Program-made: the position numbers and the translations under genes | NCBI GenBank assembly: GCA_051277005.1 | Contig: JBNMPS010000001.1 | Coordinates: forward strand, 1,337-65,336 | Length of the DNA stretch: 64,000 nucleotides | DNA from: Pseudohongiellaceae bacterium | Lineage (GTDB): Bacteria; Pseudomonadota; Gammaproteobacteria; Pseudomonadales; Dasaniaceae | Direction of reading: 5' to 3' | Notes under the pieces: model-generated | What the model was told of the DNA's origin: nothing | The model's database searches: none | What the model saw: only the letters and a program-made list of their open reading frames with translations | Part shown: positions 1 to 64,000 of the stretch, piece by piece | Position numbering within the stretch: the stretch's first letter is position 1 | Layout: each line of letters starts with the position of its first letter

Positions 1-340
1 GTTTTCGTATGTAGATCAGATCATTCAATGTCTTCATGTCTTAGCTATAAACCTCTATGTATTCACACTGATTTCCTTAGTGAGTGTTGTTATTTCGATG
101 TTGTGCTTGTGATAAGCCACACTCTTGGCGAGCCTGCTTTGCTTCTTGGTTGCTGATAATCATTACTAAAAGCCCTTGGTTACTTATGTTTAACATTTGT
201 TAAACGACGAGCGGATATTAGTGTTTTAAGCGGGAGAAAGAAGCGGAGGAGCGGGGGGAGTAGTTTATTACTCATTTAAAAGAATGAGTGTGAATTTGAG
301 TGTTGTATATGAGGTAAGATGAAAGTTAAATATTAGGTAT

Positions 341-368
341 AAAAAAAGGAGCCAATAGGCTCCTTTTT
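341..368 (-). terminator. rho-independent terminator hairpin (GGAGCC-AATA-GGCTCC) with flanking A/T runs
   Basis: Perfect 6-bp stem and 4-nt loop, with an A-run on one side and a T-run on the other. It lies directly downstream of the two minus-strand small ORFs. Confidence 0.6.
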
Positions 369-385
369 AAATTGAGTGCTAGTTA

Positions 386-532
386 TTAGGCCGCTTGGCT
401 TAAAGATTTTTTCTGATCTTTAGAGGTAAACTCTTCAAAGCTGACGTGACCTACAGACTTAGCAACTTTGTTAAGTTCTGTTTCAATAACATCGAGGCAA
501 GACATTATTTTTTTGTAGTTTTCTTTTTTCAT
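386..532 (-). CDS. hypothetical small protein (48 aa, below ORF-track cutoff)
   Basis: Own translation: MKKENYKKIMSCLDVIETELNKVAKSVGHVSFEEFTSKDQKKSLSQAA. The ATG at 532 has an AGGGGA Shine-Dalgarno 5 nt upstream and follows the stop of the 544..738 ORF by 11 nt. A terminator follows. No family recognised. Confidence 0.3.
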   Translation of the reverse strand: MKKENYKKIMSCLDVIETELNKVAKSVGHVSFEEFTSKDQKKSLSQAA

Positions 533-543
533 AAAGTTCCCCT

Positions 544-738
544 TTAGTCTTTCACTAACTCTAACGCACCAATTTGTTTAGATGCGATATCCATAAATTC
601 ATCAAGTTGGGCCATGCAGTCCACAATAGCTTTATCGTCTCTGTCGACAATACCTTGAGCTATATCTCTCATGTACTCAGCTAATTCCACCGCATGAGCT
701 GTACCTATATGAGACTCTTCTCTTAATATAGTTCCCAA
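544..738 (-). CDS. hypothetical protein (64 aa, TTG start; an internal ATG is also possible)
   Basis: ORF track. It is arranged to allow translational coupling with the 48-aa ORF downstream. No recognisable motif. Confidence 0.35.
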   Translation of the reverse strand: MGTILREESHIGTAHAVELAEYMRDIAQGIVDRDDKAIVDCMAQLDEFMDIASKQIGALELVKD

Positions 739-1107
739 TAGTTCGCAATTACGCTAAAAGACGGATTTACCAAGTCTAGGTTAGGAAACGGTAAATGCAA
801 AACGCTCCGTGCACACTTCGCTAATTCCTGAATCCGTGTAAAAACAACGTTGGCATCCATGCTTACATCTAGCATCTATACTATAGTCGCATATAAAGTG
901 AGCGACGAGAATGCATGCTTTAGAGATATTAGTATAGGCTATTTAGCTCAACTTACATCAAATTGCATCAAGTTAAATTGATAATAGATGCTTGTTGAAT
1001 AACAGGCAAGTAGTGACGATTAGGGGGACATTCAGGGCACGGGTGAATTTTTGGCTCTGCCCCTCTTGTTACTGGCCGCCCTAACTCATTGTTATTAATG
1101 GAAAAAA

Positions 1108-1184
1108 TGGCGCGCCCGACAGGATTCGAACCTGTGACCAACGGCTTCGGAAGCCGCTACTCTATCCAGCTGAGCTACGGGCGC
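1108..1184 (-). tRNA. argX: tRNA-Arg (anticodon CCG)
   Basis: The reverse complement folds as a cloverleaf: acceptor GCGCCCG/CGGGCGC, D-arm GCTC..GAGT, anticodon stem GCGGC/GCCGT with loop TTCCGAA (CCG), T-arm ACAGG-TTCGAAT-CCTGT, and an encoded CCA. The acceptor, D and T arms are near-identical to E. coli tRNA-Arg(CCG). Confidence 0.95.
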
Positions 1185-1223
1185 ATAACGCTGTAAATTG
1201 TTCTTGTTCTGTTTAAGCCGTTG

Positions 1224-1364
1224 GTGACCAACGGATTAATATTATTCGCTTAAGGCTAATAACACCCCTTCGGAGACGTCAAATTTTACTTTAGGTGAAA
1301 TTTGTCAGAAGCCGCTACTCTAGTCAGCGGTATCCGTCCCGAGCATAAAAGCTACAACCGGGCG
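1224..1364 (-). pseudogene. decayed second tRNA-Arg copy (fragments interrupted by insertions)
   Basis: GTGACCAACGG (1224-1234), GAAGCCGCTACTCTA (1308-1322) and GCTAC..GGGCG (1351-1364) repeat segments of the intact tRNA in the same order. The 5-prime flank TATAACTCTGTAAGTTG resembles ATAACGCTGTAAATTG next to the intact gene. No cloverleaf can be formed. Confidence 0.45.
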
Positions 1365-1585
1365 TATAACTCTGTAAGTTGGTTGAATAGAACTCAGCTC
1401 TGTTTGGGCTGGCCTATTCGATAAAAAAGGAATTATACAGATTCGCGTTTATTTGGCACGGTTTTAATCAAGGATTTAACGATAATAGGGCTGGGCTTTC
1501 CGCCGAGGAGATAACTGGCTATAATCCCTCACTATGATAAGGCCTACATTTTGGCCATTTATTGACTTATTAGAGGGCGTCGATA

Positions 1586-2020
1586 GTGAACAGCATTAAA
1601 AATAACGCAATGATTAAATTAGGTTCGCTAATATTAGCGACGGTTTTCAGTTTGTCAGCTTTGGCAATTTCTGAGAGAAATGAAGCGGCGGTCAAAGATC
1701 GTACAGCACCGGTGGCGAAAGTTTGCTTACAAGGAGATGACAGCTGTGGTGCTCCAGTGGTCGCCGCGGCCACCGGCCCTAAGTCGGCTGAAGATATTTA
1801 TAACGGTAGTTGTGCGGCTTGTCATAGCACTGGTGCTGCGGGTGCGCCAAAGCTTGGTGACATCGCTGCTTGGTCTCCTCGTTTAGCAAAGGGCATGGAT
1901 GTTTTATATAGTAATGGTATTAATGGTATTAATGGTATGCCTCCAAAGGGTCTGTGCATGAGCTGTTCTGACGATGAGATTAAAGCGACGGTTGAGTACA
2001 TGGCTGAAAACAGCAAGTAA
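1586..2020 (+). CDS. cycB: cytochrome c5-type class I c-type cytochrome (signal peptide; start may be the ATG at 1610)
   Basis: Heme motif CAACH, the distal ligand context GMPPKG, and the Cys pair CMSC typical of cytochrome c5. It has an N-terminal signal peptide. Position next to rep matches Pseudomonas. Confidence 0.85.
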   Translation: MNSIKNNAMIKLGSLILATVFSLSALAISERNEAAVKDRTAPVAKVCLQGDDSCGAPVVAAATGPKSAEDIYNGSCAACHSTGAAGAPKLGDIAAWSPRLAKGMDVLYSNGINGINGMPPKGLCMSCSDDEIKATVEYMAENSK

Positions 2021-2048
2021 CAATATGGTTTGATCGTTCGATAGTGTT

Positions 2049-2080
2049 AAAAAAACCGTGGCATGGCTGCGGTTTTTTTA
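2049..2080 (+). terminator. rho-independent terminator after the cytochrome gene
   Basis: AAAAAACCG..CGGTTTTTTT hairpin followed by a T-run. Confidence 0.7.
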
Positions 2081-2149
2081 TGTTTGAAGTTTTTGACGAT
2101 GGCTATGATTTGCTTATCGTGATGCCTGCATAAACGCTAAGATCGAGAC

Positions 2150-3853
2150 TTAAAAACGTTGCTTGGCATGCACGCGGATCCCCCAGCTGTCGACATTAGC
2201 GCCTGAGGTGAGTGTTTTGGCGACGTCAAAGTGGATGACGTTGCGCCCGCTAGAGCGAATAGAGGCCATACGGACGCCAAAACCAAAACTGGCTAAGGCT
2301 GAACTCTCTTCGTTGGCGGTGGTGATATTATCACCACCCCAAGCGCGGCCGGCGTCAAAGAAGGCAACCCAGGCAATGCGTACCAGCCGATACAGCTCTA
2401 TACCGGGATAATGGCGAGCTTCTAAGCTTGTTTGCCAACGATTACTACCCTGTTGGTATTGAGCGGGGTAGCCTCTAACAGTGGGCTGCGCGATAGTTGT
2501 TATCTCAAAATCATTATCATCGTCGCTAATCTCACCGCCAAGTGTGATGGGGCGATCTAGGTAATTGTTGTCACTCAGGGTGAGCTCAGTTTTAAGATAG
2601 AGTTTATTGGACGGGTTCCAGTTGTAAAAATATTCTAGGCCTGTGGCGACTTTGTAATAGTCACTGTTAGCGACGCCAAAATCTAAGGCGGTGCTAACAG
2701 AGCCAAACACAAGGTGCTTACCGGATAGTAGCCCCTTGGTGCTATGAGTGCGCAGGTGCCCAGCAAGGTCATCTTGGTTGTCGCTATCGTCGGTTTCGAT
2801 ACCCAGCCGAATAATGTGTTGCCAGCCTAAGTGGTGATCTTCTTTTTCTTGAATAAAGTGCACATCGGGTATGACTTCATAATCGTTCTCGATAACTTGA
2901 AATTGCGCCCAAGGGTAAACAAACTCTCTATCGTTAGGGGTTGCTAGAGTGACGCTATCGACGTCGTCGGTGGGGGCAAAGCTTTCTTCGTTGCTGGTGA
3001 AGCCCAGGGTGATACGCGAAACCCAATTATTGACTTTACCCTCTGACCAGCCATAGCCGGCTTCAAAAAAAGTTTGTTGGGCCTTGAAGACATTCTCGTC
3101 ATCGTCATTACCGTTTTGATCGATGTGTAAGTCTTGTTCGTGGTGCTCGCTATTAAAGTAGTAGCTTTTGGTGGAATTGAGGGTGTAAAACGGCTTTCTC
3201 AAGCTTGCTGCGTAGCGATAGCCGTCATCATTATTAAAGGCGGCCATGGAGAGTGTGCTGTGCCTTAAGCTAGTAATAGGGGCTGAGAGTTTGATCCCGT
3301 AGCCGGCGCGGTCACCGTCACTAAAATATTTAAAGTTACTTTGTATGCCTAAGCCAAGTAGGTTGTCATCTTGAATGCCGTAAGAGTATTTGTTTTCGCC
3401 GCCTGAGCGGCTGAAGTTTACTCGGGGGTACAATGTCCAGTGATCCCACGTTTTAACTTTTACGACGCCATCGGGGTGATGATTACAATCGGTGGAAAGC
3501 TCGACTTTGGCATCTCGAATATAGCTTAATTTTCGAAGTAGGCGCTCACTCTCTTGCACATCTTCTAGGGTAATATCGTCACCTTCTTCAAAGCTGAGTC
3601 GGCTTTCAATGATATGAGGTTTGGTGTTGATGTGGAGATCGTTAGCTAAACGATGTAGCCAGATTGATTGGTCGTCAATTTCAAAAATGGTGAAGTTTTC
3701 GATGTCGATGCTTTTGATGTTAACGTTTTTGGGCGGTGTGGTTTGGCCGGTACCGGGCTTGCATTCGGCATGGTCTGCGTATAGGGCGGGTGAAAATAGT
3801 AAGTTGCAGCAAGAGGCGGCTGCTAATAATAAGAGGGGTTGTCTTATTGCCAT
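2150..3853 (-). CDS. Omp85/BamA-superfamily outer-membrane beta-barrel protein (surface antigen D15-like) with an N-terminal POTRA-like segment
   Basis: Signal peptide, a POTRA-like region (NIKSIDIENFTIFE...LLRKLSYIRDAKVEL), alternating beta-strand pattern, and the C-terminal OMP signature ...HAKQRF. Confidence 0.7.
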   Translation of the reverse strand: MAIRQPLLLLAAASCCNLLFSPALYADHAECKPGTGQTTPPKNVNIKSIDIENFTIFEIDDQSIWLHRLANDLHINTKPHIIESRLSFEEGDDITLEDVQESERLLRKLSYIRDAKVELSTDCNHHPDGVVKVKTWDHWTLYPRVNFSRSGGENKYSYGIQDDNLLGLGIQSNFKYFSDGDRAGYGIKLSAPITSLRHSTLSMAAFNNDDGYRYAASLRKPFYTLNSTKSYYFNSEHHEQDLHIDQNGNDDDENVFKAQQTFFEAGYGWSEGKVNNWVSRITLGFTSNEESFAPTDDVDSVTLATPNDREFVYPWAQFQVIENDYEVIPDVHFIQEKEDHHLGWQHIIRLGIETDDSDNQDDLAGHLRTHSTKGLLSGKHLVFGSVSTALDFGVANSDYYKVATGLEYFYNWNPSNKLYLKTELTLSDNNYLDRPITLGGEISDDDNDFEITTIAQPTVRGYPAQYQQGSNRWQTSLEARHYPGIELYRLVRIAWVAFFDAGRAWGGDNITTANEESSALASFGFGVRMASIRSSGRNVIHFDVAKTLTSGANVDSWGIRVHAKQRF

Positions 3854-3974
3854 TAATTGACTCGATGCTAGTGATTAGAAGTATTGTTCTAGGGTTATAA
3901 CTGTACAGCCGCAGGCTAGTGCCAATGTGCGACATAATAATTACATGTTAGTTAACTTACTGATAAATAGATAA

Positions 3975-5984
3975 CTAATCAAATAAGTTCTTTAGGCTGG
4001 AAAGTGTTTGTTTGCCCCGTTCTTTGGCGTTAGAGGCGTCATGCTCTGGGCCACCTTGCCAAACAACATCATCATAGGGTAGCTCATCTAGGAAGCGACT
4101 TGGGGCGCAGTCTAACATTTCGCCAAACTGCTTACGTTTAGCGCAAAGAGTCAGTGTGAGGCTGCGCTTGGCGCGGGTGATACCCACATAACAGAGCCGG
4201 CGCTCTTCTTCAATATTATCCTCTTCAATACTGTTGCGATGGGGCAGTATCTCCTCTTCCATGCCAATAATATAAACGTGAGGAAACTCCAGACCTTTGG
4301 AGGCGTGCAGTGTCATAAGCTGCACTTTACCACTAGCTTCCTCTTCGTCTTCTTGTTGTTCCATAAGGTCACGTAATACCAGCTTGGTGATGGCCGCTTC
4401 GATGCTGTTGTCTTCATCCTCGACTTTTGCCAAGGTATTACCGAGTTGCTCAACGAGGATGCTAACATTATTAAAGCGTTTTTCGGCGGTGGCGCTGCTG
4501 GAGCTATTTTGATGTAGCCAAGCTTCGTAATCGATATCGGCAATCATTTCGCGAATAGCCCAAATGGGGTTTTCACCTTGGCATTGCTCAATGACTTTAT
4601 CAAGCCAATAGGTAAACTCTCGCAAACGTTTAACGCCAGCTTCGCCCACTTGTTGTTCCAGCCCTTGTTCGTGGCAGGCGCTGTACATGCTGATGTCGTG
4701 TAGGGTAGAGAAGGTGCCTAGGCCTTCTAAGGTGGCTGCACCAATTTTGCGTCTTGGGGTGTTGATGATGCGCAAAAAGGCATTGTCATCGTCGGTGTTA
4801 ATAATCAGGCGTAGGTAAGCCATGATGTCTTTGATTTCATGCCGTGAGAAGAAAGAGGTGCCGCCTGATAAATGATAAGGCACTTGGTGGTGTTGCAGCT
4901 TTAGTTCCAATAATCGTGACTGATGGTTGCCCCGATAAAGAATGGCGTAGTCACAAAACTGGGTGCCGTTACATAATTTGTGATCGAGAATCTCGGTGAC
5001 CACGCGCTCGCATTCCACTTCTTCATTACGGCAGCGGACAATACGAATCGGGTCGCCATAGCCCAGCTCACTCCACAGGCTTTTATCAAACACATGAGGG
5101 TTGTGAGCGATTACTTGGTTGGCAGCCTTGAGGATACGGGCAGTAGAGCGGTAATTTTGCTCCAATTTGATAACTTTTAGCGCGGGATAATCAGTTTGCA
5201 GTTGCACCATGTTTTCGGGCCGTGCACCACGCCAAGCGTAGATGGACTGATCGTCGTCGCCCACCACGGTTAACTTGCCGCTATCGCCCACCAGCAGCTT
5301 AACTAACAGATATTGGGTGATGTTGGTATCTTGGTATTCATCTACCAGCATGTAGCGAATTTTGCGCTGCCACTTTTGGAGTATTTCGGTCTCAGCTAAA
5401 AACAGTTGCACGGGTACCAGTATTAAGTCATCAAAGTCGAAGGCGTTGTAGGCTTTAAGGGCGCGCTGATAATGTTCATAAGTAGTGGCGCAAAGTATAT
5501 CGGTGGGGTCGTCGGCTTGTTGCATGGCCTGGGCGGGGCTGACCATGTCATTTTTCCAGTTGGAGATTCTGTGTTGGATGGTGTCGGCTTGGTCAGTATC
5601 GCCTCCGTGCTCTTGCAAGAGCAGGTCTTTGATGAGTGCCTGTCCATCTTGCTGATCAAAAATCGAAAAGCCCGATTTATAACCCAGTGTTTTATGTTCC
5701 TTGCGGATAATGTTCAACCCTAGGTTATGAAAGGTCGACACGGTCAAGCCACGGCTAGCCGGGCCTTTGATCAACTGACCCACACGTTCTTTCATTTCCC
5801 TCGCCGATTTATTGGTAAAGGTCACCGCGGCGATGTTATTGGCACGGTAATTACACTGATTGATTAAGTGGGCAATCTTGCGGACGATGACGCTGGTTTT
5901 ACCACTACCGGCGCCTGCCAGTACGAGTAAGGGGCCGTCTATATAGTCGACGGCTTCGCGTTGTCGGGGGTTGAGTTTAGACAC
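3975..5984 (-). CDS. rep: ATP-dependent DNA helicase Rep
   Basis: The N-terminus LNPRQREAV..GPLLVLAGAGSGKTSVIVRKIAHLI and the UvrD/Rep helicase motifs run throughout. At 669 aa it matches E. coli Rep (673 aa). Confidence 0.95.
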   Translation of the reverse strand: MSKLNPRQREAVDYIDGPLLVLAGAGSGKTSVIVRKIAHLINQCNYRANNIAAVTFTNKSAREMKERVGQLIKGPASRGLTVSTFHNLGLNIIRKEHKTLGYKSGFSIFDQQDGQALIKDLLLQEHGGDTDQADTIQHRISNWKNDMVSPAQAMQQADDPTDILCATTYEHYQRALKAYNAFDFDDLILVPVQLFLAETEILQKWQRKIRYMLVDEYQDTNITQYLLVKLLVGDSGKLTVVGDDDQSIYAWRGARPENMVQLQTDYPALKVIKLEQNYRSTARILKAANQVIAHNPHVFDKSLWSELGYGDPIRIVRCRNEEVECERVVTEILDHKLCNGTQFCDYAILYRGNHQSRLLELKLQHHQVPYHLSGGTSFFSRHEIKDIMAYLRLIINTDDDNAFLRIINTPRRKIGAATLEGLGTFSTLHDISMYSACHEQGLEQQVGEAGVKRLREFTYWLDKVIEQCQGENPIWAIREMIADIDYEAWLHQNSSSSATAEKRFNNVSILVEQLGNTLAKVEDEDNSIEAAITKLVLRDLMEQQEDEEEASGKVQLMTLHASKGLEFPHVYIIGMEEEILPHRNSIEEDNIEEERRLCYVGITRAKRSLTLTLCAKRKQFGEMLDCAPSRFLDELPYDDVVWQGGPEHDASNAKERGKQTLSSLKNLFD

Positions 5985-6195
5985 TAAAACACTACTTTAA
6001 GGGTATAAAAAGAACCGTGCATTGTAGCAGTTGTATAAAATAATGGTGTGAAATGTAAATATTTGCACCGTTATATGTTATAAAGTCTTGGAATTTTTAT
6101 TAAGAGAAGATTATAACCTGTTGAATTGGTTATAATAACCGCAGTCATAAAGAGAGAGTTAGGGGCCAAGGACAGGAACCGTCAAGGTTTGTTAT

Positions 6196-7899
6196 ATGAG
6201 AAATGCCTCAGTACGGATATTGTTAGCCGGTGGTGAACAAAGTCAGTATCAGCTGCTTTTAGAGCAACTGAAGCACATTAAACGTGAGCCTTACCTACTG
6301 GTTTGGCTTGAAGACTTTGACCATGCGGCGCGAGAACTGACGGTCGAGCAATATGATTTGGTGCTGCTTGATTGTCAATCCAGCCCCGAAAGTGCCTTGT
6401 GTTTTCTGACCAACCTCCAGCAAATGTATGCCAAGCCCTGTATCGCTCTGTTCGAACAAGTTGAGAGCGACTTAAGTGTTTTGGCACGAGATTTAGGCGC
6501 AATCGACTGCCTGTCGACTGACAATTTACACGCCAATATTATTGAGCGCTCTTTCCGTTATGCATTGGATCGCGGTGTCGTCGAAAAGAAGCTAACCGAA
6601 TCGCACCTCTATGACCCGCTAACCGGCATTCCCAATCGACAAATGTTCAGGCAGTCGCTGGACACCGCTATCAAACACGCCCAGCAACATAAGAGTCATT
6701 TGGGTTTGTTAGTGATCAATCTCGATGGTTTTAAACGGGTCAATCAGTCTTACAGCATGGATGCCGCTGATGAAATAGTGTGCACTATGGCTCGGCGACT
6801 GTCGCGCTGCATGCGGAAAACCGATAATTTGGCCCGCATGGGTGGCGATGAGTTTGCGCTGCTATTAGATGATAGCCACGGCCCAGATGATGCGGCCTTA
6901 GTGGCCCGTAAAGTTATCGATGCACTCGCGGCGCCTTATATGATTGAGGGTGTGCCTTTAATTGTTAGCTGTAGTATTGGCGTGGCCATGTGCCCCGAAT
7001 CAGGTGAAACGGTAGATGGCTTGCTGAAACGCGCCAATATGGCAATGCAAGAAGCCAAGGCGCTACGTGGTAGCCAGTACCATTTTTTTGACGAACAAAC
7101 TCAGGTCATCGCTCGGCAGCGAGTGAGTTTAGAAAAAGAGTTGCGCAGTGCGCTTCGCACCAATCAATTTGAATTGTATTACCAGCCCCGAGTTGATCTG
7201 GACACCGGTGAAACCGTGGGCATGGAAAGCCTCATTCGCTGGCCGCATCCGGTGCACGGTTTTATTTCACCAGCAGATTTTATTCCCGTAGCGGAAGAGT
7301 GCGGCTTAATTGTTCCTATTGGTTACTGGGTTATTGAGCAAGCTTGTAAGGATATGAAGTGTTTTGATGATAGGGGGAGGGCTAATTTACATGTGGCGGT
7401 GAATATATCTTTTAAGCAACTGCAAGATAATATGTTTGTTGAAACGGCGACGCGTATTATCAAGGCCAGCAAAATTGATCCGTATCGCTTAGAATTTGAA
7501 CTAACAGAAACGGCCATTATGTCGAATTACCAGCAAACCTATGACGGGATGATGGCCTTAAGCCAGCTAGGGATTACTTTTTCATTGGATGATTTTGGGA
7601 CTGGTTTTTCATCTTTTGCTCATATTCAGCGCCTGCCCATTTCAGCGTTAAAAATTGATAGAAGCTTTATTCGTAATGTGACGGAAAATCATGGTGACGC
7701 GGAAATTGTTAAAGCCATGATTAATTTAGCTAATAGCCTAAGCTTAAAAGTCATTGCCGAGGGTGTTGAAACATTAGAGCAAATTCAATTTCTATGGCAT
7801 AACAAGTGTGAGCAGGTACAAGGTTTTTACTTTAGCCCTGCGGTGTGTGTATCTGACTTTAATATGATTATTGATGAGCGCGCGACAGTAACGGCGTAA
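6196..7899 (+). CDS. REC-like/GGDEF/EAL c-di-GMP turnover protein
   Basis: Intact GGDEF motif (MGGDEFALLL). The EAL domain carries ESLIRW, ELTE, DDFGTG, KIDRSF, EGVE and QG. The N-terminal receiver-like fold has LVLLD. Confidence 0.9.
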   Translation: MRNASVRILLAGGEQSQYQLLLEQLKHIKREPYLLVWLEDFDHAARELTVEQYDLVLLDCQSSPESALCFLTNLQQMYAKPCIALFEQVESDLSVLARDLGAIDCLSTDNLHANIIERSFRYALDRGVVEKKLTESHLYDPLTGIPNRQMFRQSLDTAIKHAQQHKSHLGLLVINLDGFKRVNQSYSMDAADEIVCTMARRLSRCMRKTDNLARMGGDEFALLLDDSHGPDDAALVARKVIDALAAPYMIEGVPLIVSCSIGVAMCPESGETVDGLLKRANMAMQEAKALRGSQYHFFDEQTQVIARQRVSLEKELRSALRTNQFELYYQPRVDLDTGETVGMESLIRWPHPVHGFISPADFIPVAEECGLIVPIGYWVIEQACKDMKCFDDRGRANLHVAVNISFKQLQDNMFVETATRIIKASKIDPYRLEFELTETAIMSNYQQTYDGMMALSQLGITFSLDDFGTGFSSFAHIQRLPISALKIDRSFIRNVTENHGDAEIVKAMINLANSLSLKVIAEGVETLEQIQFLWHNKCEQVQGFYFSPAVCVSDFNMIIDERATVTA

Positions 7900-7935
7900 A
7901 TCCTCCCTCTTTTTTGGCGTTTTAAGTTTCATCTT

Positions 7936-8811
7936 ATGAATCAACAAAATCGTAACGCCCCACAGCAATTCCATATCAATATTGTAAATGAAGCTAAGCC
8001 GGTAGAGACACTCGCTTCGGCAACCGGCCTTAGTAAACAAGATATCAAAAAGTGTATGCAGAAGGGCGCTGTATGGCTGAGTAGGGGCGGTGGCACCAAG
8101 CGCCTGCGACGTGCTGACCGAGCCTTAAAGCCACAAGATGAGCTGCATTTATATTACAACCCTGAGGTGTTGAATCAGATTGTCCCCGAGGCAAAGCTAA
8201 TCGCCGATGAGGGCAGCTATAGCATTTGGTACAAACCCTACGGCATGTTATCACAAGGTTCTAAGTGGAGTGACCACTGCACTATCACTCGTTTTGCCGA
8301 ACAACATTTAAGCCCGCAGCGGGCGGTTTTTTTAGTGCATCGCTTGGATAGGGCAACCACGGGGTTAATTATTATTGCGCACAGTAAAAAAATGGCGCAG
8401 TGGTTTAGCTATGCTTTTGAATGCCGAGACATCAGCAAAAAGTATCAGGCGATAGTGATGGGCGATTTCACCCCAATGCCACAGACAAAAACCGTTGATA
8501 TAGAAATAGATGATAAAACCGCACGAAGCCATTTTTTACTTTTGAGGTATAACGCTACGGCGAATATTTCATTATTGGATGTGGATATCGAGACGGGTCG
8601 TAAACATCAAATTCGCAAGCATTTATCTGCGATAGGGTTCCCCATTGTCGGGGATCGATTACACGGGCGTGGTGAGCAGGCGGTTGATTTACAGCTGTGC
8701 GCTTATGAATTACGTTTTGTTTGTGCTGAAAGCCTGCAAGAAAAGAGGTTTTGTTTGCCGCAGAACTTGAACTTAAATTTACAAAAAACGGCAGATCAGT
8801 TAGGCCGCTAA
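7936..8811 (+). CDS. RluA-family pseudouridine synthase
   Basis: Catalytic motif HRLDRATTGLIIIA and the C-terminal GRKHQIRKHL motif. Confidence 0.85.
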   Translation: MNQQNRNAPQQFHINIVNEAKPVETLASATGLSKQDIKKCMQKGAVWLSRGGGTKRLRRADRALKPQDELHLYYNPEVLNQIVPEAKLIADEGSYSIWYKPYGMLSQGSKWSDHCTITRFAEQHLSPQRAVFLVHRLDRATTGLIIIAHSKKMAQWFSYAFECRDISKKYQAIVMGDFTPMPQTKTVDIEIDDKTARSHFLLLRYNATANISLLDVDIETGRKHQIRKHLSAIGFPIVGDRLHGRGEQAVDLQLCAYELRFVCAESLQEKRFCLPQNLNLNLQKTADQLGR

Positions 8812-9366
8812 CTCAGCCATTTTTTTCTCGATAGTGATTTTAATGTCTGAGCGCTGAAACATCGACAACCGCTCAAGCTTGTCCAGTTGGACGCGGTGTA
8901 AATGCATAGCGGGAATATTGCCATTGATAAGATGAAGGTCTTTGTTGATCATCACGGGTAAGAAATTACCTTCACCAAAAGTTTTTTCTAACTTCTTAAT
9001 ACCCTCAGCTAATGGCATAGTATGAACTTTACCGGTTTTTTTTGAGCGAAACAGCATAGACAAGTTGCCACTAAAATCGGTTTGAGTCAGCTCACTGGGA
9101 ATAATGCGAATGCCCGTAGGCACGATGGCTTCACTATCAACATTGCTAAAGGTATCGTGATAGGCATGAGGGTTAGGCAGGGCAACAATACGTTTTGACC
9201 CGTTGCTAACCGGCATCATTTCGTAATTGGAATAGAGCTGGTCAACAGTATTTGAAAATAAGCATAAAGCGGACTCAAAGCGCTTAAGAAATTGCACGGC
9301 ACTTTCAGCGTATTGGGTGTTACCTACCTTCCATACTAAATCTTGATTCGTTGCCATGATCTTCAT
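8800..9366 (-). CDS. hypothetical protein (188 aa)
   Basis: Long ORF with no competing frame. It converges on the pseudouridine synthase gene with a 12-nt overlap. No family recognised. Confidence 0.5.
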   Translation of the reverse strand: MKIMATNQDLVWKVGNTQYAESAVQFLKRFESALCLFSNTVDQLYSNYEMMPVSNGSKRIVALPNPHAYHDTFSNVDSEAIVPTGIRIIPSELTQTDFSGNLSMLFRSKKTGKVHTMPLAEGIKKLEKTFGEGNFLPVMINKDLHLINGNIPAMHLHRVQLDKLERLSMFQRSDIKITIEKKMAELAA

Positions 9367-9591
9367 TCCGGTTGGGTCGTAATGCTAAAGCAGTTGAGGT
9401 TTAGCCTTGTTGTTTGCTTGAGCTTTTGGCCTAACGCTACACTTACTCTAGGCTAGTGGGGATGAATTGCAATGGTTTAGGCCATAGAGGCTAGGGCCAT
9501 AGGTTTTGTTAAAAGTGGTAAAACAGTTGTTATTTCAAAGGCTTAGCTTGCGAGCGATGGCCAGTTGGTTGCTTACAGTACGTTCACATTT

Positions 9592-9607
9592 TGTGACGGC
9601 TGTCACA
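9592..9607. promoter_or_regulatory. perfect CRP/Vfr-type palindrome TGTGA-N6-TCACA
   Basis: TGTGACGGCTGTCACA read directly. It lies in the 427-bp intergenic region upstream of the 188-aa gene. Confidence 0.45.
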
Positions 9608-9793
9608 CCGTTATCTGGACATATACAAGCGCTGCTCTGCTTTTATAGCAGCAAAATCTATGACTCGTTGCCCCTCAGATCACGTCAATCGGGATCAAGT
9701 ATAATGGGATAACTTGAGATGAGAGCGCCATATTCACAGTGTGGGTGATGAAAAGCGTTGTTGGCGACAATGGTTAAAATAACCATAGGGTCG

Positions 9794-10036
9794 TTAAAAT
9801 AAAAGAGTCAAAACAATAAACGGAGATAAATTGAATATAAAAATCAGCAGCTTAAATTGTCCCATCAGAGTGTAATGAATGGTATCAAAACCCTCTTTGC
9901 TTAGGTCAAACCAGCAGCCGTGTATACGCATAACAAAATCTTTGGCGGTACTGATTATTAATAGCCAAAAAACCAAAATGCCGTAATTTAACAGCGTGCT
10001 GTATAGAAAGAGTTGGGTGAGCTGTTGCATATCCAT
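9794..10036 (-). CDS. small hydrophobic membrane protein (80 aa, about 3 TM segments)
   Basis: The ORF has three hydrophobic stretches and lies 36 nt upstream of comM on the same strand. No family recognised. Confidence 0.45.
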   Translation of the reverse strand: MDMQQLTQLFLYSTLLNYGILVFWLLIISTAKDFVMRIHGCWFDLSKEGFDTIHYTLMGQFKLLIFIFNLSPFIVLTLLF

Positions 10037-10072
10037 GGTGTATTCCTTGTTAGTGTAAACCGGTCAATAATT

Positions 10073-11575
10073 CTATTTTAGACCAGCAAACCCCCGGTAA
10101 CCAATGGCTTCCCCTAGGTGAATGTTATTTATATCGTTACTTTGATCTAGATCAGCAATCGTTCTAGCGACTTTCAAAATTCTAAAATAAGCACGAGGTG
10201 AAAGCTGTAAGCGCTTAGTTGCATCGATTAATAGTTGCTGACTAGCGGGGTTAATTGCACAATATTGTTCAATGGCCTTGCTGCTTAATTGAGCGTTAGT
10301 ACAGGCTTGGCGCTTAAATTGAATGTTACGGCTTGCAATAACGCGCTGTCTAACCGTTTTCGAACTTTCAGCGTTCGTTTTGCTGGCTAATAACTCGGCG
10401 GGCAAGCGGTTAACATTAAGCTGTATGTCAATACGATCTAATAAGGGGCCTGAGATCTTCTCGCGATAACGTCGAATTCTATCAGGTGTACATCGACAGG
10501 CCTGCTCATTATCGCCATAAAAACCACAGGGGCAGGGGTTCATTGCTGCCGCTAATTGAAACCGTGCCGGAAAGCACGTTTGGTGGTTAGCGCGTGAAAT
10601 CATGATTTCCCCGGATTCCATCGGTTCGCGTAACACCTCCAAAACATTGCGTTGAAATTCCGGTAATTCATCTAAAAATAAAATACCGTTATGAGCGAGA
10701 GAAATTTCCCCTGGTTTGGGGTTGCTACCGCCACCGACTAAAGCGACAGCCGATGCGGAATGATGTGGGTTCCTAAACGGCCGCTGCTGTAGCAAGGACT
10801 CTTTTGTACCGTGATGAGCTATGGAATAAAGGCTGGCAACTTCGATACGTTCCTTCTGGCTGAGAGGGGGTAAAATCCCCGGCAGGCGGCTGGCCAGCAT
10901 GGTTTTTCCGGTACCTGGTGGGCCATTTAAAAGAATATTATGTTGGCCTGCAGCGGCAACTTCTAATGCTCGCCGTGCTTGTTGTTGGCCTTTTACATCA
11001 TTCAAGTCGGGGTAAACAATTCCAGTGTTGGATATAGGTTGGTATTGGTGCGGCTGTAATATTTCACGCTGATGTAAATGAGCGCAAAGCTGTAACAAAT
11101 TATCAGCACTGAAAACGGTACTTTGTTCGGCCATGGCCGCTTCATTGGCGTTGTCTTTGGGGACTACAATCGCTCGGTTATTTAGCTGGCTTTGTATTGA
11201 TGCTGCTAACGATCCAGAAACTCTTCTCAATTCGCCGGTTAATGCTAGCTCACCAATAAACTCGGTTTGTTGTAATGATTCCAGAGGTACTTGGCCGGAG
11301 GCTGCAAGAATTCCTAGGGCGATAGGCAGGTCAAAGCGACCGCCTTCTTTGGGTAAATCTGCGGGAGCTAAATTAATCGTGATGCGTCTAGCGGGGAATT
11401 CAAAATGAGAATTAATGATGGCGCTGCGAACGCGATCTTTTGATTCTTTAACGGCAGCTTCAGGCAAACCTACAATGTTGAGTACAGGCAAACCATTAGA
11501 GAGATGAGTTTCAACACTGACCAACGGTGCTTCAATACCGCGCTTGGCTCGGGTGTATACAATGGCTAATGACAT
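10073..11575 (-). CDS. comM: YifB/ComM family Mg-chelatase-like AAA+ ATPase
   Basis: The N-terminus MSLAIVYTRA..GIEAPLVSVE is typical of YifB. It has Walker A GPPGTGKT, a Cys-rich CPCG..C.C insert, and 500 aa. Confidence 0.93.
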   Translation of the reverse strand: MSLAIVYTRAKRGIEAPLVSVETHLSNGLPVLNIVGLPEAAVKESKDRVRSAIINSHFEFPARRITINLAPADLPKEGGRFDLPIALGILAASGQVPLESLQQTEFIGELALTGELRRVSGSLAASIQSQLNNRAIVVPKDNANEAAMAEQSTVFSADNLLQLCAHLHQREILQPHQYQPISNTGIVYPDLNDVKGQQQARRALEVAAAGQHNILLNGPPGTGKTMLASRLPGILPPLSQKERIEVASLYSIAHHGTKESLLQQRPFRNPHHSASAVALVGGGSNPKPGEISLAHNGILFLDELPEFQRNVLEVLREPMESGEIMISRANHQTCFPARFQLAAAMNPCPCGFYGDNEQACRCTPDRIRRYREKISGPLLDRIDIQLNVNRLPAELLASKTNAESSKTVRQRVIASRNIQFKRQACTNAQLSSKAIEQYCAINPASQQLLIDATKRLQLSPRAYFRILKVARTIADLDQSNDINNIHLGEAIGYRGFAGLK

Positions 11576-11889
11576 GATCTTCCTTCCTTGGAATACTATT
11601 ATATCTTTATGAATATAAACATATTTGCTAATGAGGCGCGAGTTTTTTAATAAAGCCCAAAAAGACAGCTATGTTAATGATCACTATCGGCAGATCCTAT
11701 AGCGCACTAATTTAGTATCACCCATGCTTTGTCATTAATCATGATGAGCCTATGGGTACGGCAGGTTGGGATATAGAGGATGTTTGATCAGCCCGGGTAT
11801 ACTGTTGGTTTTAAGGCAGCATTTATGTGTGTTAATCGATAGTCGTGGTAATGAGGAGATAACTATTTAAAGCGCGTTTAACCCGAATG

Positions 11890-12315
11890 TTATGGTCTGT
11901 TCTTAGCCCAAAAGTTATGTAACAAAATCTGTGCTGCACCGGGCCTGGCTTCAATGGGGGACAATATACTGGTAATCAGTTGTTTCTCTTCAATGCTGCC
12001 CGTATGACCGTCGGCATCTTTAGTGTTATAAGCCATAGACCAGCCTGAAAATTCACGAGCGGTAATAGTTTTTCTTATTAGCTCGATAACACCCTTGTGC
12101 CGATGATCGTCTAAAATGATTTTATATATTATGTCTAGTTTGTCGCTAGGGCCTTCAAGGTATTGCATGAAGTTGCCACCGATATAGATCAACATACCCG
12201 TAATTTGATGTGCTTTGTTATAGTCACGGGCGTGCGTTAATAAATGAGCAATTTCTTGTGGGGATAAAAGTTTCGTAGCAGATGATACGTAAACTACGGA
12301 TTCTAAAGTTTCCAT
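11890..12315 (-). CDS. short stand-alone BLUF-domain blue-light sensor protein
   Basis: Pattern VYVSSA...ITGMLIY..GNFMQYLEG...D.RH, with the conserved Tyr/Gln/Met-type residues of BLUF. It is 141 aa with no output domain. Confidence 0.85.
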   Translation of the reverse strand: METLESVVYVSSATKLLSPQEIAHLLTHARDYNKAHQITGMLIYIGGNFMQYLEGPSDKLDIIYKIILDDHRHKGVIELIRKTITAREFSGWSMAYNTKDADGHTGSIEEKQLITSILSPIEARPGAAQILLHNFWAKNRP

Positions 12316-12431
12316 GTTATTGCACTTCCTGACGAACCATTCATGGACTCAATACAGCAGAGGTTGAAATATCTACCGTTATTCGTCGCGGTTTTATTTT
12401 TTCGTTAAATAATAATGGTTTTCTATGTTAA

Positions 12432-12620
12432 TTATAGGCTGGAGTTATCAATTTTTTTACGTCGTTCTTGTTCGGCATCTAATAACATGTTTTCTACGTT
12501 TTTGGCTTTTTCAAGGGCTTTGAGCTGATGTTGTGGAATGACGCCTTCAGGTTCTTGGCCAGTGCCACAACCCAACATAAAGCTTATTGTTGTTAGAATA
12601 AAGATATTTAGCGTTTTCAT
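12432..12620 (-). CDS. small lipoprotein (62 aa)
   Basis: Signal peptide ending in the lipobox MLGC. Confidence 0.55.
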   Translation of the reverse strand: MKTLNIFILTTISFMLGCGTGQEPEGVIPQHQLKALEKAKNVENMLLDAEQERRKKIDNSSL

Positions 12621-12690
12621 GTTGGCTCTTTACTGCGATGGTTGTTTGGTATATCGGTACGGCTATTGGAGGGGCTACAACAAGATTCAG

Positions 12691-12927
12691 CTATGGCTGG
12701 ATCTGCTCTTTCAGCTCATCAAATTGCTTTTCTAATTGCTCAAGTTTTTCACGGGTGCGCATTAGCACTTCGGTTTGGGTATCAAACTCTTCTTTGCTGA
12801 TTAAGTCTAGTTGGCTAAAGCTACTACTGGCCAGTGCTCGTAAGTTTTTCTCGATATCTTTTCCAATATTGTCACCGGGTAAAAAGTGTTTGGCCTGCTT
12901 TAAAAATTGTTCAATTCGGTCGTTCAT
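12691..12927 (-). CDS. ubiK: UbiK/YqiC-family accessory factor (coiled-coil)
   Basis: 78 aa, with the FDTQTEVLMRTREKLEQLEKQ coiled-coil typical of YqiC. It is divergent from the glnK-amtB region, as in Pseudomonas. Confidence 0.7.
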   Translation of the reverse strand: MNDRIEQFLKQAKHFLPGDNIGKDIEKNLRALASSSFSQLDLISKEEFDTQTEVLMRTREKLEQLEKQFDELKEQIQP

Positions 12928-13089
12928 ACAACTTCGATCATTTTCGATTAAGGAATGACTCTAATTGTAGGGTTAAGCGCTAGGTTTAGCTATGTTTTGG
13001 CTCAAAATAACCGTGGCTTGGCTATATAAGGGGCATTATATCCGGCTTGCAGGTCGACTGACAGGGTATATTCGCGTTGCACGCTATAT

Positions 13090-13125
13090 TGGTGCGCTTA
13101 ATCCGTGCCGCACCAGAGTAGTGCA
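13090..13125. promoter_or_regulatory. candidate NtrC enhancer sites
   Basis: CGCACCAGAGTAGTGCA (13109-13125) differs from TGCACCA-N3-TGGTGCA at 2 positions. In addition, TGGTGCG (13090-13096) and CGCACCA (13109-13115) form an inverted repeat. The sites lie about 90-110 bp upstream of the sigma-54 promoter. Confidence 0.5.
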
Positions 13126-13199
13126 AAATTTTTATTTATATTAAGTCGTGAGTTCTCTTCTATTGTCTAAGTACTTGAAATAATTTGTTTTTTTATGAT

Positions 13200-13215
13200 T
13201 GGTACGGTCCCTGCA
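13200..13215 (+). promoter_or_regulatory. sigma-54 (-24/-12) promoter TGGTACG-N4-CTGCA
   Basis: TGGTACGGTCCCTGCA has GG and GC at the exact consensus spacing of TGGCACG-N4-TTGCA. It lies about 75 bp upstream of the porin ATG. Confidence 0.6.
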
Positions 13216-13290
13216 AAGAACCCGCTACAGCAAAATCTCTTTCTAAATTATCACTGATAAAAAACGACGGTAGGCAACGGGGATCTATTT

Positions 13291-13952
13291 ATGAAAATAA
13301 TGAAAAGCATCTTGGCGGTTACTTTGGCGGCATCTGCAATATCGTCAGCTACATTCACCATGGCAGAAGGTTCAGTGTCGGCCAATATTGGCTTTGCCTC
13401 AGAATATTACTACTGCGGTATTTTGCAAACTGACTCGTCAGCTAGTGCGGGTCTTGATTATGAAAATGGTGGTTTTTCTCTGGGCACTTGGGTCTCTGAT
13501 GTTGGTGATGGTTTAGAGGTTGATGTTTACGGTAGTTATACCGTCGAAGTGGGTGAGGTTGCATTAAGTGCTGGTGTTACCGGTTACTACTACACCGGAG
13601 ATACGTTTGATGATACCTACGAAGAAGTTAACTTGGGTGCGGCTTGGGGCCATTAAATCTTGGTTACAGCGTTGGTACACATGACAATTTAGACGGCTCA
13701 GAAGAAGATTATGATTACCTAGAAATCACTTATCAGCACGCCACTGGCTTGTATGCCACCTACGGTAGTTTCGATGATGATTTTGATGGCGACTTTATGC
13801 AGTTTGGTTATGGCGCCACGGTTAGTGATATTGATCTAGGTGTTGCGGTTATTTTTGGCAGCGAAGAATTATCACAAGAAGTCGATGAAGATGGCGATCC
13901 AAGTGAAGACCAAGCGATAATATTTACGATAGGTAAATCTTTCGACCTGTAA
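13291..13952 (+). pseudogene. TorF/Gcw_chp-family putative outer-membrane porin, split by a 1-nt frameshift at a G4 run (13646-13649)
   Basis: ORFs 13291..13656 and 13644..13952 read through as one roughly 220-aa acidic beta-barrel-like protein (..EVNLGAAWG|PLNLGYSVG..) if a fifth G is added. It has a signal peptide and ends in an aromatic-rich C-terminus. This family commonly precedes glnK-amtB. Confidence 0.6.
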
Positions 13953-14008
13953 CTTTTAAGCTGGCCGATGAGTATTGCTCGTGGGCCATTTGTTTTGTAT
14001 GTGATTAG

Positions 14009-14362
<354 letters not shown>

Positions 14363-14462
14363 CATTATTGTGAATTAGCTCAAACTTAAAAATATGTCGA
14401 CGTATTAATTTACGACAACAAAAAAGTAAAAAGAGTTACTGGGCTTGTGGAGGGCTTAGATA

Positions 14463-15710
14463 ATGGAAAACCAAATCTTTGAATTACAGTATGCGCTAGA
14501 CACTTTTTATTTCTTAATTTGTGGTGCCTTAGTTATGTGGATGGCAGCTGGTTTTAGCATGCTTGAGGCGGGCCTAGTCCGCTCAAAAAATACCACAGAA
14601 ATTTTAACCAAAAATATTGCGTTGTTTGCCATTGCCAGCATCATGTACATGGTGTGTGGTTACAGCATCATGTATGGCGGCGCTGAATTTAGCCTGTTTT
14701 TAGACGGTATTGTGGGTGACGGCGTAGCCGGTGCCACAGTTGACGATCGTTCAACTTATGCACCCTCGGCGGATTTTTATTTCCAGGTCGTATTTGTTGC
14801 TACGGCGATGTCGATTGTTTCAGGTGCAGTTGCTGAACGTATGAAACTTTGGTCTTTCCTCACATTCACGGTTGTCTTAACCGGTTTTATTTATCCAATG
14901 GAAGGCTCATGGACTTGGGGCGGCATGCCAGTATTTGGAATGTACACCTTAGGCGACTTAGGATTTTCTGACTTCGCGGGTTCAGGCATTGTACATATGG
15001 CGGGTGCAGCAGCAGCATTAGCTGGTGTTTTATTGCTAGGTGCTCGTAAGGGTAAGTACAACGAGAAGGGCGAATCGGTTGCTATTCCCGGTGCGAACTT
15101 GCCGATGGCCACTTTAGGTACTTTTATCTTGTGGATGGGTTGGTTTGGTTTTAACGGTGGTTCAGTGTTAGCGACTGCCAGTGTTGAAAGTGCAAACAGT
15201 GTTGCGGTTGTGTTTATGAACACTAATGCGGGTGCTGCGGGTGGTTTAATTGCGGCGTTAATTACGGCGCGGATATTATTCGGTAAAGCGGATTTAACCA
15301 TGGCATTAAACGGAGCGCTAGCCGGTCTAGTTGCTATCACTGCTGAGCCTTCAACGCCAACGGCCTTACAAGCAACTCTATTTGGTGCCTTGGGGGGTGT
15401 GATCGTGGTATTTAGTATCCTGACCTTAGATAAACTTAAGATTGATGACCCTGTAGGCGCTATCTCGGTTCACGGTGTAGTGGGCCTATTAGGTTTGTTA
15501 TTAGTGCCTATCACTAATGACGCATCATCCTTAAGCGGTCAGTTGATTGGCGCGGCCACTATCTTTATTTGGGTGTTTGTTACCAGCTTTATTGTTTGGA
15601 TGATCCTTAAAGCGGTGGTGGGTATTCGTGTTAGCGAAGAGGAAGAGTACAACGGTATAGATTTAACCGAGTGTGGTATGGAAGCCTATCCCGAGTTTGT
15701 GAATCAATAA
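14463..15710 (+). CDS. amtB: ammonium transporter AmtB
   Basis: 415 aa, polytopic, with Amt signatures (DFAGSG.VH, twin-His region). It is paired with glnK. Confidence 0.95.
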   Translation: MENQIFELQYALDTFYFLICGALVMWMAAGFSMLEAGLVRSKNTTEILTKNIALFAIASIMYMVCGYSIMYGGAEFSLFLDGIVGDGVAGATVDDRSTYAPSADFYFQVVFVATAMSIVSGAVAERMKLWSFLTFTVVLTGFIYPMEGSWTWGGMPVFGMYTLGDLGFSDFAGSGIVHMAGAAAALAGVLLLGARKGKYNEKGESVAIPGANLPMATLGTFILWMGWFGFNGGSVLATASVESANSVAVVFMNTNAGAAGGLIAALITARILFGKADLTMALNGALAGLVAITAEPSTPTALQATLFGALGGVIVVFSILTLDKLKIDDPVGAISVHGVVGLLGLLLVPITNDASSLSGQLIGAATIFIWVFVTSFIVWMILKAVVGIRVSEEEEYNGIDLTECGMEAYPEFVNQ

Positions 15711-15826
15711 AACCAGCCTATTAGCTGGCGATGTTCAGGTTTGGGTGCCTTTTGTTGGTTAATGAGGGGTACCCTTTTTTGTTTGTGCCACCCTTTGTCG
15801 TTAAAGCTTGTTATGATTAGCGATAA

Positions 15827-16195
<369 letters not shown>

Positions 16196-16218
16196 CTTAT
16201 TTAGCCCGCTGTTTCATG

Positions 16219-16252
16219 AAAGCCCCATAGCGACAGCAGTGGGGCTTTTTTT
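16219..16252 (+). terminator. rho-independent terminator after the second P-II gene
   Basis: AGCCCCA...TGGGGCT stem followed by T7. Confidence 0.7.
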
Positions 16253-16526
16253 ATGCCCAATAATTATGGGCAATGGACAATTGGTGCTTCAGAAAATGAC
16301 GATTTGGCCGATGAAACAATAATGACAAATAGAGAGTAATTTGAGTGTGAGCTTAATAGAGCAAATCAAACTATAAAAACACCTCATTAAAATGGCGATC
16401 CGCCATTACTGAGCTTTAAATAATACTTCGCCCATTTAGCCGTGTGGCCAGAGTAGCGTTGAGTTGAGTAGGGGACTGAGTAGTTGATTTGCAGTGCTGA
16501 ACTAAAACGAGAGAGGGTTTGCGGAT

Positions 16527-16790
16527 ATGACTAAGACGTCTCCGTCTAAGTCCAAGAAGCCTGCCGTTCATAGAGCGGTTGAGGCAGCTTTGGATAAGTC
16601 CAATATGGGCGTAAATGATGATAATGCTGAGGAGAGATCCGTAGCATCCAGAGAGCGTACGCGCGATCAGCTGGATGATGCGGTCACCCGGTTCTTAGCA
16701 GGAGGGGGTAAAGTGCAGCAAATTGATACCCATGTCACTGCCGCCCCGCCTAACAAGCCACTGAGTCGCTACGGAGACAGGCCTATTTAA
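16527..16790 (+). CDS. sutA: SutA-like small acidic RNAP-associated regulator (tentative)
   Basis: The C-terminus FLAGGGKVQQIDTHVTAAPPNKPLSRYGDRPI resembles, from memory, the conserved tail of Pseudomonas SutA (..GGK.QEI..NV.ADPP.KP.SKYGSRPI). This was not verified by search. Confidence 0.45.
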   Translation: MTKTSPSKSKKPAVHRAVEAALDKSNMGVNDDNAEERSVASRERTRDQLDDAVTRFLAGGGKVQQIDTHVTAAPPNKPLSRYGDRPI

Positions 16791-16844
16791 TCACGACTCT
16801 CGCGCTAGCTTGGGCTATTAAGTTAGCGCGTCGACAAAGGGTCG

Positions 16845-18347
16845 TTACATTTGAATGAACACGGTCTTGGTTTCTAAAAAATAAGCCAATTGCTCTGGCC
16901 CCATATCTTTGCCTATACCTGATTGTTTGAATCCACCAAATGGCAAACTGTAGTCGCCTCCATCGTGAGTATTAACGCTCACTCCGCCAGCATGTAGTTT
17001 CTTAACGCAGCGTAGTGCACGGCTGATGTCTTGGGTAAAGACAGAAGCAGCCAAGCCAAAGTCACTGTCGTTAGCCAATTGCATCGCTTCTTCTTCAGTA
17101 TCGAAAGCTTGTATAACCAAAACAGGGCCAAAGATTTCTTCGCGAACAATACGCATCTCGTTAGTGGTGTCAGCGAAAATAGTGGGTTGAATAAAGTATC
17201 CTGGGCGATTAACGGCTTCGCCACCTTTAACCAAGCGTGCGCCTTCGTCTTTACCCAATTGAATGTAACTCATGACGGAATCAAATTGCACTTTAGAAAT
17301 TTGTGGGCCTTGCGTTGTGGTTTTGTTTAGAGGGTCGCCGATAACCACCTCATCTAAAGCTTGTGCTATGGCTTGTACGGTCTGTTCATAAATGTCACGC
17401 TGTACGTATAGGCGTGAGCCCGCACTACACACTTGGCCAGCGTTGAAAAACACACTGTTGATACAACTTTGCGCAATATCACCGATGTTGGCGTCATTAA
17501 ACGCAACTATAGGCGATTTTCCGCCGAGTTCTAAGGTGACATGAGTGATGTTTTCAATCGCCGCTTTACCCACGATTTTGCCGACAGGCGTCGAGCCGGT
17601 AAACGATACTTTGTTAACGTTTGGGTGTGACGCCAAGTAGCTACCAACGCAGCTACCTTTGCCGGTGACAATATTAACCACCCCTTTAGGAATGCCTGCT
17701 TCTTCACACAGGCGCGCGAAGAAAAGCATGCTAAGGGGGGTGATTTCGGCAGGTTTTAATACCACCGTACAGCCAACCGTTAAGGGCGCTGCTAGTTTCC
17801 ACATGGCCATATTTAAAGGCCAGTTCCAAGGGACGATAGCACCAACAACACCCACAGCTTGTTTCAAGGTAAAGCCGAAAGCGTTAGGCCTTGAGACGTC
17901 ACGAGTAGCTCCGTCGATTTTAGTTGCCCAGCCCGCCATGTAACGTAAAAAATTGATGGAGCCCATGATATCTACAGGCAGGCAACGGCTGATGGCTTTT
18001 CCCGCATCCATACTTTCTAGCTCAGCTAAGGTTTGTGCGTTAGCTTCCATAATGTCAGCAAGCTTTAAGAGTAGGGCTTGCCTGGCCATAGGTGTCATGC
18101 GCGACCATTCGCTATCTTCAAACGCTTGCTTTGCTGCGGCTACGGCCGTATCAACATCCGCTGCGTCAGCCATCGTTACAGTGATGAGTTCGCCACCGGT
18201 GGCGGGATCTTCAATAGTTGAAGTGTGGCCGCTTGATGACTCAACAAATTCACCGTTGATGTACATCTTGTGGTGTTTGCCTAAAAAATTGCGGGTATCG
18301 TCGGTGACACCGTATTTATCGAGTTGGGCTAGTGTTGTTGCGTCCAT
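16845..18347 (-). CDS. NAD(P)-dependent aldehyde dehydrogenase
   Basis: 500 aa. ALDH motifs: VTLELGGKSP, catalytic Cys context FFNAGQVCSAGSR, and EEIFGPV. Confidence 0.9.
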   Translation of the reverse strand: MDATTLAQLDKYGVTDDTRNFLGKHHKMYINGEFVESSSGHTSTIEDPATGGELITVTMADAADVDTAVAAAKQAFEDSEWSRMTPMARQALLLKLADIMEANAQTLAELESMDAGKAISRCLPVDIMGSINFLRYMAGWATKIDGATRDVSRPNAFGFTLKQAVGVVGAIVPWNWPLNMAMWKLAAPLTVGCTVVLKPAEITPLSMLFFARLCEEAGIPKGVVNIVTGKGSCVGSYLASHPNVNKVSFTGSTPVGKIVGKAAIENITHVTLELGGKSPIVAFNDANIGDIAQSCINSVFFNAGQVCSAGSRLYVQRDIYEQTVQAIAQALDEVVIGDPLNKTTTQGPQISKVQFDSVMSYIQLGKDEGARLVKGGEAVNRPGYFIQPTIFADTTNEMRIVREEIFGPVLVIQAFDTEEEAMQLANDSDFGLAASVFTQDISRALRCVKKLHAGGVSVNTHDGGDYSLPFGGFKQSGIGKDMGPEQLAYFLETKTVFIQM

Positions 18348-18595
18348 GAGGGGCTCGCTATAATTGTCTCTGTAAATTGGGCGTTAACAAATAATCGCAG
18401 TGTAGATGGCTTTTATAAGAAGGGCTAGTGAAGCCAATCCGTTAATAGACGGGCTTTTTAGACCTATTAATCGTTACTGTAAGACTATTCAACTCTTTGA
18501 TTTTAAATGTTTTATATTGGTTACTCTGCTGTTGAGGTAGGTCAATGCGAGTGGCAAAGTAGTGGTTTATACTTATTATATAAGGCTGAAAAAAG

Positions 18596-18621
18596 GAACT
18601 TTTAAGCTATTGGCGCTCTAA
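18596..18621 (+). promoter_or_regulatory. candidate sigma-E (RpoE/AlgU)-type promoter upstream of rpoH
   Basis: GAACTT-N15-TCTAA resembles GAACTT-N16-TCTGA of E. coli rpoH P3. The spacer is 1 nt short, so this is tentative. Confidence 0.35.
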
Positions 18622-18666
18622 GCAAGGGATGATAGAATCGTGCACTGAATTTTTTGGAGATAAACC

Positions 18667-19515
18667 ATGTCAACTGCATTACAGGCTGTTCATTTAGTAC
18701 CAGGGAGTAATCTCAATGCGTACATGCAGACTGTCAACCGTTTCCCTGTTATGTCGGCTGAGCGTGAAAAAGAGCTGGCTGAGGATCTTTTCTACCGGGA
18801 AAACGTAGAAGCTGCTCGTGAGCTCGTTATGTCTCACCTCCGCTTTGTGGTTCATGTTGCTAAATCTTACCAAGGTTATGGTTTGCCCTTAGCGGATCTA
18901 ATCCAAGAAGGTAACGTCGGCTTGATGAAGGCGGTTAAGCGCTTCAACCCTGAGAAGGGTGTCCGTTTGGTGTCGTTTGCGGTGCATTGGATTAAAGCCG
19001 AAATGCACGAATACGTTTTACGCAACTGGCGCATCGTGAAAGTGGCTACCACCAAAGCCCAGCGCAAATTATTTTTTAATCTCCGTAGTTCAAAAAAACG
19101 TTTAGGCTGGTTTACTGCTGAAGAAGCACAAGCGGTAGCTGACGATCTAGGTGTTGATCTAAAAGAAGTGCACCGCATGGAAGGCCGTCTAACGGCCTCT
19201 GATATGGGGTTTGATGCGGGTGCAGATGATGAAGATGATGGTTTTGTGGCGCCTGCACATTATTTGGAAGATCATTCGGCCAACCCCGAAACGCAATTGG
19301 TTGATTCCGACTGGAAAAGTAATAGCCAAAGCCAATTGATGGCAGCTTTACAAGTTTTAGACGAACGCAGCCGCGACATTTTACAAGCGCGTTGGTTAAA
19401 AGACGATAAGGCCACTTTGCATGAGCTGGCAGGCAAATATGGAATTTCGGCTGAGCGTATTCGTCAGCTCGAAGCCAATGCCATGAAAAAATTGAAGGCT
19501 TCAATCGAAATTTAA
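18667..19515 (+). CDS. rpoH: RNA polymerase sigma-32 (heat-shock sigma factor RpoH)
   Basis: RpoH box QRKLFFNLR, region 2 [17 protein letters not shown], and 282 aa. Confidence 0.95.
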
Positions 19516-19534
19516 AAGTAGTGTGACCACCGTC

Positions 19535-19565
19535 AAAAAACCGCCCGTCGTTGGCGGTTTTTTTA
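19535..19565 (+). terminator. rho-independent terminator after rpoH
   Basis: AAAAAACCGCC-CGTCGTT-GGCGGTTTTTTT. Confidence 0.75.
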
Positions 19566-19595
19566 TTTGAGTGCCTAGTTGAGTTTTTAAAAATA

Positions 19596-19970
19596 ATGGC
19601 CAAAACATTCCTGATCATAGCCGCGCTAAACGGTTTTCTAGCCGTGGCACTAGGTGCTTTCGGCGCCCATGCCTTAAAAAATAAATCACCCCCTGATTTA
19701 ATGGCGGTGTATCAAACTGCGGTGCAATATCATTTTTACCATGTACTGGCGTTAATGCTTACTGCCATGCTGTTAATGCAATGGCCTGATGCGCGCTGGC
19801 TAAAAATTAGTGGCTATAGCTTTACCGTAGGCTTAATTATTTTTTGCGGTAGTTTATATGTGTTGGCGTTTAGCGGCATCCGCTGGTTGGGCGCTATTAC
19901 ACCTATTGGAGGTGTGGCATTTATGATTGGCTGGTTAGCACTGGCTATGGGTTTATTTTTACAGCGTTAA
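19596..19970 (+). CDS. DUF423 (YgdD-like) membrane protein
   Basis: MAKTFLIIAALNGFLAVALGAFGAHAL is the typical DUF423 N-terminus. The ATG at 19596 is preferred over the ORF-track start at 19551, which lies inside the rpoH terminator. Confidence 0.8.
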   Translation: MAKTFLIIAALNGFLAVALGAFGAHALKNKSPPDLMAVYQTAVQYHFYHVLALMLTAMLLMQWPDARWLKISGYSFTVGLIIFCGSLYVLAFSGIRWLGAITPIGGVAFMIGWLALAMGLFLQR

Positions 19971-19986
19971 TAAAGAGTTTTAGAAA

Positions 19987-20700
19987 GTGACGGATAAAGA
20001 ACAAACAATAGAACCTACTAATGCAAAGCATAGGCGTATTAAAAGCTTTGTATTGCGTACGGGCCGTATGACTGAGAGCCAGCAAAATGCTTACGATGAG
20101 TTTTGGCCAAGTAAAGGCTTAACCGTTGGTATGGCTATGCTGAATTACCAGCAGCTGTTTGCCAATAATAATCCAATCGTTTTTGAAATTGGTTTTGGTA
20201 TGGGGGCATCGCTAGTTGAGATGGCGGCTAATTCCCCGGATAAAAACTACATCGGCGTTGAGGTGCATACGCCGGGCGTGGGTCGGTTACTTCACTTGAT
20301 GAACGAGCAGGGTGTAAAGAACCTATGCGTTTTCAACCACGATGCGGTTGAAGTGCTAGAAAAAAATATTCCTGATAATAGTCTGGAGAGAATTCAAATA
20401 TTCTTTCCCGACCCTTGGCATAAAAGGAAACATAATAAACGTCGTTTGATTAAACCTGAGTTTGTACAAGCCTTGCGACAAAAACTCAAGACCGGTGGAG
20501 TCATTCATATGGCCACTGATTGGGAGCATTACGCCGATCAAATGATGGCTGTATTGAGTGAGTCTCAAGGTTTTGAAAATCAAGCCGGAGAACAAAATTA
20601 TTCAGAGCGCCCCAACTACCGGCCTTTGACAAAGTTTGAGCAACGCGGGCAGCGCTTAGGGCATGGTGTTTGGGATATGTTGTTTGAAAAAATAAGTTAA
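19987..20700 (+). CDS. trmB: tRNA (guanine46-N7)-methyltransferase TrmB
   Basis: FFPDPWHKRKHNKRRL motif and the SAM-binding EIGFGMG. Confidence 0.93.
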   Translation: MTDKEQTIEPTNAKHRRIKSFVLRTGRMTESQQNAYDEFWPSKGLTVGMAMLNYQQLFANNNPIVFEIGFGMGASLVEMAANSPDKNYIGVEVHTPGVGRLLHLMNEQGVKNLCVFNHDAVEVLEKNIPDNSLERIQIFFPDPWHKRKHNKRRLIKPEFVQALRQKLKTGGVIHMATDWEHYADQMMAVLSESQGFENQAGEQNYSERPNYRPLTKFEQRGQRLGHGVWDMLFEKIS

Positions 20701-20716
20701 TGGAAAAGACGACTGT

Positions 20717-20753
20717 AAAAAGGGCCAGCTTTTAACAGAAGCTGGCCCTTTTT
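20717..20753. terminator. bidirectional terminator between trmB and the convergent gene
   Basis: AAAAAGGGCCAGC-loop-GCTGGCCCTTTTT. Confidence 0.75.
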
Positions 20754-20783
20754 AGTTTTTATGTGTTGGTGGTTGTTTGTGCC

Positions 20784-21191
20784 TTACTCGGGCGCTTTGC
20801 TTTCATTTTTTTTAAATTCTAGCGCGACGGGTTCACCAAAATAATTAAAGTATTTGAAGCCTTTATTTCTGGCACCATCAATACTAACCCCTTTCATCAT
20901 AACATTACCATTGGGAAACCAAGCCTCTTGTCTGCCGTGCTCTTTGCCATTTTTAAAACTAAAGGCTTGCATCATCTGGCCGTTGCGGTACCACATCCAA
21001 AAAGGGCCGTTGCGTTTGCCATTGCTATTTACACATTTAACTTGGTAGCCCTTTGGCGGTGATAAGCCTTGTTTTTTTGTTCCTTCGGGACAGTCGTGCT
21101 CAGCAAAAGTGATAGAGCTGGCCGCCATCAATGTGGCGAAAACAATGAATAGGGTTGTTGCTTTTAGTGTTGATGGGTTAAGGCGTTTCAA
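20784..21191 (-). CDS. secreted protein with MORN-variant (YwqK-like) repeats
   Basis: Signal peptide LKATTLFIVFATLMAASSITFA, then repeats of the type G.W..WY.NGQ....F.NGK.HG. The TTG start at 21191 is proposed because the ORF-track start (21287) would overlap the upstream gene by 44 nt. Confidence 0.5.
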   Translation of the reverse strand: MKRLNPSTLKATTLFIVFATLMAASSITFAEHDCPEGTKKQGLSPPKGYQVKCVNSNGKRNGPFWMWYRNGQMMQAFSFKNGKEHGRQEAWFPNGNVMMKGVSIDGARNKGFKYFNYFGEPVALEFKKNESKAPE

Positions 21192-21243
21192 GGGGGTAGT
21201 CTCTTTTGATTGATACGGCGACGTAACTATAGCGAAAAAACGG

Positions 21244-21783
21244 CTACGTCGGTAGCTGAAGGGTTTGATGATAGTCAAAAACAGCATCGATAAATTGTAA
21301 TCGCTGAGCCTCAGTTTCTAACTCGCTTTCTTGGATAACGGGCATGTGTGGAAAGCATTCCATCAGTTGCTGGGCGTATATGCCAGTACCGTTACGTTGG
21401 AGTTCACCTTTTTTAATGATCTTTACATTGCTGGTGCCGCAGCTGGGAGAGCCGCGTTTAAAAATATAGCCCGCGACTAGCTGATGGTTTGACTGCTGTT
21501 GAGCCTGATAGGATAACGCGAGCTCTTTGAGCGGTTGAGTCACATCCATCGAGAATGTTTTAGTGCCAATGCAGTGAACCTCATGATTAATCTCAACCAA
21601 ATTTTTGGTCTCACGGGGTGTGCCAAGACCAATGACCATTTTGGGGAAAATACTGGTCAGGGAAAAATGATTCTGCATGGCAGTAATGATTGCAGGGCAA
21701 TACTCATGATCGCCGTCGTAGCGAACCAGCTCACCCAGCAAGCAACTGCTGATACCAACTTTAGGTTTTTGAGGTAAAGACAA
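21244..21783 (-). CDS. DUF523-family (YbbK/TudS-like) protein
   Basis: The N-terminal GISSCLLGELVRYDG and the later GSPSCG are DUF523 hallmarks. The usual middle CPE Cys appears to be replaced (IFPKM). Confidence 0.55.
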   Translation of the reverse strand: MSLPQKPKVGISSCLLGELVRYDGDHEYCPAIITAMQNHFSLTSIFPKMVIGLGTPRETKNLVEINHEVHCIGTKTFSMDVTQPLKELALSYQAQQQSNHQLVAGYIFKRGSPSCGTSNVKIIKKGELQRNGTGIYAQQLMECFPHMPVIQESELETEAQRLQFIDAVFDYHQTLQLPT

Positions 21784-21792
21784 AGTAAAAGC

Positions 21793-23253
21793 CTAAAAAA
21801 CAGTATTGCCAACGGTAACTATTTTCATAGAATTAGTGCCGCCATGGGCATTGATAAAATCACCTTTGGTAATAATCACAAGATCACCGGGGGCGACTAA
21901 TTCACGATGGAGTAATTGCTCGACCACAGTTTGGTTCATTTCATCTGGCTGTAAACTAGAGGTATCAAAAGTGATTGGGATAACACCTCGATAGAGCGCG
22001 ACTCGGTTTTCAGTGCGCGAGCGGTTGGTGAATGCATAGACCGGTAAACTAGAACTAATACGCGACATGATCAGCGGCGTTTTGCCGGTGTCAGTTAAAC
22101 TGATAATGGCTTTAACGCCGTGAAGATGATTAGCGGTGTACATCGCGGCTAAGGCAATAGATTCATCAATGGCTTCAAAACTTTGATGCAGTCGATGATC
22201 CGATGTGTGCGTTTGCGGCTGGCGCTCAGCACCAAGAATAATTCGGCACATCGCCTCGACGGCTTCAACTGGGAATTCACCGGCGGCGGTTTCGGCACTA
22301 AGCATAACCGCATCGGTGCCATCGAGAACAGCGTTAGCGACGTCAAAAACTTCGGCTCGTGTTGGCATTGAGCTTTCAATCATGGACTCCATCATTTGCG
22401 TGGCGGTAATCACTGGCGTGTTGAGTTCCTGCCCTAGGGTGATAATCTGTTTTTGCACCGCAATTAATTCAGCATCACCAATTTCAACGCCTAAATCACC
22501 ACGAGCGACCATCACAGAATCGGAAACATTAATAATGTCGATAAGTGTTTCAAGTATTACGGCTTCTAATCGCTCAATTTTTGCTACAATTCCCGCATCG
22601 CTGTTAGCTTGCAACAAAAGTTTTCTTGCTTGTAAAATATCGTCGGCAGAGCGAACATAAGAGACCGCTAAATAATCGACATTAATTTGAGCGGCTAATT
22701 TAATATCATGAAAATCTTTTTCGGTTAAGGCGTCAGCCGATAAACCGCCACCTTGGCGATTGATTCCCTTGTTATTTGATAGGGTGCCGCCGTTAATAAC
22801 TTTGCATAGTATGCGGCTACCTTTAATAGATTCAACTTCTAACGCAATACGACCATCGTCTAGCAATAAAACATCACCGGCGGAGCTGTCTTGAGGTAGG
22901 GTTTTATAAGCAATCCCTACTTCTTTGTTATTGCCTGCATTGATGTCGAGGTCAGCATCTAACGCAAAATTATCACCCACAGTAAGTACAACAGAGTTGT
23001 CTGCAAAGCGGGCTATGCGGATTTTAGGGCCTTGTAGATCACCTAAAATAGCGACGGTACGATTATGCTTTTTGGCAATTTCACGAACGGCATCAGCGCG
23101 ATCGATATGATCTTGTGCTTCGCCATGTGAAAAGTTCATGCGCACAACATTAACTCCGGCTAAAATTATTTTTTCTAATACGTCATCTTTGTCGGTGGCG
23201 GGGCCTAATGTAGCAACAATTTTAGTTCGTTTAGATATGTTTTGTTTAGGCAT
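21793..23253 (-). CDS. pykA: pyruvate kinase II
   Basis: RTKIVATLGPATD..NVVRMNFSHG..AILGDLQGPKIR closely parallels E. coli PykA. 486 aa. Confidence 0.95.
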   Translation of the reverse strand: MPKQNISKRTKIVATLGPATDKDDVLEKIILAGVNVVRMNFSHGEAQDHIDRADAVREIAKKHNRTVAILGDLQGPKIRIARFADNSVVLTVGDNFALDADLDINAGNNKEVGIAYKTLPQDSSAGDVLLLDDGRIALEVESIKGSRILCKVINGGTLSNNKGINRQGGGLSADALTEKDFHDIKLAAQINVDYLAVSYVRSADDILQARKLLLQANSDAGIVAKIERLEAVILETLIDIINVSDSVMVARGDLGVEIGDAELIAVQKQIITLGQELNTPVITATQMMESMIESSMPTRAEVFDVANAVLDGTDAVMLSAETAAGEFPVEAVEAMCRIILGAERQPQTHTSDHRLHQSFEAIDESIALAAMYTANHLHGVKAIISLTDTGKTPLIMSRISSSLPVYAFTNRSRTENRVALYRGVIPITFDTSSLQPDEMNQTVVEQLLHRELVAPGDLVIITKGDFINAHGGTNSMKIVTVGNTVF

Positions 23254-24581
23254 TATGAGATCGCTTTAGCAAAAAATTTGGAATTACGTTGAAAGTTATA
23301 CAGTTGTTGCCTCGTGGGCGGCAGTTGTTCGAGATTCCCCTCGATAAAACCCTGCTCTTGAAACCAGTGTGCAGTAACGGTTGTTAACACAAATAAATGT
23401 TGTAATTTTCGCTCGCTCGCTTCTTTTTCTAACGCGTTTAATAAACGTAACCCTCTTTGCCCCCCGCGATAATCGGGATGAGTGGCCACGCAGGCAACTT
23501 CCCCCATTTTGTTATCGGGATAGGGATAGAGTGCGGCGCAGGCCACAATCATGCCATCGCGCTCTAGTACGGTGAAGTGATCAATTTCTGTTTCTAAAAG
23601 TTCACGGGAGCGTTTAACTAGCGTGCCATTTTTTTCTAATGGTTCTATCAGGCCTAAAATTCCGCCCACATCATCGATCGAGGCCATTCTCATCTGGTCG
23701 TAATTATCTTGCGATATTAACGTGCCGGAACCGTCGCGAGTAAATAGCTCCTCCAGCAAAGCACCGTCATCTTGATAGCTGACGCAATGGCAGCGCTCTA
23801 CGCCTTTTTCGGCGCTGTTGATTAATGCGCGAATCAATAATTGTTCTTGATGGTTGTCGCTATCAACTAGCAGTTGTTTTGCGGTACTAATATCGGCGGC
23901 ATTAATGCTGCTGCCATTTTTATCTAGCAGGCCAGGTCTGTCAGAAAAGGCAATAAGTTTATCCGCTTGTAATGCAATCGCTGTTTGAGTGGCGACATTT
24001 TCTAGCGATACATTAAATACTTCGCCGGTAGGTGAATAACCGATAGGCGATAGTAAAACAATTGAACCATCATTAAGATGATCTTCAATAGCCTCGCTGT
24101 CTATACGCCTCACTAACCCCGTGTGTTGGTAATCAATGCCGCCTCTGACGCCGATTGGCTTCGCGATGACCATATTGCCGGAACACACTCTCATTTGTGC
24201 CCCGTGCATCGGAGAGTTAGCTAAGCCCATAGTCAGTAAGGCTTCAATTTGCGAGCGTAAAGATCCCGTTGCATCTTTTACCGACTCTAGCGTGTGTTGG
24301 TCGGTGATGCGTAGATTGTTTTCAAACTGGCTCTCAATATTGCGCAGGGCAACGCGTTCTTCAATTTGTGGGCGAGCGCCATGGATTAAGACTAATTTCA
24401 CCCCCAAGCTGTTGAGTAGGGCAATATCATGAATAATGTTGGCAAAATTACTATGCGCGACCGCTTCACCGCCAAACATCAATACAAAGGTTTTGCCTCT
24501 ATGTGCATTAATATAGGGTGCGGAATTGCGAAACCACTTCACGTAATTTTTGTTGTCTAATGGCGTCTCGTTTTCAGACAC
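23253..24581 (-). CDS. argA: amino-acid N-acetyltransferase (N-acetylglutamate synthase)
   Basis: FVKWFRNSAPYINAHRGKTFVLMFGGEAV N-terminus, an AAK kinase-like domain plus a C-terminal GNAT. 442 aa. Confidence 0.93.
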   Translation of the reverse strand: MSENETPLDNKNYVKWFRNSAPYINAHRGKTFVLMFGGEAVAHSNFANIIHDIALLNSLGVKLVLIHGARPQIEERVALRNIESQFENNLRITDQHTLESVKDATGSLRSQIEALLTMGLANSPMHGAQMRVCSGNMVIAKPIGVRGGIDYQHTGLVRRIDSEAIEDHLNDGSIVLLSPIGYSPTGEVFNVSLENVATQTAIALQADKLIAFSDRPGLLDKNGSSINAADISTAKQLLVDSDNHQEQLLIRALINSAEKGVERCHCVSYQDDGALLEELFTRDGSGTLISQDNYDQMRMASIDDVGGILGLIEPLEKNGTLVKRSRELLETEIDHFTVLERDGMIVACAALYPYPDNKMGEVACVATHPDYRGGQRGLRLLNALEKEASERKLQHLFVLTTVTAHWFQEQGFIEGNLEQLPPTRQQLYNFQRNSKFFAKAIS

Positions 24582-24667
24582 GGTGTTTCCTTGTTAATTA
24601 AGCTGCAGGTATACATGCTTTTATTGTGCGTTTAAATAAGAATGCTGACAAGCTTATAAAGGGCTAG

Positions 24668-25831
24668 TTATAAACAATATCGTCGTATTAACTGCTGTAA
24701 AATATCAATAGCGGGCTGCACTTGAGCCAGCGGCATAAATTCGTTGGGTTGATGAGCTTGATCAATACAGCCAGGCCCCATCACGACGGTTTGCATACCG
24801 AGCTGTTGTAGCAGTGGCGCCTCCGTTGCGAAGGCAACCGCTTGTGACTCATGGCCGGTAAGTTGTTCCACCGCTTTGATCAGCTCTGAATCGGCATGTT
24901 GTTCAAAGGGTGGCACTGAAAGACAAGTCTGTCGCATGCTAATGTTTATTTTCAACCGTTGGGCGATAGGCTTTAAGCGTTTTAGCAGTAACTGGTGTAC
25001 ATCGTCATTATTCATACTGGGCAGGGTGCGTACATCAATATGTAGCTCACACTCCCCACAAATACGATTAGGGTTGTCGCCGCCATGAATGCAGCCTAGA
25101 TTCATGGTGGGTACCGCCACGTCAAATAAAGGGTTTTGATATTGCGCTTGCAGTTCTTTACGAAAGACCATGAGATCCGTCATTACAATGTTCATCGCCT
25201 CTAGCGCATTATTACCTAATGCAGGGTTAGAGGAGTGGCCAGCACGCCCTTGAATTGTAATCGCCTCAAACATAATGCCTTTGTGCATGCGAATAGGGCG
25301 CAAGTTAGTGGGTTCGCCAATGATGGCAAAACGGGCTTTGGGCCCTCCGTGTTTAACGAGTGCTCGGGCGCCATCCATGGTGGACTCTTCATCGGCGGTG
25401 GCGAGAATAATAAGCGGTTCTTTTAAGGGTGTATCTAAAAAGGCTTTTGCGGCTTCTATCGCAATAGGAAAAAACCCTTTCATGTCGGTGGAGCCCAAAC
25501 CGAAGAGCTTATTGTCTTTTTCGGTAATAGCTAAAGGGTTGTTGTCCCATAGTGCTTCGTTAAAAGGAACCGTATCGGTGTGGCCAGAGAAAACTAAGCC
25601 TCCGGGGCCGCTACCTAGCGTGGCGATTAAGTTGGCCTTATTAGGCTTGTCGGGTAGGGGGAGTACTTCACAGGCAAACCCTAAGGTGCTTAACCAGTCA
25701 GCTAATTTATGGATAACCTTTAAATTGCTGTAATCCCATTGCTCAGACGTAGAGCTAACAGAAATTTCGCTGACCAGTTCATGCATCATGGTCATCAGTG
25801 GCGGTACGGTGGACTTCATGGGTGATTCCAA
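24668..25831 (-). CDS. argE: acetylornithine deacetylase
   Basis: M20 peptidase motifs SGHTDTVPF and GLGSTDMKGFF. The length is typical. The start may instead be the internal ATG 4 codons downstream. Confidence 0.85.
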   Translation of the reverse strand: MESPMKSTVPPLMTMMHELVSEISVSSTSEQWDYSNLKVIHKLADWLSTLGFACEVLPLPDKPNKANLIATLGSGPGGLVFSGHTDTVPFNEALWDNNPLAITEKDNKLFGLGSTDMKGFFPIAIEAAKAFLDTPLKEPLIILATADEESTMDGARALVKHGGPKARFAIIGEPTNLRPIRMHKGIMFEAITIQGRAGHSSNPALGNNALEAMNIVMTDLMVFRKELQAQYQNPLFDVAVPTMNLGCIHGGDNPNRICGECELHIDVRTLPSMNNDDVHQLLLKRLKPIAQRLKINISMRQTCLSVPPFEQHADSELIKAVEQLTGHESQAVAFATEAPLLQQLGMQTVVMGPGCIDQAHQPNEFMPLAQVQPAIDILQQLIRRYCL

Positions 25832-26124
25832 GGCTCAATCTGTATTGATCATAGCGGCTGGTGATATCAAATAGTATACGCCATTAATGTGAGTAAAACG
25901 TTTCATGGCGGTGTTACTCGCCTAATGATGGTAGGCAAAGCCTATAGGGAGAGCCGATTTTGTTGCTGCAAATAATAAAAGAGGTGTTTAGCGGTTAATG
26001 GGGGATAAGCCTATACCGGTATGGGCACTGTATGTGAAATTTGAATGACTAAGTTCGTCTTCTCGGATGTCAACTTTTGGGGTGTGCGTTATAAGATATT
26101 ATAAATTGAACAAATCACCGTAAC

Positions 26125-26153
26125 AAAAAAGGCGGCCATTTGGCCGCCTTTTT
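26125..26153. terminator. terminator downstream of the Pit transporter gene
   Basis: AAAAAAGGCGGCCA-TT-TGGCCGCCTTTTT. Confidence 0.75.
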
Positions 26154-26179
26154 GATGAATCGTTTTTTAACGTAAGGTG

Positions 26180-27466
26180 TTACGCAGAGAAAATACCTTT
26201 GAACAAGAAGAAGAATATAATCGCTAAGCCGGCACCCGCTGGCAAAGTAATAACCCAGCTCATGAATATAGTGCTGATGACGCGCAGGTTTAATGCGCCG
26301 ATGCCACGAGCTAAACCTACACCTAATACCGCACCGACTAAGGTGTGGGTAGTAGAGATAGGTAAGCCTGTTGCTGAGGCGAACACAACCGTGGTGGCTG
26401 CACCAAGCTCAGCAGCAAAGCCACGGCTTGGGGTTAGCTCGGTAATTTTTTTACCGATGGTGCCCATGACTTTGAAACCGTAAGTGGCCAAGCCGATGAC
26501 AATACCGCCGCCTCCGAGTAATAAGATCCAGCCAGGTAATGCTGATTTAGCCGCAATGTCGCCGCCACTACCGATAACGCTCACAATCGCTGCTAGTGGA
26601 CCAACGGCATTGGCGACGTCGTTGGAGCCGTGAGCAAAGGCCATGGCGCAAGCCGTAAATATCATCAAAACGGCAAAGAGTTTTTCAACATTGGCAAAAC
26701 GATTGGCATTGGTGGGAATCGCTTCGTTTTTAACGCGGTTAAGCAAGAGCTTGCCGGCGATGGCAACCATAATACCGAGAATGATAGCGGCGGGAATGGC
26801 GTTAGCAAACTTAGAACCCAGGCCAAAATCAAGCTCAATGCCGAGATGCTTTAAGCCTTTTAGTAGGGTAACCATGGCTATCATGAAACCTACTAAGAAC
26901 ATATAAACCGGTACGTATTTCTTAGCGTTTTCAAAAGGGTTGCGGGTATTAAGGATGAGCTTTTGCACGCTCATAAATAAACCGAACGAAATGGTACCTG
27001 CCAGTATAGGTGAGACCACCCAGCTGGCGACGATAGAGCCCACTTTGCCCCAATTAACTGCATCAACACCGATACCGACGGCTGCAAAACCAACCAATGC
27101 ACCCACAATAGAATGAGTGGTAGAAACCGGCCAGCCCATCATGCTGGCGATTAGCAACCACGTGCCAGCCGCTAGTAGGGCGGCCATCATGCCATAGACT
27201 AATAGCTCCGGTGTGCCTGCCATCACCGCGGGGTCAATAATACCCTTGCGAATGGTGGAGGTTACTTCACCACCGGCTAAATAAGCGCCGGCAAATTCAA
27301 AGATCATCGCAATGATGATGGCTTGCTTAACGGTGAGTGCTTTAGAGCCTACAGAAGTACCCATGGCGTTAGCCACGTCGTTGGCACCTACACCCCAGGC
27401 CATAAAGAAGCCGAATACACAGGCCATAATCAAAAAGATATGGCCAGATTGAGAAATGATTTCCAT
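26180..27466 (-). CDS. pit: inorganic phosphate transporter, PiT family
   Basis: Duplicated GANDVANA / GSNDVANA signatures. 428 aa, polytopic. Confidence 0.93.
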   Translation of the reverse strand: MEIISQSGHIFLIMACVFGFFMAWGVGANDVANAMGTSVGSKALTVKQAIIIAMIFEFAGAYLAGGEVTSTIRKGIIDPAVMAGTPELLVYGMMAALLAAGTWLLIASMMGWPVSTTHSIVGALVGFAAVGIGVDAVNWGKVGSIVASWVVSPILAGTISFGLFMSVQKLILNTRNPFENAKKYVPVYMFLVGFMIAMVTLLKGLKHLGIELDFGLGSKFANAIPAAIILGIMVAIAGKLLLNRVKNEAIPTNANRFANVEKLFAVLMIFTACAMAFAHGSNDVANAVGPLAAIVSVIGSGGDIAAKSALPGWILLLGGGGIVIGLATYGFKVMGTIGKKITELTPSRGFAAELGAATTVVFASATGLPISTTHTLVGAVLGVGLARGIGALNLRVISTIFMSWVITLPAGAGLAIIFFFLFKGIFSA

Positions 27467-27492
27467 CGTTGTAATACCTAAAAAAGATTGGG

Positions 27493-28173
27493 TTATCGAG
27501 CGATAATAATTTGTAAGCGACTACCCACTCTTTGGGCCCGGTCGGCAAGGTCGCCAATGGAATCGATAACCTTGTACAAAAACATCACGTCTACGGGAGG
27601 AAGATCCTTTTCTAATTTAAATAGCGCTCCGCGAATGGCAATTTCTTGCTCATCATTGCGGTGCTCTAATCGGTCTAACTCTTCAATGAGTGCTTCAACG
27701 GCGGTGATTTCACGGCCTCGAAAACCGGTTTCAACCAACTCATCTAATTCATTAATAGCCTTAAGTGCTTGAGCCGAAGTGGTGATGGCCTCTTTAACAA
27801 ATTCGCTGAAGCTGTCGGCCAGAGAGGGGGGTATGCTCATTTTCCGGCCTAGCATTAACCCGGAGATGTCTTTAGAGGCATTGGCCACCTTGTCTTGCGC
27901 CGTTAGTACTTCTAATAAATCAGAGCGTGGCACGGGTAAAAACAGGCTTTTAGGTAGGCTAATGCGAATATCGCGCTTAAGCTGATCGGCTTCACCCTCA
28001 AGCTGGGCGATGTAGCTGCGTTTTTCTATCGCCTCATCCCAGTTGTTGGCCATAGCGGCTTCTATAAAAGGTACCAGTGCTTCGGCGCACTGGTGCGCTT
28101 TGGCCATATGGTCTTGTATGGGCTGAAAGGGTGATTTGCCAAACAAATCCCCAAAAGGATTACCTCTTGCCAT
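27493..28173 (-). CDS. DUF47/TIGR00153 PhoU-like protein paired with Pit
   Basis: 226-aa helical protein directly upstream of pit, which is the conserved DUF47-PiT gene pair. Confidence 0.85.
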   Translation of the reverse strand: MARGNPFGDLFGKSPFQPIQDHMAKAHQCAEALVPFIEAAMANNWDEAIEKRSYIAQLEGEADQLKRDIRISLPKSLFLPVPRSDLLEVLTAQDKVANASKDISGLMLGRKMSIPPSLADSFSEFVKEAITTSAQALKAINELDELVETGFRGREITAVEALIEELDRLEHRNDEQEIAIRGALFKLEKDLPPVDVMFLYKVIDSIGDLADRAQRVGSRLQIIIAR

Positions 28174-28286
28174 TAGGTTGTCTCCATAAAAAATTGCGCC
28201 AATTATAGGGCTTAGTTTCGTGCATAGCTACAGGGCGAGATATTGTTACTATCACCCAGTAGCCTTGGTTGATAAAGATGCACTGT

Positions 28287-28337
28287 ATTACATATATATG
28301 ACAGTTTTGTTACGGCGTGTCATAAAGATAATGACAG
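28287..28337 (-). promoter_or_regulatory. candidate Pho-box-like repeats upstream of the DUF47-pit operon
   Basis: The minus strand reads CTGTCATATATATGTAAT (28287-28304) and CTGTCATTATCTTTATGA (28320-28337). The first half-sites match CTGTCAT exactly and the second half-sites are weak. Confidence 0.3.
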
Positions 28338-28425
28338 CTTACTGGGTGCTGTTTCCGCTGAGTATGGGGCAAAAAATGCCAGTAGCGCTGCCGTAGTCCA
28401 TAATAAGCAGTTATAGTACGTTCAG

Positions 28426-30252
28426 ATGACACTTCTTAACCATTCGACCTCAATAATAAAAGAACAAGGAAATGCTATGCAGGCCAAGGCATTTAAAGCC
28501 GAACAGCCCATACAATTAGGGGGCATCGTCGCAGATTTACAAGCAGGCGGTGTGATCTTGCCTGCCGTGGCACAGCAGCTATTATCGGCAACTCGCAGCC
28601 AAGAGCAGGCGGTGATGCATCCGTTTAGCTTTATTGTTAGTCAAAAGATTCTAGCTGGTGATCACAAACCCATTAATATGGAGTGTTTGTTGAGCTGGCT
28701 GGGTGAGCAGTGTCAGCAGTCCTTCTTTAATATCGATCCCTTGAAAGTGAACGTGCCGGCAGTGACTGAAGTGATGTCATACCAGTTTGCTCAGCGACAT
28801 AGCATCTTGGCGGTAGACGTGAGCCGTGAAGAGGTCGTTATAGCCACGGCCGAGCCTTACATAAAAACATGGGAGGCAGATTTAGAGCATGTATTACGCC
28901 GCCCCATTCGTAGAGTCTTGGTAGATCCAGAAGCCTTGAAGCGCTATACCGTTGAATTTTATAGCCTAGCAAAATCAGTGCAGGGGGCCAGTGCCGGTCA
29001 CTTGGCCTCTAGTGCGGGTATTGGCAACTTGGAGCAAATGGTAGAGCTGGGTGAATTAAAAGACCCGGACGCCAACGATCAACACATTGTTAATATTGTC
29101 GATTGGTTATTTCAATACGCATTCGACCAGCGCGCTAGTGATATTCATATAGAGCCTCGCCGTGATATTGCCCATGTGCGCTTTCGTATAGATGGCGTGT
29201 TATACAACGTTTATGAATTCCCCGCTCAAGTAGGAATGGCGGTTACTAGCCGCTTAAAAATCCTTGGACGTTTAAATGTGGCAGAAAAACGTAAGCCACA
29301 AGATGGTCGTATTAAAACTAAAACCCCCGATGGATCCGAGGTGGAATTACGTTTATCAACACTCCCAACCGCCTTTGGCGAAAAAATGGTCATGCGGATT
29401 TTTGATCCTGAAGTGTTGTTGCGTACTTTCGATGAGCTGGGTTTGGCCGATGAAGATTATCGGCGCTGGCAGGCTATGATAGAAAAGCCCAACGGCATTG
29501 TATTGGTGACTGGCCCCACCGGTTCCGGTAAAACGACCACCCTTTATTCCAGCTTAAAAAAGTTAGCCACCTCAGAAGTGAACGTGTGCTCTATCGAAGA
29601 CCCCATCGAAATGGTGGAAGAGCGCTTTAACCAAATGCAGGTGCAGCACAATATTGATTTGGATTTTGCCCGCGGTATACGCGCCCTCATGCGACAAGAT
29701 CCAGACATCATTATGATTGGTGAAATCCGTGATTTAGAAACCGCAGAGATGGCAATACAAGCAGCCCTAACCGGTCACTTGGTATTATCGACGCTACACA
29801 CCAACGATGCTCCCAGTGCCTTCACTCGGTTGTTAGAATTGGGGGTGCCGGCCTATTTATTAAAAGCCACCGTGCTGGGTGTAATGGCACAGCGCTTAGT
29901 AAGAACCTTATGCCCGCATTGCAAAGTAGTCGATGACATCGACGAAAAAGCCTGGCAGCAATTAACCGCGCCCTGGAAAGCGGCCACCCCTAAAAAAATC
30001 TATAAACCCGTGGGCTGCTTAGAATGCAGAAATACCGGTTACATGGGTAGGCAGGGTGTTTATGAAATACTGCCGTTATCAGAATCCGTACAGGATTTAT
30101 TAGACGGTGAGGTAAGTATTAGAAATATCCGCAACCAGGGCATCAAAGAAGGGATGCACACCTTGCGATTATCCGGTGCCCAAAAAGTGGCTGCCGGTAA
30201 TACCACCATTGCCGAAGTGATGCGGGTGGCACCGCCGCCGCAGGATAAGTGA
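28426..30252 (+). CDS. orphan GspE/PulE-family secretion ATPase (T2SS/T4P-type)
   Basis: T2SSE_N-like N-domain, Walker A GPTGSGKTT, LVLSTLHTNDA, and the tetracysteine CPHC...CLEC. No F, G or secretin partners are adjacent. Confidence 0.85.
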   Translation: MTLLNHSTSIIKEQGNAMQAKAFKAEQPIQLGGIVADLQAGGVILPAVAQQLLSATRSQEQAVMHPFSFIVSQKILAGDHKPINMECLLSWLGEQCQQSFFNIDPLKVNVPAVTEVMSYQFAQRHSILAVDVSREEVVIATAEPYIKTWEADLEHVLRRPIRRVLVDPEALKRYTVEFYSLAKSVQGASAGHLASSAGIGNLEQMVELGELKDPDANDQHIVNIVDWLFQYAFDQRASDIHIEPRRDIAHVRFRIDGVLYNVYEFPAQVGMAVTSRLKILGRLNVAEKRKPQDGRIKTKTPDGSEVELRLSTLPTAFGEKMVMRIFDPEVLLRTFDELGLADEDYRRWQAMIEKPNGIVLVTGPTGSGKTTTLYSSLKKLATSEVNVCSIEDPIEMVEERFNQMQVQHNIDLDFARGIRALMRQDPDIIMIGEIRDLETAEMAIQAALTGHLVLSTLHTNDAPSAFTRLLELGVPAYLLKATVLGVMAQRLVRTLCPHCKVVDDIDEKAWQQLTAPWKAATPKKIYKPVGCLECRNTGYMGRQGVYEILPLSESVQDLLDGEVSIRNIRNQGIKEGMHTLRLSGAQKVAAGNTTIAEVMRVAPPPQDK

Positions 30253-30287
30253 TTTTAGCTGCAAGTTACGCGCCCCACTTTCTGATT

Positions 30288-30320
30288 GTCACTCCAGCGA
30301 AAGCCGGATTCTAGAGGCTT
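30288..30320 (+). repeat. REP-like palindromic element, degenerate copy with AGAGGCTTGC tail
   Basis: GTCACTCCAGCGAAAGCCGGATTCTAGAGGCTTGC, compared with GTCATACCGGCCTTGAGCCGGTATCCAGAGGCTTGC at 36510-36545. Confidence 0.5.
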
Positions 30321-30420
30321 GCGGAGCGCAATTATTTAGTAAAATTTCGTATATAAATGAAATGCTGCTTTTTAATAAATGTAAAAATTTCAGCTTAGAT
30401 TAAGTGGCTACCCCAGCTTG

Positions 30421-30449
30421 CTGGATGCCGGGTCGTGGCCCGGCAAGAC
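30421..30449 (-). repeat. REP-like palindromic element (inverse orientation)
   Basis: CTGGATGCCGGGTCGTGGCCCGGCAAGAC is a near reverse complement of GTCATGCCGGGCTCGACCCGGTATCCAG (47130-47157). Confidence 0.6.
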
Positions 30450-30522
30450 GCTGTAATAATTATTCCGGACTGTCGTGCGCCTGCTCGGGAATAGCTCCAT
30501 TTAACAAAAAAGAGTCATAATC

Positions 30523-33507
30523 TTGAATCCACAAGATACCCAAACAAAAATACTTCCCCCTCAGCTACAAACAGTTTTTGATAAAAGACTGCAATACTTC
30601 AATGACCGCAACCCCGATTACAGTGCTTGGCTGCAAGTAGAGCTTGTCGACAGTCACTTCGCGCAACAACTCCAAACCATATGGACTTGTAGTCCCTTTG
30701 CCTTTGAGCAGTGTCAGCGAAAACCTGAAGACTTCAAAGATTTTATTGCGCAGGACGGAGCATTAACAGTCCACACTGCCGAATCAATGCGCCAGGCGCT
30801 CAGCGAAAAGCTTGCGGATATTGACGATAAAGAACAATTTGATAGTGTCTTGCGGAAATTTCGTAATCAGCAAATGCTGCGTATTATTTGGCGAGACTTT
30901 AATCGCGTGGCGGATATGGTAGAGACAACCGCCAATGTGAGTTACTTGGCGGATGCATGCATCCAGCTTACCGTGTCGTTTCACCATCAGGCCTTAGTGA
31001 AAAGTTATGGCGAACCCAGCGCGTTAATTGATGGCGAGCAAGTGCCGCAGCAGTTATTGGTTTTAGGTATGGGTAAGCTAGGGGCCTATGAGCTAAACCT
31101 CTCTTCAGATATTGATTTGATATTTTGCTTTCCTGATTCCGGTGAAACTATAGGCGAAAAACGCTCTTTAGATAACCACACTTTTTTTAGCCGATTAGGT
31201 CAGCGCATCATTCAAAGTATTGATGCCTTGACCGACGATGGTTTTGTATTTCGTGTGGATATGCGTTTGCGTCCCTATGGTGATAGCGGGCCCTTGGTGC
31301 AAAGTTTTTCTGCCATGGAACAGTACTATCAAGAGCAGGGTCGGGACTGGGAACGCTACGCCATGATTAAGGCGCGTGTCGCCGCCGGACCTGCTGCTGA
31401 TGCGCGCAGGTTAATCGAGATGTTACGGCCGTTTACCTATCGCAAATATATCGATTTCACGGCCATCGACTCTTTGCGCGCCATGAAAAAAATGATCCAG
31501 CAAGAGTTGCTGCGCAGGCAGTTGTCGGGTGATATTAAGTTGGGTGCTGGTGGCATTCGTGAAGTTGAATTTATCGTGCAAAGCTTTCAGTTGATTCGCG
31601 GAGGGCGAGAGCTAGAGCTGCAGGAGCGTTCTTTGTTGGCGGTGCTCAATAGTTTACTCGTCAGCGAATATTTACCCGCGCAAGTGGTGACAGAGTTGCG
31701 GGAAGCGTATTTCTTTTTGCGCAATACCGAGCATGCTATTCAGGGCTATCAAGATAAACAAACGCAGCAGTTGCCCATGGATGATCTGCCGCGGCGGGCC
31801 ATTGCGTATAGCATGGGGTTTGGTACTTGGGTTGATTTTGATTTGGTTTTAAAAAATCATCGCGATAATGTGATGAAACGTTTCTCGGAGGTGATTAGTG
31901 ATGCCCCTGAGGATGAGCAGCAGCGCAGCGCTGAGTTGCGTTGGCAGGGGCTTTGGCTCGATGAACAAACGTTACAAGAAATGCAATCAGTGTTAGAGCG
32001 GGGCGGCCATGAGCAGGCCAAAATAATTGCCGAGCGAATGATTCGGTTTAAGCAGAGTCAGCAAGTCGCAAGAATGCCCGCTTCAGGTCGAGATCGTTTA
32101 AATCAATTTATGCCGTTGCTAATTCAAGCGGTAACCCATAGCGAGCAGGCTTCACAAACGCTATTGCGAATCTTCCCTTTTGTTGAGTCAGTGCTACGCC
32201 GCACGGCTTATTTGGTTTTATTGGTAGAAAACCAAGGTGCAATGAAAGAGTTAGTCAACTTATGTGCTGCCAGCCCTTGGATATCGACCCAATTGGCAAG
32301 GCATCCGGTGTTGCTAGATGAGTTGCTTAATGCCAGTAGTCTTTATCACGCACCCAATAAAACCGAACTGCAGGATGACCTTAAACAGCAAGTTTTGCGC
32401 CTGCCATTAAACGATTTAGAGGCGCATATGGAAACGCTGCGTTATTTTCGTTTGGCTCATCTATTAAAAGTGGCAGCGTGCGAAGTGTCGGGCCGGTTAC
32501 CATTAATGACGGTGAGTGATTACCTGAGCTGGCTTGCCGAGGTGATTTTAGAGCATGTGATGGCGGTGGCCTGGCATAACTTAGAGGAGCGTCACGGTAG
32601 TCCGCAGCAATCTGAGGGGGTGCCCTGTGAACGGCGCTTTATCGTGGTGGGTTATGGCAAATTAGGCGGCTTAGAGCTGGGGCATGGTTCTGATCTGGAT
32701 CTGGTTTTTATCCATGATGTGCCCAGCCAGCAAATAACCAACGGCGCGCGCCCCATCGACAACAGTATGTTTATGACTCGTTTGGGTCAGCGCATGATTC
32801 ACATTTTAACGACCCAAACTCCGCTGGGTGCGCTCTATGATACCGATATGCGCTTAAGGCCCTCCGGAGATTCAGGTATGTTGACTACCTCCCTGCAAGC
32901 CTATGAGCATTATATGAAGGGAGAAGCTTGGGTATGGGAGCATCAAGCTGTGGTGCGGGCTAGAGTGGTGGCAGGCCATAAGCAATTAGCAAAAGATTTT
33001 GAGCGGGTGCGAGAATCGATCTTAGCCACCGAACGCGATGAGGCAGAGTTACAGCGTGAAGTAACCGCTATGCGGAAGAAAATGCGCGATCATTTATTAT
33101 CCAAAGTGACGGATAAGGCAGGCGAGCCCAAAGCAGAGCAAATATTTCCTATTAAACAGGGCTTGGGTGGTATCGTAGACATCGAATTTATGGTGCAATA
33201 CGCCGTTTTAGCTTGGTCACATAAATACTCAGCGTTAACCGCCTTCACAGATAATATTCGTATTTTGGAGTCGCTTCAAAATGAGGGCTTATTTACTGAG
33301 TTAGAGGTTGCTGCGCTTATCGACGCTTATAAAGAGTACCGCTCACTAGCGCACAAATTAAGCTTGCAAGAGCAGGCGGTAGAAGTGCCTGTCGAGGCTG
33401 TATCAGTGCATAAACAGGCGGTACGGCAAAAGTGGCTGCAGCTATTTGGTGGTGAGCCGGAGGCTGAATCTTCGAGTAAAGTCGAAGATTCACTGAGTAA
33501 AAAGTAA
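30523..33507 (+). CDS. glnE: bifunctional glutamine synthetase adenylyltransferase/adenylyl-removing enzyme
   Basis: 994 aa, with two nucleotidyltransferase domains (GMGKLGAYELNLSSDIDL and GYGKLGGLELGHGSDLDL). TTG start. Confidence 0.95.
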   Translation: MNPQDTQTKILPPQLQTVFDKRLQYFNDRNPDYSAWLQVELVDSHFAQQLQTIWTCSPFAFEQCQRKPEDFKDFIAQDGALTVHTAESMRQALSEKLADIDDKEQFDSVLRKFRNQQMLRIIWRDFNRVADMVETTANVSYLADACIQLTVSFHHQALVKSYGEPSALIDGEQVPQQLLVLGMGKLGAYELNLSSDIDLIFCFPDSGETIGEKRSLDNHTFFSRLGQRIIQSIDALTDDGFVFRVDMRLRPYGDSGPLVQSFSAMEQYYQEQGRDWERYAMIKARVAAGPAADARRLIEMLRPFTYRKYIDFTAIDSLRAMKKMIQQELLRRQLSGDIKLGAGGIREVEFIVQSFQLIRGGRELELQERSLLAVLNSLLVSEYLPAQVVTELREAYFFLRNTEHAIQGYQDKQTQQLPMDDLPRRAIAYSMGFGTWVDFDLVLKNHRDNVMKRFSEVISDAPEDEQQRSAELRWQGLWLDEQTLQEMQSVLERGGHEQAKIIAERMIRFKQSQQVARMPASGRDRLNQFMPLLIQAVTHSEQASQTLLRIFPFVESVLRRTAYLVLLVENQGAMKELVNLCAASPWISTQLARHPVLLDELLNASSLYHAPNKTELQDDLKQQVLRLPLNDLEAHMETLRYFRLAHLLKVAACEVSGRLPLMTVSDYLSWLAEVILEHVMAVAWHNLEERHGSPQQSEGVPCERRFIVVGYGKLGGLELGHGSDLDLVFIHDVPSQQITNGARPIDNSMFMTRLGQRMIHILTTQTPLGALYDTDMRLRPSGDSGMLTTSLQAYEHYMKGEAWVWEHQAVVRARVVAGHKQLAKDFERVRESILATERDEAELQREVTAMRKKMRDHLLSKVTDKAGEPKAEQIFPIKQGLGGIVDIEFMVQYAVLAWSHKYSALTAFTDNIRILESLQNEGLFTELEVAALIDAYKEYRSLAHKLSLQEQAVEVPVEAVSVHKQAVRQKWLQLFGGEPEAESSSKVEDSLSKK

Positions 33508-33573
33508 TGCGACGAAAGTAACGTAGAACCAAGTAAACCCAATCAAAACTAGTAAATAGCTTAGGAGTAAATT

Positions 33574-34500
33574 ATGTCAATGGCCGATCGTGATGGTCTA
33601 ATTTGGTTGGATGGCGAAATGGTGCCTTGGCGCGAAGCCAAAGTGCACGTGTTAACCCACACCTTGCACTATGGCTTGGGTGTATTTGAGGGCGTGCGCG
33701 CCTATAACACCGAGAGTGATGGCACCTCTATTTTTCGTTTGCAGGAGCACACCGATAGGCTGTTTCGCTCTGCGCATATTCTCAGCATGCAAATGCCTTT
33801 TGATAAAGAAACGCTTAACGAAGCGCAAAAGGCTGTGGTACGCGAAAACAATTTAGACGAGGCATATTTGCGGCCCATGTGTTTTTACGGTTCAGAAGGG
33901 ATGGGCTTGCGTGCCGATAACCTAAAAACGCACGTTATGGTTGCCGCTTGGGAGTGGCCTTCTTATATGTCACCCGAGGCGAAAGAGCTGGGCATTAAAG
34001 TGCGCACGTCTTCTTACACCCGTCATCACGTTAACATCACTATGTGTAAAGCTAAGGCTAACGGCAACTACATAAACTCCATGTTGGCGTTAAAAGAAGC
34101 GTTAGATTGCGGTTGCGAAGAAGCGTTGCTGCTCGATAACGAAGGTTATGTGGCTGAAGGTAGTGGCGAGAATTTTTTCCTTATCTATAAAGATACTATC
34201 TACACACCAGAGCTAACTAGCTGCTTAGACGGCATCACCCGCGGTACCATTTTTGAGTTGGCGGCTGAGTTGGGTTATACCATTCGCGAAAAACGCATTA
34301 CTCGCGATGAAGTTTATGTTGCCGACGAAGCTTTCTTCACCGGTACGGCGGCTGAAGTATTGCCCATCCGTGAACTGGATGGCCGTGTTATTGGCAGTGG
34401 TAAGCGTGGCCCAATTACCGAAAAACTACAGGCTATGTATTTTGATTCGGTTAAAGGTCGCAGACCTCAAAACCGTGATTGGTTAACACCGGTTGCTTAA
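33574..34500 (+). CDS. ilvE: branched-chain amino acid aminotransferase
   Basis: 308 aa. Class IV aminotransferase motifs (HTLHYGLGVFEG.RAY, EGSGENFF). Synteny glnE-ilvE-waaF. Confidence 0.95.
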   Translation: MSMADRDGLIWLDGEMVPWREAKVHVLTHTLHYGLGVFEGVRAYNTESDGTSIFRLQEHTDRLFRSAHILSMQMPFDKETLNEAQKAVVRENNLDEAYLRPMCFYGSEGMGLRADNLKTHVMVAAWEWPSYMSPEAKELGIKVRTSSYTRHHVNITMCKAKANGNYINSMLALKEALDCGCEEALLLDNEGYVAEGSGENFFLIYKDTIYTPELTSCLDGITRGTIFELAAELGYTIREKRITRDEVYVADEAFFTGTAAEVLPIRELDGRVIGSGKRGPITEKLQAMYFDSVKGRRPQNRDWLTPVA

Positions 34501-34589
34501 ATGATCGACCATTATTCCGGCAGTGTTTTAGCCGGAACCCAGAGTGTTGCGTGCTAAATCATGACGCTGAGATAGACATAAAGTATCCT

Positions 34590-35624
34590 ATGGCAAACAG
34601 CTTCAAGAAAATCCTAATCGTTGGCCCTTCCTGGGTTGGTGACATGGTGATGGCGCAATCCCTCTTTATTGCCCTCAGGCAAAAACATCCTAATTGCATT
34701 ATTGATGTGTTGGCGCTTGAGTGGAGCCTGCCTATTCTTGAGCGTATGCCAGAAGTCCGCCGTGGCATTGTCATGCCTATTGGGCATGGCAAGCTAGCGC
34801 TAGGGTTACGGCAGCGCTTAGGGCAATCACTAGAGAGTGAGCAATACGACCAAGCCATCGTGTTACCCAATTCCATTAAGTCAGCGTTGATTCCCTTTTT
34901 TGCTGGTATTCCAGAGCGTACGGGCTGGCGTGGCGAGATGCGCTATTTTTTACTTAACGACATCCGCCTACTCAGTAAAAAACGTTATCCCTTAATGGTA
35001 CAGCGATTTTTGGCTTTGGCGCATAAGCCGGGCGCTGAATTACCCGCTGAGTTACCAAAACCCGCTTTACAGGTGAATCAGCAAAACGCCAAAGCGGTAC
35101 TGCAAAAATTTGCATTGGGCGATAAGCCCTTCTTGGCGCTGTGCCCCGGCGCAGAATTTGGTCCCGCCAAGCAGTGGCCTGCTAAACACTATGCGGCGGT
35201 CGCAGAAGACTATATCACCCGTGGCTGGCAAGTGGCCTTGTTTGGTTCTACTAACGATCAGCCAGTGGGGCAAGATATTCGTGGGCAGCTTAGTGCCGAC
35301 GCTCAGCTTCAGTGTTTTAGCTTAGCGGGTGAAACCACGTTAGAAGAAGCGGTAGATGTGTTGTCGCAGGCATCGGCTGTGGTCAGTAATGATTCAGGCC
35401 TAATGCACATTGCCGCCGCATTAGGTAGGCCGATGGCGGTGGTTTACGGATCAACTTCGCCTAAGTTTACACCACCACTCAGTGATAATGTTAAAGTTGA
35501 GCAGCTTGAAGTTGATTGTGGACCGTGTTTTAAGCGTGAATGCCCGCAGGGGCATTTAAAGTGTTTACAAAATTTAGAAGCGAGCCGAGTAATAAAATCA
35601 CTGGACAGCTTATTAGATAATTAG
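34590..35624 (+). CDS. waaF: ADP-heptose:LPS heptosyltransferase II
   Basis: MANSFKKILIVGPSWVGDMVMAQSLF is the GT9 N-terminus. The ATG at 34590 is chosen over the ORF-track start at 34479, which overlaps ilvE. Confidence 0.9.
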   Translation: MANSFKKILIVGPSWVGDMVMAQSLFIALRQKHPNCIIDVLALEWSLPILERMPEVRRGIVMPIGHGKLALGLRQRLGQSLESEQYDQAIVLPNSIKSALIPFFAGIPERTGWRGEMRYFLLNDIRLLSKKRYPLMVQRFLALAHKPGAELPAELPKPALQVNQQNAKAVLQKFALGDKPFLALCPGAEFGPAKQWPAKHYAAVAEDYITRGWQVALFGSTNDQPVGQDIRGQLSADAQLQCFSLAGETTLEEAVDVLSQASAVVSNDSGLMHIAAALGRPMAVVYGSTSPKFTPPLSDNVKVEQLEVDCGPCFKRECPQGHLKCLQNLEASRVIKSLDSLLDN

Positions 35625-35632
35625 CCGTGTTT

Positions 35633-35730
35633 GTCATACCGGTCTTGAACGTCATACCGGCCTTGAGCCGGTATCCAAGAAAAGTTGATCGTCATACCGG
35701 CCTTGAGCCGGTATCCAGGAAAAGTTGGAC
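35633..35730 (+). repeat. REP-like palindromic units in tandem (one partial plus two 40-bp units)
   Basis: GTCATACCGGCCTTGAGCCGGTATCCA(A/G)GAAAAGTTG(A/G)(T/A)C repeated at 35651 and 35691. Each unit contains the inverted repeat ATACCGGC/GCCGGTAT. Confidence 0.85.
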
Positions 35731-35803
35731 GAGAGTTTGGAAGCTGCAGCTAATTGAAAAAGTGAACCCAAATTGGGATGACTTGTGGTTTGATATCATC
35801 TAG
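35731..35803 (+). pseudogene. 3-prime remnant (last 22-23 codons) of a GIY-YIG nuclease gene
   Basis: It translates to (R)VWKLQLIEKVNPNWDDLWFDII*, nearly identical to the C-terminus of the intact gene 400 bp downstream. No upstream coding part is present. Confidence 0.8.
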
Positions 35804-35895
35804 TGATGCTGGATTCCGGGTCAGGCCCGGAATGACAGCTTGATACCGGTATCCAGGAAAGTTGACCGTCATGCCGGCCTTGAGCCGGTATCCAG
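35731..35895 (+). repeat. 165-bp direct repeat, left copy (GIY-YIG tail + inverse REP hairpin + forward REP)
   Basis: Aligns base-for-base with 36133-36297, with about 9 mismatches by eye. Confidence 0.85.
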
Positions 35896-35914
35896 AATAT
35901 AAAAGGAGCCAAGG

Positions 35915-36205
35915 ATGGCGAAGCAATCGGCAGTATATATATTGGCCAGTAAGCGAAATGGCACTTTGTATGTTGGCGTGACCAGTAATTTAGTTCAGCG
36001 CATTTGGCAGCACAGAAACAACGAAGCGGATAGCTTCACAAAAAAACATAGTATACATAGGCTGGTTTATTATGAGCAAACATCCAGCATTACTGCGGCA
36101 ATTGTAAGAGAAAAGAATCTGAAGAACTGGAAGAGAGCCTGGAAGCTGCAGCTAATTGAAAAAGCGAACCCAAATTGGGATGATTTGTGGTTTGATATCA
36201 TCTAG
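35915..36205 (+). CDS. GIY-YIG nuclease family protein (COG2827/URI-domain type, 96 aa)
   Basis: AVYILASKRNGTLYVGVTSNLVQRIWQH...LVYYE...AIVREKNLKNWKRAWKLQLIE..NP.W.DL is the canonical small GIY-YIG family. SD GGAG upstream. Confidence 0.85.
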   Translation: MAKQSAVYILASKRNGTLYVGVTSNLVQRIWQHRNNEADSFTKKHSIHRLVYYEQTSSITAAIVREKNLKNWKRAWKLQLIEKANPNWDDLWFDII

Positions 36206-36297
36206 TGATCCTGGATTCCGGGTCAGGCCCGGAATGACAGCTTGATGCCGGTATCCAGGAAAGTTGACCGTCATGCCAGCTTAGAGCCGGTATCCAG
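36133..36297 (+). repeat. 165-bp direct repeat, right copy
   Basis: See the left copy. It includes the 3-prime end of the intact GIY-YIG gene and the downstream REP pair. Confidence 0.85.
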
Positions 36298-36537
36298 GGA
36301 AAGTTGACCGTCATGCCAGCTTAGAGCCGGTATCCAGGAAAAGTTGATCGTCATACCGGCCTTGAGACGGTATCCAGGAAAAGTTGACCGTCATAACGGC
36401 CTTGAGACGGTATCTAGGAAAAATTGACCGACATACCAGCCTAGGGCCGGTATCCAGGAAAAGTTGACCGTCATACCGGCCTTGAGCCGGTATCCAGGAA
36501 AAGTTGACCGTCATACCGGCCTTGAGCCGGTATCCAG
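36270..36537 (+). repeat. tandem array of 7 REP-like units, exact 40-bp period
   Basis: Units start at 36270, 36310, 36350, 36390, 36430, 36470 and 36510. Consensus GTCATACCGGCCTTGAGCCGGTATCCAGGAAAAGTTGACC. The inter-palindrome 13 nt are conserved too. Confidence 0.9.
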
Positions 36538-36656
36538 AGGCTTGCAGGGTCAGATATTTAATAGCGCTGAACATATTCAGTGCCGATAAACAGAATTGAA
36601 ATTATCTCAGCTGGCATAAATACTATGCTGAACGCTAAAAAAAGGTCATCGCTTAA

Positions 36657-37691
36657 ATGCGCGTACTCGTCATTAAAACATCCTCCATGGGTGATGTCAT
36701 ACACACCCTGCCAGCATTAAACGATGCGGTCAAAGCAATACCCGGTATTCGATTTGACTGGGTTGTAGAAGAGGGTTTTGATGAAATCCCCAGTTGGCAT
36801 CCTGCCGTTGAAGACGTTATCCCGGTTGCTATCCGTCGCTGGCGCAAAAGTATTTTTCAGGCCATGCGCAGCGCCGAGTGGAAACAATGTAAACAAATGT
36901 TGCGCCAGCGCCATTACGATTGTGTGATTGATGCCCAGGGGTTGTTAAAAAGTGCTTGGCTTGCGCGTTACACCCGTGCGCCTCGTTTTGGTTACGACAA
37001 AGAGTCTGTGCGCGAACGTTTAGCGACGTTTGTCTATCATCACAAAATCAATGTGCCTAAAAAACTGCATGCGGTTGAGCGCACTCGGCGTTTGTTTGCC
37101 GAGTCGTTGGGTTATAAGTTGCCGCAACAAAATGGTAATGCTGTTAAGGGTACTTACGGTATCGATAAAAGCCGATTTAAAACCTCAGGTGAGATTCAAC
37201 CCAACATCGTTTTTTTGCACGGGACTACACGCCACAATAAACATTGGCCAGAAGATTACTGGGTGAGCTTGTGTAAAAAAATCTGCGCTCAAGGTTATAA
37301 GGTCTATTTACCTTGGGGTAATGAGGTCGAGCGTAATAGAGCCAAATTTATCGCCCAAAAAACAAACTGTGCTGAAGTATTGCCCAAATTAAATATTCGC
37401 GGAGTTGCCTGTGTGTTGGCTAAAGCGAGTGCCGTCGTGGCGGTTGATACCGGCTTGGGCCATTTAACGGCCGCATTAAATATCCCCGCTATTTCTTTAT
37501 ACGGCACAACCTCACCCGATTTAGTGGGGGCCTACGGTGAGAATCAAATTCATCTTTGCGCTAAAGACTTCCCCGCAGTAAGTGATACCAGTATCGACCC
37601 TTTCGAGATGGCGGCATTAACCCCTGAGATAGTGGCGGATAAATTACTTCCATTGTTGCCCGTTATTTCACAGCCTAAGGTCTTAGGTTAA
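36657..37691 (+). CDS. waaC: ADP-heptose:LPS heptosyltransferase I
   Basis: MRVLVIKTSSMGDVIHTLPALNDA is the GT9 N-terminus. 344 aa. Position after waaF. Confidence 0.9.
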   Translation: MRVLVIKTSSMGDVIHTLPALNDAVKAIPGIRFDWVVEEGFDEIPSWHPAVEDVIPVAIRRWRKSIFQAMRSAEWKQCKQMLRQRHYDCVIDAQGLLKSAWLARYTRAPRFGYDKESVRERLATFVYHHKINVPKKLHAVERTRRLFAESLGYKLPQQNGNAVKGTYGIDKSRFKTSGEIQPNIVFLHGTTRHNKHWPEDYWVSLCKKICAQGYKVYLPWGNEVERNRAKFIAQKTNCAEVLPKLNIRGVACVLAKASAVVAVDTGLGHLTAALNIPAISLYGTTSPDLVGAYGENQIHLCAKDFPAVSDTSIDPFEMAALTPEIVADKLLPLLPVISQPKVLG

Positions 37692-37696
37692 CGACT

Positions 37697-38839
37697 ATGA
37701 AAATTGCATTCTGCCTTTATAAATATTTCCCCTACGGTGGATTGCAACGCGACTTTATGCGATTTTTGCAAGAGGCTCAAAGTCGCGGCTATGATTGCCG
37801 TATCTATTGCATTAAATGGCAGGGTGAACGACCTAGTCATGTCGATTTGCGGTTTGTGCCTGTAAAAGCGTTTAGTAATCACCGTCGTAACGAAAAATAC
37901 GCCCGCTGGGTGCAGCAAGATTTAGCCCGTGACCCGGTCGATGTGGTGTTTGGTTTTAACAAAATGCCAGGGCTGGATATATATTATGCGGCAGACTCCT
38001 GCTATGAAGATAAAGCTAAAAATAGTCGTGGCTGGTTGTATCGTTTAAGCGCCCGTTACAAACATTTCTCCAAATATGAACAGGAAGTTTTTTCTCGCGG
38101 CCATCAATCCGATATTTTACTGATATCCGAAATCGAAAAAAACAAATTTGTTGAGCACTATCAAACCGAAGCGCGGCGCATGCACATGCTGCCGCCTGGT
38201 ATTAGTAAAGACCGCTGCGCGCCCGACAATGCCTTAGAGGTTCGCCAGCAATTTAGGCAAGAGTTTGGTCTAGCCGATGATGACAATTTACTGTTGTTTG
38301 TAGGGTCGGGCTTTATCAAAAAAGGTTTGGATAGGGCTATTACGGCATTAGCTGGTTTGCCTAAAGACGTACAAAATAAAACCCGTTTATTTATTTTGGG
38401 GCAAGATAAACAAACCAGGTTTGAACAGTTGGCCAAGCAGCTTAATGTGGCGGACAACGTTAGCTTTATGTCGGGCCGTGATGATGTGCCTCGCTTTTTA
38501 TTAGGGGCCGACGTGCTGGTGCACCCAGCATTAGATGAGGCGGCCGGCATTGTCTTACTAGAGGCTTTGGTCGCAGGCTTGCCCGTATTGGTAACGGATG
38601 TCTGCGGTTATGCTCCGTTTATTGATAAGGCTAAGGCGGGGGTTGTTTTGTTGTCGCCATTTAAACAAGAGATGATGAATAAAATTTTGCTGATGATGCT
38701 CGATAAACAGCAAGCTAAGCGATGGCAAAAAAATGCCATCGCCTATTCCAAAGCAGAAGATTTGTATAGCATGCATGCAACTGGCATCGATATTTTAGAG
38801 CGCAGTTACCGGCGCCTGAAAAATAAAGTGGGTGGATAA
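37697..38839 (+). CDS. waaG: LPS core glucosyltransferase I (GT4)
   Basis: MKIAFCLYKYFPYGGLQRDFMRF...NHRRNEKY closely parallels Pseudomonas WaaG. It has the C-terminal E..G...LEA motif. Confidence 0.87.
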   Translation: MKIAFCLYKYFPYGGLQRDFMRFLQEAQSRGYDCRIYCIKWQGERPSHVDLRFVPVKAFSNHRRNEKYARWVQQDLARDPVDVVFGFNKMPGLDIYYAADSCYEDKAKNSRGWLYRLSARYKHFSKYEQEVFSRGHQSDILLISEIEKNKFVEHYQTEARRMHMLPPGISKDRCAPDNALEVRQQFRQEFGLADDDNLLLFVGSGFIKKGLDRAITALAGLPKDVQNKTRLFILGQDKQTRFEQLAKQLNVADNVSFMSGRDDVPRFLLGADVLVHPALDEAAGIVLLEALVAGLPVLVTDVCGYAPFIDKAKAGVVLLSPFKQEMMNKILLMMLDKQQAKRWQKNAIAYSKAEDLYSMHATGIDILERSYRRLKNKVGG

Positions 38840-39666
38840 TGGAACTTTATATTCGGGGTGATATAGAACAGGTTTGGGGTGACAGCGATCCCTTCGATGA
38901 AGTGGCAAAGCTGCAGGGCGAGGTGTATCGCAATAAAGAAGGCCGGACAACGCTGCAAACAACCATCGGTGACCGTAGCTTTTTTCTCAAGATCCATCGT
39001 GGCATAGGTTGGAAAGAGATTTTCAAAAACGTACTGCAGTGTCGTTTGCCAATAATCGGTGCCAGTAATGAGTTTGAGGCGGCAGAGAAATTAGCCGGCC
39101 TGGGGGTGAATACACTCACCACCGCGGCCTTTGGTAAAAAAGGCTTAAACCCCGCCAAACAACTCTCTTTTATCCTTACTGAAGACTTAGTTGATACCAT
39201 CAGCCTAGAAGATTACTGCGCTGACTGGCCGGTTAATAAACCCAGTTTTGCGCATAAAAAAGCATTGATTGAATTGGTCGCTAACGTTAGCCGTATCATG
39301 CACGGCGCGGGCATTAATCATCGTGATTACTATATTTGTCACTTTTTGTTGGCGAAAAGCTCATTGCAAGATTTAACGCATCCAATATGTTTTTTAATCG
39401 ACCTGCACCGAGCGCAAATGAGAAGTAAAACGCCAGTGCGGTGGGCGGTGAAAGATATCGCGGGCTTGTATTTTTCAGCGATGGATATTGGGATCACTAA
39501 GCGCGACTGTTTACGGTTCATGAAAGTGTATTGCCAAGCGCAAAACACCGAACAAGTCCGCTCAAAAATTGAGGTAAGCTTTTGGTGTAGTGTCAACGAC
39601 AAGGCGCTGGCGTTATATCGAAAAGATCATGGTAAGGCTTCTCCCTGCGAAACTTGGTGGCAGTAG
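38839..39666 (+). CDS. waaP: LPS core heptose(I) kinase
   Basis: DPFDEVAKLQGEVYRNKEGRTTL....FFLKIHRGIGWKEIFKN and INHRDYYICHFLL are WaaP/RfaP signatures. Confidence 0.88.
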   Translation: MELYIRGDIEQVWGDSDPFDEVAKLQGEVYRNKEGRTTLQTTIGDRSFFLKIHRGIGWKEIFKNVLQCRLPIIGASNEFEAAEKLAGLGVNTLTTAAFGKKGLNPAKQLSFILTEDLVDTISLEDYCADWPVNKPSFAHKKALIELVANVSRIMHGAGINHRDYYICHFLLAKSSLQDLTHPICFLIDLHRAQMRSKTPVRWAVKDIAGLYFSAMDIGITKRDCLRFMKVYCQAQNTEQVRSKIEVSFWCSVNDKALALYRKDHGKASPCETWWQ

Positions 39667-40463
39667 TGGTGGCGCCTAAATACGCAATCGAGCACATCTC
39701 AACTGATTCGGCATTAGACTCTATTAATGATAGTGCTTTTGAAAAACTATTCTGTGATGCGTGGAGTTGCGCGGTAGTCATAAAAGAAAATGGGAAAATA
39801 GAGTCGCGTAGTGTCAGTATTAATAAGAAGATCTATTTTGCTAAGCAGTATACCTTTGCAAATGGTTGTGCGCTTTGGCTATATACTAAAAAATGGCACA
39901 AATTTAATCGTATGCTCAGCGCGGCGAAGGTCATGGAGCAAAAATCAGTAGCTGTTCCGACGTTGTTTAGAGTGATTGTTGATCTACAGCAGCGTCGGCT
40001 ATTTAGCCTCAGTGAATTTTCCGCACAAGGCAAAGATTTACGATGTCTTATTGGCGATGACCTTGATAGCGACTTTGCGAAAAATAATCTAACAATAAAA
40101 ATCGCAAAAATGATGGCCTGTCTACATGGTAAAGCGAATGTGGTACATGGAGATTTCAAATGGGCCAATATTCTATATGACAGCCTAACCAGTGAGGTGA
40201 TGTTGGTCGATATTGATGGCGCAAGAGTTGCTAAGCCTGGATCTAAGTTGTTCTTTCGTGATGTGGCACGATTTATAGTCGATTGTGAAGAGGCTGGGCT
40301 GTCGAAGCAATTAATAAAACAAACGCTTGAGTGTTATAGCGAATTTATGAGATTGCCATTAAACCGCGTAATGCAGGAAGTAGAAAAATTCCATATGCGG
40401 TTTAAAAAAAGGCATGAAAAAAGATACGGGAAGAGTTTTCGATTGCTTAACCCTGACAGATAA
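39654..40463 (+). CDS. lipopolysaccharide kinase (Kdo/WaaP/InaA family) paralogue
   Basis: Catalytic-loop-like VVHGDFKWANILY and LVDIDGARV. It overlaps the waaP stop by 13 nt, as do the serial kinases after waaP in Pseudomonas. Confidence 0.72.
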   Translation: MVAVVVAPKYAIEHISTDSALDSINDSAFEKLFCDAWSCAVVIKENGKIESRSVSINKKIYFAKQYTFANGCALWLYTKKWHKFNRMLSAAKVMEQKSVAVPTLFRVIVDLQQRRLFSLSEFSAQGKDLRCLIGDDLDSDFAKNNLTIKIAKMMACLHGKANVVHGDFKWANILYDSLTSEVMLVDIDGARVAKPGSKLFFRDVARFIVDCEEAGLSKQLIKQTLECYSEFMRLPLNRVMQEVEKFHMRFKKRHEKRYGKSFRLLNPDR

Positions 40464-40829
40464 AACAGATTGATAAAAGAGAGTTATACCGTGAAAGACG
40501 CCGACACAGGCCATTTGTTTTTTGTAAAGACCGAACTAGAAAGAGTTGTTGCCAATATGATTGCGACATCTTATGGCAGTGATGCAAAATGTTTTTTATT
40601 CGCGTATAAAAAATCTTGCTAGGCTCTTTTCTTTGGGATGGCTGGCTAGACTCAAAGTGTCTTAACCTAAAAGAAAAAAGATGTTTATTGGCGGGTCAGA
40701 GAATAGTACTTACTCATTTAAAGACAGTTGATGCGGTAGTTAATAAAGCATTGCCAAAATACGAGTTAAATAGAAATACATTTGTCACGGTTAAAAGGCA
40801 GTAATAGTAACTATACAACCAGCTATTTC

Positions 40830-41575
40830 CAGCCTCGAACGTGAGCGTTAATATCATTCCGCATGGTGCATCAAGCTTCTATCGAGGTCAGGTGACGGCT
40901 AAAGATGTGGTTAGAATACGTCGTAAAAACAATCCTCTGATAAGATTAATCTATCCAGAGTTAGAGTGTTTTTCCTTCCAGGGCGAGCGCTATGGCGCTG
41001 ATTAAGAGGTGGTGAAAACCATCTTTACATCCCCAGGGCACAATTTAGATCACCCCAAGGAGAAAGTTATAGACTTGGGGTGTTTTAGCAATAGCGTGCC
41101 CGGCCCCGAGCTCAATGATGATGTGCTTATTGTTGGGCAGCCAGTATTTATGCGCGAGCGGTTAACGCCAAAAAAAGTGGCCGCAATAGATAGTAGAATT
41201 ATAGCGGGGTAGTAGTTTTATCCATGCAGATTTTTCTTTTTTTATTTTTTCAGATAGGCAAACATTACCGGAAAAATAAAAATCAATGCCCGGTATTTTA
41301 TTAAAGCTAATCACGCTGTCGAAGTACTTTTGTTTTTTACAGTTTTCAAGCGCAAGGGCCAATTGCTGCATTTTTTTATGATTAGCCTTGGCGGTAAACG
41401 GGACAACATGGCGGTCAACACCTTGAATAAGTTCCCCTTCATGATCAGAGGTAATCACCTCGACGTGATGGCCTCGTTCAATAAATAACTTGGCAATGTG
41501 TAGTATTTTTTTTGCAGGCCGCCAAAATCAAAATAGCGGTTGATGACAAGGACTATTGATAGAGGTGTAGCGTTG
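40830..41575 (-). pseudogene. decayed GT4 (WaaG-like) glycosyltransferase
   Basis: Minus-strand translation gives ..NRYFDFGGLQKK then, after a frameshift in an A8 run, ILHIAKLFIERGHHVEVITSDHEG..FNKIPGIDFYFSGN (compare WaaG FPYGGLQRDF...FNKMPGLDIYYAAD). It then reaches a premature stop, and a later fragment NKHIIIELGAGHAIAK has further stops. Boundaries are approximate. Confidence 0.45.
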
Positions 41576-41665
41576 GCTTGTGGCTCAGTGAGGTGGGCTA
41601 GGTAATGAATGTATGGGTTAGTGGCTGAATTGTACTCGTCATGCGTTCTTACACAATCGCGCTCT

Positions 41666-42179
41666 TTAGGTGTCGCTTAGTAATAATGTGCAGAGTTGCT
41701 GTTCAGTAAAGGGCGTGTAATCAGGCGAGCCAAGCCTATAAATAGCTTTTTTAAGTGACTTATAGAGCTTGTCTGTTGAGCGATATTTGCGAACGGATGT
41801 GTCCAGCCACCAGATTGTCTCATCAATAATATATATTCTCGAGGTTAATATCGGTGTTAAGTACATTGTTATCTATCATGGTTTTTATGTCGTTAATAAT
41901 TTTGGGTTGTAGTGCTTTAGCTTTTGCGGGTGATGTCAGGCAGAGGCTTTGTAGGGTGTAGCCATGTAGATAATCCATGACAAGGTAGATGGATACGCCC
42001 TGTTTAGTGAGCTCAAAGCCTCCTTCCGAAACGGCAGGGCATTTGATACCTAGTTGGCTGAGTATTTTTTGGCCGCTACTTTCGGTGAAAAATTTATGGG
42101 GCTCTAAAAAGCAGCGTTTAATGAATAGTAAGTAAGAGATGGGTTTATAGGATTTCAAAATAGACTGGTCATTACTCAA
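41666..42179 (-). pseudogene. LPS-kinase-family gene split by a frameshift in an (AT)4 tract
   Basis: ORFs 41823..42179 and 41666..41866 join as ..NNVLNTDINLENIY|IIDETIWWLD.. if one AT unit is added at 41829-41836. The join region occupies the position of the kinase catalytic loop. Confidence 0.55.
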
Positions 42180-42268
42180 TACAATAGAGCGCTTAGTTTA
42201 TGTAACTTCTTGTGTAAAAGTACTGAGGTCAACGGCTGAGCGTTGCTTGAATAATGATATGCGCATTA

Positions 42269-43012
42269 TTAGGTTTGAGATGCCTTGTAGTGGTCAGCGT
42301 GAGGTAATCCTCCATGCTCAAAGCGCCAATAGACTTTATTCATGACTACTTTCTGGAGTTTAGCCTGTTTTTGAGGGGCTATACCCATATCGTTAGCGTA
42401 GGAGCTAAAAAAGACGTCGCGCTCAGCTGCGGAAATATAATTATCGGGGAGCATCATCGCTTGAACTAGATTGCGTTTAAATTCACGTTGTTTACGAAGT
42501 GGTTTACGGGTTCTGTCGTTGTCAATGAGAGCCAGCTTGTTGTAATTATTTGAGTCGGTTATGAAAATGTTGCTGGGGCGGATGTCGCCATGAACGATTC
42601 CGTGATTATGCAATTTTGCTACCAGTCGTCCAATAGACTCAAAAAGCTGTTTTCTATCCTTTTTCAAAAGGTCTGGGGTGCTGTCGAGGTAATCAAAGGC
42701 ACCGGTTCCGGCAACTTTCTCCATGATAATGTAAGCATTGCCGTTACCGCATCCGGTAGAGAGTATTTGAGGAGTAAATACTTGAATGTCGGCTAATAAA
42801 GCCGTGCCCGATAACGCCCGTTTGCTGCGTGTGAGGCCAACTAGCGCTTTGAGGCGCTCTTTTAAAGTGGCGCCAATATAGATTTTCAGGATGCGTGGCT
42901 TTGAGCAGTGCTCAGCAACATAAACCCGGCTGTTGAGTTTTAGTTGTTGCCAATCTGAAGGGTTGATTCCCAAGTCATGGAGCAAAGCTATTGCTTTTGA
43001 AGTGCTGTTCAC
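42269..43012 (-). CDS. lipopolysaccharide kinase (Kdo/WaaP/InaA family)
   Basis: HNHGIVHGDIRPSNIFI and LALIDNDRTRK catalytic/Mg-binding motifs. 247 aa. Confidence 0.75.
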   Translation of the reverse strand: MNSTSKAIALLHDLGINPSDWQQLKLNSRVYVAEHCSKPRILKIYIGATLKERLKALVGLTRSKRALSGTALLADIQVFTPQILSTGCGNGNAYIIMEKVAGTGAFDYLDSTPDLLKKDRKQLFESIGRLVAKLHNHGIVHGDIRPSNIFITDSNNYNKLALIDNDRTRKPLRKQREFKRNLVQAMMLPDNYISAAERDVFFSSYANDMGIAPQKQAKLQKVVMNKVYWRFEHGGLPHADHYKASQT

Positions 43013-43219
43013 AAAAGTCCTTGTTCTGGGTAAATTATTTCCGATGAGTCTTTCCGGTTGAGTGGCATCCGAAAGAGTAGCGGCAGTGTTAATAGATAGC
43101 GAAAAATTATACCGATTGTTGAACGAAGCCGCTATGTAGCAAAGTTAAAAACCCCCGTTATTCAGTAATACTTCCTCTGCGTACTCAACCCCGAGTACGA
43201 CAGCTAGAGGAATTACCCA

Positions 43220-43779
43220 ATGAACAAAGCACAGCAGGCCAGGTTCGACTTACTGTACCAAAAGCATATTAACGCATTACTCCGTCAAGGCAAGGCCGAA
43301 AACGCCATCGGTGCATACTCACGCGCGCTTCGGCGTATCACTGAGTTTTTCGGTCTCTGCCTCGATAAGTTAATCCAAGAGCATCTATTGAACTACATCG
43401 ACTCCCTCATCAAGACCCATTCGTGGAGCACCGTAAAGGTGGGCCGCAGCGGTCTTTAGTTCTTTTTTAAGTACATCCTCAAAAAAACCTGGCAGTGGGT
43501 TGATACTTCCGCGTTCTGCTCACGCCCCTTATCTATCTCCTTGTAGACAATATCGTCAAATCCCCACAACAGAAAAGCCTGCCGGATATCCTTACCCTCA
43601 AAGAAATTGAACGGCCCATTAGTGGTACCTGCGAGCTGCGTTACCAAGCCTTTATTCTGGTGGCCTTCAGCATGGGGCTGCGCATCCATGAAACCTTAAG
43701 TCTCAAAGTAGGCGAGGTCTTCGTTCGGCTTAAAAAACTCACGGCGCTTAAAAACGTCGTGTACCTAAAAACCCCTTGA
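43220..43779 (+). pseudogene. truncated, frame-disrupted tyrosine recombinase (N-terminal SAM-like domain only)
   Basis: ARFDLLYQKHINALLRQGKAENAIGAYSRALRRITEFF..HSWSTVKVGRSGL* then, in other frames, FFFKYILKKTWQWVD and VKSPQQKSLPDILTLKEIE..RYQAFILVAFSMGLRIHETLSLKVGEV. The catalytic R..HxxR..Y domain is absent. From memory it resembles the integrases that accompany IS91-family elements. Confidence 0.65.
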
Positions 43780-43857
43780 TGATTTATTGACTATAAAGAA
43801 CAGTGTGTTGCGGCAAGGCCGGGCTTGCTCAACAAGCAGATAGGTCGCGGCAAGCGC

Positions 43858-43950
43858 GACACATCCTTATTAGTTGGGCGGCCTGGTTTTTATGATAAAA
43901 CTGAAGAAAGTTCAGATGCCATATTACCCGTGTGCAATAATACGCATATA
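43858..43950 (+). repeat. left copy of an imperfect non-coding direct repeat (two conserved blocks)
   Basis: GACACATCCTTATTAGT (43858-43874) and GCCATATTACCCGTGTGCAATAATACGCATATA (43918-43950) recur at 47329-47346 and 47404-47436. The second block is 28/33 identical. Confidence 0.6.
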
Positions 43951-44548
43951 TTATTATATTGGTGGCAGGATAAGAGTTGCGGCGCCTGTAATGGCGGGTC
44001 GCTATTAGTTTTTTGGTCAATATCTTGCTGGTGCAGCTTTCTCCGACGTTAGGCTGTATTGAGCCTTTACCTGAGATAACTATCTTTATAAGTGTCTTGT
44101 TGCCTTTGAAATTGAATTCGATGGGGTTGCTAATTGTCGATGATAATTCTGTGATTGACTGTTGATCTCTTGGGCTTCTTGTTAAAGTGCCCTTTATCGT
44201 CCTTGGTAAGAAATATCTTGATGAATGCTCGTTTGCAGTGTGAGCCGATTAAGCAGGCTTTGGGTGTTGGCTAGACATTGCGAGTCAATAACTCTTTATA
44301 AAAATTTTTGGATGGCTATTGTGGGCCACAAAAATATTGCTGCTAGTCTAAGTAATTGGCCAGTCCTCGGGGAGCTGTCTATTGGCTAGTAGCTTGATCG
44401 CCTCTGCAAGTAGTTTGGGCTGGTTTTAGAGGGTTTGAGCTAATGCTTAATCAATGAGTGGCAGGAAGAAATATTCGTTAGCGGTTTAAATTTCTCAGTT
44501 GTGAAATCGCGGGGGGTGCCAGGAGACATTATGGGAGGTAGTGGCCAG

Positions 44549-45658
44549 ATGAAAGTAGTCAGTGTGTTGCGGGGCGCAGATAGTAGCATTGTCGCCGTGG
44601 GTTGCGTTGTATCAAAATCTTTACAAAAGGCTGGTGCGGTATCTCATGCCTTAGTGTTGAGGGATGACGGTGATGTTGCTAAAATCGCAGACCATTTTAA
44701 CAAGGTAGATAGCTTTGGTTTGCAGCCTAAGTGTTGGAAGGGCTTGCGGTTAAAGTTGTTTATTAGGTTAAAAAAATATTTTTCTAACCATAAAGTTGAT
44801 GCGGTAGTGGTTCATCAATACAAAGAGTTTGTGATGATGTTATTACTACAGCGTTTATTCGCCTTTAAATTGGTTTTGATTTTTCATGGCGAAAGAGATC
44901 TTCGGTCAGTTACTAGGCGGTGGTGGTTATCACATTTGATAAATAAAGATTGCTACTTGGTGGGAGTATCTCAAAGTGTTGGCAATTATATTTCAACCCA
45001 TCTAAATAAAATGCCTGAAAATGATATTGTTGTTGTCAATAACGGGGTAGATTTTAAAGATTTAGAGAGAAATTTTCTTGCGAGGGATGATGCTAGGCAA
45101 GCCCTAAATTTACACTCGCAAGGGATTATTTTTGGAACTATGGGTAGGCTAGCCCACACCAAAGGTATCGATGTTCTAATCATGGCATTTTCTTCGATAG
45201 CAAAAAAAGACAGTTCTATCCAGTTGGCGATTATGGGTGAAGGTGGTAAAAGGCGGGAGCTGGCTGCACTGGTTACACAATTAGGCGTACAGGAACAAGT
45301 CACGTTTTTGGGGAAAATAGAAAAGGGCGCTTATTATCTTAAGGCGTTCGATTATTTTGTTTTCCCCTCTCGTCGTGAAGGCTTTGGTTTGGCGTTGATA
45401 GAGGCTATTGCAGCAAAGCTGCCGGTAATTTTTTCTGACATAGCGGTATTTCAATCCTTAGTCGCCAGGCAGGAGTTGATGGCTTTAGTCGGCGATGAAA
45501 AGTCACTTCAGTTAAAGATGGAGACGGTGTTACTAACATCAGAAAATCATCATGAAATTAGTGCCGAACAATATTGTTATGCCAGAGATAATTTTTCTAT
45601 TGAACATATGGTTCAGGCTTATAAAGAATTTTTCTTAAAGAGTCTGGAGCTTGGTTGA
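44549..45658 (+). CDS. GT4-family glycosyltransferase
   Basis: The C-terminal half has GRLAHTKGIDVLI..., FPSRREGFGLALIEAIAAKLPVI (E-x7-E type motif). The ATG at 44549 (MKVVSVL) is preferred over the GTG at 44501. Confidence 0.8.
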   Translation: MKVVSVLRGADSSIVAVGCVVSKSLQKAGAVSHALVLRDDGDVAKIADHFNKVDSFGLQPKCWKGLRLKLFIRLKKYFSNHKVDAVVVHQYKEFVMMLLLQRLFAFKLVLIFHGERDLRSVTRRWWLSHLINKDCYLVGVSQSVGNYISTHLNKMPENDIVVVNNGVDFKDLERNFLARDDARQALNLHSQGIIFGTMGRLAHTKGIDVLIMAFSSIAKKDSSIQLAIMGEGGKRRELAALVTQLGVQEQVTFLGKIEKGAYYLKAFDYFVFPSRREGFGLALIEAIAAKLPVIFSDIAVFQSLVARQELMALVGDEKSLQLKMETVLLTSENHHEISAEQYCYARDNFSIEHMVQAYKEFFLKSLELG

Positions 45659-45866
45659 GAATGAGCACATGAGTTTAGTGACTATTGTAATCCCCTGCTA
45701 TAACCATCAAGAGTCTGTGGTGGGCGCTGCAGAGAGCGTGCTTGAGCAAGATCATCCGGAGACGCGGAAGCTAACGGTGAGTAAACAGTATGCTGCTGCG
45801 GCAGGTTTTTCGACAGGAAAAACCATAGAGTCCTACAAAAACGATACGTGGAGGTATGTGTCTTAA
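45651..45866 (+). pseudogene. N-terminal fragment of a GT2 glycosyltransferase
   Basis: MSLVTIVIPCYNHQESVVGAAESVLEQDHPE is a canonical GT2 start, but after about 35 residues the sequence loses all GT2 similarity and terminates. waaL begins at its stop. Confidence 0.5.
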
Positions 45867-47068
45867 TGATTGCTGTTAAGGATGGCGTTAGGCATATTGT
45901 AGCCTGTTTTGTTTTTTTTGGTTTACTGGTGTGTTTTTCGTATCCTTCGTTTTTGATACCGGGATCGTCAGTTAAGTTTGCATATTATGCCTTAGTGATA
46001 CTGCCGGGTTTGGTTTTGCTGGGTTTAGATTATCAATGCCTAATAGTAAACGTTAAAAAAAATAAAGGCCTGTATGTATTGTGTCTACTGATGGTGTATT
46101 GGTGCCTAACATTACTATGGGTTGACGACGTGCCAGAAAATTGGGGGGGCAAGTCTAGTCTTATCGGCTCGGAGTTAAGGCGATTACTATCGGTGTTTAT
46201 GTATGTCGTGGTTATTTGGCATGTTGTTACGGTTTATCGGCAGTATGTTGAGCGGTTTCACCGTTTGTTATTGGTTGTTTTTGCTATAGGCATTCTCAAT
46301 TCTTTTTATTCATTATTGGGCATTGATCTTACCGGTGATTTTCGATTGGGGACGGGGAGCGGTTTTAGTCAAGCAATACATGCGGCTCACTACTATGGAT
46401 TTTTCTTTGCCTTGTCGCTAGGCATGATTATTGTGAGCAGGCATCAACCGACAGTCGTTCTGGCGCTTGTTGTGTTTATATTGGCTTTTATAGCGATTAT
46501 TCTGACTAAGTCGAGAGGGGGCTATGTTGCCATAGGGATTACTGTCTTGTCGGCCAGTGCTTATATGGCTGTAATTAGAAAACCTGTCTTAGCGGTAGCG
46601 GTAGCGTTAGCTTTGTTGTTGCTGGGGGGGGCTATGTTTTATCTTTACCCTCAGTTCTTTTTAAATCGAGGGAGTTCTTATCGTTTTGACATATGGCTTG
46701 AAAGCTGGAATATGATTCAGCAGGCTCCTTGGTTTGGTATTGGTTTGGGGGCTCGGCCGCCAGTGTTAGCTCAAGGTTTTGAGCATGCTCATAATCTCTA
46801 TTTATACCAGTGGTTAACGACGGGATTAGTTGGCTTGGTATTGTTTGCTGTATTAGTGCTGGTGGCTATACAGGGCGCAGTAAGCCGGTCTAAGCGGCGG
46901 TCATTGCCCTATATTCTTGCGATGATTTACTTTCTAGCGGCCATGCTGACCGATGTGCAGTATTTAATAAGCTCTCCCAATGAAGCGTGGCTTTGTTTTT
47001 GGTTTTGCTTAGTTTTTTTACTGTCTTTAGAAAAAAAAGACAATGTTGGCCACAAGCCTTTGGGATAA
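45866..47068 (+). CDS. waaL: O-antigen ligase (Wzy_C/WaaL family)
   Basis: About 10-12 TM segments, LTKSRGGYVA, and a periplasmic loop with FEHAHNLYLYQWLTTGLVGL (the H..HN motif of WaaL). Confidence 0.78.
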   Translation: MIAVKDGVRHIVACFVFFGLLVCFSYPSFLIPGSSVKFAYYALVILPGLVLLGLDYQCLIVNVKKNKGLYVLCLLMVYWCLTLLWVDDVPENWGGKSSLIGSELRRLLSVFMYVVVIWHVVTVYRQYVERFHRLLLVVFAIGILNSFYSLLGIDLTGDFRLGTGSGFSQAIHAAHYYGFFFALSLGMIIVSRHQPTVVLALVVFILAFIAIILTKSRGGYVAIGITVLSASAYMAVIRKPVLAVAVALALLLLGGAMFYLYPQFFLNRGSSYRFDIWLESWNMIQQAPWFGIGLGARPPVLAQGFEHAHNLYLYQWLTTGLVGLVLFAVLVLVAIQGAVSRSKRRSLPYILAMIYFLAAMLTDVQYLISSPNEAWLCFWFCLVFLLSLEKKDNVGHKPLG

Positions 47069-47157
47069 ACGCAACGACTGTCTTGCCGGGCTCGACCCGG
47101 TATCCAGATGGGATAAACGCAATAACCGTCATGCCGGGCTCGACCCGGTATCCATAG
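47062..47157 (+). repeat. two 48-bp tandem units, each ending in a REP-like palindrome
   Basis: GGGATAAACGCAA(C/T)(G/A)AC(T/C)GTC(T/A)TGCCGGGCTCGACCCGGTATCCA.. at 47062 and 47110. The first unit contains the waaL stop codon. Confidence 0.85.
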
Positions 47158-47263
47158 GCTCCAACGTTCGTCCGTATGCATCTTAAGTACTGGCCATTAA
47201 AAAATGACTATTTACTCATGCATTATAATGGCGCGTTGAGGATTGTTCGGATATTTCAGTTTT

Positions 47264-47293
47264 CGTGGATACCGGGTCGGGGCCTGGTAAGAC
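47264..47293 (-). repeat. REP-like palindromic element (inverse orientation)
   Basis: CGTGGATACCGGGTCGGGGCCTGGTAAGAC. Confidence 0.55.
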
Positions 47294-47328
47294 ATAAAAT
47301 GAATGTTAACCGGGCAGTTGTGGGAACT

Positions 47329-47436
47329 GCCACATGCCTTACTAGTCTAGATAGACATTGCATCCAGCAGGGGCAGTTGTGATAATGGCTCGTTAGAGCC
47401 GCCGCCATATTTCCGGTGTGTAATAATGCGAATATA
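47329..47436 (+). repeat. right copy of the imperfect non-coding direct repeat
   Basis: GCCACATGCCTTACTAGT and GCCATATTTCCGGTGTGTAATAATGCGAATATA. See 43858-43950. Confidence 0.6.
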
Positions 47437-47578
47437 ACGGCATATCGGGCGTAAATGCTTAAAAAAAACATATCATTGGCTTTATGTTGTATTGATGTTT
47501 TTAGAGTCATGATGGTTTGTACCTAAAATATGTGAGGTTTGAGCCAGTGGGCATGAGAATTATAAATGGGCGCTGGGA

Positions 47579-47695
47579 ATGGGAATTAAACACCTGGCGA
47601 CGTTAGTTGATTTATTGCTTGAAGATGGCGGGCTCCAGCTGAGAAATTTGGAGAAGGCTCAGTCGTTTCACGAGCGGCTAGACGAATATTTTTAA
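47579..47695 (+). CDS. possible 38-aa ORF upstream of gspE (below ORF-track cutoff)
   Basis: Own translation: MGIKHLATLVDLLLEDGGLQLRNLEKAQSFHERLDEYF. It is loosely reminiscent of one MshEN/T2SSE_N helix-pair motif. No clear SD. It may be non-coding. Confidence 0.2.
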   Translation: MGIKHLATLVDLLLEDGGLQLRNLEKAQSFHERLDEYF

Positions 47696-47711
47696 GGAAA
47701 TCATTTTTAGC

Positions 47712-49433
47712 ATGGTAAAAGAAGAGGCAGCTGAAAGAAAAGCTGATTGGTCGCTAATGGCGCTGGGTCAGATTTTGATCGATCAAAAATCGATACAATC
47801 CAGAGATTTAGAGAAAGCCCTTGTGGTCCAGCAGCAACTGGGTGGGCGGCTAGGAGCTATACTTATTCGCTCCGGCAGTTTGTCAGAAAGCAATTTATTG
47901 GCTGCGCTTAATTTGCAGTTGGGGTTTGAGTTGCTGGATTTCAGTAAATCCTCTTCACCTAGCGATGAAGAGGTCGCTGCCGCTCTTGATTTAACTCGGC
48001 TGAGTGTCGACTGGTTGCTGCAGATGGATACGGTTATTTGGTTGCGTAATGAGCAGCTTTATTGTTTGGCTAAGGACCCGCTGTTGCCATTATTAGATGA
48101 AACGCTGATTGATGCCTGCGCACTCCCCATCCATTATTGTCTTGCCCGTTCTCAGGTGCTCGATAGTTTGCTGGCTAATGTGAAAATAACACAATCTGAG
48201 CAGCAGCTTGATGGCGATATGAACGATGATATTCAACAGCTTCGTGAGCTTGCTGAAGAAGCGCCAGTGATAGAAATGGTCAATAATATTATTTCACAAG
48301 CTTTGGAGGAGCGGGCCTCGGATATCCACGTAGAGCCCGAAGAAGATAGCTTTGATGTTAGGTATCGTATCGATGGCGTTATGGTAGCCAATCGTACTTT
48401 GCCCAAGCAGCGTTATTACGCTATTGCCTCTCGGCTAAAGTTAGTCTCAGGGATTGATATCGCCGAGCGACGCCTGCCTCAAGATGGCCGCATTGGTATG
48501 CGTATAAATGGCCAAGATTTAGATATTCGTGTGTCCTCTTTACCGGGTGTGCACGGTGAGTCAATTGTTATGCGTTTGCTGCCAAAAGAGCGGCAAGACA
48601 TGGTGTTAGATAAGCTGGGGTTTTTGCCCGATCACTTAGTGCTTATGCGCCGCTGGATGTCTCAGTCGCATGGCATTGTTTTAGTGACAGGGCCAACCGG
48701 TTCCGGCAAATCCACAACGTTGTATTCGGCCTTAGATGAATCGAACGATGGCGTAAAGAAAATCATTACCGTTGAAGACCCTGTTGAATTCAGATTGCCT
48801 CATGTTACCCAAGTGCAAGTACACAGTGATATTGGATTAAGTTTTGCGGCGGCATTACGCTCAATTCTTAGGCAAGATCCCGATGTGATTATGATTGGCG
48901 AAATACGTGATTTAGAAACAGCCGAAATTGCGGTGCAATCGGCATTAACAGGACACCTGGTATTATCAACCTTACATACCAACGATGCGATGAGTGCGTT
49001 TAATCGCTTAATTGATATGGGTATTGAGCCATTTTTGGCTGCAACGCCTGTCATTGCTGTGCAGGCTCAGCGATTGGTTAGGCGTTTATGCCCTGCGTGT
49101 TGTGAGCCTGTAGTTGTGCCGGATGACGTTCGCGACGAAGTAGCTCCTTTTGTTTCTCAGCTGTTTCCAGTGGGGAAAGCCAATTGGCAGCAAGCCGTTG
49201 GCTGTGAGCAATGCCAGGATTCGGGTTATCGAGGCCGCTTAGGCATTTATGAATTAATTGATGTTGATGAATCAATACGCGAGCTGGTTATGAGCAGAGC
49301 GTCGTTATCAGCGCTGCAGGCTAAGGCAAAAAGTGAGGGGTATAGAAGCTTTTATACCGACGGATTAATAAAAGCGTGGCAAGGCCTAACCAGTATTGAA
49401 GAGGTGCATCGTGTGGCGAGTCAGCATACATGA
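47712..49433 (+). CDS. gspE: type II secretion ATPase GspE-family with an MshEN-type N-terminal domain
   Basis: Walker A GPTGSGKST, LVLSTLHTNDA, tetracysteine CPACC...CEQC, and an N-terminal tandem 24-residue MshEN motif. Confidence 0.9.
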   Translation: MVKEEAAERKADWSLMALGQILIDQKSIQSRDLEKALVVQQQLGGRLGAILIRSGSLSESNLLAALNLQLGFELLDFSKSSSPSDEEVAAALDLTRLSVDWLLQMDTVIWLRNEQLYCLAKDPLLPLLDETLIDACALPIHYCLARSQVLDSLLANVKITQSEQQLDGDMNDDIQQLRELAEEAPVIEMVNNIISQALEERASDIHVEPEEDSFDVRYRIDGVMVANRTLPKQRYYAIASRLKLVSGIDIAERRLPQDGRIGMRINGQDLDIRVSSLPGVHGESIVMRLLPKERQDMVLDKLGFLPDHLVLMRRWMSQSHGIVLVTGPTGSGKSTTLYSALDESNDGVKKIITVEDPVEFRLPHVTQVQVHSDIGLSFAAALRSILRQDPDVIMIGEIRDLETAEIAVQSALTGHLVLSTLHTNDAMSAFNRLIDMGIEPFLAATPVIAVQAQRLVRRLCPACCEPVVVPDDVRDEVAPFVSQLFPVGKANWQQAVGCEQCQDSGYRGRLGIYELIDVDESIRELVMSRASLSALQAKAKSEGYRSFYTDGLIKAWQGLTSIEEVHRVASQHT

Positions 49434-50635
49434 GCAATCATTTTAATTACGTCGCTGTTGATGAGCAGGGCAATGAAGTTAGTGGTGACTTAGCCGCCAG
49501 CTCCGAGCGTGAGGCAATAGGTTTATTGATAAAACAATCATTAACGGTGTTAGTGATTGATAGCCAAGCCACGGCGGCGAAAGAAGAAGGCCCCGGCACT
49601 AAGCGGTTGACGCCCACTGATATCGTTACGGCTTTGTTTGAATTATCGTCAATGCTCAATGCTGGGGTTAGTGCCGCTGAGGCGGTGAGTTCGCAGGGCC
49701 AATCAGCCGCTCATCAGCGTATTCGTTGGGCGTTTCATCTTGCCTCTAAAACCTTGCGGCACGGCGGAAGTTTTGAGCAAGCCATGCAGGCCTCTGAGTT
49801 ACCGCTGCCTGATTATGTTTTTTATCTTATTAGGGCGGGGGAGTTATCGGGTAGTTTAGGTGCAGCTTTGACCGATGCCTGTGAGCAGCTGCAGCATGAT
49901 ATAGCGACCCGCAACGATACTCGTAATGCGTTGATATACCCGGTCATCTTGGTGGTGTCGGGTATTTTATCGGTATTGATGATGTTCATTTATGTTGTGC
50001 CCAGTTTTACCAATTTATTAGAAGAGGCTGAGCGCCTACCGTGGCTGGCGTGGGCTGTTCTATCGGCAGGTGATTGGTCAAATAAGCATTTTTTGCTGTT
50101 GGCTATGATGCTGGCGACGCCCCCTGTATTGCTGTTTGCGGCTTGGTCGCAGGCAAATATTAGAGTTAAAATATTGCACCTGATCGAAAAAATGCCGATT
50201 GTAGGTGATTGGGTCTCACATGCCGATATTGCAGCTTGGTCTAAGGTGTTGTCGTCTTTGGTTCGAAATCGTGTAGAGCTTGTTGTCGCTTTGGAGTTGG
50301 CAGCAGAGACCGTGCGTATGCCCAGTCGTAAACGAAGTTTGGTTGACGCTAAAAATGCCGTAAAAGCGGGGGTGCCATTATCGGCCGCCCTGGAAGACAG
50401 TCAATGCTTAAATGCTACCGGCTATAACCTTATTCGAGTAGGCGAACGCTCCGGTAAATTAGGGGAAATGCTAAACGCCCTTGCCAAGCTTTACATGGAA
50501 CAAGGCCAGCAGCGAATGAAAAAAATGCTGATATTAATTGAGCCCGTGGCCATATTAATCATTGGTATTGGCATGGGGATAATTATCATTGGTATTATGC
50601 TGGCCATTACCAGCGCTAATGACATCCCGTTATAA
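49430..50635 (+). CDS. gspF: type II secretion platform protein GspF
   Basis: 401 aa with two T2SSF repeats and 3 TM segments. The ATGA overlap with gspE suggests coupling. Confidence 0.88.
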   Translation: MSNHFNYVAVDEQGNEVSGDLAASSEREAIGLLIKQSLTVLVIDSQATAAKEEGPGTKRLTPTDIVTALFELSSMLNAGVSAAEAVSSQGQSAAHQRIRWAFHLASKTLRHGGSFEQAMQASELPLPDYVFYLIRAGELSGSLGAALTDACEQLQHDIATRNDTRNALIYPVILVVSGILSVLMMFIYVVPSFTNLLEEAERLPWLAWAVLSAGDWSNKHFLLLAMMLATPPVLLFAAWSQANIRVKILHLIEKMPIVGDWVSHADIAAWSKVLSSLVRNRVELVVALELAAETVRMPSRKRSLVDAKNAVKAGVPLSAALEDSQCLNATGYNLIRVGERSGKLGEMLNALAKLYMEQGQQRMKKMLILIEPVAILIIGIGMGIIIIGIMLAITSANDIPL

Positions 50636-50685
50636 GTTAATCAATAAGACCGCTTTAATTAAATAAACACGATATAGATAATATA

Positions 50686-51132
50686 ATGAAAAATTGTACA
50701 GTAAAAAATAAAACCCAAGGTTTTACTCTCTTAGAAATGATCGTAGTACTGGTCATTATAGGTTTAATTGCCGGATTAGTCGGCCCCAGTTTGTTTAAAC
50801 AAGCCGATAAAGCCAAGGTACAAACGGCGGGCACGCAGCTTAAAATGTTGAGAGGGGCGTTACATACCTTAAGGCTCGACATGGGGCGCTTACCTTCAGA
50901 GCAAGAGGGTTTGAACTTATTAGTAAAGGCGCCTTCTGATGAGCGTGTTGCGCAATTTTGGGAAGGCCCTTATATCGACGGCCGTTTACCGCTAGACCCT
51001 TGGAAAAGAGATTATGTCTATACCTTTAAAAAGAGCGAGTTCGAGCCGTTTACTCTTTATTCATTAGGGGCTGATGGTGAGGTAGGTGGTGATAGCGATA
51101 ATAAGGATATAGGTTATTTACCGGCGCAATAA
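50686..51132 (+). CDS. gspG: T2SS major pseudopilin GspG
   Basis: Prepilin motif QGFTLLEMIVVLVIIG, then ...PWKRDYVY...YSLGADGEVGGDSDNKDI, which is the GspG-specific C-terminus. Confidence 0.9.
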   Translation: MKNCTVKNKTQGFTLLEMIVVLVIIGLIAGLVGPSLFKQADKAKVQTAGTQLKMLRGALHTLRLDMGRLPSEQEGLNLLVKAPSDERVAQFWEGPYIDGRLPLDPWKRDYVYTFKKSEFEPFTLYSLGADGEVGGDSDNKDIGYLPAQ

Positions 51133-51529
51133 TACCAGCAAAGGTTTCACCATTCTTGAGATGGTGGTTGTCATGGTGTTGATTGGTGTTGTTACATCGT
51201 TGGCTATTCCCGGCGTACAAAAAATGTACGGCAGTATGGAGCGGTCATTAAAGCGCAAAGACCTTCATGCCGCCTTAAACAGCCTGGCATTACTGGTACA
51301 AACTTCTGGTAGCCCCGTCACGTTTAAAGGGTTTCCAGCGGAGCCAGGGGAATTACCGCAGGCGTTTATTGATCGTTTAGCTGAATTGGATATCAGTTTA
51401 GCTGCAGAGGCGCCTATTTATATTAGCGCTGCAGGTTTTTGCCCCGAGGGCGGCAAACTGATAGTGACTTCAGGCCGTACGCAGTACGCGTTATCGTTGC
51501 GTGAAATAGATTGCCGCGTCGTAAAGTGA
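51116..51529 (+). CDS. gspH: minor pseudopilin (GspH-like by position); start codon unresolved (ATT 51116 or ATG 51161)
   Basis: The prepilin motif KGFTILEMVVVMVLIG is encoded at 51140-51187, but no ATG, GTG or TTG lies between the in-frame stop (51110) and the motif. The ATT at 51116 has AAGGA 8 nt upstream. Confidence 0.6.
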   Translation: MYRRNNTSKGFTILEMVVVMVLIGVVTSLAIPGVQKMYGSMERSLKRKDLHAALNSLALLVQTSGSPVTFKGFPAEPGELPQAFIDRLAELDISLAAEAPIYISAAGFCPEGGKLIVTSGRTQYALSLREIDCRVVK

Positions 51530-51652
51530 AGAGTGATAGCCAGAGTGAATGAAGAGTAAATCCAAGTGATTTTCATTGCTGTCTATGGATTGTCGTTTGC
51601 TCTCAATGAAATTACCACGCACTTGCTTGCCTCAAACATGAAAGGTTTATAA

Positions 51653-52084
51653 ATGAAGGTGCTAACCCATCAAAAAGGCTTTACGCTATTAGAAGCGGTA
51701 GTGGCGATTGCTATTTTTGCGATGGGGGCTACCGCGTTATACAGTGCGATAAACACCCACTTAAAAACGCTAGAACGAATAGATCACGTCAATACACGTA
51801 ATTCGGCCATAGAAAGCGCCATAGAGTTTATGAGCACCGTTGACCCAGTCACTACGCCGCAAGGCCAGGCCAAAATCGGTGAAATGACCCTGATGTGGGA
51901 GGCTACAGCGCCTATATATGCCGCAGATGTACTGGATGAGCAAAATATAAAAACCATTAACCAAGCCAGTTTGTTTGATACGGCGGTAAGCTTGTCTCGG
52001 CAAGGTGATCTTATCAGCGTATTCAATATTACCTTGTTGGGTGTGAATAAAGCTAAAGGGGTAGGTGATGGCTTCTTTGATTAA
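51653..52084 (+). CDS. gspI: minor pseudopilin GspI-like
   Basis: QKGFTLLEAVVAIAIFAMG prepilin motif. 143 aa. Confidence 0.75.
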   Translation: MKVLTHQKGFTLLEAVVAIAIFAMGATALYSAINTHLKTLERIDHVNTRNSAIESAIEFMSTVDPVTTPQGQAKIGEMTLMWEATAPIYAADVLDEQNIKTINQASLFDTAVSLSRQGDLISVFNITLLGVNKAKGVGDGFFD

Positions 52085-52736
52085 ATCACCTCTACAGCGC
52101 AATGAAGGTTTTACGCTGTTAGAGATGTTGGTAGTGATTATGTTGGTTTCAATGCTGGCTGGCATGTTAATGCAGGGTTTTGTTTATATGTCGGGGGTTT
52201 ACAGTGCCGTTGAGCGTCGCCAAAAACTTTCAGAATCACAGCAGCTTTTAGAGGGCTGGTTTAAACAAAGTATTTTGGGGGTGGTAAATGGTATCGATAG
52301 TAGTGCTGAGACCTCAACGTTTGAAGGGCAGCAACACTATTTTAAAGCTATTTCTTATTCGCCATTAGTGGAATGGGCATATCAACAAGAAAGCGGGCAA
52401 GCCTCGCGTTCGCCGCACTATATTGAGTGGCGCCTTGAGAAAGACGAAAAACGGCTGCGGTTAAAGTATGGCCAAGCCTTATTGCAGGGCAAAAATCAAT
52501 GGCGCTGGTTTACTATTCGAGAATGGCCGTTTGCCGAGGCTGATTTTCAGTACTTATATAATGGCCAGTGGTTAGGTGAGTTCCCCCCGGCTAGAAGTTT
52601 TAATGAGGTGCCTCCACTGCTTCCGCAAGGTATAGCCATTAGTATTCGTGGTTTACGCATACCTTTTGATCTATTTGTTGCTACCAAAAGTGCGTCCAGT
52701 GCTTATTATCCACCCAGAGAATACGGTGGCTTTTAA
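52065..52736 (+). CDS. gspJ: minor pseudopilin GspJ-like
   Basis: NEGFTLLEMLVVIMLVSML prepilin motif. 223 aa. Confidence 0.72.
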   Translation: MMASLIKSPLQRNEGFTLLEMLVVIMLVSMLAGMLMQGFVYMSGVYSAVERRQKLSESQQLLEGWFKQSILGVVNGIDSSAETSTFEGQQHYFKAISYSPLVEWAYQQESGQASRSPHYIEWRLEKDEKRLRLKYGQALLQGKNQWRWFTIREWPFAEADFQYLYNGQWLGEFPPARSFNEVPPLLPQGIAISIRGLRIPFDLFVATKSASSAYYPPREYGGF

Positions 52737-53788
52737 TGACTAATAAAAAAACACAGTCAGGTTTTGTATTGGTTACAGTGCTGTGGGTATTGGTCATCAT
52801 GCTAATGGCCTTAACCGCATTCACTGCATGGGTCGATAATGCCCGAGAGCAAGCCAGTAGCCGGCAAGAGTTGATCAATGCAAAAATAAAAAGCCATAGT
52901 CTATTCTCTCGGGCGTTGTTTACCTATATGACAGGCAAGCAAGCAGCCAGTGGTATTTCATGGCCTGCCGAAGGTGGGGCGACGGTGGTAATTCCCGGTA
53001 ATATCAATATCGCCGATTTTTTTGATGTACCCACCTTATTACCAAACAGTGTAGAAGCTGGTTTTATGCAAATGAATGGCCGGGTAATAGATGCGGGCGG
53101 TGGCTTGAGAATCATGATACAAGACCGGGGCGGATTAATAGGTTTATCTTTTTTAAGAAAGGCATCGGTGTATAGCGGTATCAATAGTATCGGGGGCGGC
53201 AACTACACCGTTGATGAGCTAAAACATACGCTACAAGATTACCATGATAAAAATAGCTTTCGCTTGGCAAAGGGTGCCGAGGGGCAACAATACAAACAGG
53301 CTGGCTTGCCCGCCCCCGCCAATGGTTATTTACGCAACCCATTACAGCTTCGCAGTGTTATGCATTGGCACACATTGCTAGGTGAGGTGTCTGATGCTTG
53401 GATTTTGCAAAACTTCAAAGTAGAAGGTGGCGCTGCGGTTAATGTAAACAGTGCACAAATTGATAGCTTGTCGTTGGTGGTGGGCAGTGATGATGTGGCA
53501 CAGCAAATAGAAAATAAAAGGCAGTTAGGTGCCATTAATAGTATTTTTCATATTCCGCTGCCGCCAGAGGACTTTGAAAATAATTTTTTTACCATGATGC
53601 CTGCCGATGGTTTGCGCTTTTGGAGCTGGCATATAAACCATCCCACTGCGCAAGTTTATGATGTACAATTCAACGCCCTTGCGCCAGGACAAAGCGCCTG
53701 GGTTGTGAACTGGATGACAAGAGTAACACTACCTGATGAATTGGCTCGACGCACAGCGGTTGAAATTAATCACCCGTTTTTCCACTAA
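52736..53788 (+). CDS. gspK: minor pseudopilin GspK-like
   Basis: The N-terminus QSGFVLVTVLWVLVIMLMAL has a Gly cleavage site and lacks Glu+5, as in GspK. 350 aa. Confidence 0.7.
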   Translation: MTNKKTQSGFVLVTVLWVLVIMLMALTAFTAWVDNAREQASSRQELINAKIKSHSLFSRALFTYMTGKQAASGISWPAEGGATVVIPGNINIADFFDVPTLLPNSVEAGFMQMNGRVIDAGGGLRIMIQDRGGLIGLSFLRKASVYSGINSIGGGNYTVDELKHTLQDYHDKNSFRLAKGAEGQQYKQAGLPAPANGYLRNPLQLRSVMHWHTLLGEVSDAWILQNFKVEGGAAVNVNSAQIDSLSLVVGSDDVAQQIENKRQLGAINSIFHIPLPPEDFENNFFTMMPADGLRFWSWHINHPTAQVYDVQFNALAPGQSAWVVNWMTRVTLPDELARRTAVEINHPFFH

Positions 53789-54839
53789 ACACGGCTTCCT
53801 TTCGGGGGATGAGTTGGTTGAGCTGGAGGCGAGTAGCCTAACCCCTAGGCTGATTATTGGACGTGACCAATGCCGCTACGCGGGCATTGATTTTTCACAT
53901 GTGCCTAAAAATAAACGCCAGCAAGCACTAATACATCAGCTCACAGCACTCAGTATGTGGCAAGAAACGGCACATTGCGTTGCCTGGCAGGGTGGTTTTG
54001 CACAGCTGTGGTTTTGGGATGCTAGTCAAATTCGTCGCATTCAAAAGGCACACAAAAATCACGGTCTAACACGTCTACGGTCGCCCTTGTATTTAGCCGA
54101 AGCCGTTTATTGGCAAAAGCCAGCAGCGGCAGGGGTGTATTTATGTCACTGTCATTCCGGTTTCGATCTTCAGAATTGGCAAAATGGCTACTTAGTGGCA
54201 AGCCAATGGTTTAGGCGTAGCCCTGAACAAACACAAATAAAACGATTTGCTCGTTCGCAAGGTCTTGCGGATGCTAGTGCGCAAAGCTTGGTGCCGGTAA
54301 CAGAACTATTGCCATGGCCGGGGGTGGTACGTCCCCTTAAGACTTATTGGTTAGAGCGTAAACAGCAACTGGCGATAGCGTTTTGTTCCGCGGTCGTTTT
54401 TTTAATGAGTTTACAATTAATTGCTATTGCTCAATGGTCGGCCACCGAAAATGATATCCAGCACGAGATCACTAAGCTTGAATCTTCAGCAAAAAATTTA
54501 CTGGCGGCGCGTGGCAAAGCACGCAGGGCGTCAGTGGCATCGGGCAATATAGTGCAGTTATTTGACATGCCCGACACGTTAGCGAGTCAGTGGGCCGTTT
54601 TGCAGCGTATACCTAGCGAGCTAAACCTATCATTAAAAAAATGGCAGCGTAATATTGATAGTGTTGAAATCATTGTTGAGGGGCAAATTGTTGATACCTT
54701 AAGTTTAGTGAAAGCGCTCAATAAAAAAGGCATTACTGCCGCCAAGGTGGAGCCATCACGTATCAATGGCCAATATAATATAGCGTTAACGATCCAGCCG
54801 CAGGCCATAACAGCTGTTAAAAAAGAGGCTGTATTATGA
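53736..54839 (+). CDS. gspL: GspL-like assembly protein (assigned by position and topology; start uncertain)
   Basis: A cytoplasmic domain of about 210 aa, a single TM (LAIAFCSAVVFLMSLQLIAIAQW), and a periplasmic domain. The 53-nt overlap with gspK suggests a later start (for example TTG 53814). Confidence 0.5.
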   Translation: MNWLDAQRLKLITRFSTKHGFLSGDELVELEASSLTPRLIIGRDQCRYAGIDFSHVPKNKRQQALIHQLTALSMWQETAHCVAWQGGFAQLWFWDASQIRRIQKAHKNHGLTRLRSPLYLAEAVYWQKPAAAGVYLCHCHSGFDLQNWQNGYLVASQWFRRSPEQTQIKRFARSQGLADASAQSLVPVTELLPWPGVVRPLKTYWLERKQQLAIAFCSAVVFLMSLQLIAIAQWSATENDIQHEITKLESSAKNLLAARGKARRASVASGNIVQLFDMPDTLASQWAVLQRIPSELNLSLKKWQRNIDSVEIIVEGQIVDTLSLVKALNKKGITAAKVEPSRINGQYNIALTIQPQAITAVKKEAVL

Positions 54840-55444
54840 GTTGGCAGGCCCAGTGGTATAAGGAACGGCATAAACATCAAGCACAAATAGTGAGTGAGTG
54901 GCGAGCCAATAAGCGCTTACAGCTAATCACTCTTATTTCATGTGCGCTGTTTGTGGTGTGGAGTATGGTGCAGCTCGAGAGTTGGCGCTCGGCTAACGAG
55001 GCCAGTGCCCGAGCGGCTTTTGCAAAATTAGAAGATATTAAAATAGCCACGGGTGAAAAAAACTGGCCGCAAAGGGCTGCGCAGGCCAAAAAGCAGCTAG
55101 CCAGCTTGCGGGGGAAACTCTGGCAGGCACAAAATGAGGGTGAGGCTCAAGCGGGGCTTCGCGATTGGATAGAGCTACAAGCGCGCACCCACGGTGTTGC
55201 CATTGATGCGATAAGTGTTGATGTGGGCAGGGTGCAGCAAAATGTAGGGCTGCACCCCGTAAGAGCAGAGCTAAAAGGCCAATACAGCGTAGGTGCGTGG
55301 CAAAAATTTATGCGAACATTAGCCACGACCAAGCCTGCCGTTATTGTTGAGTACGATGAGCTGAGTTTTGCGCGCGCGAAAAAGCCCGCGTATCGTATCA
55401 GCGTCATCGCTTGGTTTGAGCTGCAAGATAAAGGAGGGGCCTAA
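54836..55444 (+). CDS. gspM: GspM-like assembly protein (assigned by position and topology)
   Basis: 202 aa with a single N-terminal TM (LQLITLISCALFVVWSMV). ATGA overlap with the preceding gene. Confidence 0.5.
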   Translation: MSWQAQWYKERHKHQAQIVSEWRANKRLQLITLISCALFVVWSMVQLESWRSANEASARAAFAKLEDIKIATGEKNWPQRAAQAKKQLASLRGKLWQAQNEGEAQAGLRDWIELQARTHGVAIDAISVDVGRVQQNVGLHPVRAELKGQYSVGAWQKFMRTLATTKPAVIVEYDELSFARAKKPAYRISVIAWFELQDKGGA

Positions 55445-56010
55445 TGCGCTTGCTGCTACCTTTATTGGCGTTGGCCGCATTGTTTGATGTTATATTTGCT
55501 TGGCTAAGCTACCCCGATTTACACGATGAGGGTGATTTACAGCAATATGCCAAGCCTTGGCAGCCCGTTAAGCTGCCAGAGCAAAGCCTGCCCTCTATTA
55601 ATAAGCTCACTGCGAGTGGTTTTTGGGGTGAATCTGATGGCCAGCAAGCGGCGGGCTCAACCATCCAAAGTGCCAAAGCGCTGGCCGAGACCGAAGCAAA
55701 AGTGGTTAGACGGCGTGTGCGCGCCATTGTAAAAGGGGCTAGCGGCAAGCAAGTTTTATTTGAAGTGGGAAAAAAATTCCAGCACTTTAGTGTTGGCGAT
55801 AAATTGCCGGGCACCCAATGGACCTTGTTAGGCATTAAAAAGTACAGCTTAACCTTAATAAAAAACGAGGCTGATAGCGTGCCCCGTGAGCTAAGGCTTT
55901 ACGGCGATAACAGCTTGGTCGCGCTTGGTGTCGCTGAGCCTAAAGCTGAGAATGCTGAGCCTCAAGCCCCCCTGCAGCAAGTGCCGGTGGTAAACGTTAC
56001 CGGGCCATAA
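55444..56010 (+). CDS. gspC: GspC/XpsN-like protein with an HR (PilP-like) domain, no PDZ
   Basis: N-terminal TM, then VRAIVKGASGKQVLFEVGKKFQHFSVGDKLPGTQWTLLGIKKYSLTLIKN, the pattern of the secretin-binding HR domain. It sits immediately before the secretin, as XpsN does. Confidence 0.5.
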   Translation: MRLLLPLLALAALFDVIFAWLSYPDLHDEGDLQQYAKPWQPVKLPEQSLPSINKLTASGFWGESDGQQAAGSTIQSAKALAETEAKVVRRRVRAIVKGASGKQVLFEVGKKFQHFSVGDKLPGTQWTLLGIKKYSLTLIKNEADSVPRELRLYGDNSLVALGVAEPKAENAEPQAPLQQVPVVNVTGP

Positions 56011-56151
56011 AGCGGCTATCGATTACAGGCAGCTATAAAATAGAAGGCCGCAGCAAAAAGTGTGGTGGAGCAAAAGGGCTATTACGTTAGTCATAGGCCA
56101 TTTAGCGGCACATAGCCGCTCAATATAATATTTCAATAAGAGTTTAATACC

Positions 56152-58317
56152 GTGATAAAACCGTTAACGGCACTGAATAAAACAGGGTTATCAAAGGCAA
56201 GGAGGCGCCTAGCAGTCAAGGCGCTAGCGGTCAGTTTATTAGGGCTTCATGCAGCATCATGCACCTTAATTCCCCCTGAAGAAATGCGCCCTCCGGCTCG
56301 TTTGACATCGACAGCGTCTCAGCCTGCAGGCGCTATGGATGTTGCTGAAAAAGCCGTAACTGCTGAAAAAAATCGCTTTGAGCGGTTACCCTCAGCGGCC
56401 ATTGATACCACGCCCCCCCGTTTGATTAATAAAAACGACATACTATTTAGCCCTAATGAGGAGGCTACCATTAGCCTAAGTGTTGATGGCTTACCCATTC
56501 CGGCTTTTATTAATGAGGTTTATGGCAATCAATTAGCCTTGGATTTTGAAATAGCCCCCGCTGTTGCCAATAAAAAAGATTTGGTGACATTACGGGTAAC
56601 CGAGCCCCGCAATAAACACAGTATTTTTCAACTGTCCCGTGATGTATTGGCCAACTATGGGGTATTAGTTGTCAAGCAGGGCGATAGGTTACGCTTTATA
56701 TTGGGCACGGGTCCCGAGGCTAATACCGAGATACCCCTTATCTTGACGGGCAGTGCCCTTCCCAGTGTCCCTTCAACCCACCGCCCGGTTTTTTTGATTC
56801 GCAGCTTAAATATTATTAGCAATAGTGATGCTTACAGCATGCTGCGCATGGTGTTTGATAACAAAAAGCTTAAAGTAGAGCGTGATAATAGCCGCAATGC
56901 GGTGAGTTTAAGGGGCGCACCTGACGTAGTAAAAAGCGCCGCCGAAATGCTCGAGCTTTTTGACAAGCCCAATATGAAGGGGCGGTACTCCATGCGTATT
57001 GACCCAGTTTTTACGGATGCCGAGATATTAGCCGAAAATATAGAAAAAGCCATGGCCGCCCAGGGTTACGATATTGGCGGCAAAAATAAAAATACCACGC
57101 TCATGCCCATTAAAGAGTTGAATGCGCTGTTTGTGTTTGCCCCCAGCGAGGGCGTTTTGGCGGCGGTACGTAAATGGACCAAGCAATTTGATAAAGTGGT
57201 TGCCAAAGCCAATCGTGAGGATGGCTTTTATTGGTATGCCGTTAAAAACACCAGCGCCGAGCAATTGGCAGAAACACTCAACGCGGTAATGGGTGGCGCT
57301 AGAAGCGGAAATACAAGAAATAGATCGGCGGGAGCTACTGGTGCGTCTAAAGCTTCTCAGCCTGTTGGCGGAATAAAAAGCGCGGGGGCCAGTGTGCAGG
57401 GTGATTTTGTGGTTGATCAAGCCCGTAATATGTTGCTGTATCGCGGTAAAGCCGAGCGCTGGCAAGAGATAATGCCACTCATTCAAGATTTGGATAAAGC
57501 CCCCATGCAGGTGATGGTAGAGGTGGTGGTAGCCGAGGTTCGGTTGAATGAAAGTATGGAGTTTGGTATTGAGTGGACTTTAAACAATCGCAATGATTCT
57601 GAGGGAAGTTTAAGTGCTTTATTTGGTAGCAGCAGCGGTACATTAGGGGGTGGCGGCCTATCTTGGACATCGCTATCAAGCTCGGGCTCAACCCGTATGG
57701 CTTTAAATGCTTTGGCAGGCGATGATAACGTCTCTATTTTACAGACACCTCGGATATTAGTGCGTAGTGGTGAAAGTGCCAGCGTGACCGTGGGCGAAAA
57801 AATACCGGTGGTTACCTCAGGCAGAGCAGAGGACCTAGTGGACGACGGCGACACCGCGATTACCCAGCAAGTAGAGTATCGTGATGTGGGTATTAGCTTG
57901 TCGGTACAGCCCACCGTTTATTCCGATGGCCGCATTGATATGGTGATATCGCAAGATGTTAGCTCAACCGCTGGCCAAACCTTAACGCCCATTATTGCTA
58001 ACACCAGCTTGAGCACCAGCCTAAGTCTGCAAGATGGTGGCTCGGTGTTGTTAGCGGGCTTAATTAAAAAGAGTCACTCTAAAGGAGGCTCAAGAGTGCC
58101 CTTTTTAGGTGATATCCCCTGGTTGGGGCAATTGTTTAGCTCCGATAGCTCTAGTGCCGAGCGCACCGAGCTCATGATATTAATCGTACCCTACTTAATT
58201 AAAGAGCCAGGCCAGGCCGAGGCCTTAACCCGCTCATTCCGTAAACAGTTACAGCTTCACCCGGGCTTTGATGAAAGCGTTGGGAAGGATGGTGAGGGTG
58301 ATAGCCCTAAGCAGTAG
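56152..58317 (+). CDS. gspD: T2SS secretin GspD-family (possible lipobox AASC)
   Basis: Secretin C-domain: LQTPRILVRSGESASVTVGEKIPV, VPFLGDIPWLGQLFS, ELMILIVPYLI. N-domains lie upstream. GTG start. Confidence 0.9.
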   Translation: MIKPLTALNKTGLSKARRRLAVKALAVSLLGLHAASCTLIPPEEMRPPARLTSTASQPAGAMDVAEKAVTAEKNRFERLPSAAIDTTPPRLINKNDILFSPNEEATISLSVDGLPIPAFINEVYGNQLALDFEIAPAVANKKDLVTLRVTEPRNKHSIFQLSRDVLANYGVLVVKQGDRLRFILGTGPEANTEIPLILTGSALPSVPSTHRPVFLIRSLNIISNSDAYSMLRMVFDNKKLKVERDNSRNAVSLRGAPDVVKSAAEMLELFDKPNMKGRYSMRIDPVFTDAEILAENIEKAMAAQGYDIGGKNKNTTLMPIKELNALFVFAPSEGVLAAVRKWTKQFDKVVAKANREDGFYWYAVKNTSAEQLAETLNAVMGGARSGNTRNRSAGATGASKASQPVGGIKSAGASVQGDFVVDQARNMLLYRGKAERWQEIMPLIQDLDKAPMQVMVEVVVAEVRLNESMEFGIEWTLNNRNDSEGSLSALFGSSSGTLGGGGLSWTSLSSSGSTRMALNALAGDDNVSILQTPRILVRSGESASVTVGEKIPVVTSGRAEDLVDDGDTAITQQVEYRDVGISLSVQPTVYSDGRIDMVISQDVSSTAGQTLTPIIANTSLSTSLSLQDGGSVLLAGLIKKSHSKGGSRVPFLGDIPWLGQLFSSDSSSAERTELMILIVPYLIKEPGQAEALTRSFRKQLQLHPGFDESVGKDGEGDSPKQ

Positions 58318-58501
58318 CGCACCCGTATGGATAGAGTAGGAAAGTTCAAGTGCACGTGATGCAGGTCAAAAACACGGGAAATTATCGGGGAGGGTAACTT
58401 AAAAAAAGATAGCACTTCCATGGTTAAGGCTTTGTTTTAGGTAAATAAAGCTAAAATTTGTGACTTAGTACCAAGCCGAGGCCTAATGCGGATAAAAAAA
58501 G

Positions 58502-58529
58502 TTGCAAAGTGAAATAAACTACCTACAAT
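58502..58529 (+). promoter_or_regulatory. near-consensus sigma-70 promoter TTGCAA-N16-TACAAT
   Basis: Read directly. It predicts a leader of about 100 nt containing the CGAGGCGCCTCG and TACTTACGTAAGTA palindromes, then AAGGA-N8-ATG. Confidence 0.55.
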
Positions 58530-58638
58530 GCTGTAGCAGTAGCAGGCGAGGCGCCTCGTCTACGTTGCTTGAAGCGCTCCAATAAAAGCGTTAAAGATTT
58601 TACTTACGTAAGTACATAAAACGATAAAGGATAAAGAA

Positions 58639-60324
58639 ATGAAGAACATCTTGAAAAAGACGACCTTGGCATTAGCCATTGCTGCTGTATCTACCGGTGC
58701 ATTTGCAGGGGATTTGGATTACACGGGTGCTAACGATGTAGCCCTTACGCTAGCTAACGAAGTTTTTGGTACTGGCTCTGGAGATACATTGGTTGCAATT
58801 CCTGATGTGACATTCACTCTAGATGTTACTAAAGATGACATCGATGGTACAGCCGGTGAAGTTGCAACTGTTAAGTTAACTTTAGATAGTGGAGCTGTAT
58901 TCGGTGAAGATTTGTCAGACATCGACAAATGGGCTGATTCATCAACCATCTTAAACTTTGTGAATGGCACAGGTACTGAAACTGTTGGCGGATCGGGCTC
59001 TCCATTTGCTACTGCTACGGCTAACTTCGCAACTATTACTGTTACTCAAGGTGGTGCAATCGGCGATAACACCGTAACTTTTGAGATCACTTCACAAACT
59101 GCAGGTGAAATTTTAACTTCTGTACGTGTTGCTGGATTTAGAGTTAAAGAATTGACTTCTGCACTTGAGCGTGGAGTTTCCAGCCCTGCGGTCAAACTAG
59201 GCGCTGAATTCCGTAACGTTGACACTGCTGTTACTGATACTGATACTGCATTAACTATTTTGACGTCACAAGACGGTGTTGAGCTGGAAGGCACGTTAAC
59301 TGATTATGACGATGCTGTTGTAGGCTTACGTGCTCGTATCGATGTTGCTGATACTGAATTGTCTTTCACTGGTGATGCAGTTAACGGTGCTGTAGGTACT
59401 GGTGCTGCACAAGATTTTGACGAGACTGATAATGTTGCTTTCGTAACTTTAGGTAACTTGCAAGTTAACCGTACTACTTATCAAGATGGCGTACCTGCTA
59501 CATTGAATGTTAAAAAAGAAGACGCTAACGACTTTGATTTTAACGGTTCAGATACTATTACTGTAGCGCTTACTTCTTCATCTGCACTAACAAGCTACGA
59601 TGAAGTTTACCTACGTACTGACGTTGGTGGTCTAGGTGTTCAAGACTGTGACGACGCGTCTGTTGGTGCTGACTTTGTTGGTTCTGCAGTATTGGGCGAC
59701 GACACAATGGTTGAGTTTGACCTGTCTGGTGAGTCTACAGCTGCTTTAGCAGTTGGTTATGAAGTATGTGCGGTAGCTGCTGGAACTAGCGCTATCCCTG
59801 AGTCTTCTTTTACAGCTTCTTTAACGGTTGAGTACTTTAACCCTCGTTATACTGATTCTGAAGACACGTTGTCTTACGGCAATATCTTACGTAACGGTTG
59901 TCAAGTAACATTGTTCAACGTACCTGCGCCTGATTCTCCAGACTCAGCTGCAATTCGTTTAACTAACGTTTCTGAAAAGCCAGGGGCTGTTCGTGCATTT
60001 ATGTACACACAAGACGGTACTCAAATCGACTTGAACTCTGAGCTAGTTGCTTCTTTAGCACCACATGCGACAGTTGTACTTAAGTCTAACCCAGGCCAAA
60101 CTGGTAACGGTTACTTAGGTGATGCAATGCCTACATATGCTGCTTCTTTGAATGCAGACGGTCGTAACCGTTTAGTTATTCAAGGTGCTTTCCCAGCATG
60201 TGAAGCCTTAGGTCTTGTTCGTACTCCAGCTGGCGTATTAACTAACCTAACTAGCACCACTTACTCAGGTGATGCGACTCGTTTAGGTGCTCAAAACAAT
60301 GGTACTTCTAACACTTCTAACTAA
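58639..60324 (+). CDS. abundant-type secreted/surface protein, 561 aa, acidic and Thr/Gly/Asp/Val-rich (S-layer-like candidate)
   Basis: Sec signal MKNILKKTTLALAIAAVSTGAFA|GD. Codon usage is strongly skewed to GGT, GCT, ACT, GTT and TCT, and Arg is CGT in all but one case. It has its own promoter and a strong terminator, and 4 Cys. I cannot name the family. Confidence 0.85.
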   Translation: MKNILKKTTLALAIAAVSTGAFAGDLDYTGANDVALTLANEVFGTGSGDTLVAIPDVTFTLDVTKDDIDGTAGEVATVKLTLDSGAVFGEDLSDIDKWADSSTILNFVNGTGTETVGGSGSPFATATANFATITVTQGGAIGDNTVTFEITSQTAGEILTSVRVAGFRVKELTSALERGVSSPAVKLGAEFRNVDTAVTDTDTALTILTSQDGVELEGTLTDYDDAVVGLRARIDVADTELSFTGDAVNGAVGTGAAQDFDETDNVAFVTLGNLQVNRTTYQDGVPATLNVKKEDANDFDFNGSDTITVALTSSSALTSYDEVYLRTDVGGLGVQDCDDASVGADFVGSAVLGDDTMVEFDLSGESTAALAVGYEVCAVAAGTSAIPESSFTASLTVEYFNPRYTDSEDTLSYGNILRNGCQVTLFNVPAPDSPDSAAIRLTNVSEKPGAVRAFMYTQDGTQIDLNSELVASLAPHATVVLKSNPGQTGNGYLGDAMPTYAASLNADGRNRLVIQGAFPACEALGLVRTPAGVLTNLTSTTYSGDATRLGAQNNGTSNTSN

Positions 60325-60366
60325 GTTGTGTAAAAGCTATCATTCTGTAGCTTAGGCTATAGGCAG

Positions 60367-60394
60367 AAAGGCTCCTTCGGGAGCCTTTTTTTTT
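60367..60394 (+). terminator. strong rho-independent terminator
   Basis: AAAGGCTCC-TTCG-GGAGCCTTT followed by T9. Confidence 0.85.
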
Positions 60395-60440
60395 AGCACT
60401 ATAAACACTTAATAATTGTAAGTGGCGGTAAATAATTCCC

Positions 60441-60995
60441 ATGGTTGAAAAGCCCTTTATATTTGTGCATATTAATAAAACCGGCGGCAGCAGTATTGAA
60501 CGGGCGTTGGGACTGGAGCTAGAGCATAAAACCGCCCGTGAATACATCGCGGATCTGGGTGAAGGTGTCTGGGAAAAACAGCACACCTTTAGTGTGGTAC
60601 GAAACCCCTGGGATAAAGTAGTGTCACACTACCATTGGCGGGTTAAAACAAACCAAACAGCGCTAGCTGAAAGCCCCATTGATTTTTGTGAATGGGTGAA
60701 AAGGGCCTTTGGCAATAACGAACCCGGCTATTACGATAAACCCAAGATGTTTATGCCCTCAGAGCAGTGGCTTATAAATAATAAAGGTGAAATTGCAGTT
60801 AACACGATAATGCGGTTTGAAAATCTCATTAATGATTTTGACGCCTTGTGTCGGCAGTTGGGTGTGGTGGCAACATTACCCCATTTAAAAAAAACAGAGC
60901 GGACTCATTATCAGCAATATTACAACGACGAAGCATGTAGTATTATTGCGTTATGGTTTAAAAATGATATTGAGCAGTTTAATTATCAGTTTTAG
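60441..60995 (+). CDS. sulfotransferase family protein
   Basis: FIFVHINKTGGSSIERAL (PAPS-binding 5-prime-PSB-like loop) and VVRNPWDKVVSHY (3-prime-PB-like). Confidence 0.7.
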   Translation: MVEKPFIFVHINKTGGSSIERALGLELEHKTAREYIADLGEGVWEKQHTFSVVRNPWDKVVSHYHWRVKTNQTALAESPIDFCEWVKRAFGNNEPGYYDKPKMFMPSEQWLINNKGEIAVNTIMRFENLINDFDALCRQLGVVATLPHLKKTERTHYQQYYNDEACSIIALWFKNDIEQFNYQF

Positions 60996-61043
60996 CTATC
61001 AAATTAAAGCTAGCAATAGAATGAAAATTAATAAGAGGTAGAA

Positions 61044-61700
61044 ATGTTTAAAACAATACAACTCAAATGGCCATTACTGGCTTTATTTATTGTGGTGATT
61101 ACTGGCTTGCAAAATGCTTGGGCTATAGAGCCAAAGCCAAAGCCAGAGCCGGTACCCGTAGTGGACTTTGAAAAAGGCAAATACTACAAAACTTTAGATA
61201 AACCTATTGTGGGTGCTACGGCTCCTATAATGGAGTTTTTCTATTTTGGCTGTAAAACATGTTACCAGCTAGTACCGGCACTGGCGCAGTGGAGCCATGA
61301 AACAGGTATTGGCGTGACCTTGGTTCCGGTGCACAGTGACAACGCTATGGTAGATGCCGCGCGCTTGTATCACACCTTTGCAGAAATGAATGTATTGAGC
61401 AGAATGTATGAGTTGGGTTATGTGATTTTTCAAACAGATAAATCAGAATTAAAAGGTGAGGCGCGTATTAATGATTACCTAGAGCGCCACAGAGTGAATA
61501 AGGAACGTTTTTGGAAAATATGGAATAGCGATAAAGTAAATAAACGTCTAGCAGGCTCATTAGCATTAACTCAACAAGCGAAAATATATAAAACTCCGAC
61601 CTTTTTAGTGAAGGGTCGCTATATGGTGAACATAGATGCTATTACACATGTAGAGCACTTATTTCAACTATTAGAGTATTTAAATAAAAAGCCTGATTAA
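61044..61700 (+). CDS. DsbA-family thiol:disulfide oxidoreductase paralogue (active site CKTC)
   Basis: Signal peptide, FFYFGCKTCYQL, and the cis-Pro loop KTPTFLVKGRY. Confidence 0.75.
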   Translation: MFKTIQLKWPLLALFIVVITGLQNAWAIEPKPKPEPVPVVDFEKGKYYKTLDKPIVGATAPIMEFFYFGCKTCYQLVPALAQWSHETGIGVTLVPVHSDNAMVDAARLYHTFAEMNVLSRMYELGYVIFQTDKSELKGEARINDYLERHRVNKERFWKIWNSDKVNKRLAGSLALTQQAKIYKTPTFLVKGRYMVNIDAITHVEHLFQLLEYLNKKPD

Positions 61701-61818
61701 ATAATAAGCTACATTATCAGTTGCCTTCAGTACAAAGAGTATGAGGGCGGCACTTTTTATCAGTCTCGCTGTGTCACTAGCCGTGAAATAGCCTAGCGTA
61801 CAAAAAGAAAATAATAAC

Positions 61819-63813
61819 GTGAAAACAGAGTATCGAGCCGATATTGATGGCCTAAGGGCTATAGCTGTATTATCGGTATTTATGTATCACCTAGGTTTAG
61901 CCTCATTTAGCGGGGGTTATGTGGGTGTTGATATTTTTTTTGTCATTTCTGGCTTCCTAATAACGCGTATTATTACCCGTGATATAAAACGTGGGCAGTT
62001 CTCGCTGCCTGCCTTTTATGCGAAGCGTTTCAAACGTATTTTGCCAGCCTTAGCCGCAATGGCAGTGGCCTGTATGGTGGTTGCCTATGCCTTACTTGCG
62101 CCTGAAAATTTAGCCGAACTGGGCGATAGCGCAGTGGCGATGGCGTTGTTTGGTTCAAATATATTTTTCTATCTGCAGGCGGGCTATTTTGATGCGCCCG
62201 CTGAAATGAAACCGCTGTTGCATACCTGGTCGTTAGCGGTAGAGGAGCAATACTATTTATTGTTTCCGCTGATGATGATGGGGTTAGCAAAGTGGAATCG
62301 TAGTCGTTATACCCGTTGGTTACTAATATTGTGCTTAATATCTTTCGTGGTTGGGCTTGTTCAAAGCTATAGCGGCAACCAATCGGCGGCATTTTATTGG
62401 ATTACTTCACGGGCCTGGGAGTTATTTTTAGGCAGCTTACTGGTTGTTCCTTTATTCCCCTTACCAACAACAAAAGCGCTTAGAGAGCTGTTATCGCTAT
62501 TGGGGTTAACCTTAATCGCTGTGAGTGTGTTTGGTTTTGATAATCAAACGGTTTTTCCTGGTGTTGCTGCGCTAGTGCCAACAATAGGCGCCGCTTTGAT
62601 TATTTATGCGGGTTTAGGTGGCTCATCAATAGTGGGCCGTCTACTCAGTGTTAAACCATTAATGTTATTAGGTTTAATATCGTATTCATTATACTTATGG
62701 CATTGGCCAATTATTGTATATGCCAAGTACTATTCAATTACTCCCCTTGAGTATAAACAGATGGCAGGTATTGTCGTGGTCGCGTTGATTGTGTCGTGGT
62801 TATCATGGCGCTATGTGGAAACACCGTTTAGAAAAAGCCAGCAAAATCAATCTAAGGTATTGGTTGTTTCATTGACGGTATTAGCCGCCTTGATGGTTGG
62901 CGGCTTAGTGCTGAGTATGAATAAAGGTTTTGAAGGTCGATACCAAAACGTCACGGCGCATAATAGCGATCAACAATGGCTGCATTGGACCGCTTGCCAA
63001 AATGTTAGCACAAGAATTAGACAAGGGCAGCCGCTGTGTGTAATGGGGAGCCAAAACGCTAAACCAACCTTTTTATTATGGGGTGATTCACATGCTAAGT
63101 CGATAGCTGTCGCTTTTGATACCGCGGCACAAGAAAATGATATTAAGGGTCAAATAGCCATTCAAACAGGCTGCCCACCACTATTAGGTATAGAGCGTAC
63201 TGGTCGAACACGCTGCCATCAATTTAATCAAACGGTATTAACCTATTTAATAAATAACCCTGACATTAAAACTATTGTGTTAGCCGCAAGGTGGGCCTTA
63301 TCAACAAAAGGCACACGTTATAAGCAGGAGGCAGGCAAACAAGTAACGTTAATTGCAATTGATGATGGCGGCAATAAACAAGTCGTTAAAAAAAGTCAAA
63401 ATAATGTAGGCCTTTTTAATAAAGGTTTACGGCGAACGGTAAAACAATTAACCCAGTTAGGCCGGCAGGTGGTAATTGTAGGCCCTATACCAGAGGTTGG
63501 CTACCATGTGCCTGCAGCAGAATTTGTGGCATCGCGCACCCAGCAAGATGTAAATAAACTGATTGCACCGTCAAAACAAGAGTTTAAAAAACGCACCCAA
63601 GAGGTAGATGTTGTATTCTCACAATTGAGTACACATAATCACGTAAGTATTATTGAACCGGCCAAAAAACTTTGTGAATACGAAGTTTGTAATGTTTTTT
63701 TTAATGGCAAAGTGCTGTACCGTGATGACGATCATTTATCGACCGATGGCGCACGCTATATAACACCGTTAATCAGCGAGTATTTTTACCAGCAACATAA
63801 GGGCCTGCAATGA
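61819..63813 (+). CDS. OafA/YrhL-type acyltransferase-3 with a C-terminal SGNH domain
   Basis: YRADIDGLRAIAVLSVFMYH..VDIFFVISGFLIT, about 10 TM segments, and a C-terminal LWGDSHA SGNH motif. GTG start. Confidence 0.87.
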   Translation: MKTEYRADIDGLRAIAVLSVFMYHLGLASFSGGYVGVDIFFVISGFLITRIITRDIKRGQFSLPAFYAKRFKRILPALAAMAVACMVVAYALLAPENLAELGDSAVAMALFGSNIFFYLQAGYFDAPAEMKPLLHTWSLAVEEQYYLLFPLMMMGLAKWNRSRYTRWLLILCLISFVVGLVQSYSGNQSAAFYWITSRAWELFLGSLLVVPLFPLPTTKALRELLSLLGLTLIAVSVFGFDNQTVFPGVAALVPTIGAALIIYAGLGGSSIVGRLLSVKPLMLLGLISYSLYLWHWPIIVYAKYYSITPLEYKQMAGIVVVALIVSWLSWRYVETPFRKSQQNQSKVLVVSLTVLAALMVGGLVLSMNKGFEGRYQNVTAHNSDQQWLHWTACQNVSTRIRQGQPLCVMGSQNAKPTFLLWGDSHAKSIAVAFDTAAQENDIKGQIAIQTGCPPLLGIERTGRTRCHQFNQTVLTYLINNPDIKTIVLAARWALSTKGTRYKQEAGKQVTLIAIDDGGNKQVVKKSQNNVGLFNKGLRRTVKQLTQLGRQVVIVGPIPEVGYHVPAAEFVASRTQQDVNKLIAPSKQEFKKRTQEVDVVFSQLSTHNHVSIIEPAKKLCEYEVCNVFFNGKVLYRDDDHLSTDGARYITPLISEYFYQQHKGLQ

Positions 63814-64000
63814 AAGTATTTGGTATTGGTTTTCATAAAACGGCCACAAAATCCTTAGCTAAGGCACTTACTCAATTGGCCTACAAAACAACAGGCCCCA
63901 ATGGTGTACAAGATATTCACTGTGAGCAAGATGCATGGCGAGTTGCGGAGCCGTTACTGAATGAATTTGACGCCTTTCAAGACAACCCCTGGCCATTGCT
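63810..64000 (+). CDS. sulfotransferase-like protein, 5-prime partial (runs off the window)
   Basis: MKVFGIGFHKTATKSLAKAL resembles the P-loop-like start of a sulfotransferase family. ATGA overlap with the acyltransferase stop. Confidence 0.45.
   Translation, partial: MKVFGIGFHKTATKSLAKALTQLAYKTTGPNGVQDIHCEQDAWRVAEPLLNEFDAFQDNPWPL

Follow-up and report, generated by a model that had tools for sequence, protein, structure and literature searches.

Introduction

Ssn proteins are single-domain GIY-YIG enzymes of ~95 aa whose genes are flanked by hairpin repeats (NTS/SRM, CGTCAT-stem-loop-stem-ATCC); the repeats are bound as single-stranded DNA (ssDNA) and cut just upstream (Chenal et al., Nat Commun 2025, PMC11893778). 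Four Ssn homologues have been shown in vitro to cleave the hairpin as ssDNA, and the published association between ssn and SRM is 71%; homology to the family is defined as E < 1e-10 to N. meningitidis SsnA, of which Y6, Y17 and E64 are the catalytic residues that were mutated (PMC11893778). Hairpins of a similar kind had been described earlier as CGTC-tagged REPs without a transposase (Di Nocera, De Gregorio, Rocco, BMC Genomics 2013, PMC3733652); that paper contains no mention of GIY-YIG genes, and the work is uncited in the Ssn paper (PMC11893778).

Here the waaF-waaC junction of an uncultured marine gammaproteobacterium is described within a window of 64,000 nt, the whole stretch of DNA that was analysed. 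The locus is best explained, at a probability of about 85%, as an Ssn/SRM module in which the 96-aa protein belongs to the Ssn family (cd10448), the 40-bp units are its cognate SRM, being hairpins of the CGTC-tagged REP kind, the mode of action is taken by analogy, and the block was gained and would then have been rearranged. Like Ssn/SsnA, the locus encodes a single-domain GIY-YIG protein of ~95 aa with the same catalytic residue spacing, its gene is bracketed by oriented CGTCAT-stem-loop-stem-ATCC hairpins, and the repeats also occur in arrays and dispersed; in its ATAC stem start and its 5-nt loop the repeat resembles NTSvar. It differs in its host, in a repeat variant that escapes the published SRM string, and in having two stem types and a truncated second gene copy.

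The RAYT/REP-REPIN and IS200/IS605 TnpA systems are similar in that a small single gene is bracketed by hairpins it recognises as ssDNA, and in that the repeats far outnumber the gene; however, the window enzyme belongs to the GIY-YIG hydrolases rather than to the HUH tyrosine transposases, and its repeats are tagged CGTC instead of GTAG. Membership of the RAYT/REPIN class was considered and rejected on the same grounds, the flanked gene being GIY-YIG and not HUH-Tyr (Y1). GIY-YIG homing endonucleases of the I-TevI type and the UPF0213/YhbQ proteins share the catalytic fold, but the 96-aa protein has neither the DNA-binding domain nor the intron context of the former, and its identity to the UPF0213 structure 1ZG2 is only 26% (E 0.01).

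Organization of the waaF-waaC junction

The gap between the two heptosyltransferase genes is 1,032 bp (35625-36656) and contains the gene, its truncated copy and the repeats in the following order:

34584..35624 (+): waaF-like heptosyltransferase (GT9), left neighbour of the block; Pfam PF01075, E 1.3e-75, and ORF list
35633..35648 (+): partial hairpin repeat with head, left arm and loop only (GTCATACCGGTCTTGA), read from the sequence
35649..35728 (+): two complete forward 40-bp units, CGTCAT-ATACCGGC-CTTGA-GCCGGTAT-CCA (SRM / CGTC-tagged REP)
35720..35803 (+): 3'-terminal part of ssn (residues 70-96 and stop) as a truncated duplicate; tblastn E 1e-12 and translation
35806..35838 (-): inverse hairpin repeat of the second stem type (ATTCCGGG; minus-strand loop CCTGA)
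35839..35864 (+): partial unit with loop, right arm, tail and spacer (CTTGATACCGGTATCCAGGAAAGTTG)
35865..35897 (+): forward hairpin repeat directly upstream of ssn
35915..36205 (+): ssn, intact gene for a single-domain GIY-YIG nuclease of 96 aa (Ssn family); Pfam, conserved residues and predicted fold
36208..36240 (-): inverse hairpin repeat that starts 3 nt past the ssn stop, the typical downstream partner in the Ssn family
36241..36266 (+): the partial unit again, in a second copy (CTTGATGCCGGTATCCAGGAAAGTTG)
36267..36537 (+): seven 40-bp hairpin units in a forward array, the stems degenerate in some of them; Tandem Repeats Finder and reading
36538..36656 (+): non-repeat spacer, of which only the last ~20 bp are also found in relatives (empty-site comparison)
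36657..37691 (+): waaC-like heptosyltransferase I (GT9), right neighbour; Pfam E 9.5e-63

Homologues of the right-neighbour waaC product are named lipopolysaccharide heptosyltransferase I; the nearest named ones, at ~60% identity, are from Cellvibrionales and Endozoicomonas. The forward repeat upstream of ssn stops 20 nt short of the ATG and is followed by the ribosome-binding site AAAAGGAG; a promoter-like TTGAAA-17-AATACT, a consensus match only, lies at 36596-36624 inside the spacer before waaC. An earlier note on this DNA had described a normally tight junction expanded to ~1 kb, an intact 96-aa GIY-YIG gene, an inverse/forward hairpin pair that follows the intact copy as well as the truncated one, and the order of these elements; each of these descriptions holds, and relatives do have junctions of 26-27 bp or overlapping genes.

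The ssn gene product

The 96-aa protein matches the Pfam GIY-YIG domain PF01541 over residues 6-78 with E 1.4e-14 and 54.6 bits (cut-off 22.6). Residues Y8, Y19, R29, H33 and E66 are invariant across 26 homologues; the spacing of Y8, Y19 and E66 (11 and 47 residues) is that of Y6, Y17 and E64 in N. meningitidis SsnA, the residues being matched by spacing. The AlphaFold model has a pLDDT of 89.7 and forms one compact domain; its top fold matches are all GIY-YIG proteins, namely 1ZG2, the UvrC N-terminal domain and Slx1. The protein falls within the ~94-100 residues of the Ssn family and has no extra DNA-binding domain. The link to N. meningitidis SsnA, which does not appear among the top-ranked homologues, is indirect and runs through a Neisseria sp. 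homologue; the latter, itself flanked by 14 hairpins, is 59% identical to the window protein (E 9e-46). Homologues of ~96 aa with 57-72% identity number in the thousands across phyla; the 96-aa protein itself is found on only three metagenome contigs.

An NCBIfam search of the protein gave no model above its cut-off and a PHROG search gave no match; assignment to the GIY-YIG homing endonucleases was rejected, the protein being single-domain, scoring 21.6 bits against TIGR01453 (cut-off 56) and having no PHROG. Homing endonucleases of this class carry a DNA-binding domain fused to the nuclease domain, are encoded within introns or as free-standing phage genes, and make double-strand cuts in long targets. 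The PADLOC defence-system search returned only sub-threshold matches to the shared nuclease motif.

Hairpin repeats

Tandem Repeats Finder reports a 40-bp unit, with 2.2 copies spanning 35645-35731 and 7.4 copies spanning 36241-36537, all array units pointing the same way as the waa operon. The unit reads CGTC-AT-ACCGGC-CTTGA-GCCGGT-AT-CCA, with a CGTC head, an 8-bp stem beginning AT, a 5-nt loop and a CCA tail, and no transposase is nearby; this is the structure of the CGTC-tagged REPs (CGTC or TGTC head, 8-9-bp stem from AT, 4-5-nt loop, short CCA tail), and it agrees with the NTS/NTSvar layout. In PMC3733652, however, head-to-tail dimers are negligible and clusters rare, whereas the window has head-to-tail arrays of two and seven. 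The forward units at 35649..35728 have a predicted ssDNA fold of -8.4 kcal/mol (z -3.7) and the minus strand of the inverse repeat at 36208..36240 one of -10 kcal/mol (z -3.45); two stem types coexist in the waaF-waaC locus. With at most 3 mismatches the 28-nt unit has 7 matches, compared to 0 in 100 shuffles, and a chance origin of the repeats is therefore excluded. The partial unit at 35633..35648, together with those at 35839 and 36241, would form one repeat split at the CTTGA loop.

The published SRM string, HGTCWYN(0-2)YYVSBRHN(0-5)WNVSBRGN(0-2)RNCYNB, has no match in the window, while 61 of 80 homologous loci match it; the string is a manual search tool and not the definition of SRM. The window repeats retain the CGTCAT head, the hairpin and the ATCC tail, and depart from the string in stem composition. 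The repeats match no known RNA family in Rfam, and the strict hairpin detector, run across the window, finds nothing beyond the known repeat sites. Outside the junction, an isolated hairpin repeat like the waaF-waaC units lies at 30423..30449 (-) upstream of glnE, where the relative L083 likewise has one; a second small cluster at 47061..47293 consists of an inverse hairpin and a pair of forward units that repeat every 48 bp, and is intergenic with no ssn nearby.

Association of ssn with hairpin repeats

In 80 homologous loci from many phyla, hairpins called by the strict detector within 150 bp of ssn occur at 6.05 per kb, compared to 0.115 per kb elsewhere, a 52-fold enrichment; at least one hairpin is present within this distance in 63 of the 80 loci, and hairpins on both sides in 45. 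Typically a forward copy lies upstream and an inverse copy just past the stop (at +5 by the hairpin detector, recurring in many of these loci), and the window ssn is likewise flanked on both sides by oriented repeats. A metagenome scan for the exact repeat yielded at least 120 contigs, of which 80 (L088-L167), none from the window's organism, were compared; one of these 80 loci contains an ssn gene. Most repeats lie far from any ssn gene; most ssn genes adjoin repeats. The refutation test proposed in the earlier note, enrichment of GIY-YIG genes next to the repeats, thus ran in the wrong direction.

A functional link between the repeats and the GIY-YIG gene is supported by the 52-fold enrichment in the 80 loci and by the cleavage seen in vitro for four homologues. 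The suggestion that the GIY-YIG protein acts on the repeats was right in substance but is no longer new, and the association is not, as had been thought, one without an established mechanism, the Ssn/SRM system having been published in 2025 (PMC11893778). That Ssn propagates the repeats is an unproven hypothesis, raised also in the discussion of that paper. By analogy with the four assayed homologues, Ssn here would ignore duplex DNA and RNA and would bind the hairpin only as a single strand in the forward (CGTCAT-first) orientation; its cut would fall a few nucleotides 5' of the CGTCAT head and be made by a Tyr/Tyr/Glu centre (Y8, Y19, E66) with Mg2+. Its cellular substrates would be incoming transforming DNA, or DNA exposed in replication and repair.

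Gain and proposed rearrangement of the block

Relatives with the same glnE-ilvE-waaF-waaC-GT4 synteny provide the empty sites that the earlier note had proposed to look for; since the closest of them have an empty junction of 26-27 bp, the block was gained in the window lineage at this position. Two other metagenome assemblies (L001 and L002) carry the same arrangement, truncated ssn copy included, which makes an assembly artefact unlikely; each is without one 40-bp unit of the array, and not the same unit, and such differences in copy number may reflect collapse of the array during assembly from short reads.

The direct repeat in full is 177 nt (35719-35895 and 36121-36297) at 93% identity. 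The segments first reported, 35731-35895 and 36133-36297, were said to be ~95% identical and 402 bp apart, and are identical at 156 of 165 positions (94.5%) with a spacing of 402 bp; the truncated copy is real, but comprises 27 codons and the stop rather than 22-23 codons, and matches the intact copy at 76 of its 84 nt. At a GAAnAnnTGGA microhomology, the 5' junction of the truncated copy overlaps with the repeat spacer. The history can be reconstructed, though it is not observed: unequal recombination between the direct forward repeats on either side of ssn would have produced a 402-bp tandem duplication, a deletion at the 11-nt microhomology between repeat spacer and gene would have cost the upstream copy its first two thirds, and slippage would continually alter the number of 40-bp units. 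Repeated insertion, previously offered as the origin of the truncated duplicate, is not needed, because unequal recombination and microhomology deletion explain it. The truncated duplicate is unusual; truncated ssn fragments occur in 0 of 80 other homologous loci, and as a trait of the Ssn family the fragment is ruled out.

Alternative explanations

The original proposal, that the repeat-ssn-repeat unit is an active mobile element which Ssn moves while seeding repeats, is possible but unlikely; the route would be homing-like repair after cutting of repeats elsewhere, or excision and insertion, and the window would then represent an insertion into the loop of an existing repeat. This would fit the empty sites in relatives and the repeat apparently split at its loop, with CTTGA on either side of a segment that ends in two nucleotides and GTCAT on each strand; however, the split-repeat reading comes from one locus, and the loop is not where the assayed Ssn enzymes cut, their site being upstream of the hairpin. 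Related loci contain units of ~480-515 bp in which ssn is the sole ORF, with terminal inverted repeats that are perfect over 16 bp and with direct repeats of 11-13 bp on either side (terminal inverted repeats and flanking, or target, duplications are seen in L011, L016 and L019); one genome has two copies of such a unit with 91% identity, and identical ends are found in another phylum. The terminal inverted repeats sit outside the hairpins, however, and a search of the window for outer repeats of the L011 type found none, so another transposase acting in trans could move these units. Flanking direct repeats of at least 15 nt are found in 8 of 77 loci, compared to 0 of 1,540 controls, although many of the long ones in this count are unmasked repeat variants; ssn is also mostly single-copy per locus. 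GIY-YIG enzymes hydrolyse DNA and, to our knowledge, are without strand-transfer or strand-joining chemistry; for the Ssn enzymes we know of neither a covalent intermediate nor strand transfer. An IS-like layout was nonetheless remarked upon by Chenal et al. too (PMC11893778). Unlikely too is the wider claim that repeat-ssn-repeat units represent a new kind of mobile element, autonomous or semi-autonomous, whose sole protein is a hydrolytic single-strand nuclease of the GIY-YIG class. It would be supported by the insertion at a conserved operon junction, read as splitting an older repeat at its loop, and by the ~0.5-kb units of related loci; if true, these would be the first footprints of such mobility, and the CGTC-tagged REP superfamily would have in Ssn the propagating enzyme that it has so far lacked.

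The repeats could instead act mainly as RNA in the waa operon, as terminators, mRNA stabilisers or insulators, with a purely regulatory link in which they control ssn expression. REPs are known as 3'-UTR elements, the array units share the orientation of the operon, and regulation was the first possibility considered by Chenal et al. (PMC11893778); against this, no T-tract follows the hairpins on the + strand and terminator-like matches are on the - strand only, no Rfam family matches, SsnA is without RNA binding (PMC11893778), and relatives manage without the block. As the main role this is improbable; the RNA-level and Ssn/SRM explanations are not exclusive and are mutually compatible. It is very improbable that these are ordinary REP/REPIN repeats moved by a RAYT tyrosine transposase encoded elsewhere, with the GIY-YIG gene an unrelated passenger: REP arrays are classically RAYT-associated and most repeat copies are not beside ssn, but the head is CGTC rather than the GTAG recognised in RAYT systems, no transposase lies beside CGTC repeats in any species of Di Nocera et al. 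(PMC3733652), and the 52-fold enrichment across phyla with a fixed forward/inverse bracket means that the pairing cannot be coincidence. Chance similarity or short-read mis-assembly as the source of the duplication and arrays is hardly credible; 40-bp tandem repeats are hard to assemble and the unit number does differ between L001 and L002, yet the shuffles gave no matches, and the gene, its truncated copy and the diverged units, in the same order and with unit-specific substitutions, recur in three independent assemblies.

Significance

Experiments published in 2025 established that a tiny GIY-YIG nuclease is coupled to palindromic repeats of its own, and the Ssn/SRM module described here therefore opens no new field. 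Any further Ssn/repeat pair is a candidate laboratory tool for cutting single-stranded DNA at a specific sequence. The window locus shows that the published SRM string misses real variants, and the 71% association is for this reason probably an underestimate. It also joins the Ssn literature to the older finding that CGTC-tagged REPs lack a transposase, and provides a clean comparison of an occupied and an empty site at a conserved operon junction, which bears on whether these units move.

The ssn locus and its protein

The locus is laid out in the window as follows:

34584-35624, left neighbour, family-9 heptosyltransferase (Pfam)
35645-35731, upstream array of a 40-bp unit, 2.2 copies (Tandem Repeats Finder)
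35915-36205, + strand, ssn, 96 residues; Pfam GIY-YIG PF01541, E 1.4e-14
36241-36537, downstream array of a 40-bp unit, 7.4 copies (Tandem Repeats Finder)
36657-37691, right neighbour, family-9 heptosyltransferase (Pfam)

The heptosyltransferase genes lie 1,032 bp apart, and repeat search finds a 177-nt direct repeat between them (35719-35895 and 36121-36297, 402 bp apart) at 93% identity; over the repeat as the earlier note delimited it, 156 of 165 positions agree (94.5%). A truncated ssn copy upstream retains the final 27 codons together with the stop (tblastn E 1e-12), with 76 of 84 nucleotides identical to the intact copy, and a 28-nt core of the unit is matched seven times in the window at up to 3 mismatches versus none in 100 shuffles. 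The earlier description of the region is borne out: gene, neighbours, arrays, direct repeat and partial copy are all present. Two metagenome assemblies from other samples, L001 and L002, have the identical ssn and its truncated copy, and their units, each diverged in its own way, stand in the same order; the arrangement is therefore no assembly accident; each lacks a different 40-bp unit, which reflects either population slippage or assembly collapse. In the second upstream unit of L002 (59-79, versus window 35694-35714) ATACCAGCCTAGAGCTGGTAT replaces ATACCGGCCTTGAGCCGGTAT; one stem pair is altered on both sides (G-C to A-T) and the hairpin is kept.

A search of 5.8 billion proteins returned 4,982 relatives of the window protein, with best non-self matches of 61-72% identity over the full ~96 residues in many phyla. 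Aligning 26 relatives showed no variation at Y8, Y19, G21, R29, H33 and E66, nor in the C-terminal motif W-x-R-x-WK-xx-LIE-xx-NP-x-W-x-D. The AlphaFold model is a confident single domain (pLDDT 89.7) whose best PDB matches are all GIY-YIG proteins: UPF0213 BH0048, the UvrC N-terminal domain and Slx1. Defence-system models gave weak matches only, confined to the shared nuclease motif, and no PHROG family matched the protein. Identity as UPF0213/YhbQ (E 0.01) or as a group-I-intron endonuclease (score under cut-off) was rejected.

The hairpin repeat

The forward unit reads CGTC-AT-ACCGGC-CTTGA-GCCGGT-AT-CCA plus a ~10-nt spacer, giving an oriented head, an 8-bp stem beginning with AT, a 5-nt loop and a CCA tail; as single-stranded DNA it is predicted to fold at -8.4 kcal/mol (z -3.7). 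A second, inverse stem type, which on its own strand reads TGTC-AT-TCCGGG-CCTGA-CCCGGA-AT-CCA, lies directly 3' of both the truncated and the intact ssn copies. Feature by feature the repeat agrees with the CGTC-tagged REPs, which "apparently lack a dedicated transposase" (Di Nocera et al. 2013, PMC3733652).

Complete hairpins number 16 in the 64-kb window, 12 at the ssn locus and four elsewhere (30425, 47083, 47131 and 47269); 12 of the 16 have forward orientation on the + strand. Every 4-kb block of window 1-64000 shows positive GC skew. If the usual excess of G over C on the leading strand applies to this contig, the + strand would serve as template for lagging-strand synthesis, a setting in which hairpins can extrude; the forward excess is weakly consistent with a preference for that template, in a sample of one contig that is far too small. 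A second cluster at 47061-47293, between ORFs 45848-47068 and 47712-49433 and with no ssn nearby, differs in its stem (ATGCCGGG/CCCGGTAT) and repeats every 48 bp; two copies are forward and one is inverse, ~120 bp off.

Association of ssn genes with hairpins

From more than 596 matches in 185,579 species genomes, 80 loci encoding a relative (55-67% identity to the query) were fetched, including Proteobacteria, Chloroflexi, Planctomycetes, Cyanobacteria, Patescibacteria and Bipolaricaulota. They were scanned with a strict detector that requires a GC-rich stem of 8-9 bp beginning with AT, a loop of 4-6 nt and a GTC or GAC tag, and that gave no hits in the 64-kb window outside the known sites. 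One or more hairpins lie no further than 150 bp from the gene in 63/80 loci (79%), and 45/80 (56%) have them on both sides. Near the gene there are 6.05 hairpins per kb, 52 times the 0.115 per kb of the other 1.19 Mb; the published string for the Ssn-related motif (SRM) finds a nearby motif at 76% of the 80 loci and motifs on both sides at 44%. In the commonest layout, which is also that of the window gene, a forward hairpin lies 11-21 nt upstream and an inverse one ~5 nt past the stop. When metagenome loci were instead anchored on the exact window repeat (80 of at least 120 contigs; 173 hairpins), a relative was encoded at one of the 80; the repeats far outnumber the genes, as in RAYT/REP systems. 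Across these loci the adjacency holds from gene to repeat; in the other direction, which the earlier note proposed to test, most repeats have no gene nearby. In L065, a Desulfobacterales MAG, a 57-nt exact direct repeat (7466-7522 and 7988-8044) flanks ssn, a further instance of duplicated sequence on either side of the gene, and the hairpin stem ATTCCGGG is that of the window's gene-proximal copy.

Relation to the published Ssn system

SsnA of Neisseria meningitidis, a 94-aa GIY-YIG protein, binds the NTS repeat CGTCATTCCCGCGMAVGCGGGAATCYRG exclusively as forward-oriented single-stranded DNA, and cleaves a few nucleotides upstream of it; duplex DNA and RNA are untouched, Y6A, Y17A or E64A each inactivates the enzyme, and when ssnA is deleted, transformation by DNA that contains NTS is about five times higher (Chenal et al., Nat Commun 2025, PMC11893778). 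At least one SRM lies near 71% of homologues, and 42% have motifs on both sides (PMC11893778). The window protein fits this family in size, single domain and identical spacing of catalytic residues, and its gene shares the bracket of oriented hairpins; a Neisseria sp. homologue, the nearest proxy for the N. meningitidis protein, is 59% identical to it (E 9e-46). The published degenerate SRM string, a hand-made search pattern, finds none of the window repeats, whose stem composition departs from it. The window unit keeps the head, hairpin and tail important in SsnA mutagenesis, and resembles NTSvar CGTCATACTCGGGNNNNNCCCGAGTATC (PMC11893778). Because the testable family traits and these repeat features are present, the window locus is filed, on sequence grounds, as an Ssn family member with a variant repeat. 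The functional link between gene and repeat, at which the earlier note arrived independently, is what defines the Ssn system; the note's statement that the association has no established mechanism is outdated, since both link and cleavage activity are already published (PMC11893778).

By analogy with homologues for which this has been shown, the window protein would recognise forward hairpins when the DNA is single-stranded, and nick upstream of CGTCAT; its cellular role would be the trimming of incoming or exposed repeat-bearing single strands, altering recombination around the repeats.

Gain of the block at the waaF-waaC junction

In the closest relatives found through WaaC the order glnE-ilvE-waaF-waaC-GT4 is kept and the block is absent; waaF-waaC spacing is 26 bp in L083 and L084 (85% WaaC identity) and 27 bp in L085 (81%), and the genes overlap in L086 (65%). 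These four are empty sites of the kind that the earlier note proposed to seek, and the junction is normally tight, as it held. The final ~20 bp ahead of the waaC start resemble the ancestral spacer, which places the inserted block at about 35625 to about 36635, including ~95 bp of unique sequence. L083 carries one hairpin of the window kind, upstream of glnE, and lacks the block; the repeat family is therefore older than the insertion. Single inverse hairpins lie 5' of glnE at window 30423-30449 (-) and L083:110-129 (-) with differing stem sequences; this site would thus predate the insertion and have diverged by paired changes. A promoter-like TTGAAA-17-AATACT (36596-36624), a consensus match only, lies in the unique sequence 33 bp 5' of the waaC start and could compensate for disrupted waaF-waaC coupling.

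History of the duplicate and mobility of ssn units

Direct forward repeats at 35865 and 36267 flank ssn. Unequal exchange between them would have produced a tandem duplication of gene, inverse repeat and partial unit, and the upstream copy would then have lost its first 69 codons by deletion; at the deletion junction, GAAAAGTTGGA of the repeat spacer has microhomology to GAAGAACTGGA of the gene. Truncated ssn fragments occur at 0/80 other loci, and the duplicate is not typical of the Ssn family. CTTGA closes a 5' half-repeat at 35633-35648 and opens two 3' half-repeats, at 35839 and 36241; these halves bracket segments that end, on each strand, in two nucleotides plus GTCAT. At this one locus the split repeat is possibly the footprint expected of loop insertion with a 5-nt duplication; however, the assayed Ssn cut lies outside the loop.

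NTS-ssnA-NTS has been likened to an insertion sequence, with domestication proposed and no mobility demonstrated (PMC11893778, discussion); terminal inverted repeats, target sites and a citation of Di Nocera et al. are absent from the text of that paper. Evidence bearing on the propagation suggested in the earlier note comes chiefly from related loci, where ssn with two hairpins is the sole ORF of ~480-515-bp units (L011:9902-10389; L016:9902-10416; L019, 478 bp around 5054-5344). L011 and L016, two copies from one deltaproteobacterial MAG, align over ~490-515 bp at 91% identity, and the similarity breaks off sharply at its ends. Perfect 16-bp terminal inverted repeats (ATAAGCGCTAACTTAA/TTAAGTTAGCGCTTAT), located outside the hairpins, bound the units; beyond them lie 11-13-bp G-rich direct repeats resembling target duplications (CCCCCAGCCCC in L011, GGGGTTGGRAGGG in L016, GGGGCTGGAGCYC in L019); identical ends occur in the Bipolaricaulota genome of L019, and variants in L014, L026, L038 and L052. 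Units of this type therefore move, the mover being either Ssn or an unlinked transposase. The window has no 16-bp terminal inverted repeats of the L011 type, which counts against reading the repeat-ssn-repeat unit as a mobile element moved by Ssn, and that reading is considered unlikely. Propagation of the repeats by Ssn, as the earlier note suggested, is a hypothesis. The upstream hairpins of L011 and L016 both carry a 27-nt palindromic insert, and the downstream hairpin of L016 (~10300-10330) has one in its loop (alignment A3, columns 459-485) that is absent from its L011 counterpart; a second small palindromic element seems to insert into hairpin loops.

For the family, which is already described, the window locus adds useful particulars: a conserved operon whose junction can be compared in occupied and empty form, a variant repeat missed by the published string, and a truncated duplicate that is atypical.

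What the first reader, a model, noticed from the sequence alone, without database searches (positions are those of the whole stretch)
47579..64000. Xps-order T2SS operon, a highly expressed secreted protein and DsbA/sulfotransferase/acyltransferase genes next to waaL: candidate cargo-dedicated surface-layer export and anchoring module
Seen in the sequence: eleven co-directional genes (47712-58317), several with start/stop overlaps. They encode GspE, GspF, GspG, three prepilin-type minor pseudopilins, GspK-, L-, M- and C(HR-domain)-like proteins, and a secretin placed last (E-F-G-H-I-J-K-L-M-C-D rather than C-D-E...). No prepilin peptidase gene is present. About 320 bp downstream sits a 561-aa Sec-signal protein with its own promoter, a long leader, a strong terminator and codon usage unlike every neighbour. 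It is followed by a sulfotransferase, a DsbA paralogue, an OafA-type acyltransferase and a second sulfotransferase-like gene. Immediately upstream is the LPS core locus, ending in an O-antigen ligase. Established knowledge: the E...N-D order is that of Xanthomonas xps. In Aeromonas the S-layer proteins VapA/AhsA require dedicated GspD/GspE homologues (SpsD/ApsE) encoded beside the structural gene, and the layer is tethered via O-antigen LPS. Inference: this roughly 16-kb block is a T2SS dedicated to the adjacent cargo, plus enzymes that modify the cargo or its LPS anchor. I cannot assign the cargo to a named family, so the pairing may be undescribed.
Basis: partly seen in the sequence, partly recalled or inferred. 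Interest (0 to 1): 0.8.

Follow-up and report, generated by a model that had tools for sequence, protein, structure and literature searches.

The report
Surface-layer protein with its own secretion system
This block encodes a type II secretion machine that always travels with one abundant-looking secreted protein, a distant relative of the marine S-layer protein Slr4; the layout is already known from Aeromonas, Pseudoalteromonas and Paracidovorax, so only the cargo family is new.

Summary
Window 47712-58317 carries eleven co-directional T2SS genes in the order E-F-G-H-I-J-K-L-M-C-D. They are followed by a separately promoted and terminated 561-aa Sec-signal protein with extreme codon bias (Nc 35 against 42-60 for neighbours). 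Next come a sulfotransferase, a DsbA paralogue, an AT3-SGNH acyltransferase and a second sulfotransferase. An LPS-core/WaaL locus lies upstream.

The dedicated-cargo reading is well supported. In all 18 other loci with enough flank, a cargo homologue lies next to the same T2SS. These loci span Alkalimarinus, Oleiphilaceae, Cellvibrio, Alteromonas, Chitinimonas and Sulfurimicrobium. All 5 evaluable metagenomic secretins of at least 50% identity are followed by the cargo.

The pairing is not undescribed. Aeromonas spsE-to-vapA (inserted in the O-antigen cluster), Pseudoalteromonas Slr4 and Paracidovorax NpdA have the same layout.

The cargo does not match the Pfam Slr4 model. Profile-profile comparison links only its C-terminal domain to Slr4 (92-97% probability). 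It is unrelated to NpdA. The AlphaFold model is a chain of Ig-like beta-sandwiches with no enzyme fold.

Verdict: a probable S-layer or matrix protein of a new, unnamed family, inside a known kind of system. Lattice formation is untested.

Extras: liposecretin, MshEN-like ATPase N-terminus, conserved promoter and 5' UTR with an invariant palindrome.

The parts
45848..47068 (+). O-antigen ligase (WaaL-like), last gene of the LPS-core locus that starts at about 34479
   Evidence: PF04932 Wzy_C at 1.9e-19. waaF, waaC, waaP and GT4 genes lie upstream.
47712..49433 (+). GspE-type secretion ATPase with an MshEN-like N-terminal domain (two 24-aa motifs at residues 17-40 and 46-69)
   Evidence: PF00437 at 7.8e-132. 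TIGR02533 at 549 bits (below its 630 cutoff). NF053729 c-di-GMP motif at 45.2 bits (cutoff 38).
49430..50635 (+). GspF inner-membrane platform protein
   Evidence: PF00482 at 3.9e-45; TIGR02120 at 7.9e-62.
50686..51132 (+). GspG major pseudopilin
   Evidence: TIGR01710 at 166.6 bits (cutoff 88.85); PF08334 and N_methyl also match.
51113..51529 (+). H-position minor pseudopilin. The first ATG is at 51161, but the prepilin motif KGFTILE is encoded upstream with no canonical start codon.
   Evidence: N_methyl at 28.4 bits when read from 51113. 56% identical to the 134-aa orthologue in Alkalimarinus. Sequence.
51653..52084 (+). GspI-like minor pseudopilin
   Evidence: N_methyl at 6.9e-9; TIGR01707 at 1.5e-6, below its cutoff.
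52065..52736 (+). GspJ-position minor pseudopilin
   Evidence: N_methyl at 2e-6. Assignment rests on position and size (223 aa; Aeromonas SpsJ is 235 aa, PMC4483657).
52736..53788 (+). GspK-like minor pseudopilin
   Evidence: NF037980 at 3.2e-5 and PF21687 at 1.6e-3, both below their cutoffs. Orthologues in L007 and L008 hit T2SSK_1st.
53736..54839 (+). GspL-position protein (367 aa; central hydrophobic segment)
   Evidence: No family or PDB match. The single-sequence AF2 model is unusable (pLDDT 37). Conserved in every related locus. Aeromonas SpsL is 371 aa.
54836..55444 (+). GspM-like protein
   Evidence: NF040576 GspM/XpsM at 3.7e-6, 26.7 bits, below its cutoff of 60.
55444..56010 (+). GspC-like protein
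   Evidence: PF11356 T2SSC at E 0.028. Orthologues score better: L008 at 31.7 bits (passes the cutoff) and L003 at 2.4e-4.
56152..58317 (+). Secretin (GspD type), predicted lipoprotein (lipobox Cys37)
   Evidence: PF00263 at 8.8e-43, plus PF03958. TIGR02517 at 299.5 bits, below its cutoff. The lipobox Cys is invariant in 11 of 11 orthologues.
58502..58529 (+). Candidate sigma-70 promoter of the cargo gene (TTGCAA-16-TACAAT)
   Evidence: Found by the scan. The -35 and -10 columns are invariant in the alignment of 8 intergenic regions. The motif is found in 12 of 13 loci.
58544..58561 (+). 5'-proximal stem-loop of the roughly 100-nt leader
   Evidence: RNAalifold predicts 8 pairs, 4 of them with compensatory changes.
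58603..58612 (+). Invariant palindrome CTTACGTAAG in the leader, 26 nt before the ATG
   Evidence: Present once, at the same relative place, in all 13 close-clade loci. Absent from the rest of 1.23 Mb of fetched loci and from the rest of the window.
58639..60324 (+). Cargo: a 561-aa Sec-signal, acidic, all-beta protein. Probable S-layer or matrix protein; remote Slr4 relative.
   Evidence: 98 homologues, all labelled hypothetical. Nc 35.1. AF2 pLDDT 83.5, Ig-like sandwiches. hhalign to Slr4 at 92-97% probability, C-terminal domain only. pI 4.05, four invariant Cys.
60365..60397 (+). Intrinsic terminator of the cargo gene
   Evidence: 11-bp GC-rich hairpin followed by a U-run. The whole 76-nt folded segment 60325-60400 has dG -28.3 kcal/mol, z -3.9.
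60441..60995 (+). Sulfotransferase (no signal peptide)
   Evidence: PF03567 Sulfotransfer_2 at 1.2e-6, 29.2 bits, above its cutoff of 22.
61044..61700 (+). DsbA paralogue (CKTC active site, signal peptide)
   Evidence: PF01323 at 2.1e-10. A DsbA gene follows the cargo in 8 of 8 close-clade loci.
61819..63813 (+). AT3-SGNH (OafA/OafB-type) O-acyltransferase
   Evidence: PF01757 at 1.2e-31 plus PF19040 at 1.2e-56.
63810..64000 (+). Second sulfotransferase, cut off by the window end
   Evidence: PF17784 Sulfotransfer_4 at 1e-5, 25.9 bits, above its cutoff of 22.8.

Best explanation
The block is an S-layer-type surface-protein module of the Aeromonas Sps/VapA and Pseudoalteromonas Slr4 kind.

Proposed mechanism, step by step:
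1. The 561-aa protein is transcribed at a high level from its own conserved promoter. The mRNA has a roughly 100-nt leader that begins with a stem-loop and ends at a strong terminator.
2. The protein crosses the inner membrane through Sec, and the signal peptide is cleaved after AFA.
3. It folds in the periplasm into a chain of Ig-like beta-sandwiches. Its two probable disulfides are made by the adjacent DsbA paralogue.
4. It is pushed through the lipoprotein secretin by the eleven-gene T2SS encoded directly upstream, which serves this one substrate.
5. On the surface it assembles on the LPS. The neighbouring cytoplasmic sulfotransferases and the periplasm-facing AT3-SGNH acyltransferase decorate the O-polysaccharide or core that tethers it.

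What is shown: gene content and order; conserved cargo-T2SS linkage; remote homology to Slr4; codon bias; the promoter, leader and terminator; the invariant cysteines.

What is inferred: lattice formation; dedicated export; the role of DsbA; LPS tethering.
For: T2SS components are identified.

Cargo-T2SS adjacency holds in all 18 other evaluable loci from Gamma- and Betaproteobacteria. It is co-directional in most and divergent in the Alteromonas clade.

Reverse test: 5 of 5 evaluable metagenomic secretins with at least 50% identity are followed by the cargo. Among the 52 evaluable loci with secretins at 32-41% identity, 19 have a superfamily cargo nearby at E<=1e-5. A further 7 are followed by a Sec-signal protein of 450-580 aa, of which 4 also match the cargo profiles significantly when the HMMER filters are switched off.

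Link to Slr4: A1 vs the Slr4 alignment gives 92% probability (E 6.5e-7); A2 gives 97.2% (3.7e-11); the intermediate group A4 gives 96% over 143 columns. A1 vs A4 gives 100% over the full length. Intermediates reach the Pfam Slr4 cutoff.

The P. tunicata Slr4 locus has the same layout, including sulfotransferases.

Published precedents: PMC7821379, PMC11094555, PMC4483657, PMC10765051.

Codon bias. Conserved promoter and leader. Terminator. Fold without an enzyme match. Four invariant Cys. DsbA after the cargo in 8 of 8 close loci, and a sulfotransferase within 5 kb in 8 of 8.
Against: No experiment shows a lattice, abundance or T2SS dependence for this family.

The window protein does not match Pfam Slr4 even at E<=1. 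Profile-to-sequence HMMER does not link the two families. Detectable homology covers only about 90-140 C-terminal residues.

Foldseek hits are generic Ig-like pilins and adhesins with TM about 0.2, which would fit an adhesin equally well.

DsbA and sulfotransferase linkage is confined to the close clade. The Alteromonas and Chitinimonas loci lack it, apart from Aestuariibacter L020, which has sulfotransferases.

Whether the organism has a second, general T2SS could not be checked.
Confidence: 0.7

Rival explanations
1. The cargo is a T2SS-secreted biofilm-matrix or adhesin protein. It coats cells or matrix without forming a two-dimensional crystalline layer, in the manner of Vibrio cholerae RbmA or Bap1.
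For: The model is a chain of Ig/FnIII-like sandwiches. Its PDB neighbours are pilins, MSCRAMM adhesins and RbmA (ranks 29, 32, 50). The ATPase carries an MshEN-like, possibly c-di-GMP-responsive domain. [quoted passage not shown]
Against: There are no repeats or calcium-binding adhesin motifs. The size, acidity, extreme codon bias and one-gene, one-T2SS arrangement match known S-layer proteins (VapA, Slr4, NpdA). The structural matches are weak (TM about 0.2).
Confidence: 0.2
2. The operon is the organism's general-purpose T2SS, and the 561-aa gene is just one neighbour or substrate among many.
For: Only 64 kb of the genome is visible. No second gsp cluster or prepilin peptidase can be shown or excluded. 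General Xps systems also use the E-to-D order.
Against: Adjacency to the cargo holds in all 18 other evaluable loci, despite only 26-68% cargo identity and an orientation flip. The reverse test on close secretins gave 5 of 5. Core proteins score below the NCBIfam equivalog cutoffs for GspE, F and D, so the system is diverged from canonical Gsp. P. citrulli has two gsp clusters, one of them tied to npdA (PMC10765051).
Confidence: 0.07
3. The cargo is a secreted enzyme or binding protein that acts on sulfated polysaccharide, and the neighbouring sulfotransferases reflect that substrate.
For: Carriers include polysaccharide degraders (Cellvibrio, Alteromonas). The C-terminal domain recurs in four tandem copies in large subtilase-containing proteins.
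Against: No catalytic family appears in Pfam, NCBIfam or the PDB profile search. No enzyme fold appears among the top Foldseek hits. Sulfotransferases are biosynthetic, not degradative.
Confidence: 0.03

Closest known systems
Aeromonas salmonicida / A. hydrophila S-layer system (spsE-F-G-H-I-J-K-L...D followed by vapA/ahsA), inserted between wzm and wzt of the O-antigen cluster (PMC4483657)
   Same: The gene order runs E to D with the layer protein last. Component sizes are close: SpsE 552, F 395, G 143, H 131, I 132, J 235, L 371 aa, against 573, 401, 148, 122-137, 143, 223 and 367 aa here. The module is embedded in LPS/O-antigen genes, including a family-3 acyltransferase. In relatives of the window, wzm and wzt lie just downstream.
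   Different: Sequence relatedness of the cargo to VapA was not tested, because no VapA sequence was on hand. The window has an LPS-core/WaaL locus upstream rather than wzm. A DsbA paralogue and sulfotransferases are added.
Slr4 of Pseudoalteromonas tunicata D2 (Pfam PF19526) with its upstream T2SS operon (PMC7821379, PMC11094555)
   Same: A Sec-signal acidic protein of about 57 kDa lies immediately downstream of an E-F-pseudopilins-...-secretin operon. Sulfotransferase and glycosyltransferase genes are nearby. The C-terminal domain is homologous by profile-profile comparison.
   Different: The window protein does not match PF19526. No similarity is detectable in the N-terminal two thirds. The T2SS proteins are only 47% (E) and 25% (F, D) identical, and the others are undetectable by BLAST. 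The cysteine pattern differs (4 against 2). The P. tunicata operon has 10 genes and no DsbA.
NpdA S-layer protein of Delftia/Paracidovorax and many Beta- and Gammaproteobacteria, with an upstream 12-gene gsp cluster (PMC10765051)
   Same: A layer-protein gene lies directly downstream of a dedicated gsp cluster, conserved across two classes, in an organism that also has a second gsp cluster.
   Different: No detectable sequence relationship to the window family. hhalign matched the signal peptide only, and phmmer found no hit among 306 proteins.
Xanthomonas Xps T2SS and Pseudomonas Hxc T2SS (liposecretin HxcQ, one dedicated substrate) - from my own knowledge
   Same: The E-to-D gene order matches Xps. 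The lipoprotein secretin and a narrow substrate range match Hxc.
   Different: Those systems export enzymes. No orthology was tested here.

Membership tests
Type II secretion system (Gsp/Xps/Sps) | GspE-family ATPase | tested here: met
   PF00437 at 7.8e-132. TIGR02533 at 549 bits is the best NCBIfam hit but lies below the equivalog cutoff of 630.
Type II secretion system (Gsp/Xps/Sps) | GspF platform protein and GspG major pseudopilin | tested here: met
   PF00482 at 3.9e-45. TIGR01710 at 166.6 bits, above its cutoff of 88.85.
Type II secretion system (Gsp/Xps/Sps) | Four minor pseudopilins (H, I, J, K) with a prepilin cleavage motif | tested here: inconclusive
   N_methyl passes its cutoff for the H-position ORF (read from 51113), and for I and J. 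K scores only below the cutoffs (3.2e-5). The H-position ORF lacks a canonical start codon.
Type II secretion system (Gsp/Xps/Sps) | Assembly-platform proteins L, M and C | tested here: inconclusive
   M scores 26.7 bits (cutoff 60). C scores E 0.028, although its L008 orthologue passes at 31.7 bits. L has no match in Pfam, NCBIfam or PDB, and its AF2 model failed.
Type II secretion system (Gsp/Xps/Sps) | Outer-membrane secretin of the GspD type | tested here: met
   PF00263 at 8.8e-43 and PF03958. TIGR02517 at 299.5 bits is the best hit but lies below its cutoff of 351.
Type II secretion system (Gsp/Xps/Sps) | A prepilin peptidase (GspO/PilD) available in the cell | not testable with these tools
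   None found among the window ORFs scanned. The rest of the genome is not available.
Slr4 S-layer protein family (Pfam PF19526) | Match to the family model at or above the gathering score | tested here: not met
   No hit for the window protein at E<=1. Only 3 of 34 superfamily members reach E<=1, all of them from the distant A4 group. P. tunicata Slr4 itself scores 247.8 bits.
Slr4 S-layer protein family (Pfam PF19526) | Homology detectable by profile-profile comparison | tested here: inconclusive
   Probability is 92-97% with E 6.5e-7 to 3.7e-11, but only over 76-143 columns of the C-terminal domain. HMMER profile-to-sequence comparison finds nothing.
Slr4 S-layer protein family (Pfam PF19526) | Sec-signal protein of about 57-59 kDa encoded immediately downstream of a T2SS operon | tested here: met
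   The mature protein is 55.4 kDa with pI 4.05. The gene lies 321 bp after the secretin gene. The P. tunicata locus is shown.
Slr4 S-layer protein family (Pfam PF19526) | Most abundant cell protein, forming a p4 lattice on cells | not testable with these tools
   Only indirect evidence exists: Nc 35.1, plus a dedicated promoter and terminator.
Aeromonas VapA/AhsA-Sps system | sps gene order E to D with the layer gene last, embedded in LPS/O-antigen genes | tested here: met
   LPS genes lie on both sides. wzm and wzt lie downstream in relatives. The comparison is with PMC4483657.
Aeromonas VapA/AhsA-Sps system | Sequence homology of the cargo to VapA/AhsA | not tested
The cargo profile finds nothing in the PDB.
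NpdA S-layer family | Sequence homology to NpdA | tested here: not met
   hhalign of Gilvimarinus NpdA against A2 aligned only the signal peptide (11.6% probability). phmmer with two NpdA sequences found no hit among 306 collected proteins.
MshEN c-di-GMP-binding domain | [quoted passage not shown] | tested here: inconclusive
   NF053729 scores 45.2 bits, above its cutoff of 38. The spacing is exact. Motif II (RLGAILIRSGSLSESNLLAALNLQ) fits the published consensus except Ser in place of a hydrophobic residue at position 11. Motif I (ALGQILIDQKSIQSRDLEKALVVQ) lacks the Arg and the Gly.
Liposecretin (self-piloting lipoprotein secretin, HxcQ type) | N-terminal lipobox with an invariant Cys | tested here: met
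   A Cys preceded by a lipobox-like [AGST]-[AGS] pair (most often L-A-G-C or S-S-C) is present in 11 of 11 orthologues. In the window it reads LHAAS-C37. Lipidation itself is not testable.

The most novel reading that the evidence does not exclude
The 561-aa protein founds a previously unnamed, widespread family of Gram-negative S-layer proteins, found in Cellvibrio, Alteromonas, Alkalimarinus, Oleiphilaceae, Chitinimonas and Sulfurimicrobium. It forms a continuum with Slr4 through a shared C-terminal domain. In the close clade it would depend on a private DsbA. It would be tethered to a sulfated, O-acetylated O-polysaccharide made by the flanking genes. Its output would be set by a conserved leader carrying the invariant palindrome CTTACGTAAG and by a c-di-GMP-sensing secretion ATPase.
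Probability: 0.3. Interest if true: 0.55.

Novelty: new member of a known kind. Interest (0 to 1): 0.38.

Why it matters
It gives a testable function to about a hundred sequence clusters now labelled "hypothetical protein", found in well-studied polysaccharide degraders and marine bacteria. It would extend the Slr4 lineage well beyond what the Pfam model detects.

It adds a fourth cargo family (after VapA, Slr4 and NpdA) to the rule that proteobacterial S-layer genes carry their own E-to-D T2SS next to LPS genes.

The recurrent DsbA, sulfotransferase, APS-kinase and Wzm/Wzt neighbours suggest a concrete anchor chemistry that can be tested.

The invariant leader palindrome is a handle on how such very highly expressed genes are controlled.

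It does not change how these systems are thought to work.

Tried and rejected
- Direct BLASTP of the cargo against P. tunicata Slr4 found nothing. hhalign with the single OCR-derived Slr4 sequence gave only 35% probability. Real Slr4 sequences were then fetched.
- HMMER profile-to-sequence searches between the window family, the intermediates and Slr4 gave no significant hits. The link therefore rests on profile-profile comparison and on the weak Pfam hits of the intermediates.
- NpdA was considered as the family and rejected.
- A PDB sequence-profile search with the cargo family found nothing. Foldseek gave only generic Ig-like matches.
- For the GspL-position protein, Pfam, NCBIfam and PDB found nothing. 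The single-sequence model was unusable (pLDDT 37).
- The L-like alignment was too divergent to seed a collection scan, so the secretin alignment was used for the reverse test.
- Rfam found no family in the leader. Its only hit was a sub-threshold match on the terminator hairpin.
- The promoter and terminator consensus scan was not enriched over shuffles (31 against 30.8) and missed the real terminator. The promoter call rests on conservation instead.
- Presence of a second gsp cluster or of pilD in the same genome could not be checked, because the source is a metagenomic contig.

Full report
**1. Observation**

The ORF map shows eleven co-directional genes from 47712 to 58317, with several stop/start overlaps.

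Pfam and NCBIfam identify four core components:
- a GspE-family ATPase (PF00437, 7.8e-132);
- GspF (PF00482);
- the major pseudopilin GspG (TIGR01710, 166.6 bits, above its cutoff);
- a GspD-type secretin (PF00263 and PF03958) placed last.

Two further ORFs carry the prepilin N-methylation motif. The 122-aa ORF also belongs to this class. The motif KGFTILE is encoded in frame just upstream of its first ATG, and the ORF passes the N_methyl cutoff when read from 51113. No ATG, GTG or TTG precedes the motif.

The K-, M- and C-like assignments rest on sub-threshold matches. The C orthologue in a Sulfurimicrobium locus does pass PF11356. The L-position protein matches nothing, and its single-sequence model failed. 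Its assignment is positional.

No prepilin peptidase was found among the window ORFs scanned.

- Sulfotransfer_2;
- a DsbA with a CKTC active site;
- an AT3+SGNH acyltransferase;
- a truncated Sulfotransfer_4 gene that starts at 63810.

Upstream lies an LPS-core locus with waaF, waaC, waaP, GT4 genes and a Wzy_C ligase.

**2. The cargo gene**

The 561-aa ORF at 58639-60324 stands out by codon usage. Its Nc is 35.1 and T3 is 0.48, against Nc 42-60 for the 38 other ORFs scored.

It ends at an 11-bp GC-rich hairpin followed by a U-run. The 76-nt folded segment 60325-60400 that contains it has dG -28.3 kcal/mol and z -3.9.

The promoter-like TTGCAA-16-TACAAT at 58502-58529 would mean little alone, because the scan is not enriched over shuffles. 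Conservation makes the case. The secretin-to-cargo spacers of eight loci were aligned. The -35 and -10 columns are invariant there while the flanks are not. The motif recurs in 12 of 13 close loci.

The roughly 100-nt leader begins with a stem-loop that shows compensatory changes.

The leader also contains an invariant 10-nt palindrome, CTTACGTAAG. It sits 21-26 nt before the ATG in 12 of the 13 loci (one search prints 5 for L011, an artefact of the ATG regex) and occurs nowhere else in 1.23 Mb of fetched DNA.

The mature protein is 55.4 kDa, very acidic (pI 4.05) and rich in Thr, Ala, Gly, Val and Asp. It has exactly four cysteines, all invariant in the family.

**3. What the cargo is**

The protein has no Pfam or NCBIfam match. 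A profile of the family finds nothing in the PDB.

It has 98 homologues at 90% clustering, all labelled hypothetical. They come from Alkalimarinus coralli, Cellvibrio, Cellvibrionaceae, a contig named Stutzerimonas stutzeri, and Alteromonas.

A deep profile search finds 1142 representatives at E<=1e-3. Some are large proteins that carry the C-terminal domain in four tandem copies.

The AlphaFold model is confident (pLDDT 83.5, pTM 0.77) and consists of a chain of beta-sandwiches. Its PDB neighbours are pilins, MSCRAMM adhesins and similar Ig-like surface proteins at low TM-scores. None of the top matches suggests a catalytic fold.

A distant branch of the family (alignment A4, about 30% identical to the window protein) weakly reaches the Pfam model PF19526, "S-layer protein Slr4".

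To test this link I recovered the P. tunicata Slr4 sequence from the supplement of PMC7821379. I then fetched genuine Slr4 family members and compared alignments:
- window family vs Slr4: 92% probability, E 6.5e-7, 76 columns;
- broadened family vs Slr4: 97.2%, E 3.7e-11, 92 columns;
- intermediates vs Slr4: 96%, 143 columns;
- window family vs intermediates: 100% over the full length.

All matches to Slr4 fall in the C-terminal domain. Profile-to-sequence HMMER does not connect the families.

The protein is therefore a remote relative of Slr4. It is not a member of the Pfam family as defined. NpdA, a third S-layer family tied to a gsp cluster (PMC10765051), is not detectably related.

**4. 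Is the T2SS dedicated?**

*Forward test.* Every cargo homologue with enough flanking DNA lies next to the same 10-11-gene T2SS. These loci are:
- Alkalimarinus;
- the Stutzerimonas-labelled contig, Cellvibrio mixtus, Ningiella and Sulfurimicrobium;
- 17 loci from species genomes, two of which duplicate loci already fetched, including Oleiphilaceae, several Alteromonas, Aestuariibacter and three Chitinimonas.

That makes 18 distinct loci besides the window. In the Alteromonas clade the operon is divergent from the cargo gene rather than upstream and co-directional, yet it remains adjacent.

*Reverse test.* I scanned metagenomes with an alignment of the secretins.
- Of the six loci with at least 50% secretin identity, five have enough downstream DNA, and all five have the cargo directly downstream.
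- Of the 80 loci, 57 could be evaluated. Among the 52 evaluable loci at 32-41% identity, 19 carry a superfamily cargo nearby at E<=1e-5.
- A further seven are followed by a Sec-signal protein of 450-580 aa. Four of those also match the cargo profiles significantly when the HMMER filters are switched off.
- The remaining loci have other contexts.

Against Alkalimarinus, all eleven T2SS proteins are 37-80% identical. Against the P. tunicata Slr4-linked T2SS, only E (47%), F (25%) and D (25%) are recognisable by BLAST.

**5. Neighbours**

In the eight loci whose cargo is at least 50% identical to the window protein (counts include the window):
- a DsbA gene follows the cargo in 8 of 8;
- a sulfotransferase lies within 5 kb in 8 of 8;
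- a Wzt ABC-transporter ATPase (O-polysaccharide export) lies nearby in 6 of 8;
- an APS kinase lies nearby in 4 of 8.

The P. tunicata Slr4 locus also carries two Sulfotransfer_2 genes, glycosyltransferases and a flippase. The Slr4 paper does not mention sulfotransferases.

The sulfotransferases have no signal peptide and need PAPS. By established biochemistry they act in the cytoplasm, on glycan precursors rather than on the exported protein. AT3-SGNH proteins of the OafA/OafB type O-acetylate O-antigen (my own knowledge). These neighbours therefore point to a modified LPS or O-polysaccharide as the partner of the layer. This is an inference.

**6. Comparison with known systems**

The architecture is published. 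In Aeromonas salmonicida A450, the genes spsE, F, G, H, I, J, K, L and onward, followed by vapA as the last gene, are inserted between wzm and wzt of the O-antigen cluster. That cluster also holds a family-3 acetyltransferase (PMC4483657). The component sizes nearly coincide with those in the window.

Slr4 lies immediately downstream of a conserved T2SS operon (PMC7821379; PMC11094555).

npdA lies downstream of a 12-gene gsp cluster in an organism that has a second gsp cluster (PMC10765051).

The taxa carrying the window family are absent from the Slr4 species table. I found no paper that names this family.

**7. Additional features**

The secretin has an invariant lipobox cysteine in 11 of 11 orthologues. 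It is therefore probably a self-piloting liposecretin.

The ATPase N-terminus has two 24-residue MshEN-type motifs joined by a 5-residue spacer, and it passes NF053729 (45.2 bits against a cutoff of 38). Motif II fits the published consensus except at one hydrophobic position. Motif I lacks the Arg and the Gly. c-di-GMP binding is therefore possible but uncertain.

**8. Verdict**

The dedicated-cargo and surface-layer reading is the best explanation (confidence about 0.7). Export dependence, abundance, lattice formation and LPS tethering remain untested.

The claim that the pairing may be undescribed does not hold for the system type. It holds only for this cargo family.

Novelty: a new member of a known kind. 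Interest is moderate.

Noticed in passing
window 58603-58612 (also L003:9965, L005:9970, L006:9970, L009:9969, L010:9968, L011:9967, L021:9970, L027-L030, L032): An invariant 10-nt palindrome, CTTACGTAAG, lies in the cargo leader, 21-26 nt before the ATG in 12 of the 13 close-clade loci. It occurs nowhere else in 1.23 Mb of fetched loci or in the window. It is absent from the Alteromonas, Chitinimonas, Sulfurimicrobium and P. tunicata loci. It is unpaired in the consensus fold. Its role (regulator site or RNA element) is unknown.
   Followed up: partly
window 58502-58561: A conserved promoter, TTGCA(A/T)-N16-18-TA(C/G/A)AAT, is followed by a 5'-proximal stem-loop with compensatory changes. This would fit an mRNA-stabilising leader for a very highly expressed gene.
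   Followed up: partly
window 56152-56265 (secretin N-terminus): The secretin has a lipobox with a Cys that is invariant in 11 of 11 orthologues. It is probably a liposecretin that needs no separate pilotin.
   Followed up: partly
window 47760-47918 (ATPase residues 17-69): The ATPase N-terminus has two tandem 24-residue MshEN-type c-di-GMP motifs with the canonical 5-residue spacer. Motif II fits the published consensus except at one hydrophobic position; motif I lacks the key Arg and Gly. The same arrangement is present in the Alteromonas-clade orthologues.
   Followed up: partly
window 51110-51163: The H-position pseudopilin encodes its prepilin motif (KGFTILE) upstream of the first ATG. 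No ATG, GTG or TTG follows the in-frame TAG at 51110-51112. Possible explanations are a rare start (ATT at 51116), an assembly error or a decaying gene. The Alkalimarinus orthologue has a normal start.
   Followed up: partly
cargo residues about 405-530; proteins P0162, P0163 and others: The cargo's C-terminal domain, the part shared with Slr4, recurs as four tandem copies in large proteins that also carry subtilase or Fib_succ_major domains. This suggests a widely used surface module that has no Pfam entry.
   Followed up: no
L003, L005, L006, L009, L011, L012 downstream of the cargo: In close relatives the cargo and DsbA genes are followed by wzm and/or wzt (Wzt_C), sulfotransferases and often an APS kinase (in one locus also a TauE exporter). 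That is a complete kit for a sulfated O-polysaccharide exported by an ABC transporter. The window itself has an AT3-SGNH gene and two sulfotransferases in that position.
   Followed up: partly
window 28426-30252: A lone TfpB-type type IV pilus assembly ATPase (NF053534, 940 bits, above its cutoff of 850) sits next to glnE, with no other pilus genes nearby.
   Followed up: no
window 40500-44500: This stretch inside the LPS-core locus has only short ORFs (under 120 aa, apart from a 247-aa kinase-like ORF on the minus strand). Its GC content dips to 0.39-0.42. It may hold degraded or frameshifted genes.
   Followed up: no
window 6196-7899: A GGDEF-EAL protein (c-di-GMP turnover) lies 40 kb upstream. 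No link to the T2SS ATPase was examined.
   Followed up: no
cargo C-terminus (residues 541-561): A conserved tail, TTYSGD..RLG...NGTSNT.N, ends in an invariant final Asn across the family. The model has low confidence there. Its role is unknown.
   Followed up: no

Follow-up and report, generated by a model that had tools for sequence, protein, structure and literature searches.

The stretch of DNA analysed here (the window; 64,000 nucleotides) carries an open reading frame (ORF) for a protein of 561 residues, which we regard as a candidate S-layer structural gene. The gene, the signals that surround it and the two regions of its product to which we refer below are the following:

58502-58529, + strand: sigma-70-type promoter, TTGCAA-N16-TACAAT, matching the consensus at 9 of 12 positions
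58538-58569, + strand: 5'-proximal, GC-rich leader stem-loop, -14.4 kcal/mol
58603-58612, + strand: invariant palindromic box CTTACGTAAG, 10 nt, 26 nt upstream of the ATG
58626-58631, + strand: Shine-Dalgarno sequence AAAGGA, read from the sequence, with AAGGA kept in the aligned loci
58639-60324, + strand: candidate S-layer structural gene, 561 aa
58639-58707, + strand: signal peptide, Sec-type, with predicted cleavage between MKNILKKTTLALAIAAVSTGAFA and GD
59869-60273, + strand: C-terminal beta-sandwich domain, residues ~411-545, the most conserved segment
60367-60394, + strand: intrinsic terminator, AAAGGCTCC-TTCG-GGAGCCTTT followed by a T-run, with a 9-bp stem and a TTCG loop

Upstream of this gene, eleven ORFs of a type II secretion system (T2SS) extend from 47712 to 58317 in the order E-F-G-H-I-J-K-L-M-orf2-D, after which the 561-aa gene follows:

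47712-49433, + strand: T2SS ATPase, SpsE/GspE-like, in the SpsE position as first gene of the operon (Pfam T2SSE, E 7.8e-132)
49430-50635, + strand: inner-membrane platform protein, SpsF/GspF-like (Pfam T2SSF, E 3.9e-45)
50686-51132, + strand: major pseudopilin, SpsG/GspG-like (Pfam T2SSG, E 3e-31, plus N_methyl)
51161-51529, + strand: minor pseudopilin, H-like (size and order as SpsH; no Pfam match)
51653-52084, + strand: minor pseudopilin, I-like (size and order as SpsI)
52065-52736, + strand: minor pseudopilin, J-like (size and order as SpsJ)
52736-53788, + strand: pseudopilin, GspK/SpsK-like (weak match to T2SSK_1st, E 0.0016; same position in loci L001-L003 and L023)
53736-54839, + strand: accessory L-like gene, assigned by position alone
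54836-55444, + strand: accessory M-like gene (22% identical to A. hydrophila SpsM, E 4e-12)
55444-56010, + strand: accessory Orf2/C-like gene (weak matches to Aeromonas Orf2, E 0.019, and T2SSC, E 0.028)
56152-58317, + strand: outer-membrane secretin, SpsD-like (Pfam Secretin, E 8.8e-43, plus Secretin_N)

Two of the three minor pseudopilins of the H-, I- and J-like set contain an N_methyl motif, and the secretin is 36% identical over its full length to SpsD of A. hydrophila (E 1e-141). The same order of eleven T2SS genes is found 5' of the homologue in Alkalimarinus, Stutzerimonas, Cellvibrio and Aeromonas. The window thereby shows the Aeromonas-type arrangement, in which the structural gene lies directly 3' of an E-...-D T2SS operon, and both the order and the sizes of the genes match.

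On its upstream side the locus borders on LPS-core genes and waaL, and on its downstream side it is followed by genes for a sulfotransferase and an acyltransferase. Positions 34479-45658 contain heptosyltransferase, WaaP-kinase and GT4 genes, and the genes closer to the T2SS operon and the S-layer candidate are:

45848-47068, + strand: O-antigen ligase, WaaL-type, at the end of the LPS-core cluster bordering the T2SS operon (Pfam Wzy_C, E 1.9e-19)
60441-60995, + strand: cytoplasmic sulfotransferase without signal peptide (Pfam Sulfotransfer_2, E 1.2e-6)
61044-61700, + strand: periplasmic DsbA paralogue with signal peptide and CKTC active site (Pfam DSBA, E 2.1e-10)
61819-63813, + strand: AT3-SGNH O-acyltransferase, polysaccharide acylation (Acyl_transf_3, E 1.2e-31; SGNH, E 1.2e-56)

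Among the seven loci of the core family, all contain sulfotransferase genes, all have a DsbA gene just downstream of the S-layer gene, and six have Wzt downstream; the window stops at 64000, short of any Wzm/Wzt gene. The DsbA gene is absent from the loci of the Alteromonas group, the Betaproteobacteria and Aeromonas, and it is, together with the sulfotransferase genes and four invariant cysteines, a trait specific to this clade.

The signal peptide, recognised by inspection, consists of a positively charged N-region, a hydrophobic core and a cleavage motif between AFA and G, features that are kept across the family alignment; an N-terminal signal peptide for Sec (or Tat) is what is expected of type II secretion substrates, which reach the T2SS as folded intermediates from the periplasm. 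The mature protein comprises 538 residues (55.4 kDa) with a pI of 4.05 and is dominated by T (12.6%), A (11.3%), G (10.2%) and V (9.7%); it is also rich in D, contains 0.6% M, and its 25 K and R residues (4.6%) are opposed by 75 D and E residues. These values bear out a preliminary description of this DNA, in which the protein had been called acidic, rich in T, G, D, V and A, and poor in basic residues. The same description had counted exactly four cysteines, correctly, but had placed them within residues 338-522, one position too far; they are residues 337, 377, 421 and 521, and all four are invariant in the family. Apart from these cysteines, the 55.4-kDa protein has the composition typical of S-layer proteins, which are acidic, 40 to 200 kDa in size, rich in hydroxylated and small hydrophobic residues, poor in basic ones and nearly or wholly free of Cys and Met. 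Four conserved cysteines are unusual among S-layer proteins.

Comparisons with Pfam, NCBIfam and PDB sequences returned noise only (Phage_Gp17, E 0.03; StfF, E 0.12; no PDB chain), and PF19526, the Slr4 family, was not matched at E<=10. The earlier statement that the protein belongs to no recognisable family thus holds for curated models, but it does not hold for an uncurated superfamily that includes VapA/AhsA- and Slr4-type proteins. There are about 95 to 100 close homologues, all named 'hypothetical', the best match in the species-representative genome collection being 68% identical, and the hosts of this clade are Cellvibrionaceae, Oleiphilaceae, Alkalimarinus, Stutzerimonas, Alteromonas and some Betaproteobacteria. 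The precomputed PF19526 domain occurs in none of the approximately 95 close homologues and is carried only by the distant P0096. At a gathering threshold of 25 bits for PF19526, two remote relatives score above the limit (P0096, 26.6 bits; P0232, 40.3 bits). The profile of the core family (A4) aligns over its full length with that of an Slr4-type group (A3; hhalign 99.94%, E 2.3e-36, 452 columns), whose members match PF19526 at 22 to 40 bits and hence pass or approach the threshold. A3 in turn aligns with A5, which represents 455-aa proteins of A. hydrophila (hhalign 99.94%, E 1.6e-36); the gene sizes at the locus of these proteins reproduce the published SpsE...SpsD-VapA-Wzm-Wzt table (PMC4413209). 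Because the direct comparison of A4 with A5, the Aeromonas VapA profile, was not significant (hhalign 12.7%), the link to VapA is transitive via A3. The canonical Slr4 of Pseudoalteromonas tunicata (EAR28894), whose sequence comes from an OCR'd supplement, was not detected with profiles A4 and A3; the broad and diverse profile A2 reached 22.2 bits against it (E 9e-7; none of 300 shuffles as high), a score to be read together with the high compositional bias and the OCR origin of the sequence. At E<=0.001 the superfamily search gathered 581 clusters at 50% identity, some of which share the C-terminal module alone, and the cluster members of ten remote relatives carried no informative names. Judged by these profile comparisons, the 561-aa protein is a member of a large uncurated superfamily that includes S-layer proteins of the VapA/AhsA type and of the Slr4 type.

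The AF2 model of the protein (pLDDT 88.6) consists entirely of beta-sandwiches. Compared as a whole chain with the PDB by Foldseek, it yields generic matches to multi-Ig adhesins, pilins and integrins with a TM of about 0.2, and such generic Ig-like matches identify the class of fold without indicating a function. The C-terminal domain contains two of the four cysteines (C421 and C521) and has the motif G.LTN(M/L)T at its end. It is the region common to the remote members of the superfamily, and large secreted proteins can contain as many as four copies of it. Modelled separately (pLDDT 80.5), it matches the ASRT/TM1070 fold with a probability of 1.0 and a TM of up to 0.74; the ASRT superfamily is predicted to be sugar-binding (PMC2739507). 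A fold search, as proposed in the preliminary description, thus points to predicted beta-sandwich domains and to no catalytic fold. This bears on whether the protein might be a secreted enzyme or a subunit of a fimbrial or pilus fibre, which we consider very unlikely: T2SS substrates are often hydrolases and the top full-length Foldseek match is a CFA/I pilin fusion, but the matches in Pfam, NCBIfam and PDB sequences include no catalytic family, the model has beta-sandwich domains only with a whole-chain TM to pilins of about 0.2, neither chaperone-usher nor sortase genes were found near the locus, and the invariant residues of the family are mostly G, N, F and T besides the structural cysteines, with no recognisable catalytic set.

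The codon choice of the gene had been described as sharply unlike that of its neighbours, and this is borne out by an effective number of codons (ENC) of 35.1, the lowest in the window, against 42.5 to 61 for the 45 other ORFs; the codon usage of the gene is not that of an average ORF. GC3 is 0.278 compared with about 0.45 for the neighbours, and T3 is 0.48. Arginine is encoded by 15 CGT and a single AGA, and GGT (62%), GCT plus GCA (83%), ACT (63%), GTT plus GTA (94%) and TCT (61%) dominate their respective families. Despite the drop in GC3, the two-fold codons ending in a pyrimidine are shifted towards C, as AAC (80% vs 41%), TAC (62% vs 39%) and ATC (56% vs 27%) illustrate; pooled over Phe, Tyr, Ile and Asn, the C-ending fraction is 0.60 vs 0.33 (odds ratio 3.1, p=6.5e-7). 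Since these codons move towards C while GC3 falls, the bias exceeds both chance and a shift in composition. With the 561-aa gene itself as reference set, the window being without ribosomal-protein genes, a codon adaptation index (CAI) ranks cytochrome c, amt and the major pseudopilin next, all of which are plausibly well expressed. At all 18 homologous loci the homologue has an ENC below the median of its neighbours and C-enriched Phe, Tyr, Ile and Asn codons, and at 15 of them, including that of Aeromonas vapA, its ENC is the lowest of the neighbourhood.

The unusual codons could alternatively mean that the gene was acquired horizontally, and recently, from a donor richer in AT, instead of reflecting high expression. 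Such an origin would fit the low GC3 of the gene relative to its neighbours, the somewhat AT-rich genes downstream (GC 0.39-0.43) and the description of Aeromonas S-layer clusters as insertions in the O-antigen cluster. It predicts, however, more AAT, TAT, ATT and TTT, the reverse of what is seen; moreover, the bias is confined to a single ORF and spares the co-inherited T2SS genes, the same gene-specific bias recurs across taxa at 18 loci with GC3 values from 0.30 to 0.68, and the CAI ranking that takes the gene as reference also speaks against it. We therefore hold this origin to be extremely improbable. A bias in this direction points to translational selection and not to foreign AT-rich DNA, and the gene would, as its codons suggest, be highly expressed.

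The expression signals are conserved as well. Matches of promoter grade (9 of 12 positions) are not enriched in the region, with 6 found vs 3.7 expected, but TTGCA...TAnAAT is invariant in all eight aligned loci, between which the rest of the flanking sequence has diverged, and this agrees with the promoter proposed earlier, as does the AAAGGA with the good Shine-Dalgarno sequence noted there. The two leader palindromes of the preliminary description were likewise recovered. The first, CGAGGCGCCTCG (58547-58558), is the core of the 5' hairpin, an equivalent of which is found at the same place in seven of nine core loci with some compensatory changes; analogous 5' hairpins are present in the Alteromonas and betaproteobacterial groups. 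This hairpin may serve to stabilise the mRNA. The second palindrome (14 nt, 58601-58614) has the CTTACGTAAG box as its core, and the box is present as one exact copy per 21.7-kb locus in all nine core-family loci, 21 to 26 nt from the ATG. It forms no stable RNA fold or hairpin, and presumably it is a binding site for a protein or regulator. The idea of a single long structured leader was not upheld: the fold of the whole leader is no better than that of shuffled sequence (z=-1.1) and the box lacks a stable hairpin, so we prefer two discrete elements. No Rfam family matched the leader, and a literature search on S-layer leaders and mRNA stability returned nothing usable. The 9-bp-stem terminator at the 3' end is well supported by its fold (z=-3.9), which none of 200 shuffled sequences equalled, although the run of nine T described as following the stem does so only in part, as three of them sit inside it. 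A simple terminator scan missed this terminator and gave an intragenic false match instead.

Taken together, the remote but significant homology, the Aeromonas-like locus, the recurring codon bias, the conserved promoter and leader and the non-catalytic predicted fold lead us to propose, with a probability of roughly 0.7, that the gene encodes the S-layer protein of this cell, a divergent member of the superfamily of VapA/AhsA- and Slr4-type proteins. The same lines of evidence agree with the original suggestion of a major surface or secreted structural protein. As an S-layer protein it would be among the most abundant proteins of the cell and form a paracrystalline two-dimensional lattice, for which the extreme codon bias and the strong, conserved expression signals are indirect evidence. 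The main competing explanation is that the T2SS exports an abundant matrix or adhesin protein, which is released or loosely bound to the cell, has a biofilm or polysaccharide-binding role and forms no paracrystalline S-layer. In its favour, the matching PDB folds belong to adhesins, pilins and biofilm proteins with Ig-like domains, secreted subtilases and further large extracellular proteins also contain the C-terminal module, Slr4 is both shed and a major component of the matrix, and many hosts, for example Cellvibrio, degrade polysaccharides. Homology and locus architecture, however, point to proteins proven to form S-layers, and a dedicated secretion system of eleven genes together with an extreme codon bias fits the amounts required for a coat. 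We thus judge a matrix or adhesin role without an S-layer to be rather unlikely, although the two roles are not mutually exclusive and may both hold.

If the gene encodes an S-layer protein, we envisage the following course of events. The gene would be transcribed as a monocistronic unit from its own conserved promoter to the strong terminator, signals that are visible in the DNA and from which activity is deduced; the predicted start of transcription is at about 58536-58538. In the leader of ~105 nt the 5' stem-loop probably stabilises the mRNA, and the CTTACGTAAG box beside the ribosome-binding site probably binds a regulator. Optimised codons would make translation fast; the bias itself is seen, and high expression would be its consequence. 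The precursor is predicted to cross the inner membrane via Sec and to lose its signal peptide by cleavage behind AFA, at residue 23. Two disulfides, probably C337-C377 and C421-C521, would form in the periplasm with the aid of the DsbA encoded two genes downstream, and the folded string of beta-sandwiches would then cross the outer membrane through the Sps-like T2SS, whose eleven genes are present directly upstream and whose relation to this substrate is suggested by analogy with Aeromonas. At the surface the protein would assemble and be held non-covalently on LPS polysaccharide, probably by its ASRT-like, putatively sugar-binding C-terminal domain. The LPS polysaccharide of this clade is probably sulfated.

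A more specific version of the S-layer proposal, which we put forward tentatively and consider possible though doubtful, is that the clade possesses a distinct variant of the T2SS-exported S-layer system. The S-layer protein would be stabilised by disulfides, matured by a DsbA from its own locus and anchored through a lectin domain of ASRT-like fold. The anchor would be an O-polysaccharide that is sulfated and produced by the neighbouring sulfotransferase, APS-kinase and Wzm/Wzt genes; a regulator acting on the CTTACGTAAG box in the mRNA leader would control synthesis of the protein, and VapA/AhsA and Slr4 would be branches of one superfamily. In this version the superfamily would extend across Gamma- and Betaproteobacteria and into some Desulfobacterota, whereas VapA/AhsA and Slr4 are separate in the cited papers.

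S-layers determine how bacteria meet phages, predators, surfaces and hosts, and yet these proteins diverge so far that annotation fails to recognise them, which leaves most Gram-negative lineages without a known coat protein. Our analysis assigns a probable S-layer function to about 100 'hypothetical' proteins (hosts include Cellvibrio, Alkalimarinus, Oleiphilaceae, Stutzerimonas stutzeri, Alteromonas and some Betaproteobacteria) and ties this family to both experimentally studied families of T2SS-dependent S-layer proteins. It also opens the hypotheses of a DsbA dedicated to an S-layer protein, of a sulfated glycan anchor and of a leader box as a point of control; the cassette of promoter, leader and terminator may serve as a strong expression module in marine and soil Gammaproteobacteria.

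One of the closest known systems is that of VapA/AhsA and Sps/Aps in Aeromonas (A. hydrophila AH-1 serotype O11 and the A-layer of A. salmonicida), in which spsE-...-D is followed by the S-layer gene as it is here; deletion of vapA abolished the S-layer in A. hydrophila (PMC4413209). The Aeromonas locus is set in an LPS O-antigen cluster with an ABC-2 (Wzm/Wzt) exporter, and its layer is tethered by LPS; the window locus has the LPS-core, ligase and polysaccharide-modification genes named above as its setting. In both systems the structural gene is preceded by a long intergenic leader of its own and shows the strongest codon bias in its neighbourhood. The secretins of the two systems share the 36% identity noted above, the M component is detectably homologous, and the S-layer proteins themselves show full-length homology through the intermediate family, their direct match being the 12.7% given above. 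Unlike the window protein, VapA is about 100 residues shorter, has no cysteines and is not followed by a DsbA gene, the Aeromonas leaders do not share the leader elements of the window, including the CTTACGTAAG box, and the glycan genes of the window differ by including sulfotransferases.

Slr4 of P. tunicata (EAR28894; PF19526) resembles the window protein in being a secreted, acidic protein of ~55-60 kDa from Gammaproteobacteria; its gene, too, comes right after a T2SS cluster, which is conserved and presumably dedicated to it (PMC7821379). Most published hosts of Slr4 belong to Pseudoalteromonas, Idiomarina, Colwellia, Shewanella and Vibrio, whereas the clade of the window has the hosts listed above, and Slr4 has been threaded as an RsaA-like beta-helix whereas the AF2 model of the window protein shows beta-sandwich domains. 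NpdA, a Sec-exported S-layer protein of ~52 kDa in Paracidovorax/Delftia and some Cellvibrionales (PMC10765051), is similar in having no curated domains, in being encoded downstream of a gsp (T2SS) cluster and in occurring in Beta- and Gammaproteobacteria. Kinship with NpdA (P. citrulli WP_011797163) was considered and rejected, as hhalign gave 2.4% with the signal peptide alone aligned, and none of the superfamily profiles matched NpdA, all scores being negative.

RsaA of Caulobacter crescentus is likewise an abundant, acidic S-layer protein, which is held by the LPS O-antigen and whose gene is linked to a dedicated secretion system, but it lacks a signal peptide, leaves the cell by a type I system and is built as a Ca-binding beta-roll/beta-helix. 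The window protein differs from it by its Sec signal peptide, the T2SS and the predicted beta-sandwich domains. The principle of an S-layer exported by a T2SS is already known; the window gene extends this principle and is not a new type of system.

The ORF at 58639-60324 encodes a 561-aa protein whose Sec signal peptide (MKNILKKTTLALAIAAVSTGAFA, with GD following the cleavage site) is typical, and the mature protein of 55.4 kDa is acidic (pI 4.05; 25 basic versus 75 acidic residues) and rich in T, A, G, V and D. Its four cysteines (residues 337, 377, 421 and 521) are invariant in the alignment of the core family, that is, its close relatives; the preliminary description had counted them correctly and numbered them off by one. 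The gene and its surroundings comprise the following features:

47712-58317, +, T2SS operon of eleven genes, upstream of the S-layer candidate gene
58502-58529, +, promoter-like TTGCAA-N16-TACAAT, 9 of 12 consensus positions
58538-58569, +, 5' hairpin, -14.4 kcal/mol
58547-58558 and 58601-58614, +, two perfect palindromes in the sequence
58626-58631, +, SD sequence
58639-60324, +, S-layer candidate gene, 561 aa
60367-60394, +, strong terminator hairpin, fold z=-3.9
60441-60995, +, cytoplasmic sulfotransferase, downstream of the S-layer candidate gene
61044-61700, +, periplasmic DsbA with CKTC active site, downstream of the S-layer candidate gene
downstream of DsbA, +, AT3-SGNH acyltransferase

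The T2SS operon begins with E, F and G, continues with three minor pseudopilin genes, K and the L-like and M-like genes, and closes with a small Orf2/C-like gene followed by the secretin gene. With an E of 1e-141, the secretin shows 36% identity to Aeromonas SpsD; for the M-like protein, homology to SpsM was found (E 4e-12). Alkalimarinus, Stutzerimonas and Cellvibrio have the same T2SS arrangement upstream of their homologs, and a like arrangement upstream of Slr4 has been described in the literature. Farther upstream lie LPS-core genes and an O-antigen ligase. Inside the LPS-core cluster, two stretches of 1.5-1.8 kb (40463-42269 and 43012-44501) contain no ORF of at least 120 aa, the former with a GC content of 0.39-0.42, below that of the surrounding cluster; they may be DNA of recent acquisition or hold genes in decay. 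Between a PhoU-like/phosphate-transporter pair and glnE lies a second T2SSE-family ATPase (28426-30252, +), whose N-terminal domain is of the c-di-GMP-binding MshEN type, with no adjoining secretion or pilus genes, and a tRNA-Arg (CCG) at 1108-1184 (-) is the only Rfam/ARAGORN match in the 64-kb window.

The protein had been described as belonging to no recognisable family, which holds for curated models (Pfam, NCBIfam and PDB sequences), none of which recognised it, and does not hold for remote profile links, which connect it over its full length to the VapA/Slr4-type S-layer superfamily. A word-indexed search returned 98 relatives, almost all between 530 and 585 aa long and without exception unnamed or "hypothetical"; among their sources are Alkalimarinus coralli, Cellvibrio, Stutzerimonas stutzeri and Alteromonas. 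One distant relative just passed the Pfam Slr4 model. An exhaustive profile search extended the set to 581 representative clusters (E<=0.001), and 8 of 71 sampled remote matches were Slr4 matches. In profile-profile comparisons, the core family aligned over its full length with the Slr4-model-positive group (99.94%, E 2e-36), and this group in turn aligned with the 455-aa proteins of A. hydrophila (hhalign; 99.94%, E 1.6e-36, full-length). The latter can be identified as the S-layer protein because their locus, with the VapA gene at 10001-11368, reproduces gene for gene, and with almost equal residue counts, the published order of strain AH-1 (SpsE-F-G-H-I-J-K-L-M-Orf2-SpsD-VapA-Wzm-Wzt-WbbB), in which deletion of vapA removes the S-layer (PMC4413209). 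The full-length alignment between the two groups indicates that VapA-type and Slr4-type proteins form one superfamily; this is not mentioned in the Slr4 literature examined and may already be known. A search of Aeromonas VapA itself with PF19526, the Pfam Slr4 model, gave no match. Since the direct comparison of the core family with the A. hydrophila group is weak (12.7%), the canonical P. tunicata Slr4 is reached by the broad superfamily profile alone (22 bits, E 9e-7, 0 of 300 shuffles as high), and NpdA, a third T2SS-linked S-layer family considered as a relative, was rejected as unrelated by sequence, the profile evidence places the protein outside Pfam Slr4 in the strict sense, as a new branch of the wider superfamily.

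The codon usage of the gene is strongly biased. Its ENC is 35.1, compared with 42.5-61 for the 45 other ORFs of the window, and its GC3 is 0.278 versus about 0.45. GGT, GCT/GCA, ACT, GTT/GTA and TCT dominate and arginine is encoded by CGT (15 codons) with a single AGA, exactly as noted beforehand. The bias is confined to this gene; the neighbouring secretion genes rank with the least biased ORFs. Such a pattern could also be attributed to horizontal transfer of an AT-rich foreign gene. However, a merely AT-rich gene would favour AAT, TAT, ATT and TTT, whereas codons for Phe, Tyr, Ile and Asn, the amino acids of Sharp's index for translationally selected codon bias, end in C at a frequency of 0.60 here versus 0.33 elsewhere in the window (odds ratio 3.1, p=6.5e-7). 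When the test was repeated on 18 homologous loci from other organisms (GC3 0.30-0.68), including the known Aeromonas S-layer gene, the homolog had the lowest ENC among its neighbours at 15 loci, the exceptions being three GC-rich Chitinimonas loci with one lower neighbour each; its ENC was below the neighbours' median, and the same C-enrichment was present (p from 6e-3 to 1e-25), at all 18. The direction of the bias and its recurrence across taxa thus contradict horizontal transfer as the explanation.

The promoter, both palindromes, the SD and the terminator reported earlier were all located in the window. A promoter match of 9/12 is by itself unremarkable (6 sites found, 3.7 expected), and the whole leader folds no better than shuffled sequence (z=-1.1). 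Alignment of the intergenic regions of eight loci (the window, Alkalimarinus, an Oleiphilaceae genome, Cellvibrio species and Stutzerimonas) revealed three conserved islands amid diverged flanks. In the promoter island, TTGCA and TAnAAT are invariant and their spacing is fixed. A GC-rich 5' hairpin starts a few bases past the predicted transcript start. Seven of the nine core loci keep it, showing a few compensatory changes; the evidence from covariation is modest. A 5'-terminal stem-loop as mRNA stabiliser is an established theme, for example in ompA, and long leaders are reportedly an established theme for S-layer transcripts. The third island is a decamer palindrome, CTTACGTAAG (58603-58612), invariant in the core family. 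It occurs once per 21.7-kb locus, 21-26 nt 5' of the ATG (about 0.02 copies per locus expected by chance), and was found in every core-family locus with upstream sequence examined (L001-L006, L008, L009 and L018, at about 9965-9979); it was not found in the Alteromonas-group, Chitinimonas/Sulfurimicrobium or Aeromonas loci. Because it formed no stable RNA hairpin in folding and an Rfam search yielded no matching family, we interpret this box as a putative recognition site for a dimeric protein.

The more distant homolog groups possess conserved leaders of their own, again with a 5'-end hairpin. The Alteromonas/Ningiella/Aestuariibacter loci (L011-L017) have a different common leader of about 190 nt, almost fully conserved, which starts some 200 nt before the homolog (near 9920-10004, in L016 near 3271). 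It has the promoter TTGACT-N17-TAGAAT and a long hairpin (-16 kcal/mol, z=-2.9) of sequence GCGCATCAATT...AATTGATGCG; ahead of the SD lie two small palindromes, GCTATAGC and TTATAA. In Chitinimonas (L019, L020, L022) and Sulfurimicrobium (L021), TTGACA...TATACT is directly followed by the perfect palindrome GTCTTTCGAAAGAC, the unit lying some 70-110 nt before the homolog; a 5'-end hairpin is thus conserved across genera while the rest of the leader differs.

A confident AlphaFold2 model from 95 sequences (pLDDT 88.6, pTM 0.82) consists entirely of beta-sandwich domains. Whole-chain matches in the PDB were generic Ig-like arrays of adhesins and pilins with low TM-scores, and this fold search returned no enzyme fold. 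An enzyme reading was without support, with no catalytic-family match and no enzyme fold in the model, as was a pilus reading from family searches or model. The C-terminal domain (approximately residues 411-545; 59869-60273) is the most conserved segment and the part that remote relatives have in common with the window protein; large secreted subtilases and other extracellular proteins carry as many as four copies of it. In large secreted proteins (P0164, P0171, P0190, P0197, P0203) it stands alongside subtilase, PKD, FG-GAP/Calx-beta or RCC1 domains, with 3-5 stretches per protein matched in the profile search; matches to the Lamin-tail-domain were weak. It has the look of a mobile extracellular module not yet curated. 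Modelled alone (pLDDT 80.5), it resembles the beta-sandwich of the Anabaena sensory rhodopsin transducer/TM1070 (probability 1.0, target-normalised TM <=0.74), a superfamily for which sugar binding has been argued (PMC2739507), and this makes the domain a candidate LPS-anchoring module.

All seven core-family loci examined have a DsbA gene immediately behind the S-layer gene, as well as sulfotransferase genes; in the window, a sulfotransferase gene sits between the S-layer candidate gene and the DsbA paralogue, which in L001-L006 and L009 is found at about 11790-12500. The Alteromonas-group, betaproteobacterial and Aeromonas loci examined lack this DsbA linkage; Alteromonas or Chitinimonas homologs equally contain cysteines, yet no adjoining DsbA was found. 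Most core-family loci also encode Wzt and APS kinase. The sulfotransferase genes downstream in L001-L006, L009 and L017 are often accompanied by APS kinase, a TauE-type exporter and Wzm/Wzt, and this company suggests a sulfated O-polysaccharide or capsule, unusual for these bacteria.

Taking gene content, homology, synteny, codon bias and conserved cis-elements together, we consider it probable (roughly 0.7) that the 561-aa protein is an S-layer protein. The gene would be transcribed alone from a strong conserved promoter, the 5' hairpin would protect the mRNA, and the CTTACGTAAG box might control it. Efficient translation, presumably yielding an abundant product, would be followed by Sec export and periplasmic folding with two disulfides, of which the last two domains would hold one each and for which the linked DsbA may provide aid. 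The dedicated Sps-like T2SS would then secrete the folded protein, which might assemble into a lattice coating the cell, anchored to LPS polysaccharide, in this clade probably sulfated, via the C-terminal sugar-binding-type domain. The main alternative, a matrix or adhesin protein that forms no lattice, shares ground with the S-layer reading, since Slr4 too is shed into the matrix.

Gram-negative S-layer proteins that have a T2SS of their own and are encoded beside LPS genes are a known kind from Aeromonas and Pseudoalteromonas. The novelty is one of membership: the protein represents a sizeable clade, so far without annotation, in gammaproteobacterial lineages other than these. Four features set the clade apart, namely conserved cysteines predicted to form disulfides, the DsbA linkage, a glycan cluster rich in sulfotransferase genes and the invariant box in the leader. 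In contrast to Aeromonas VapA, which has no cysteines, the window protein has four invariant ones, and the core-family loci include a linked DsbA, whereas the Aeromonas locus does not.
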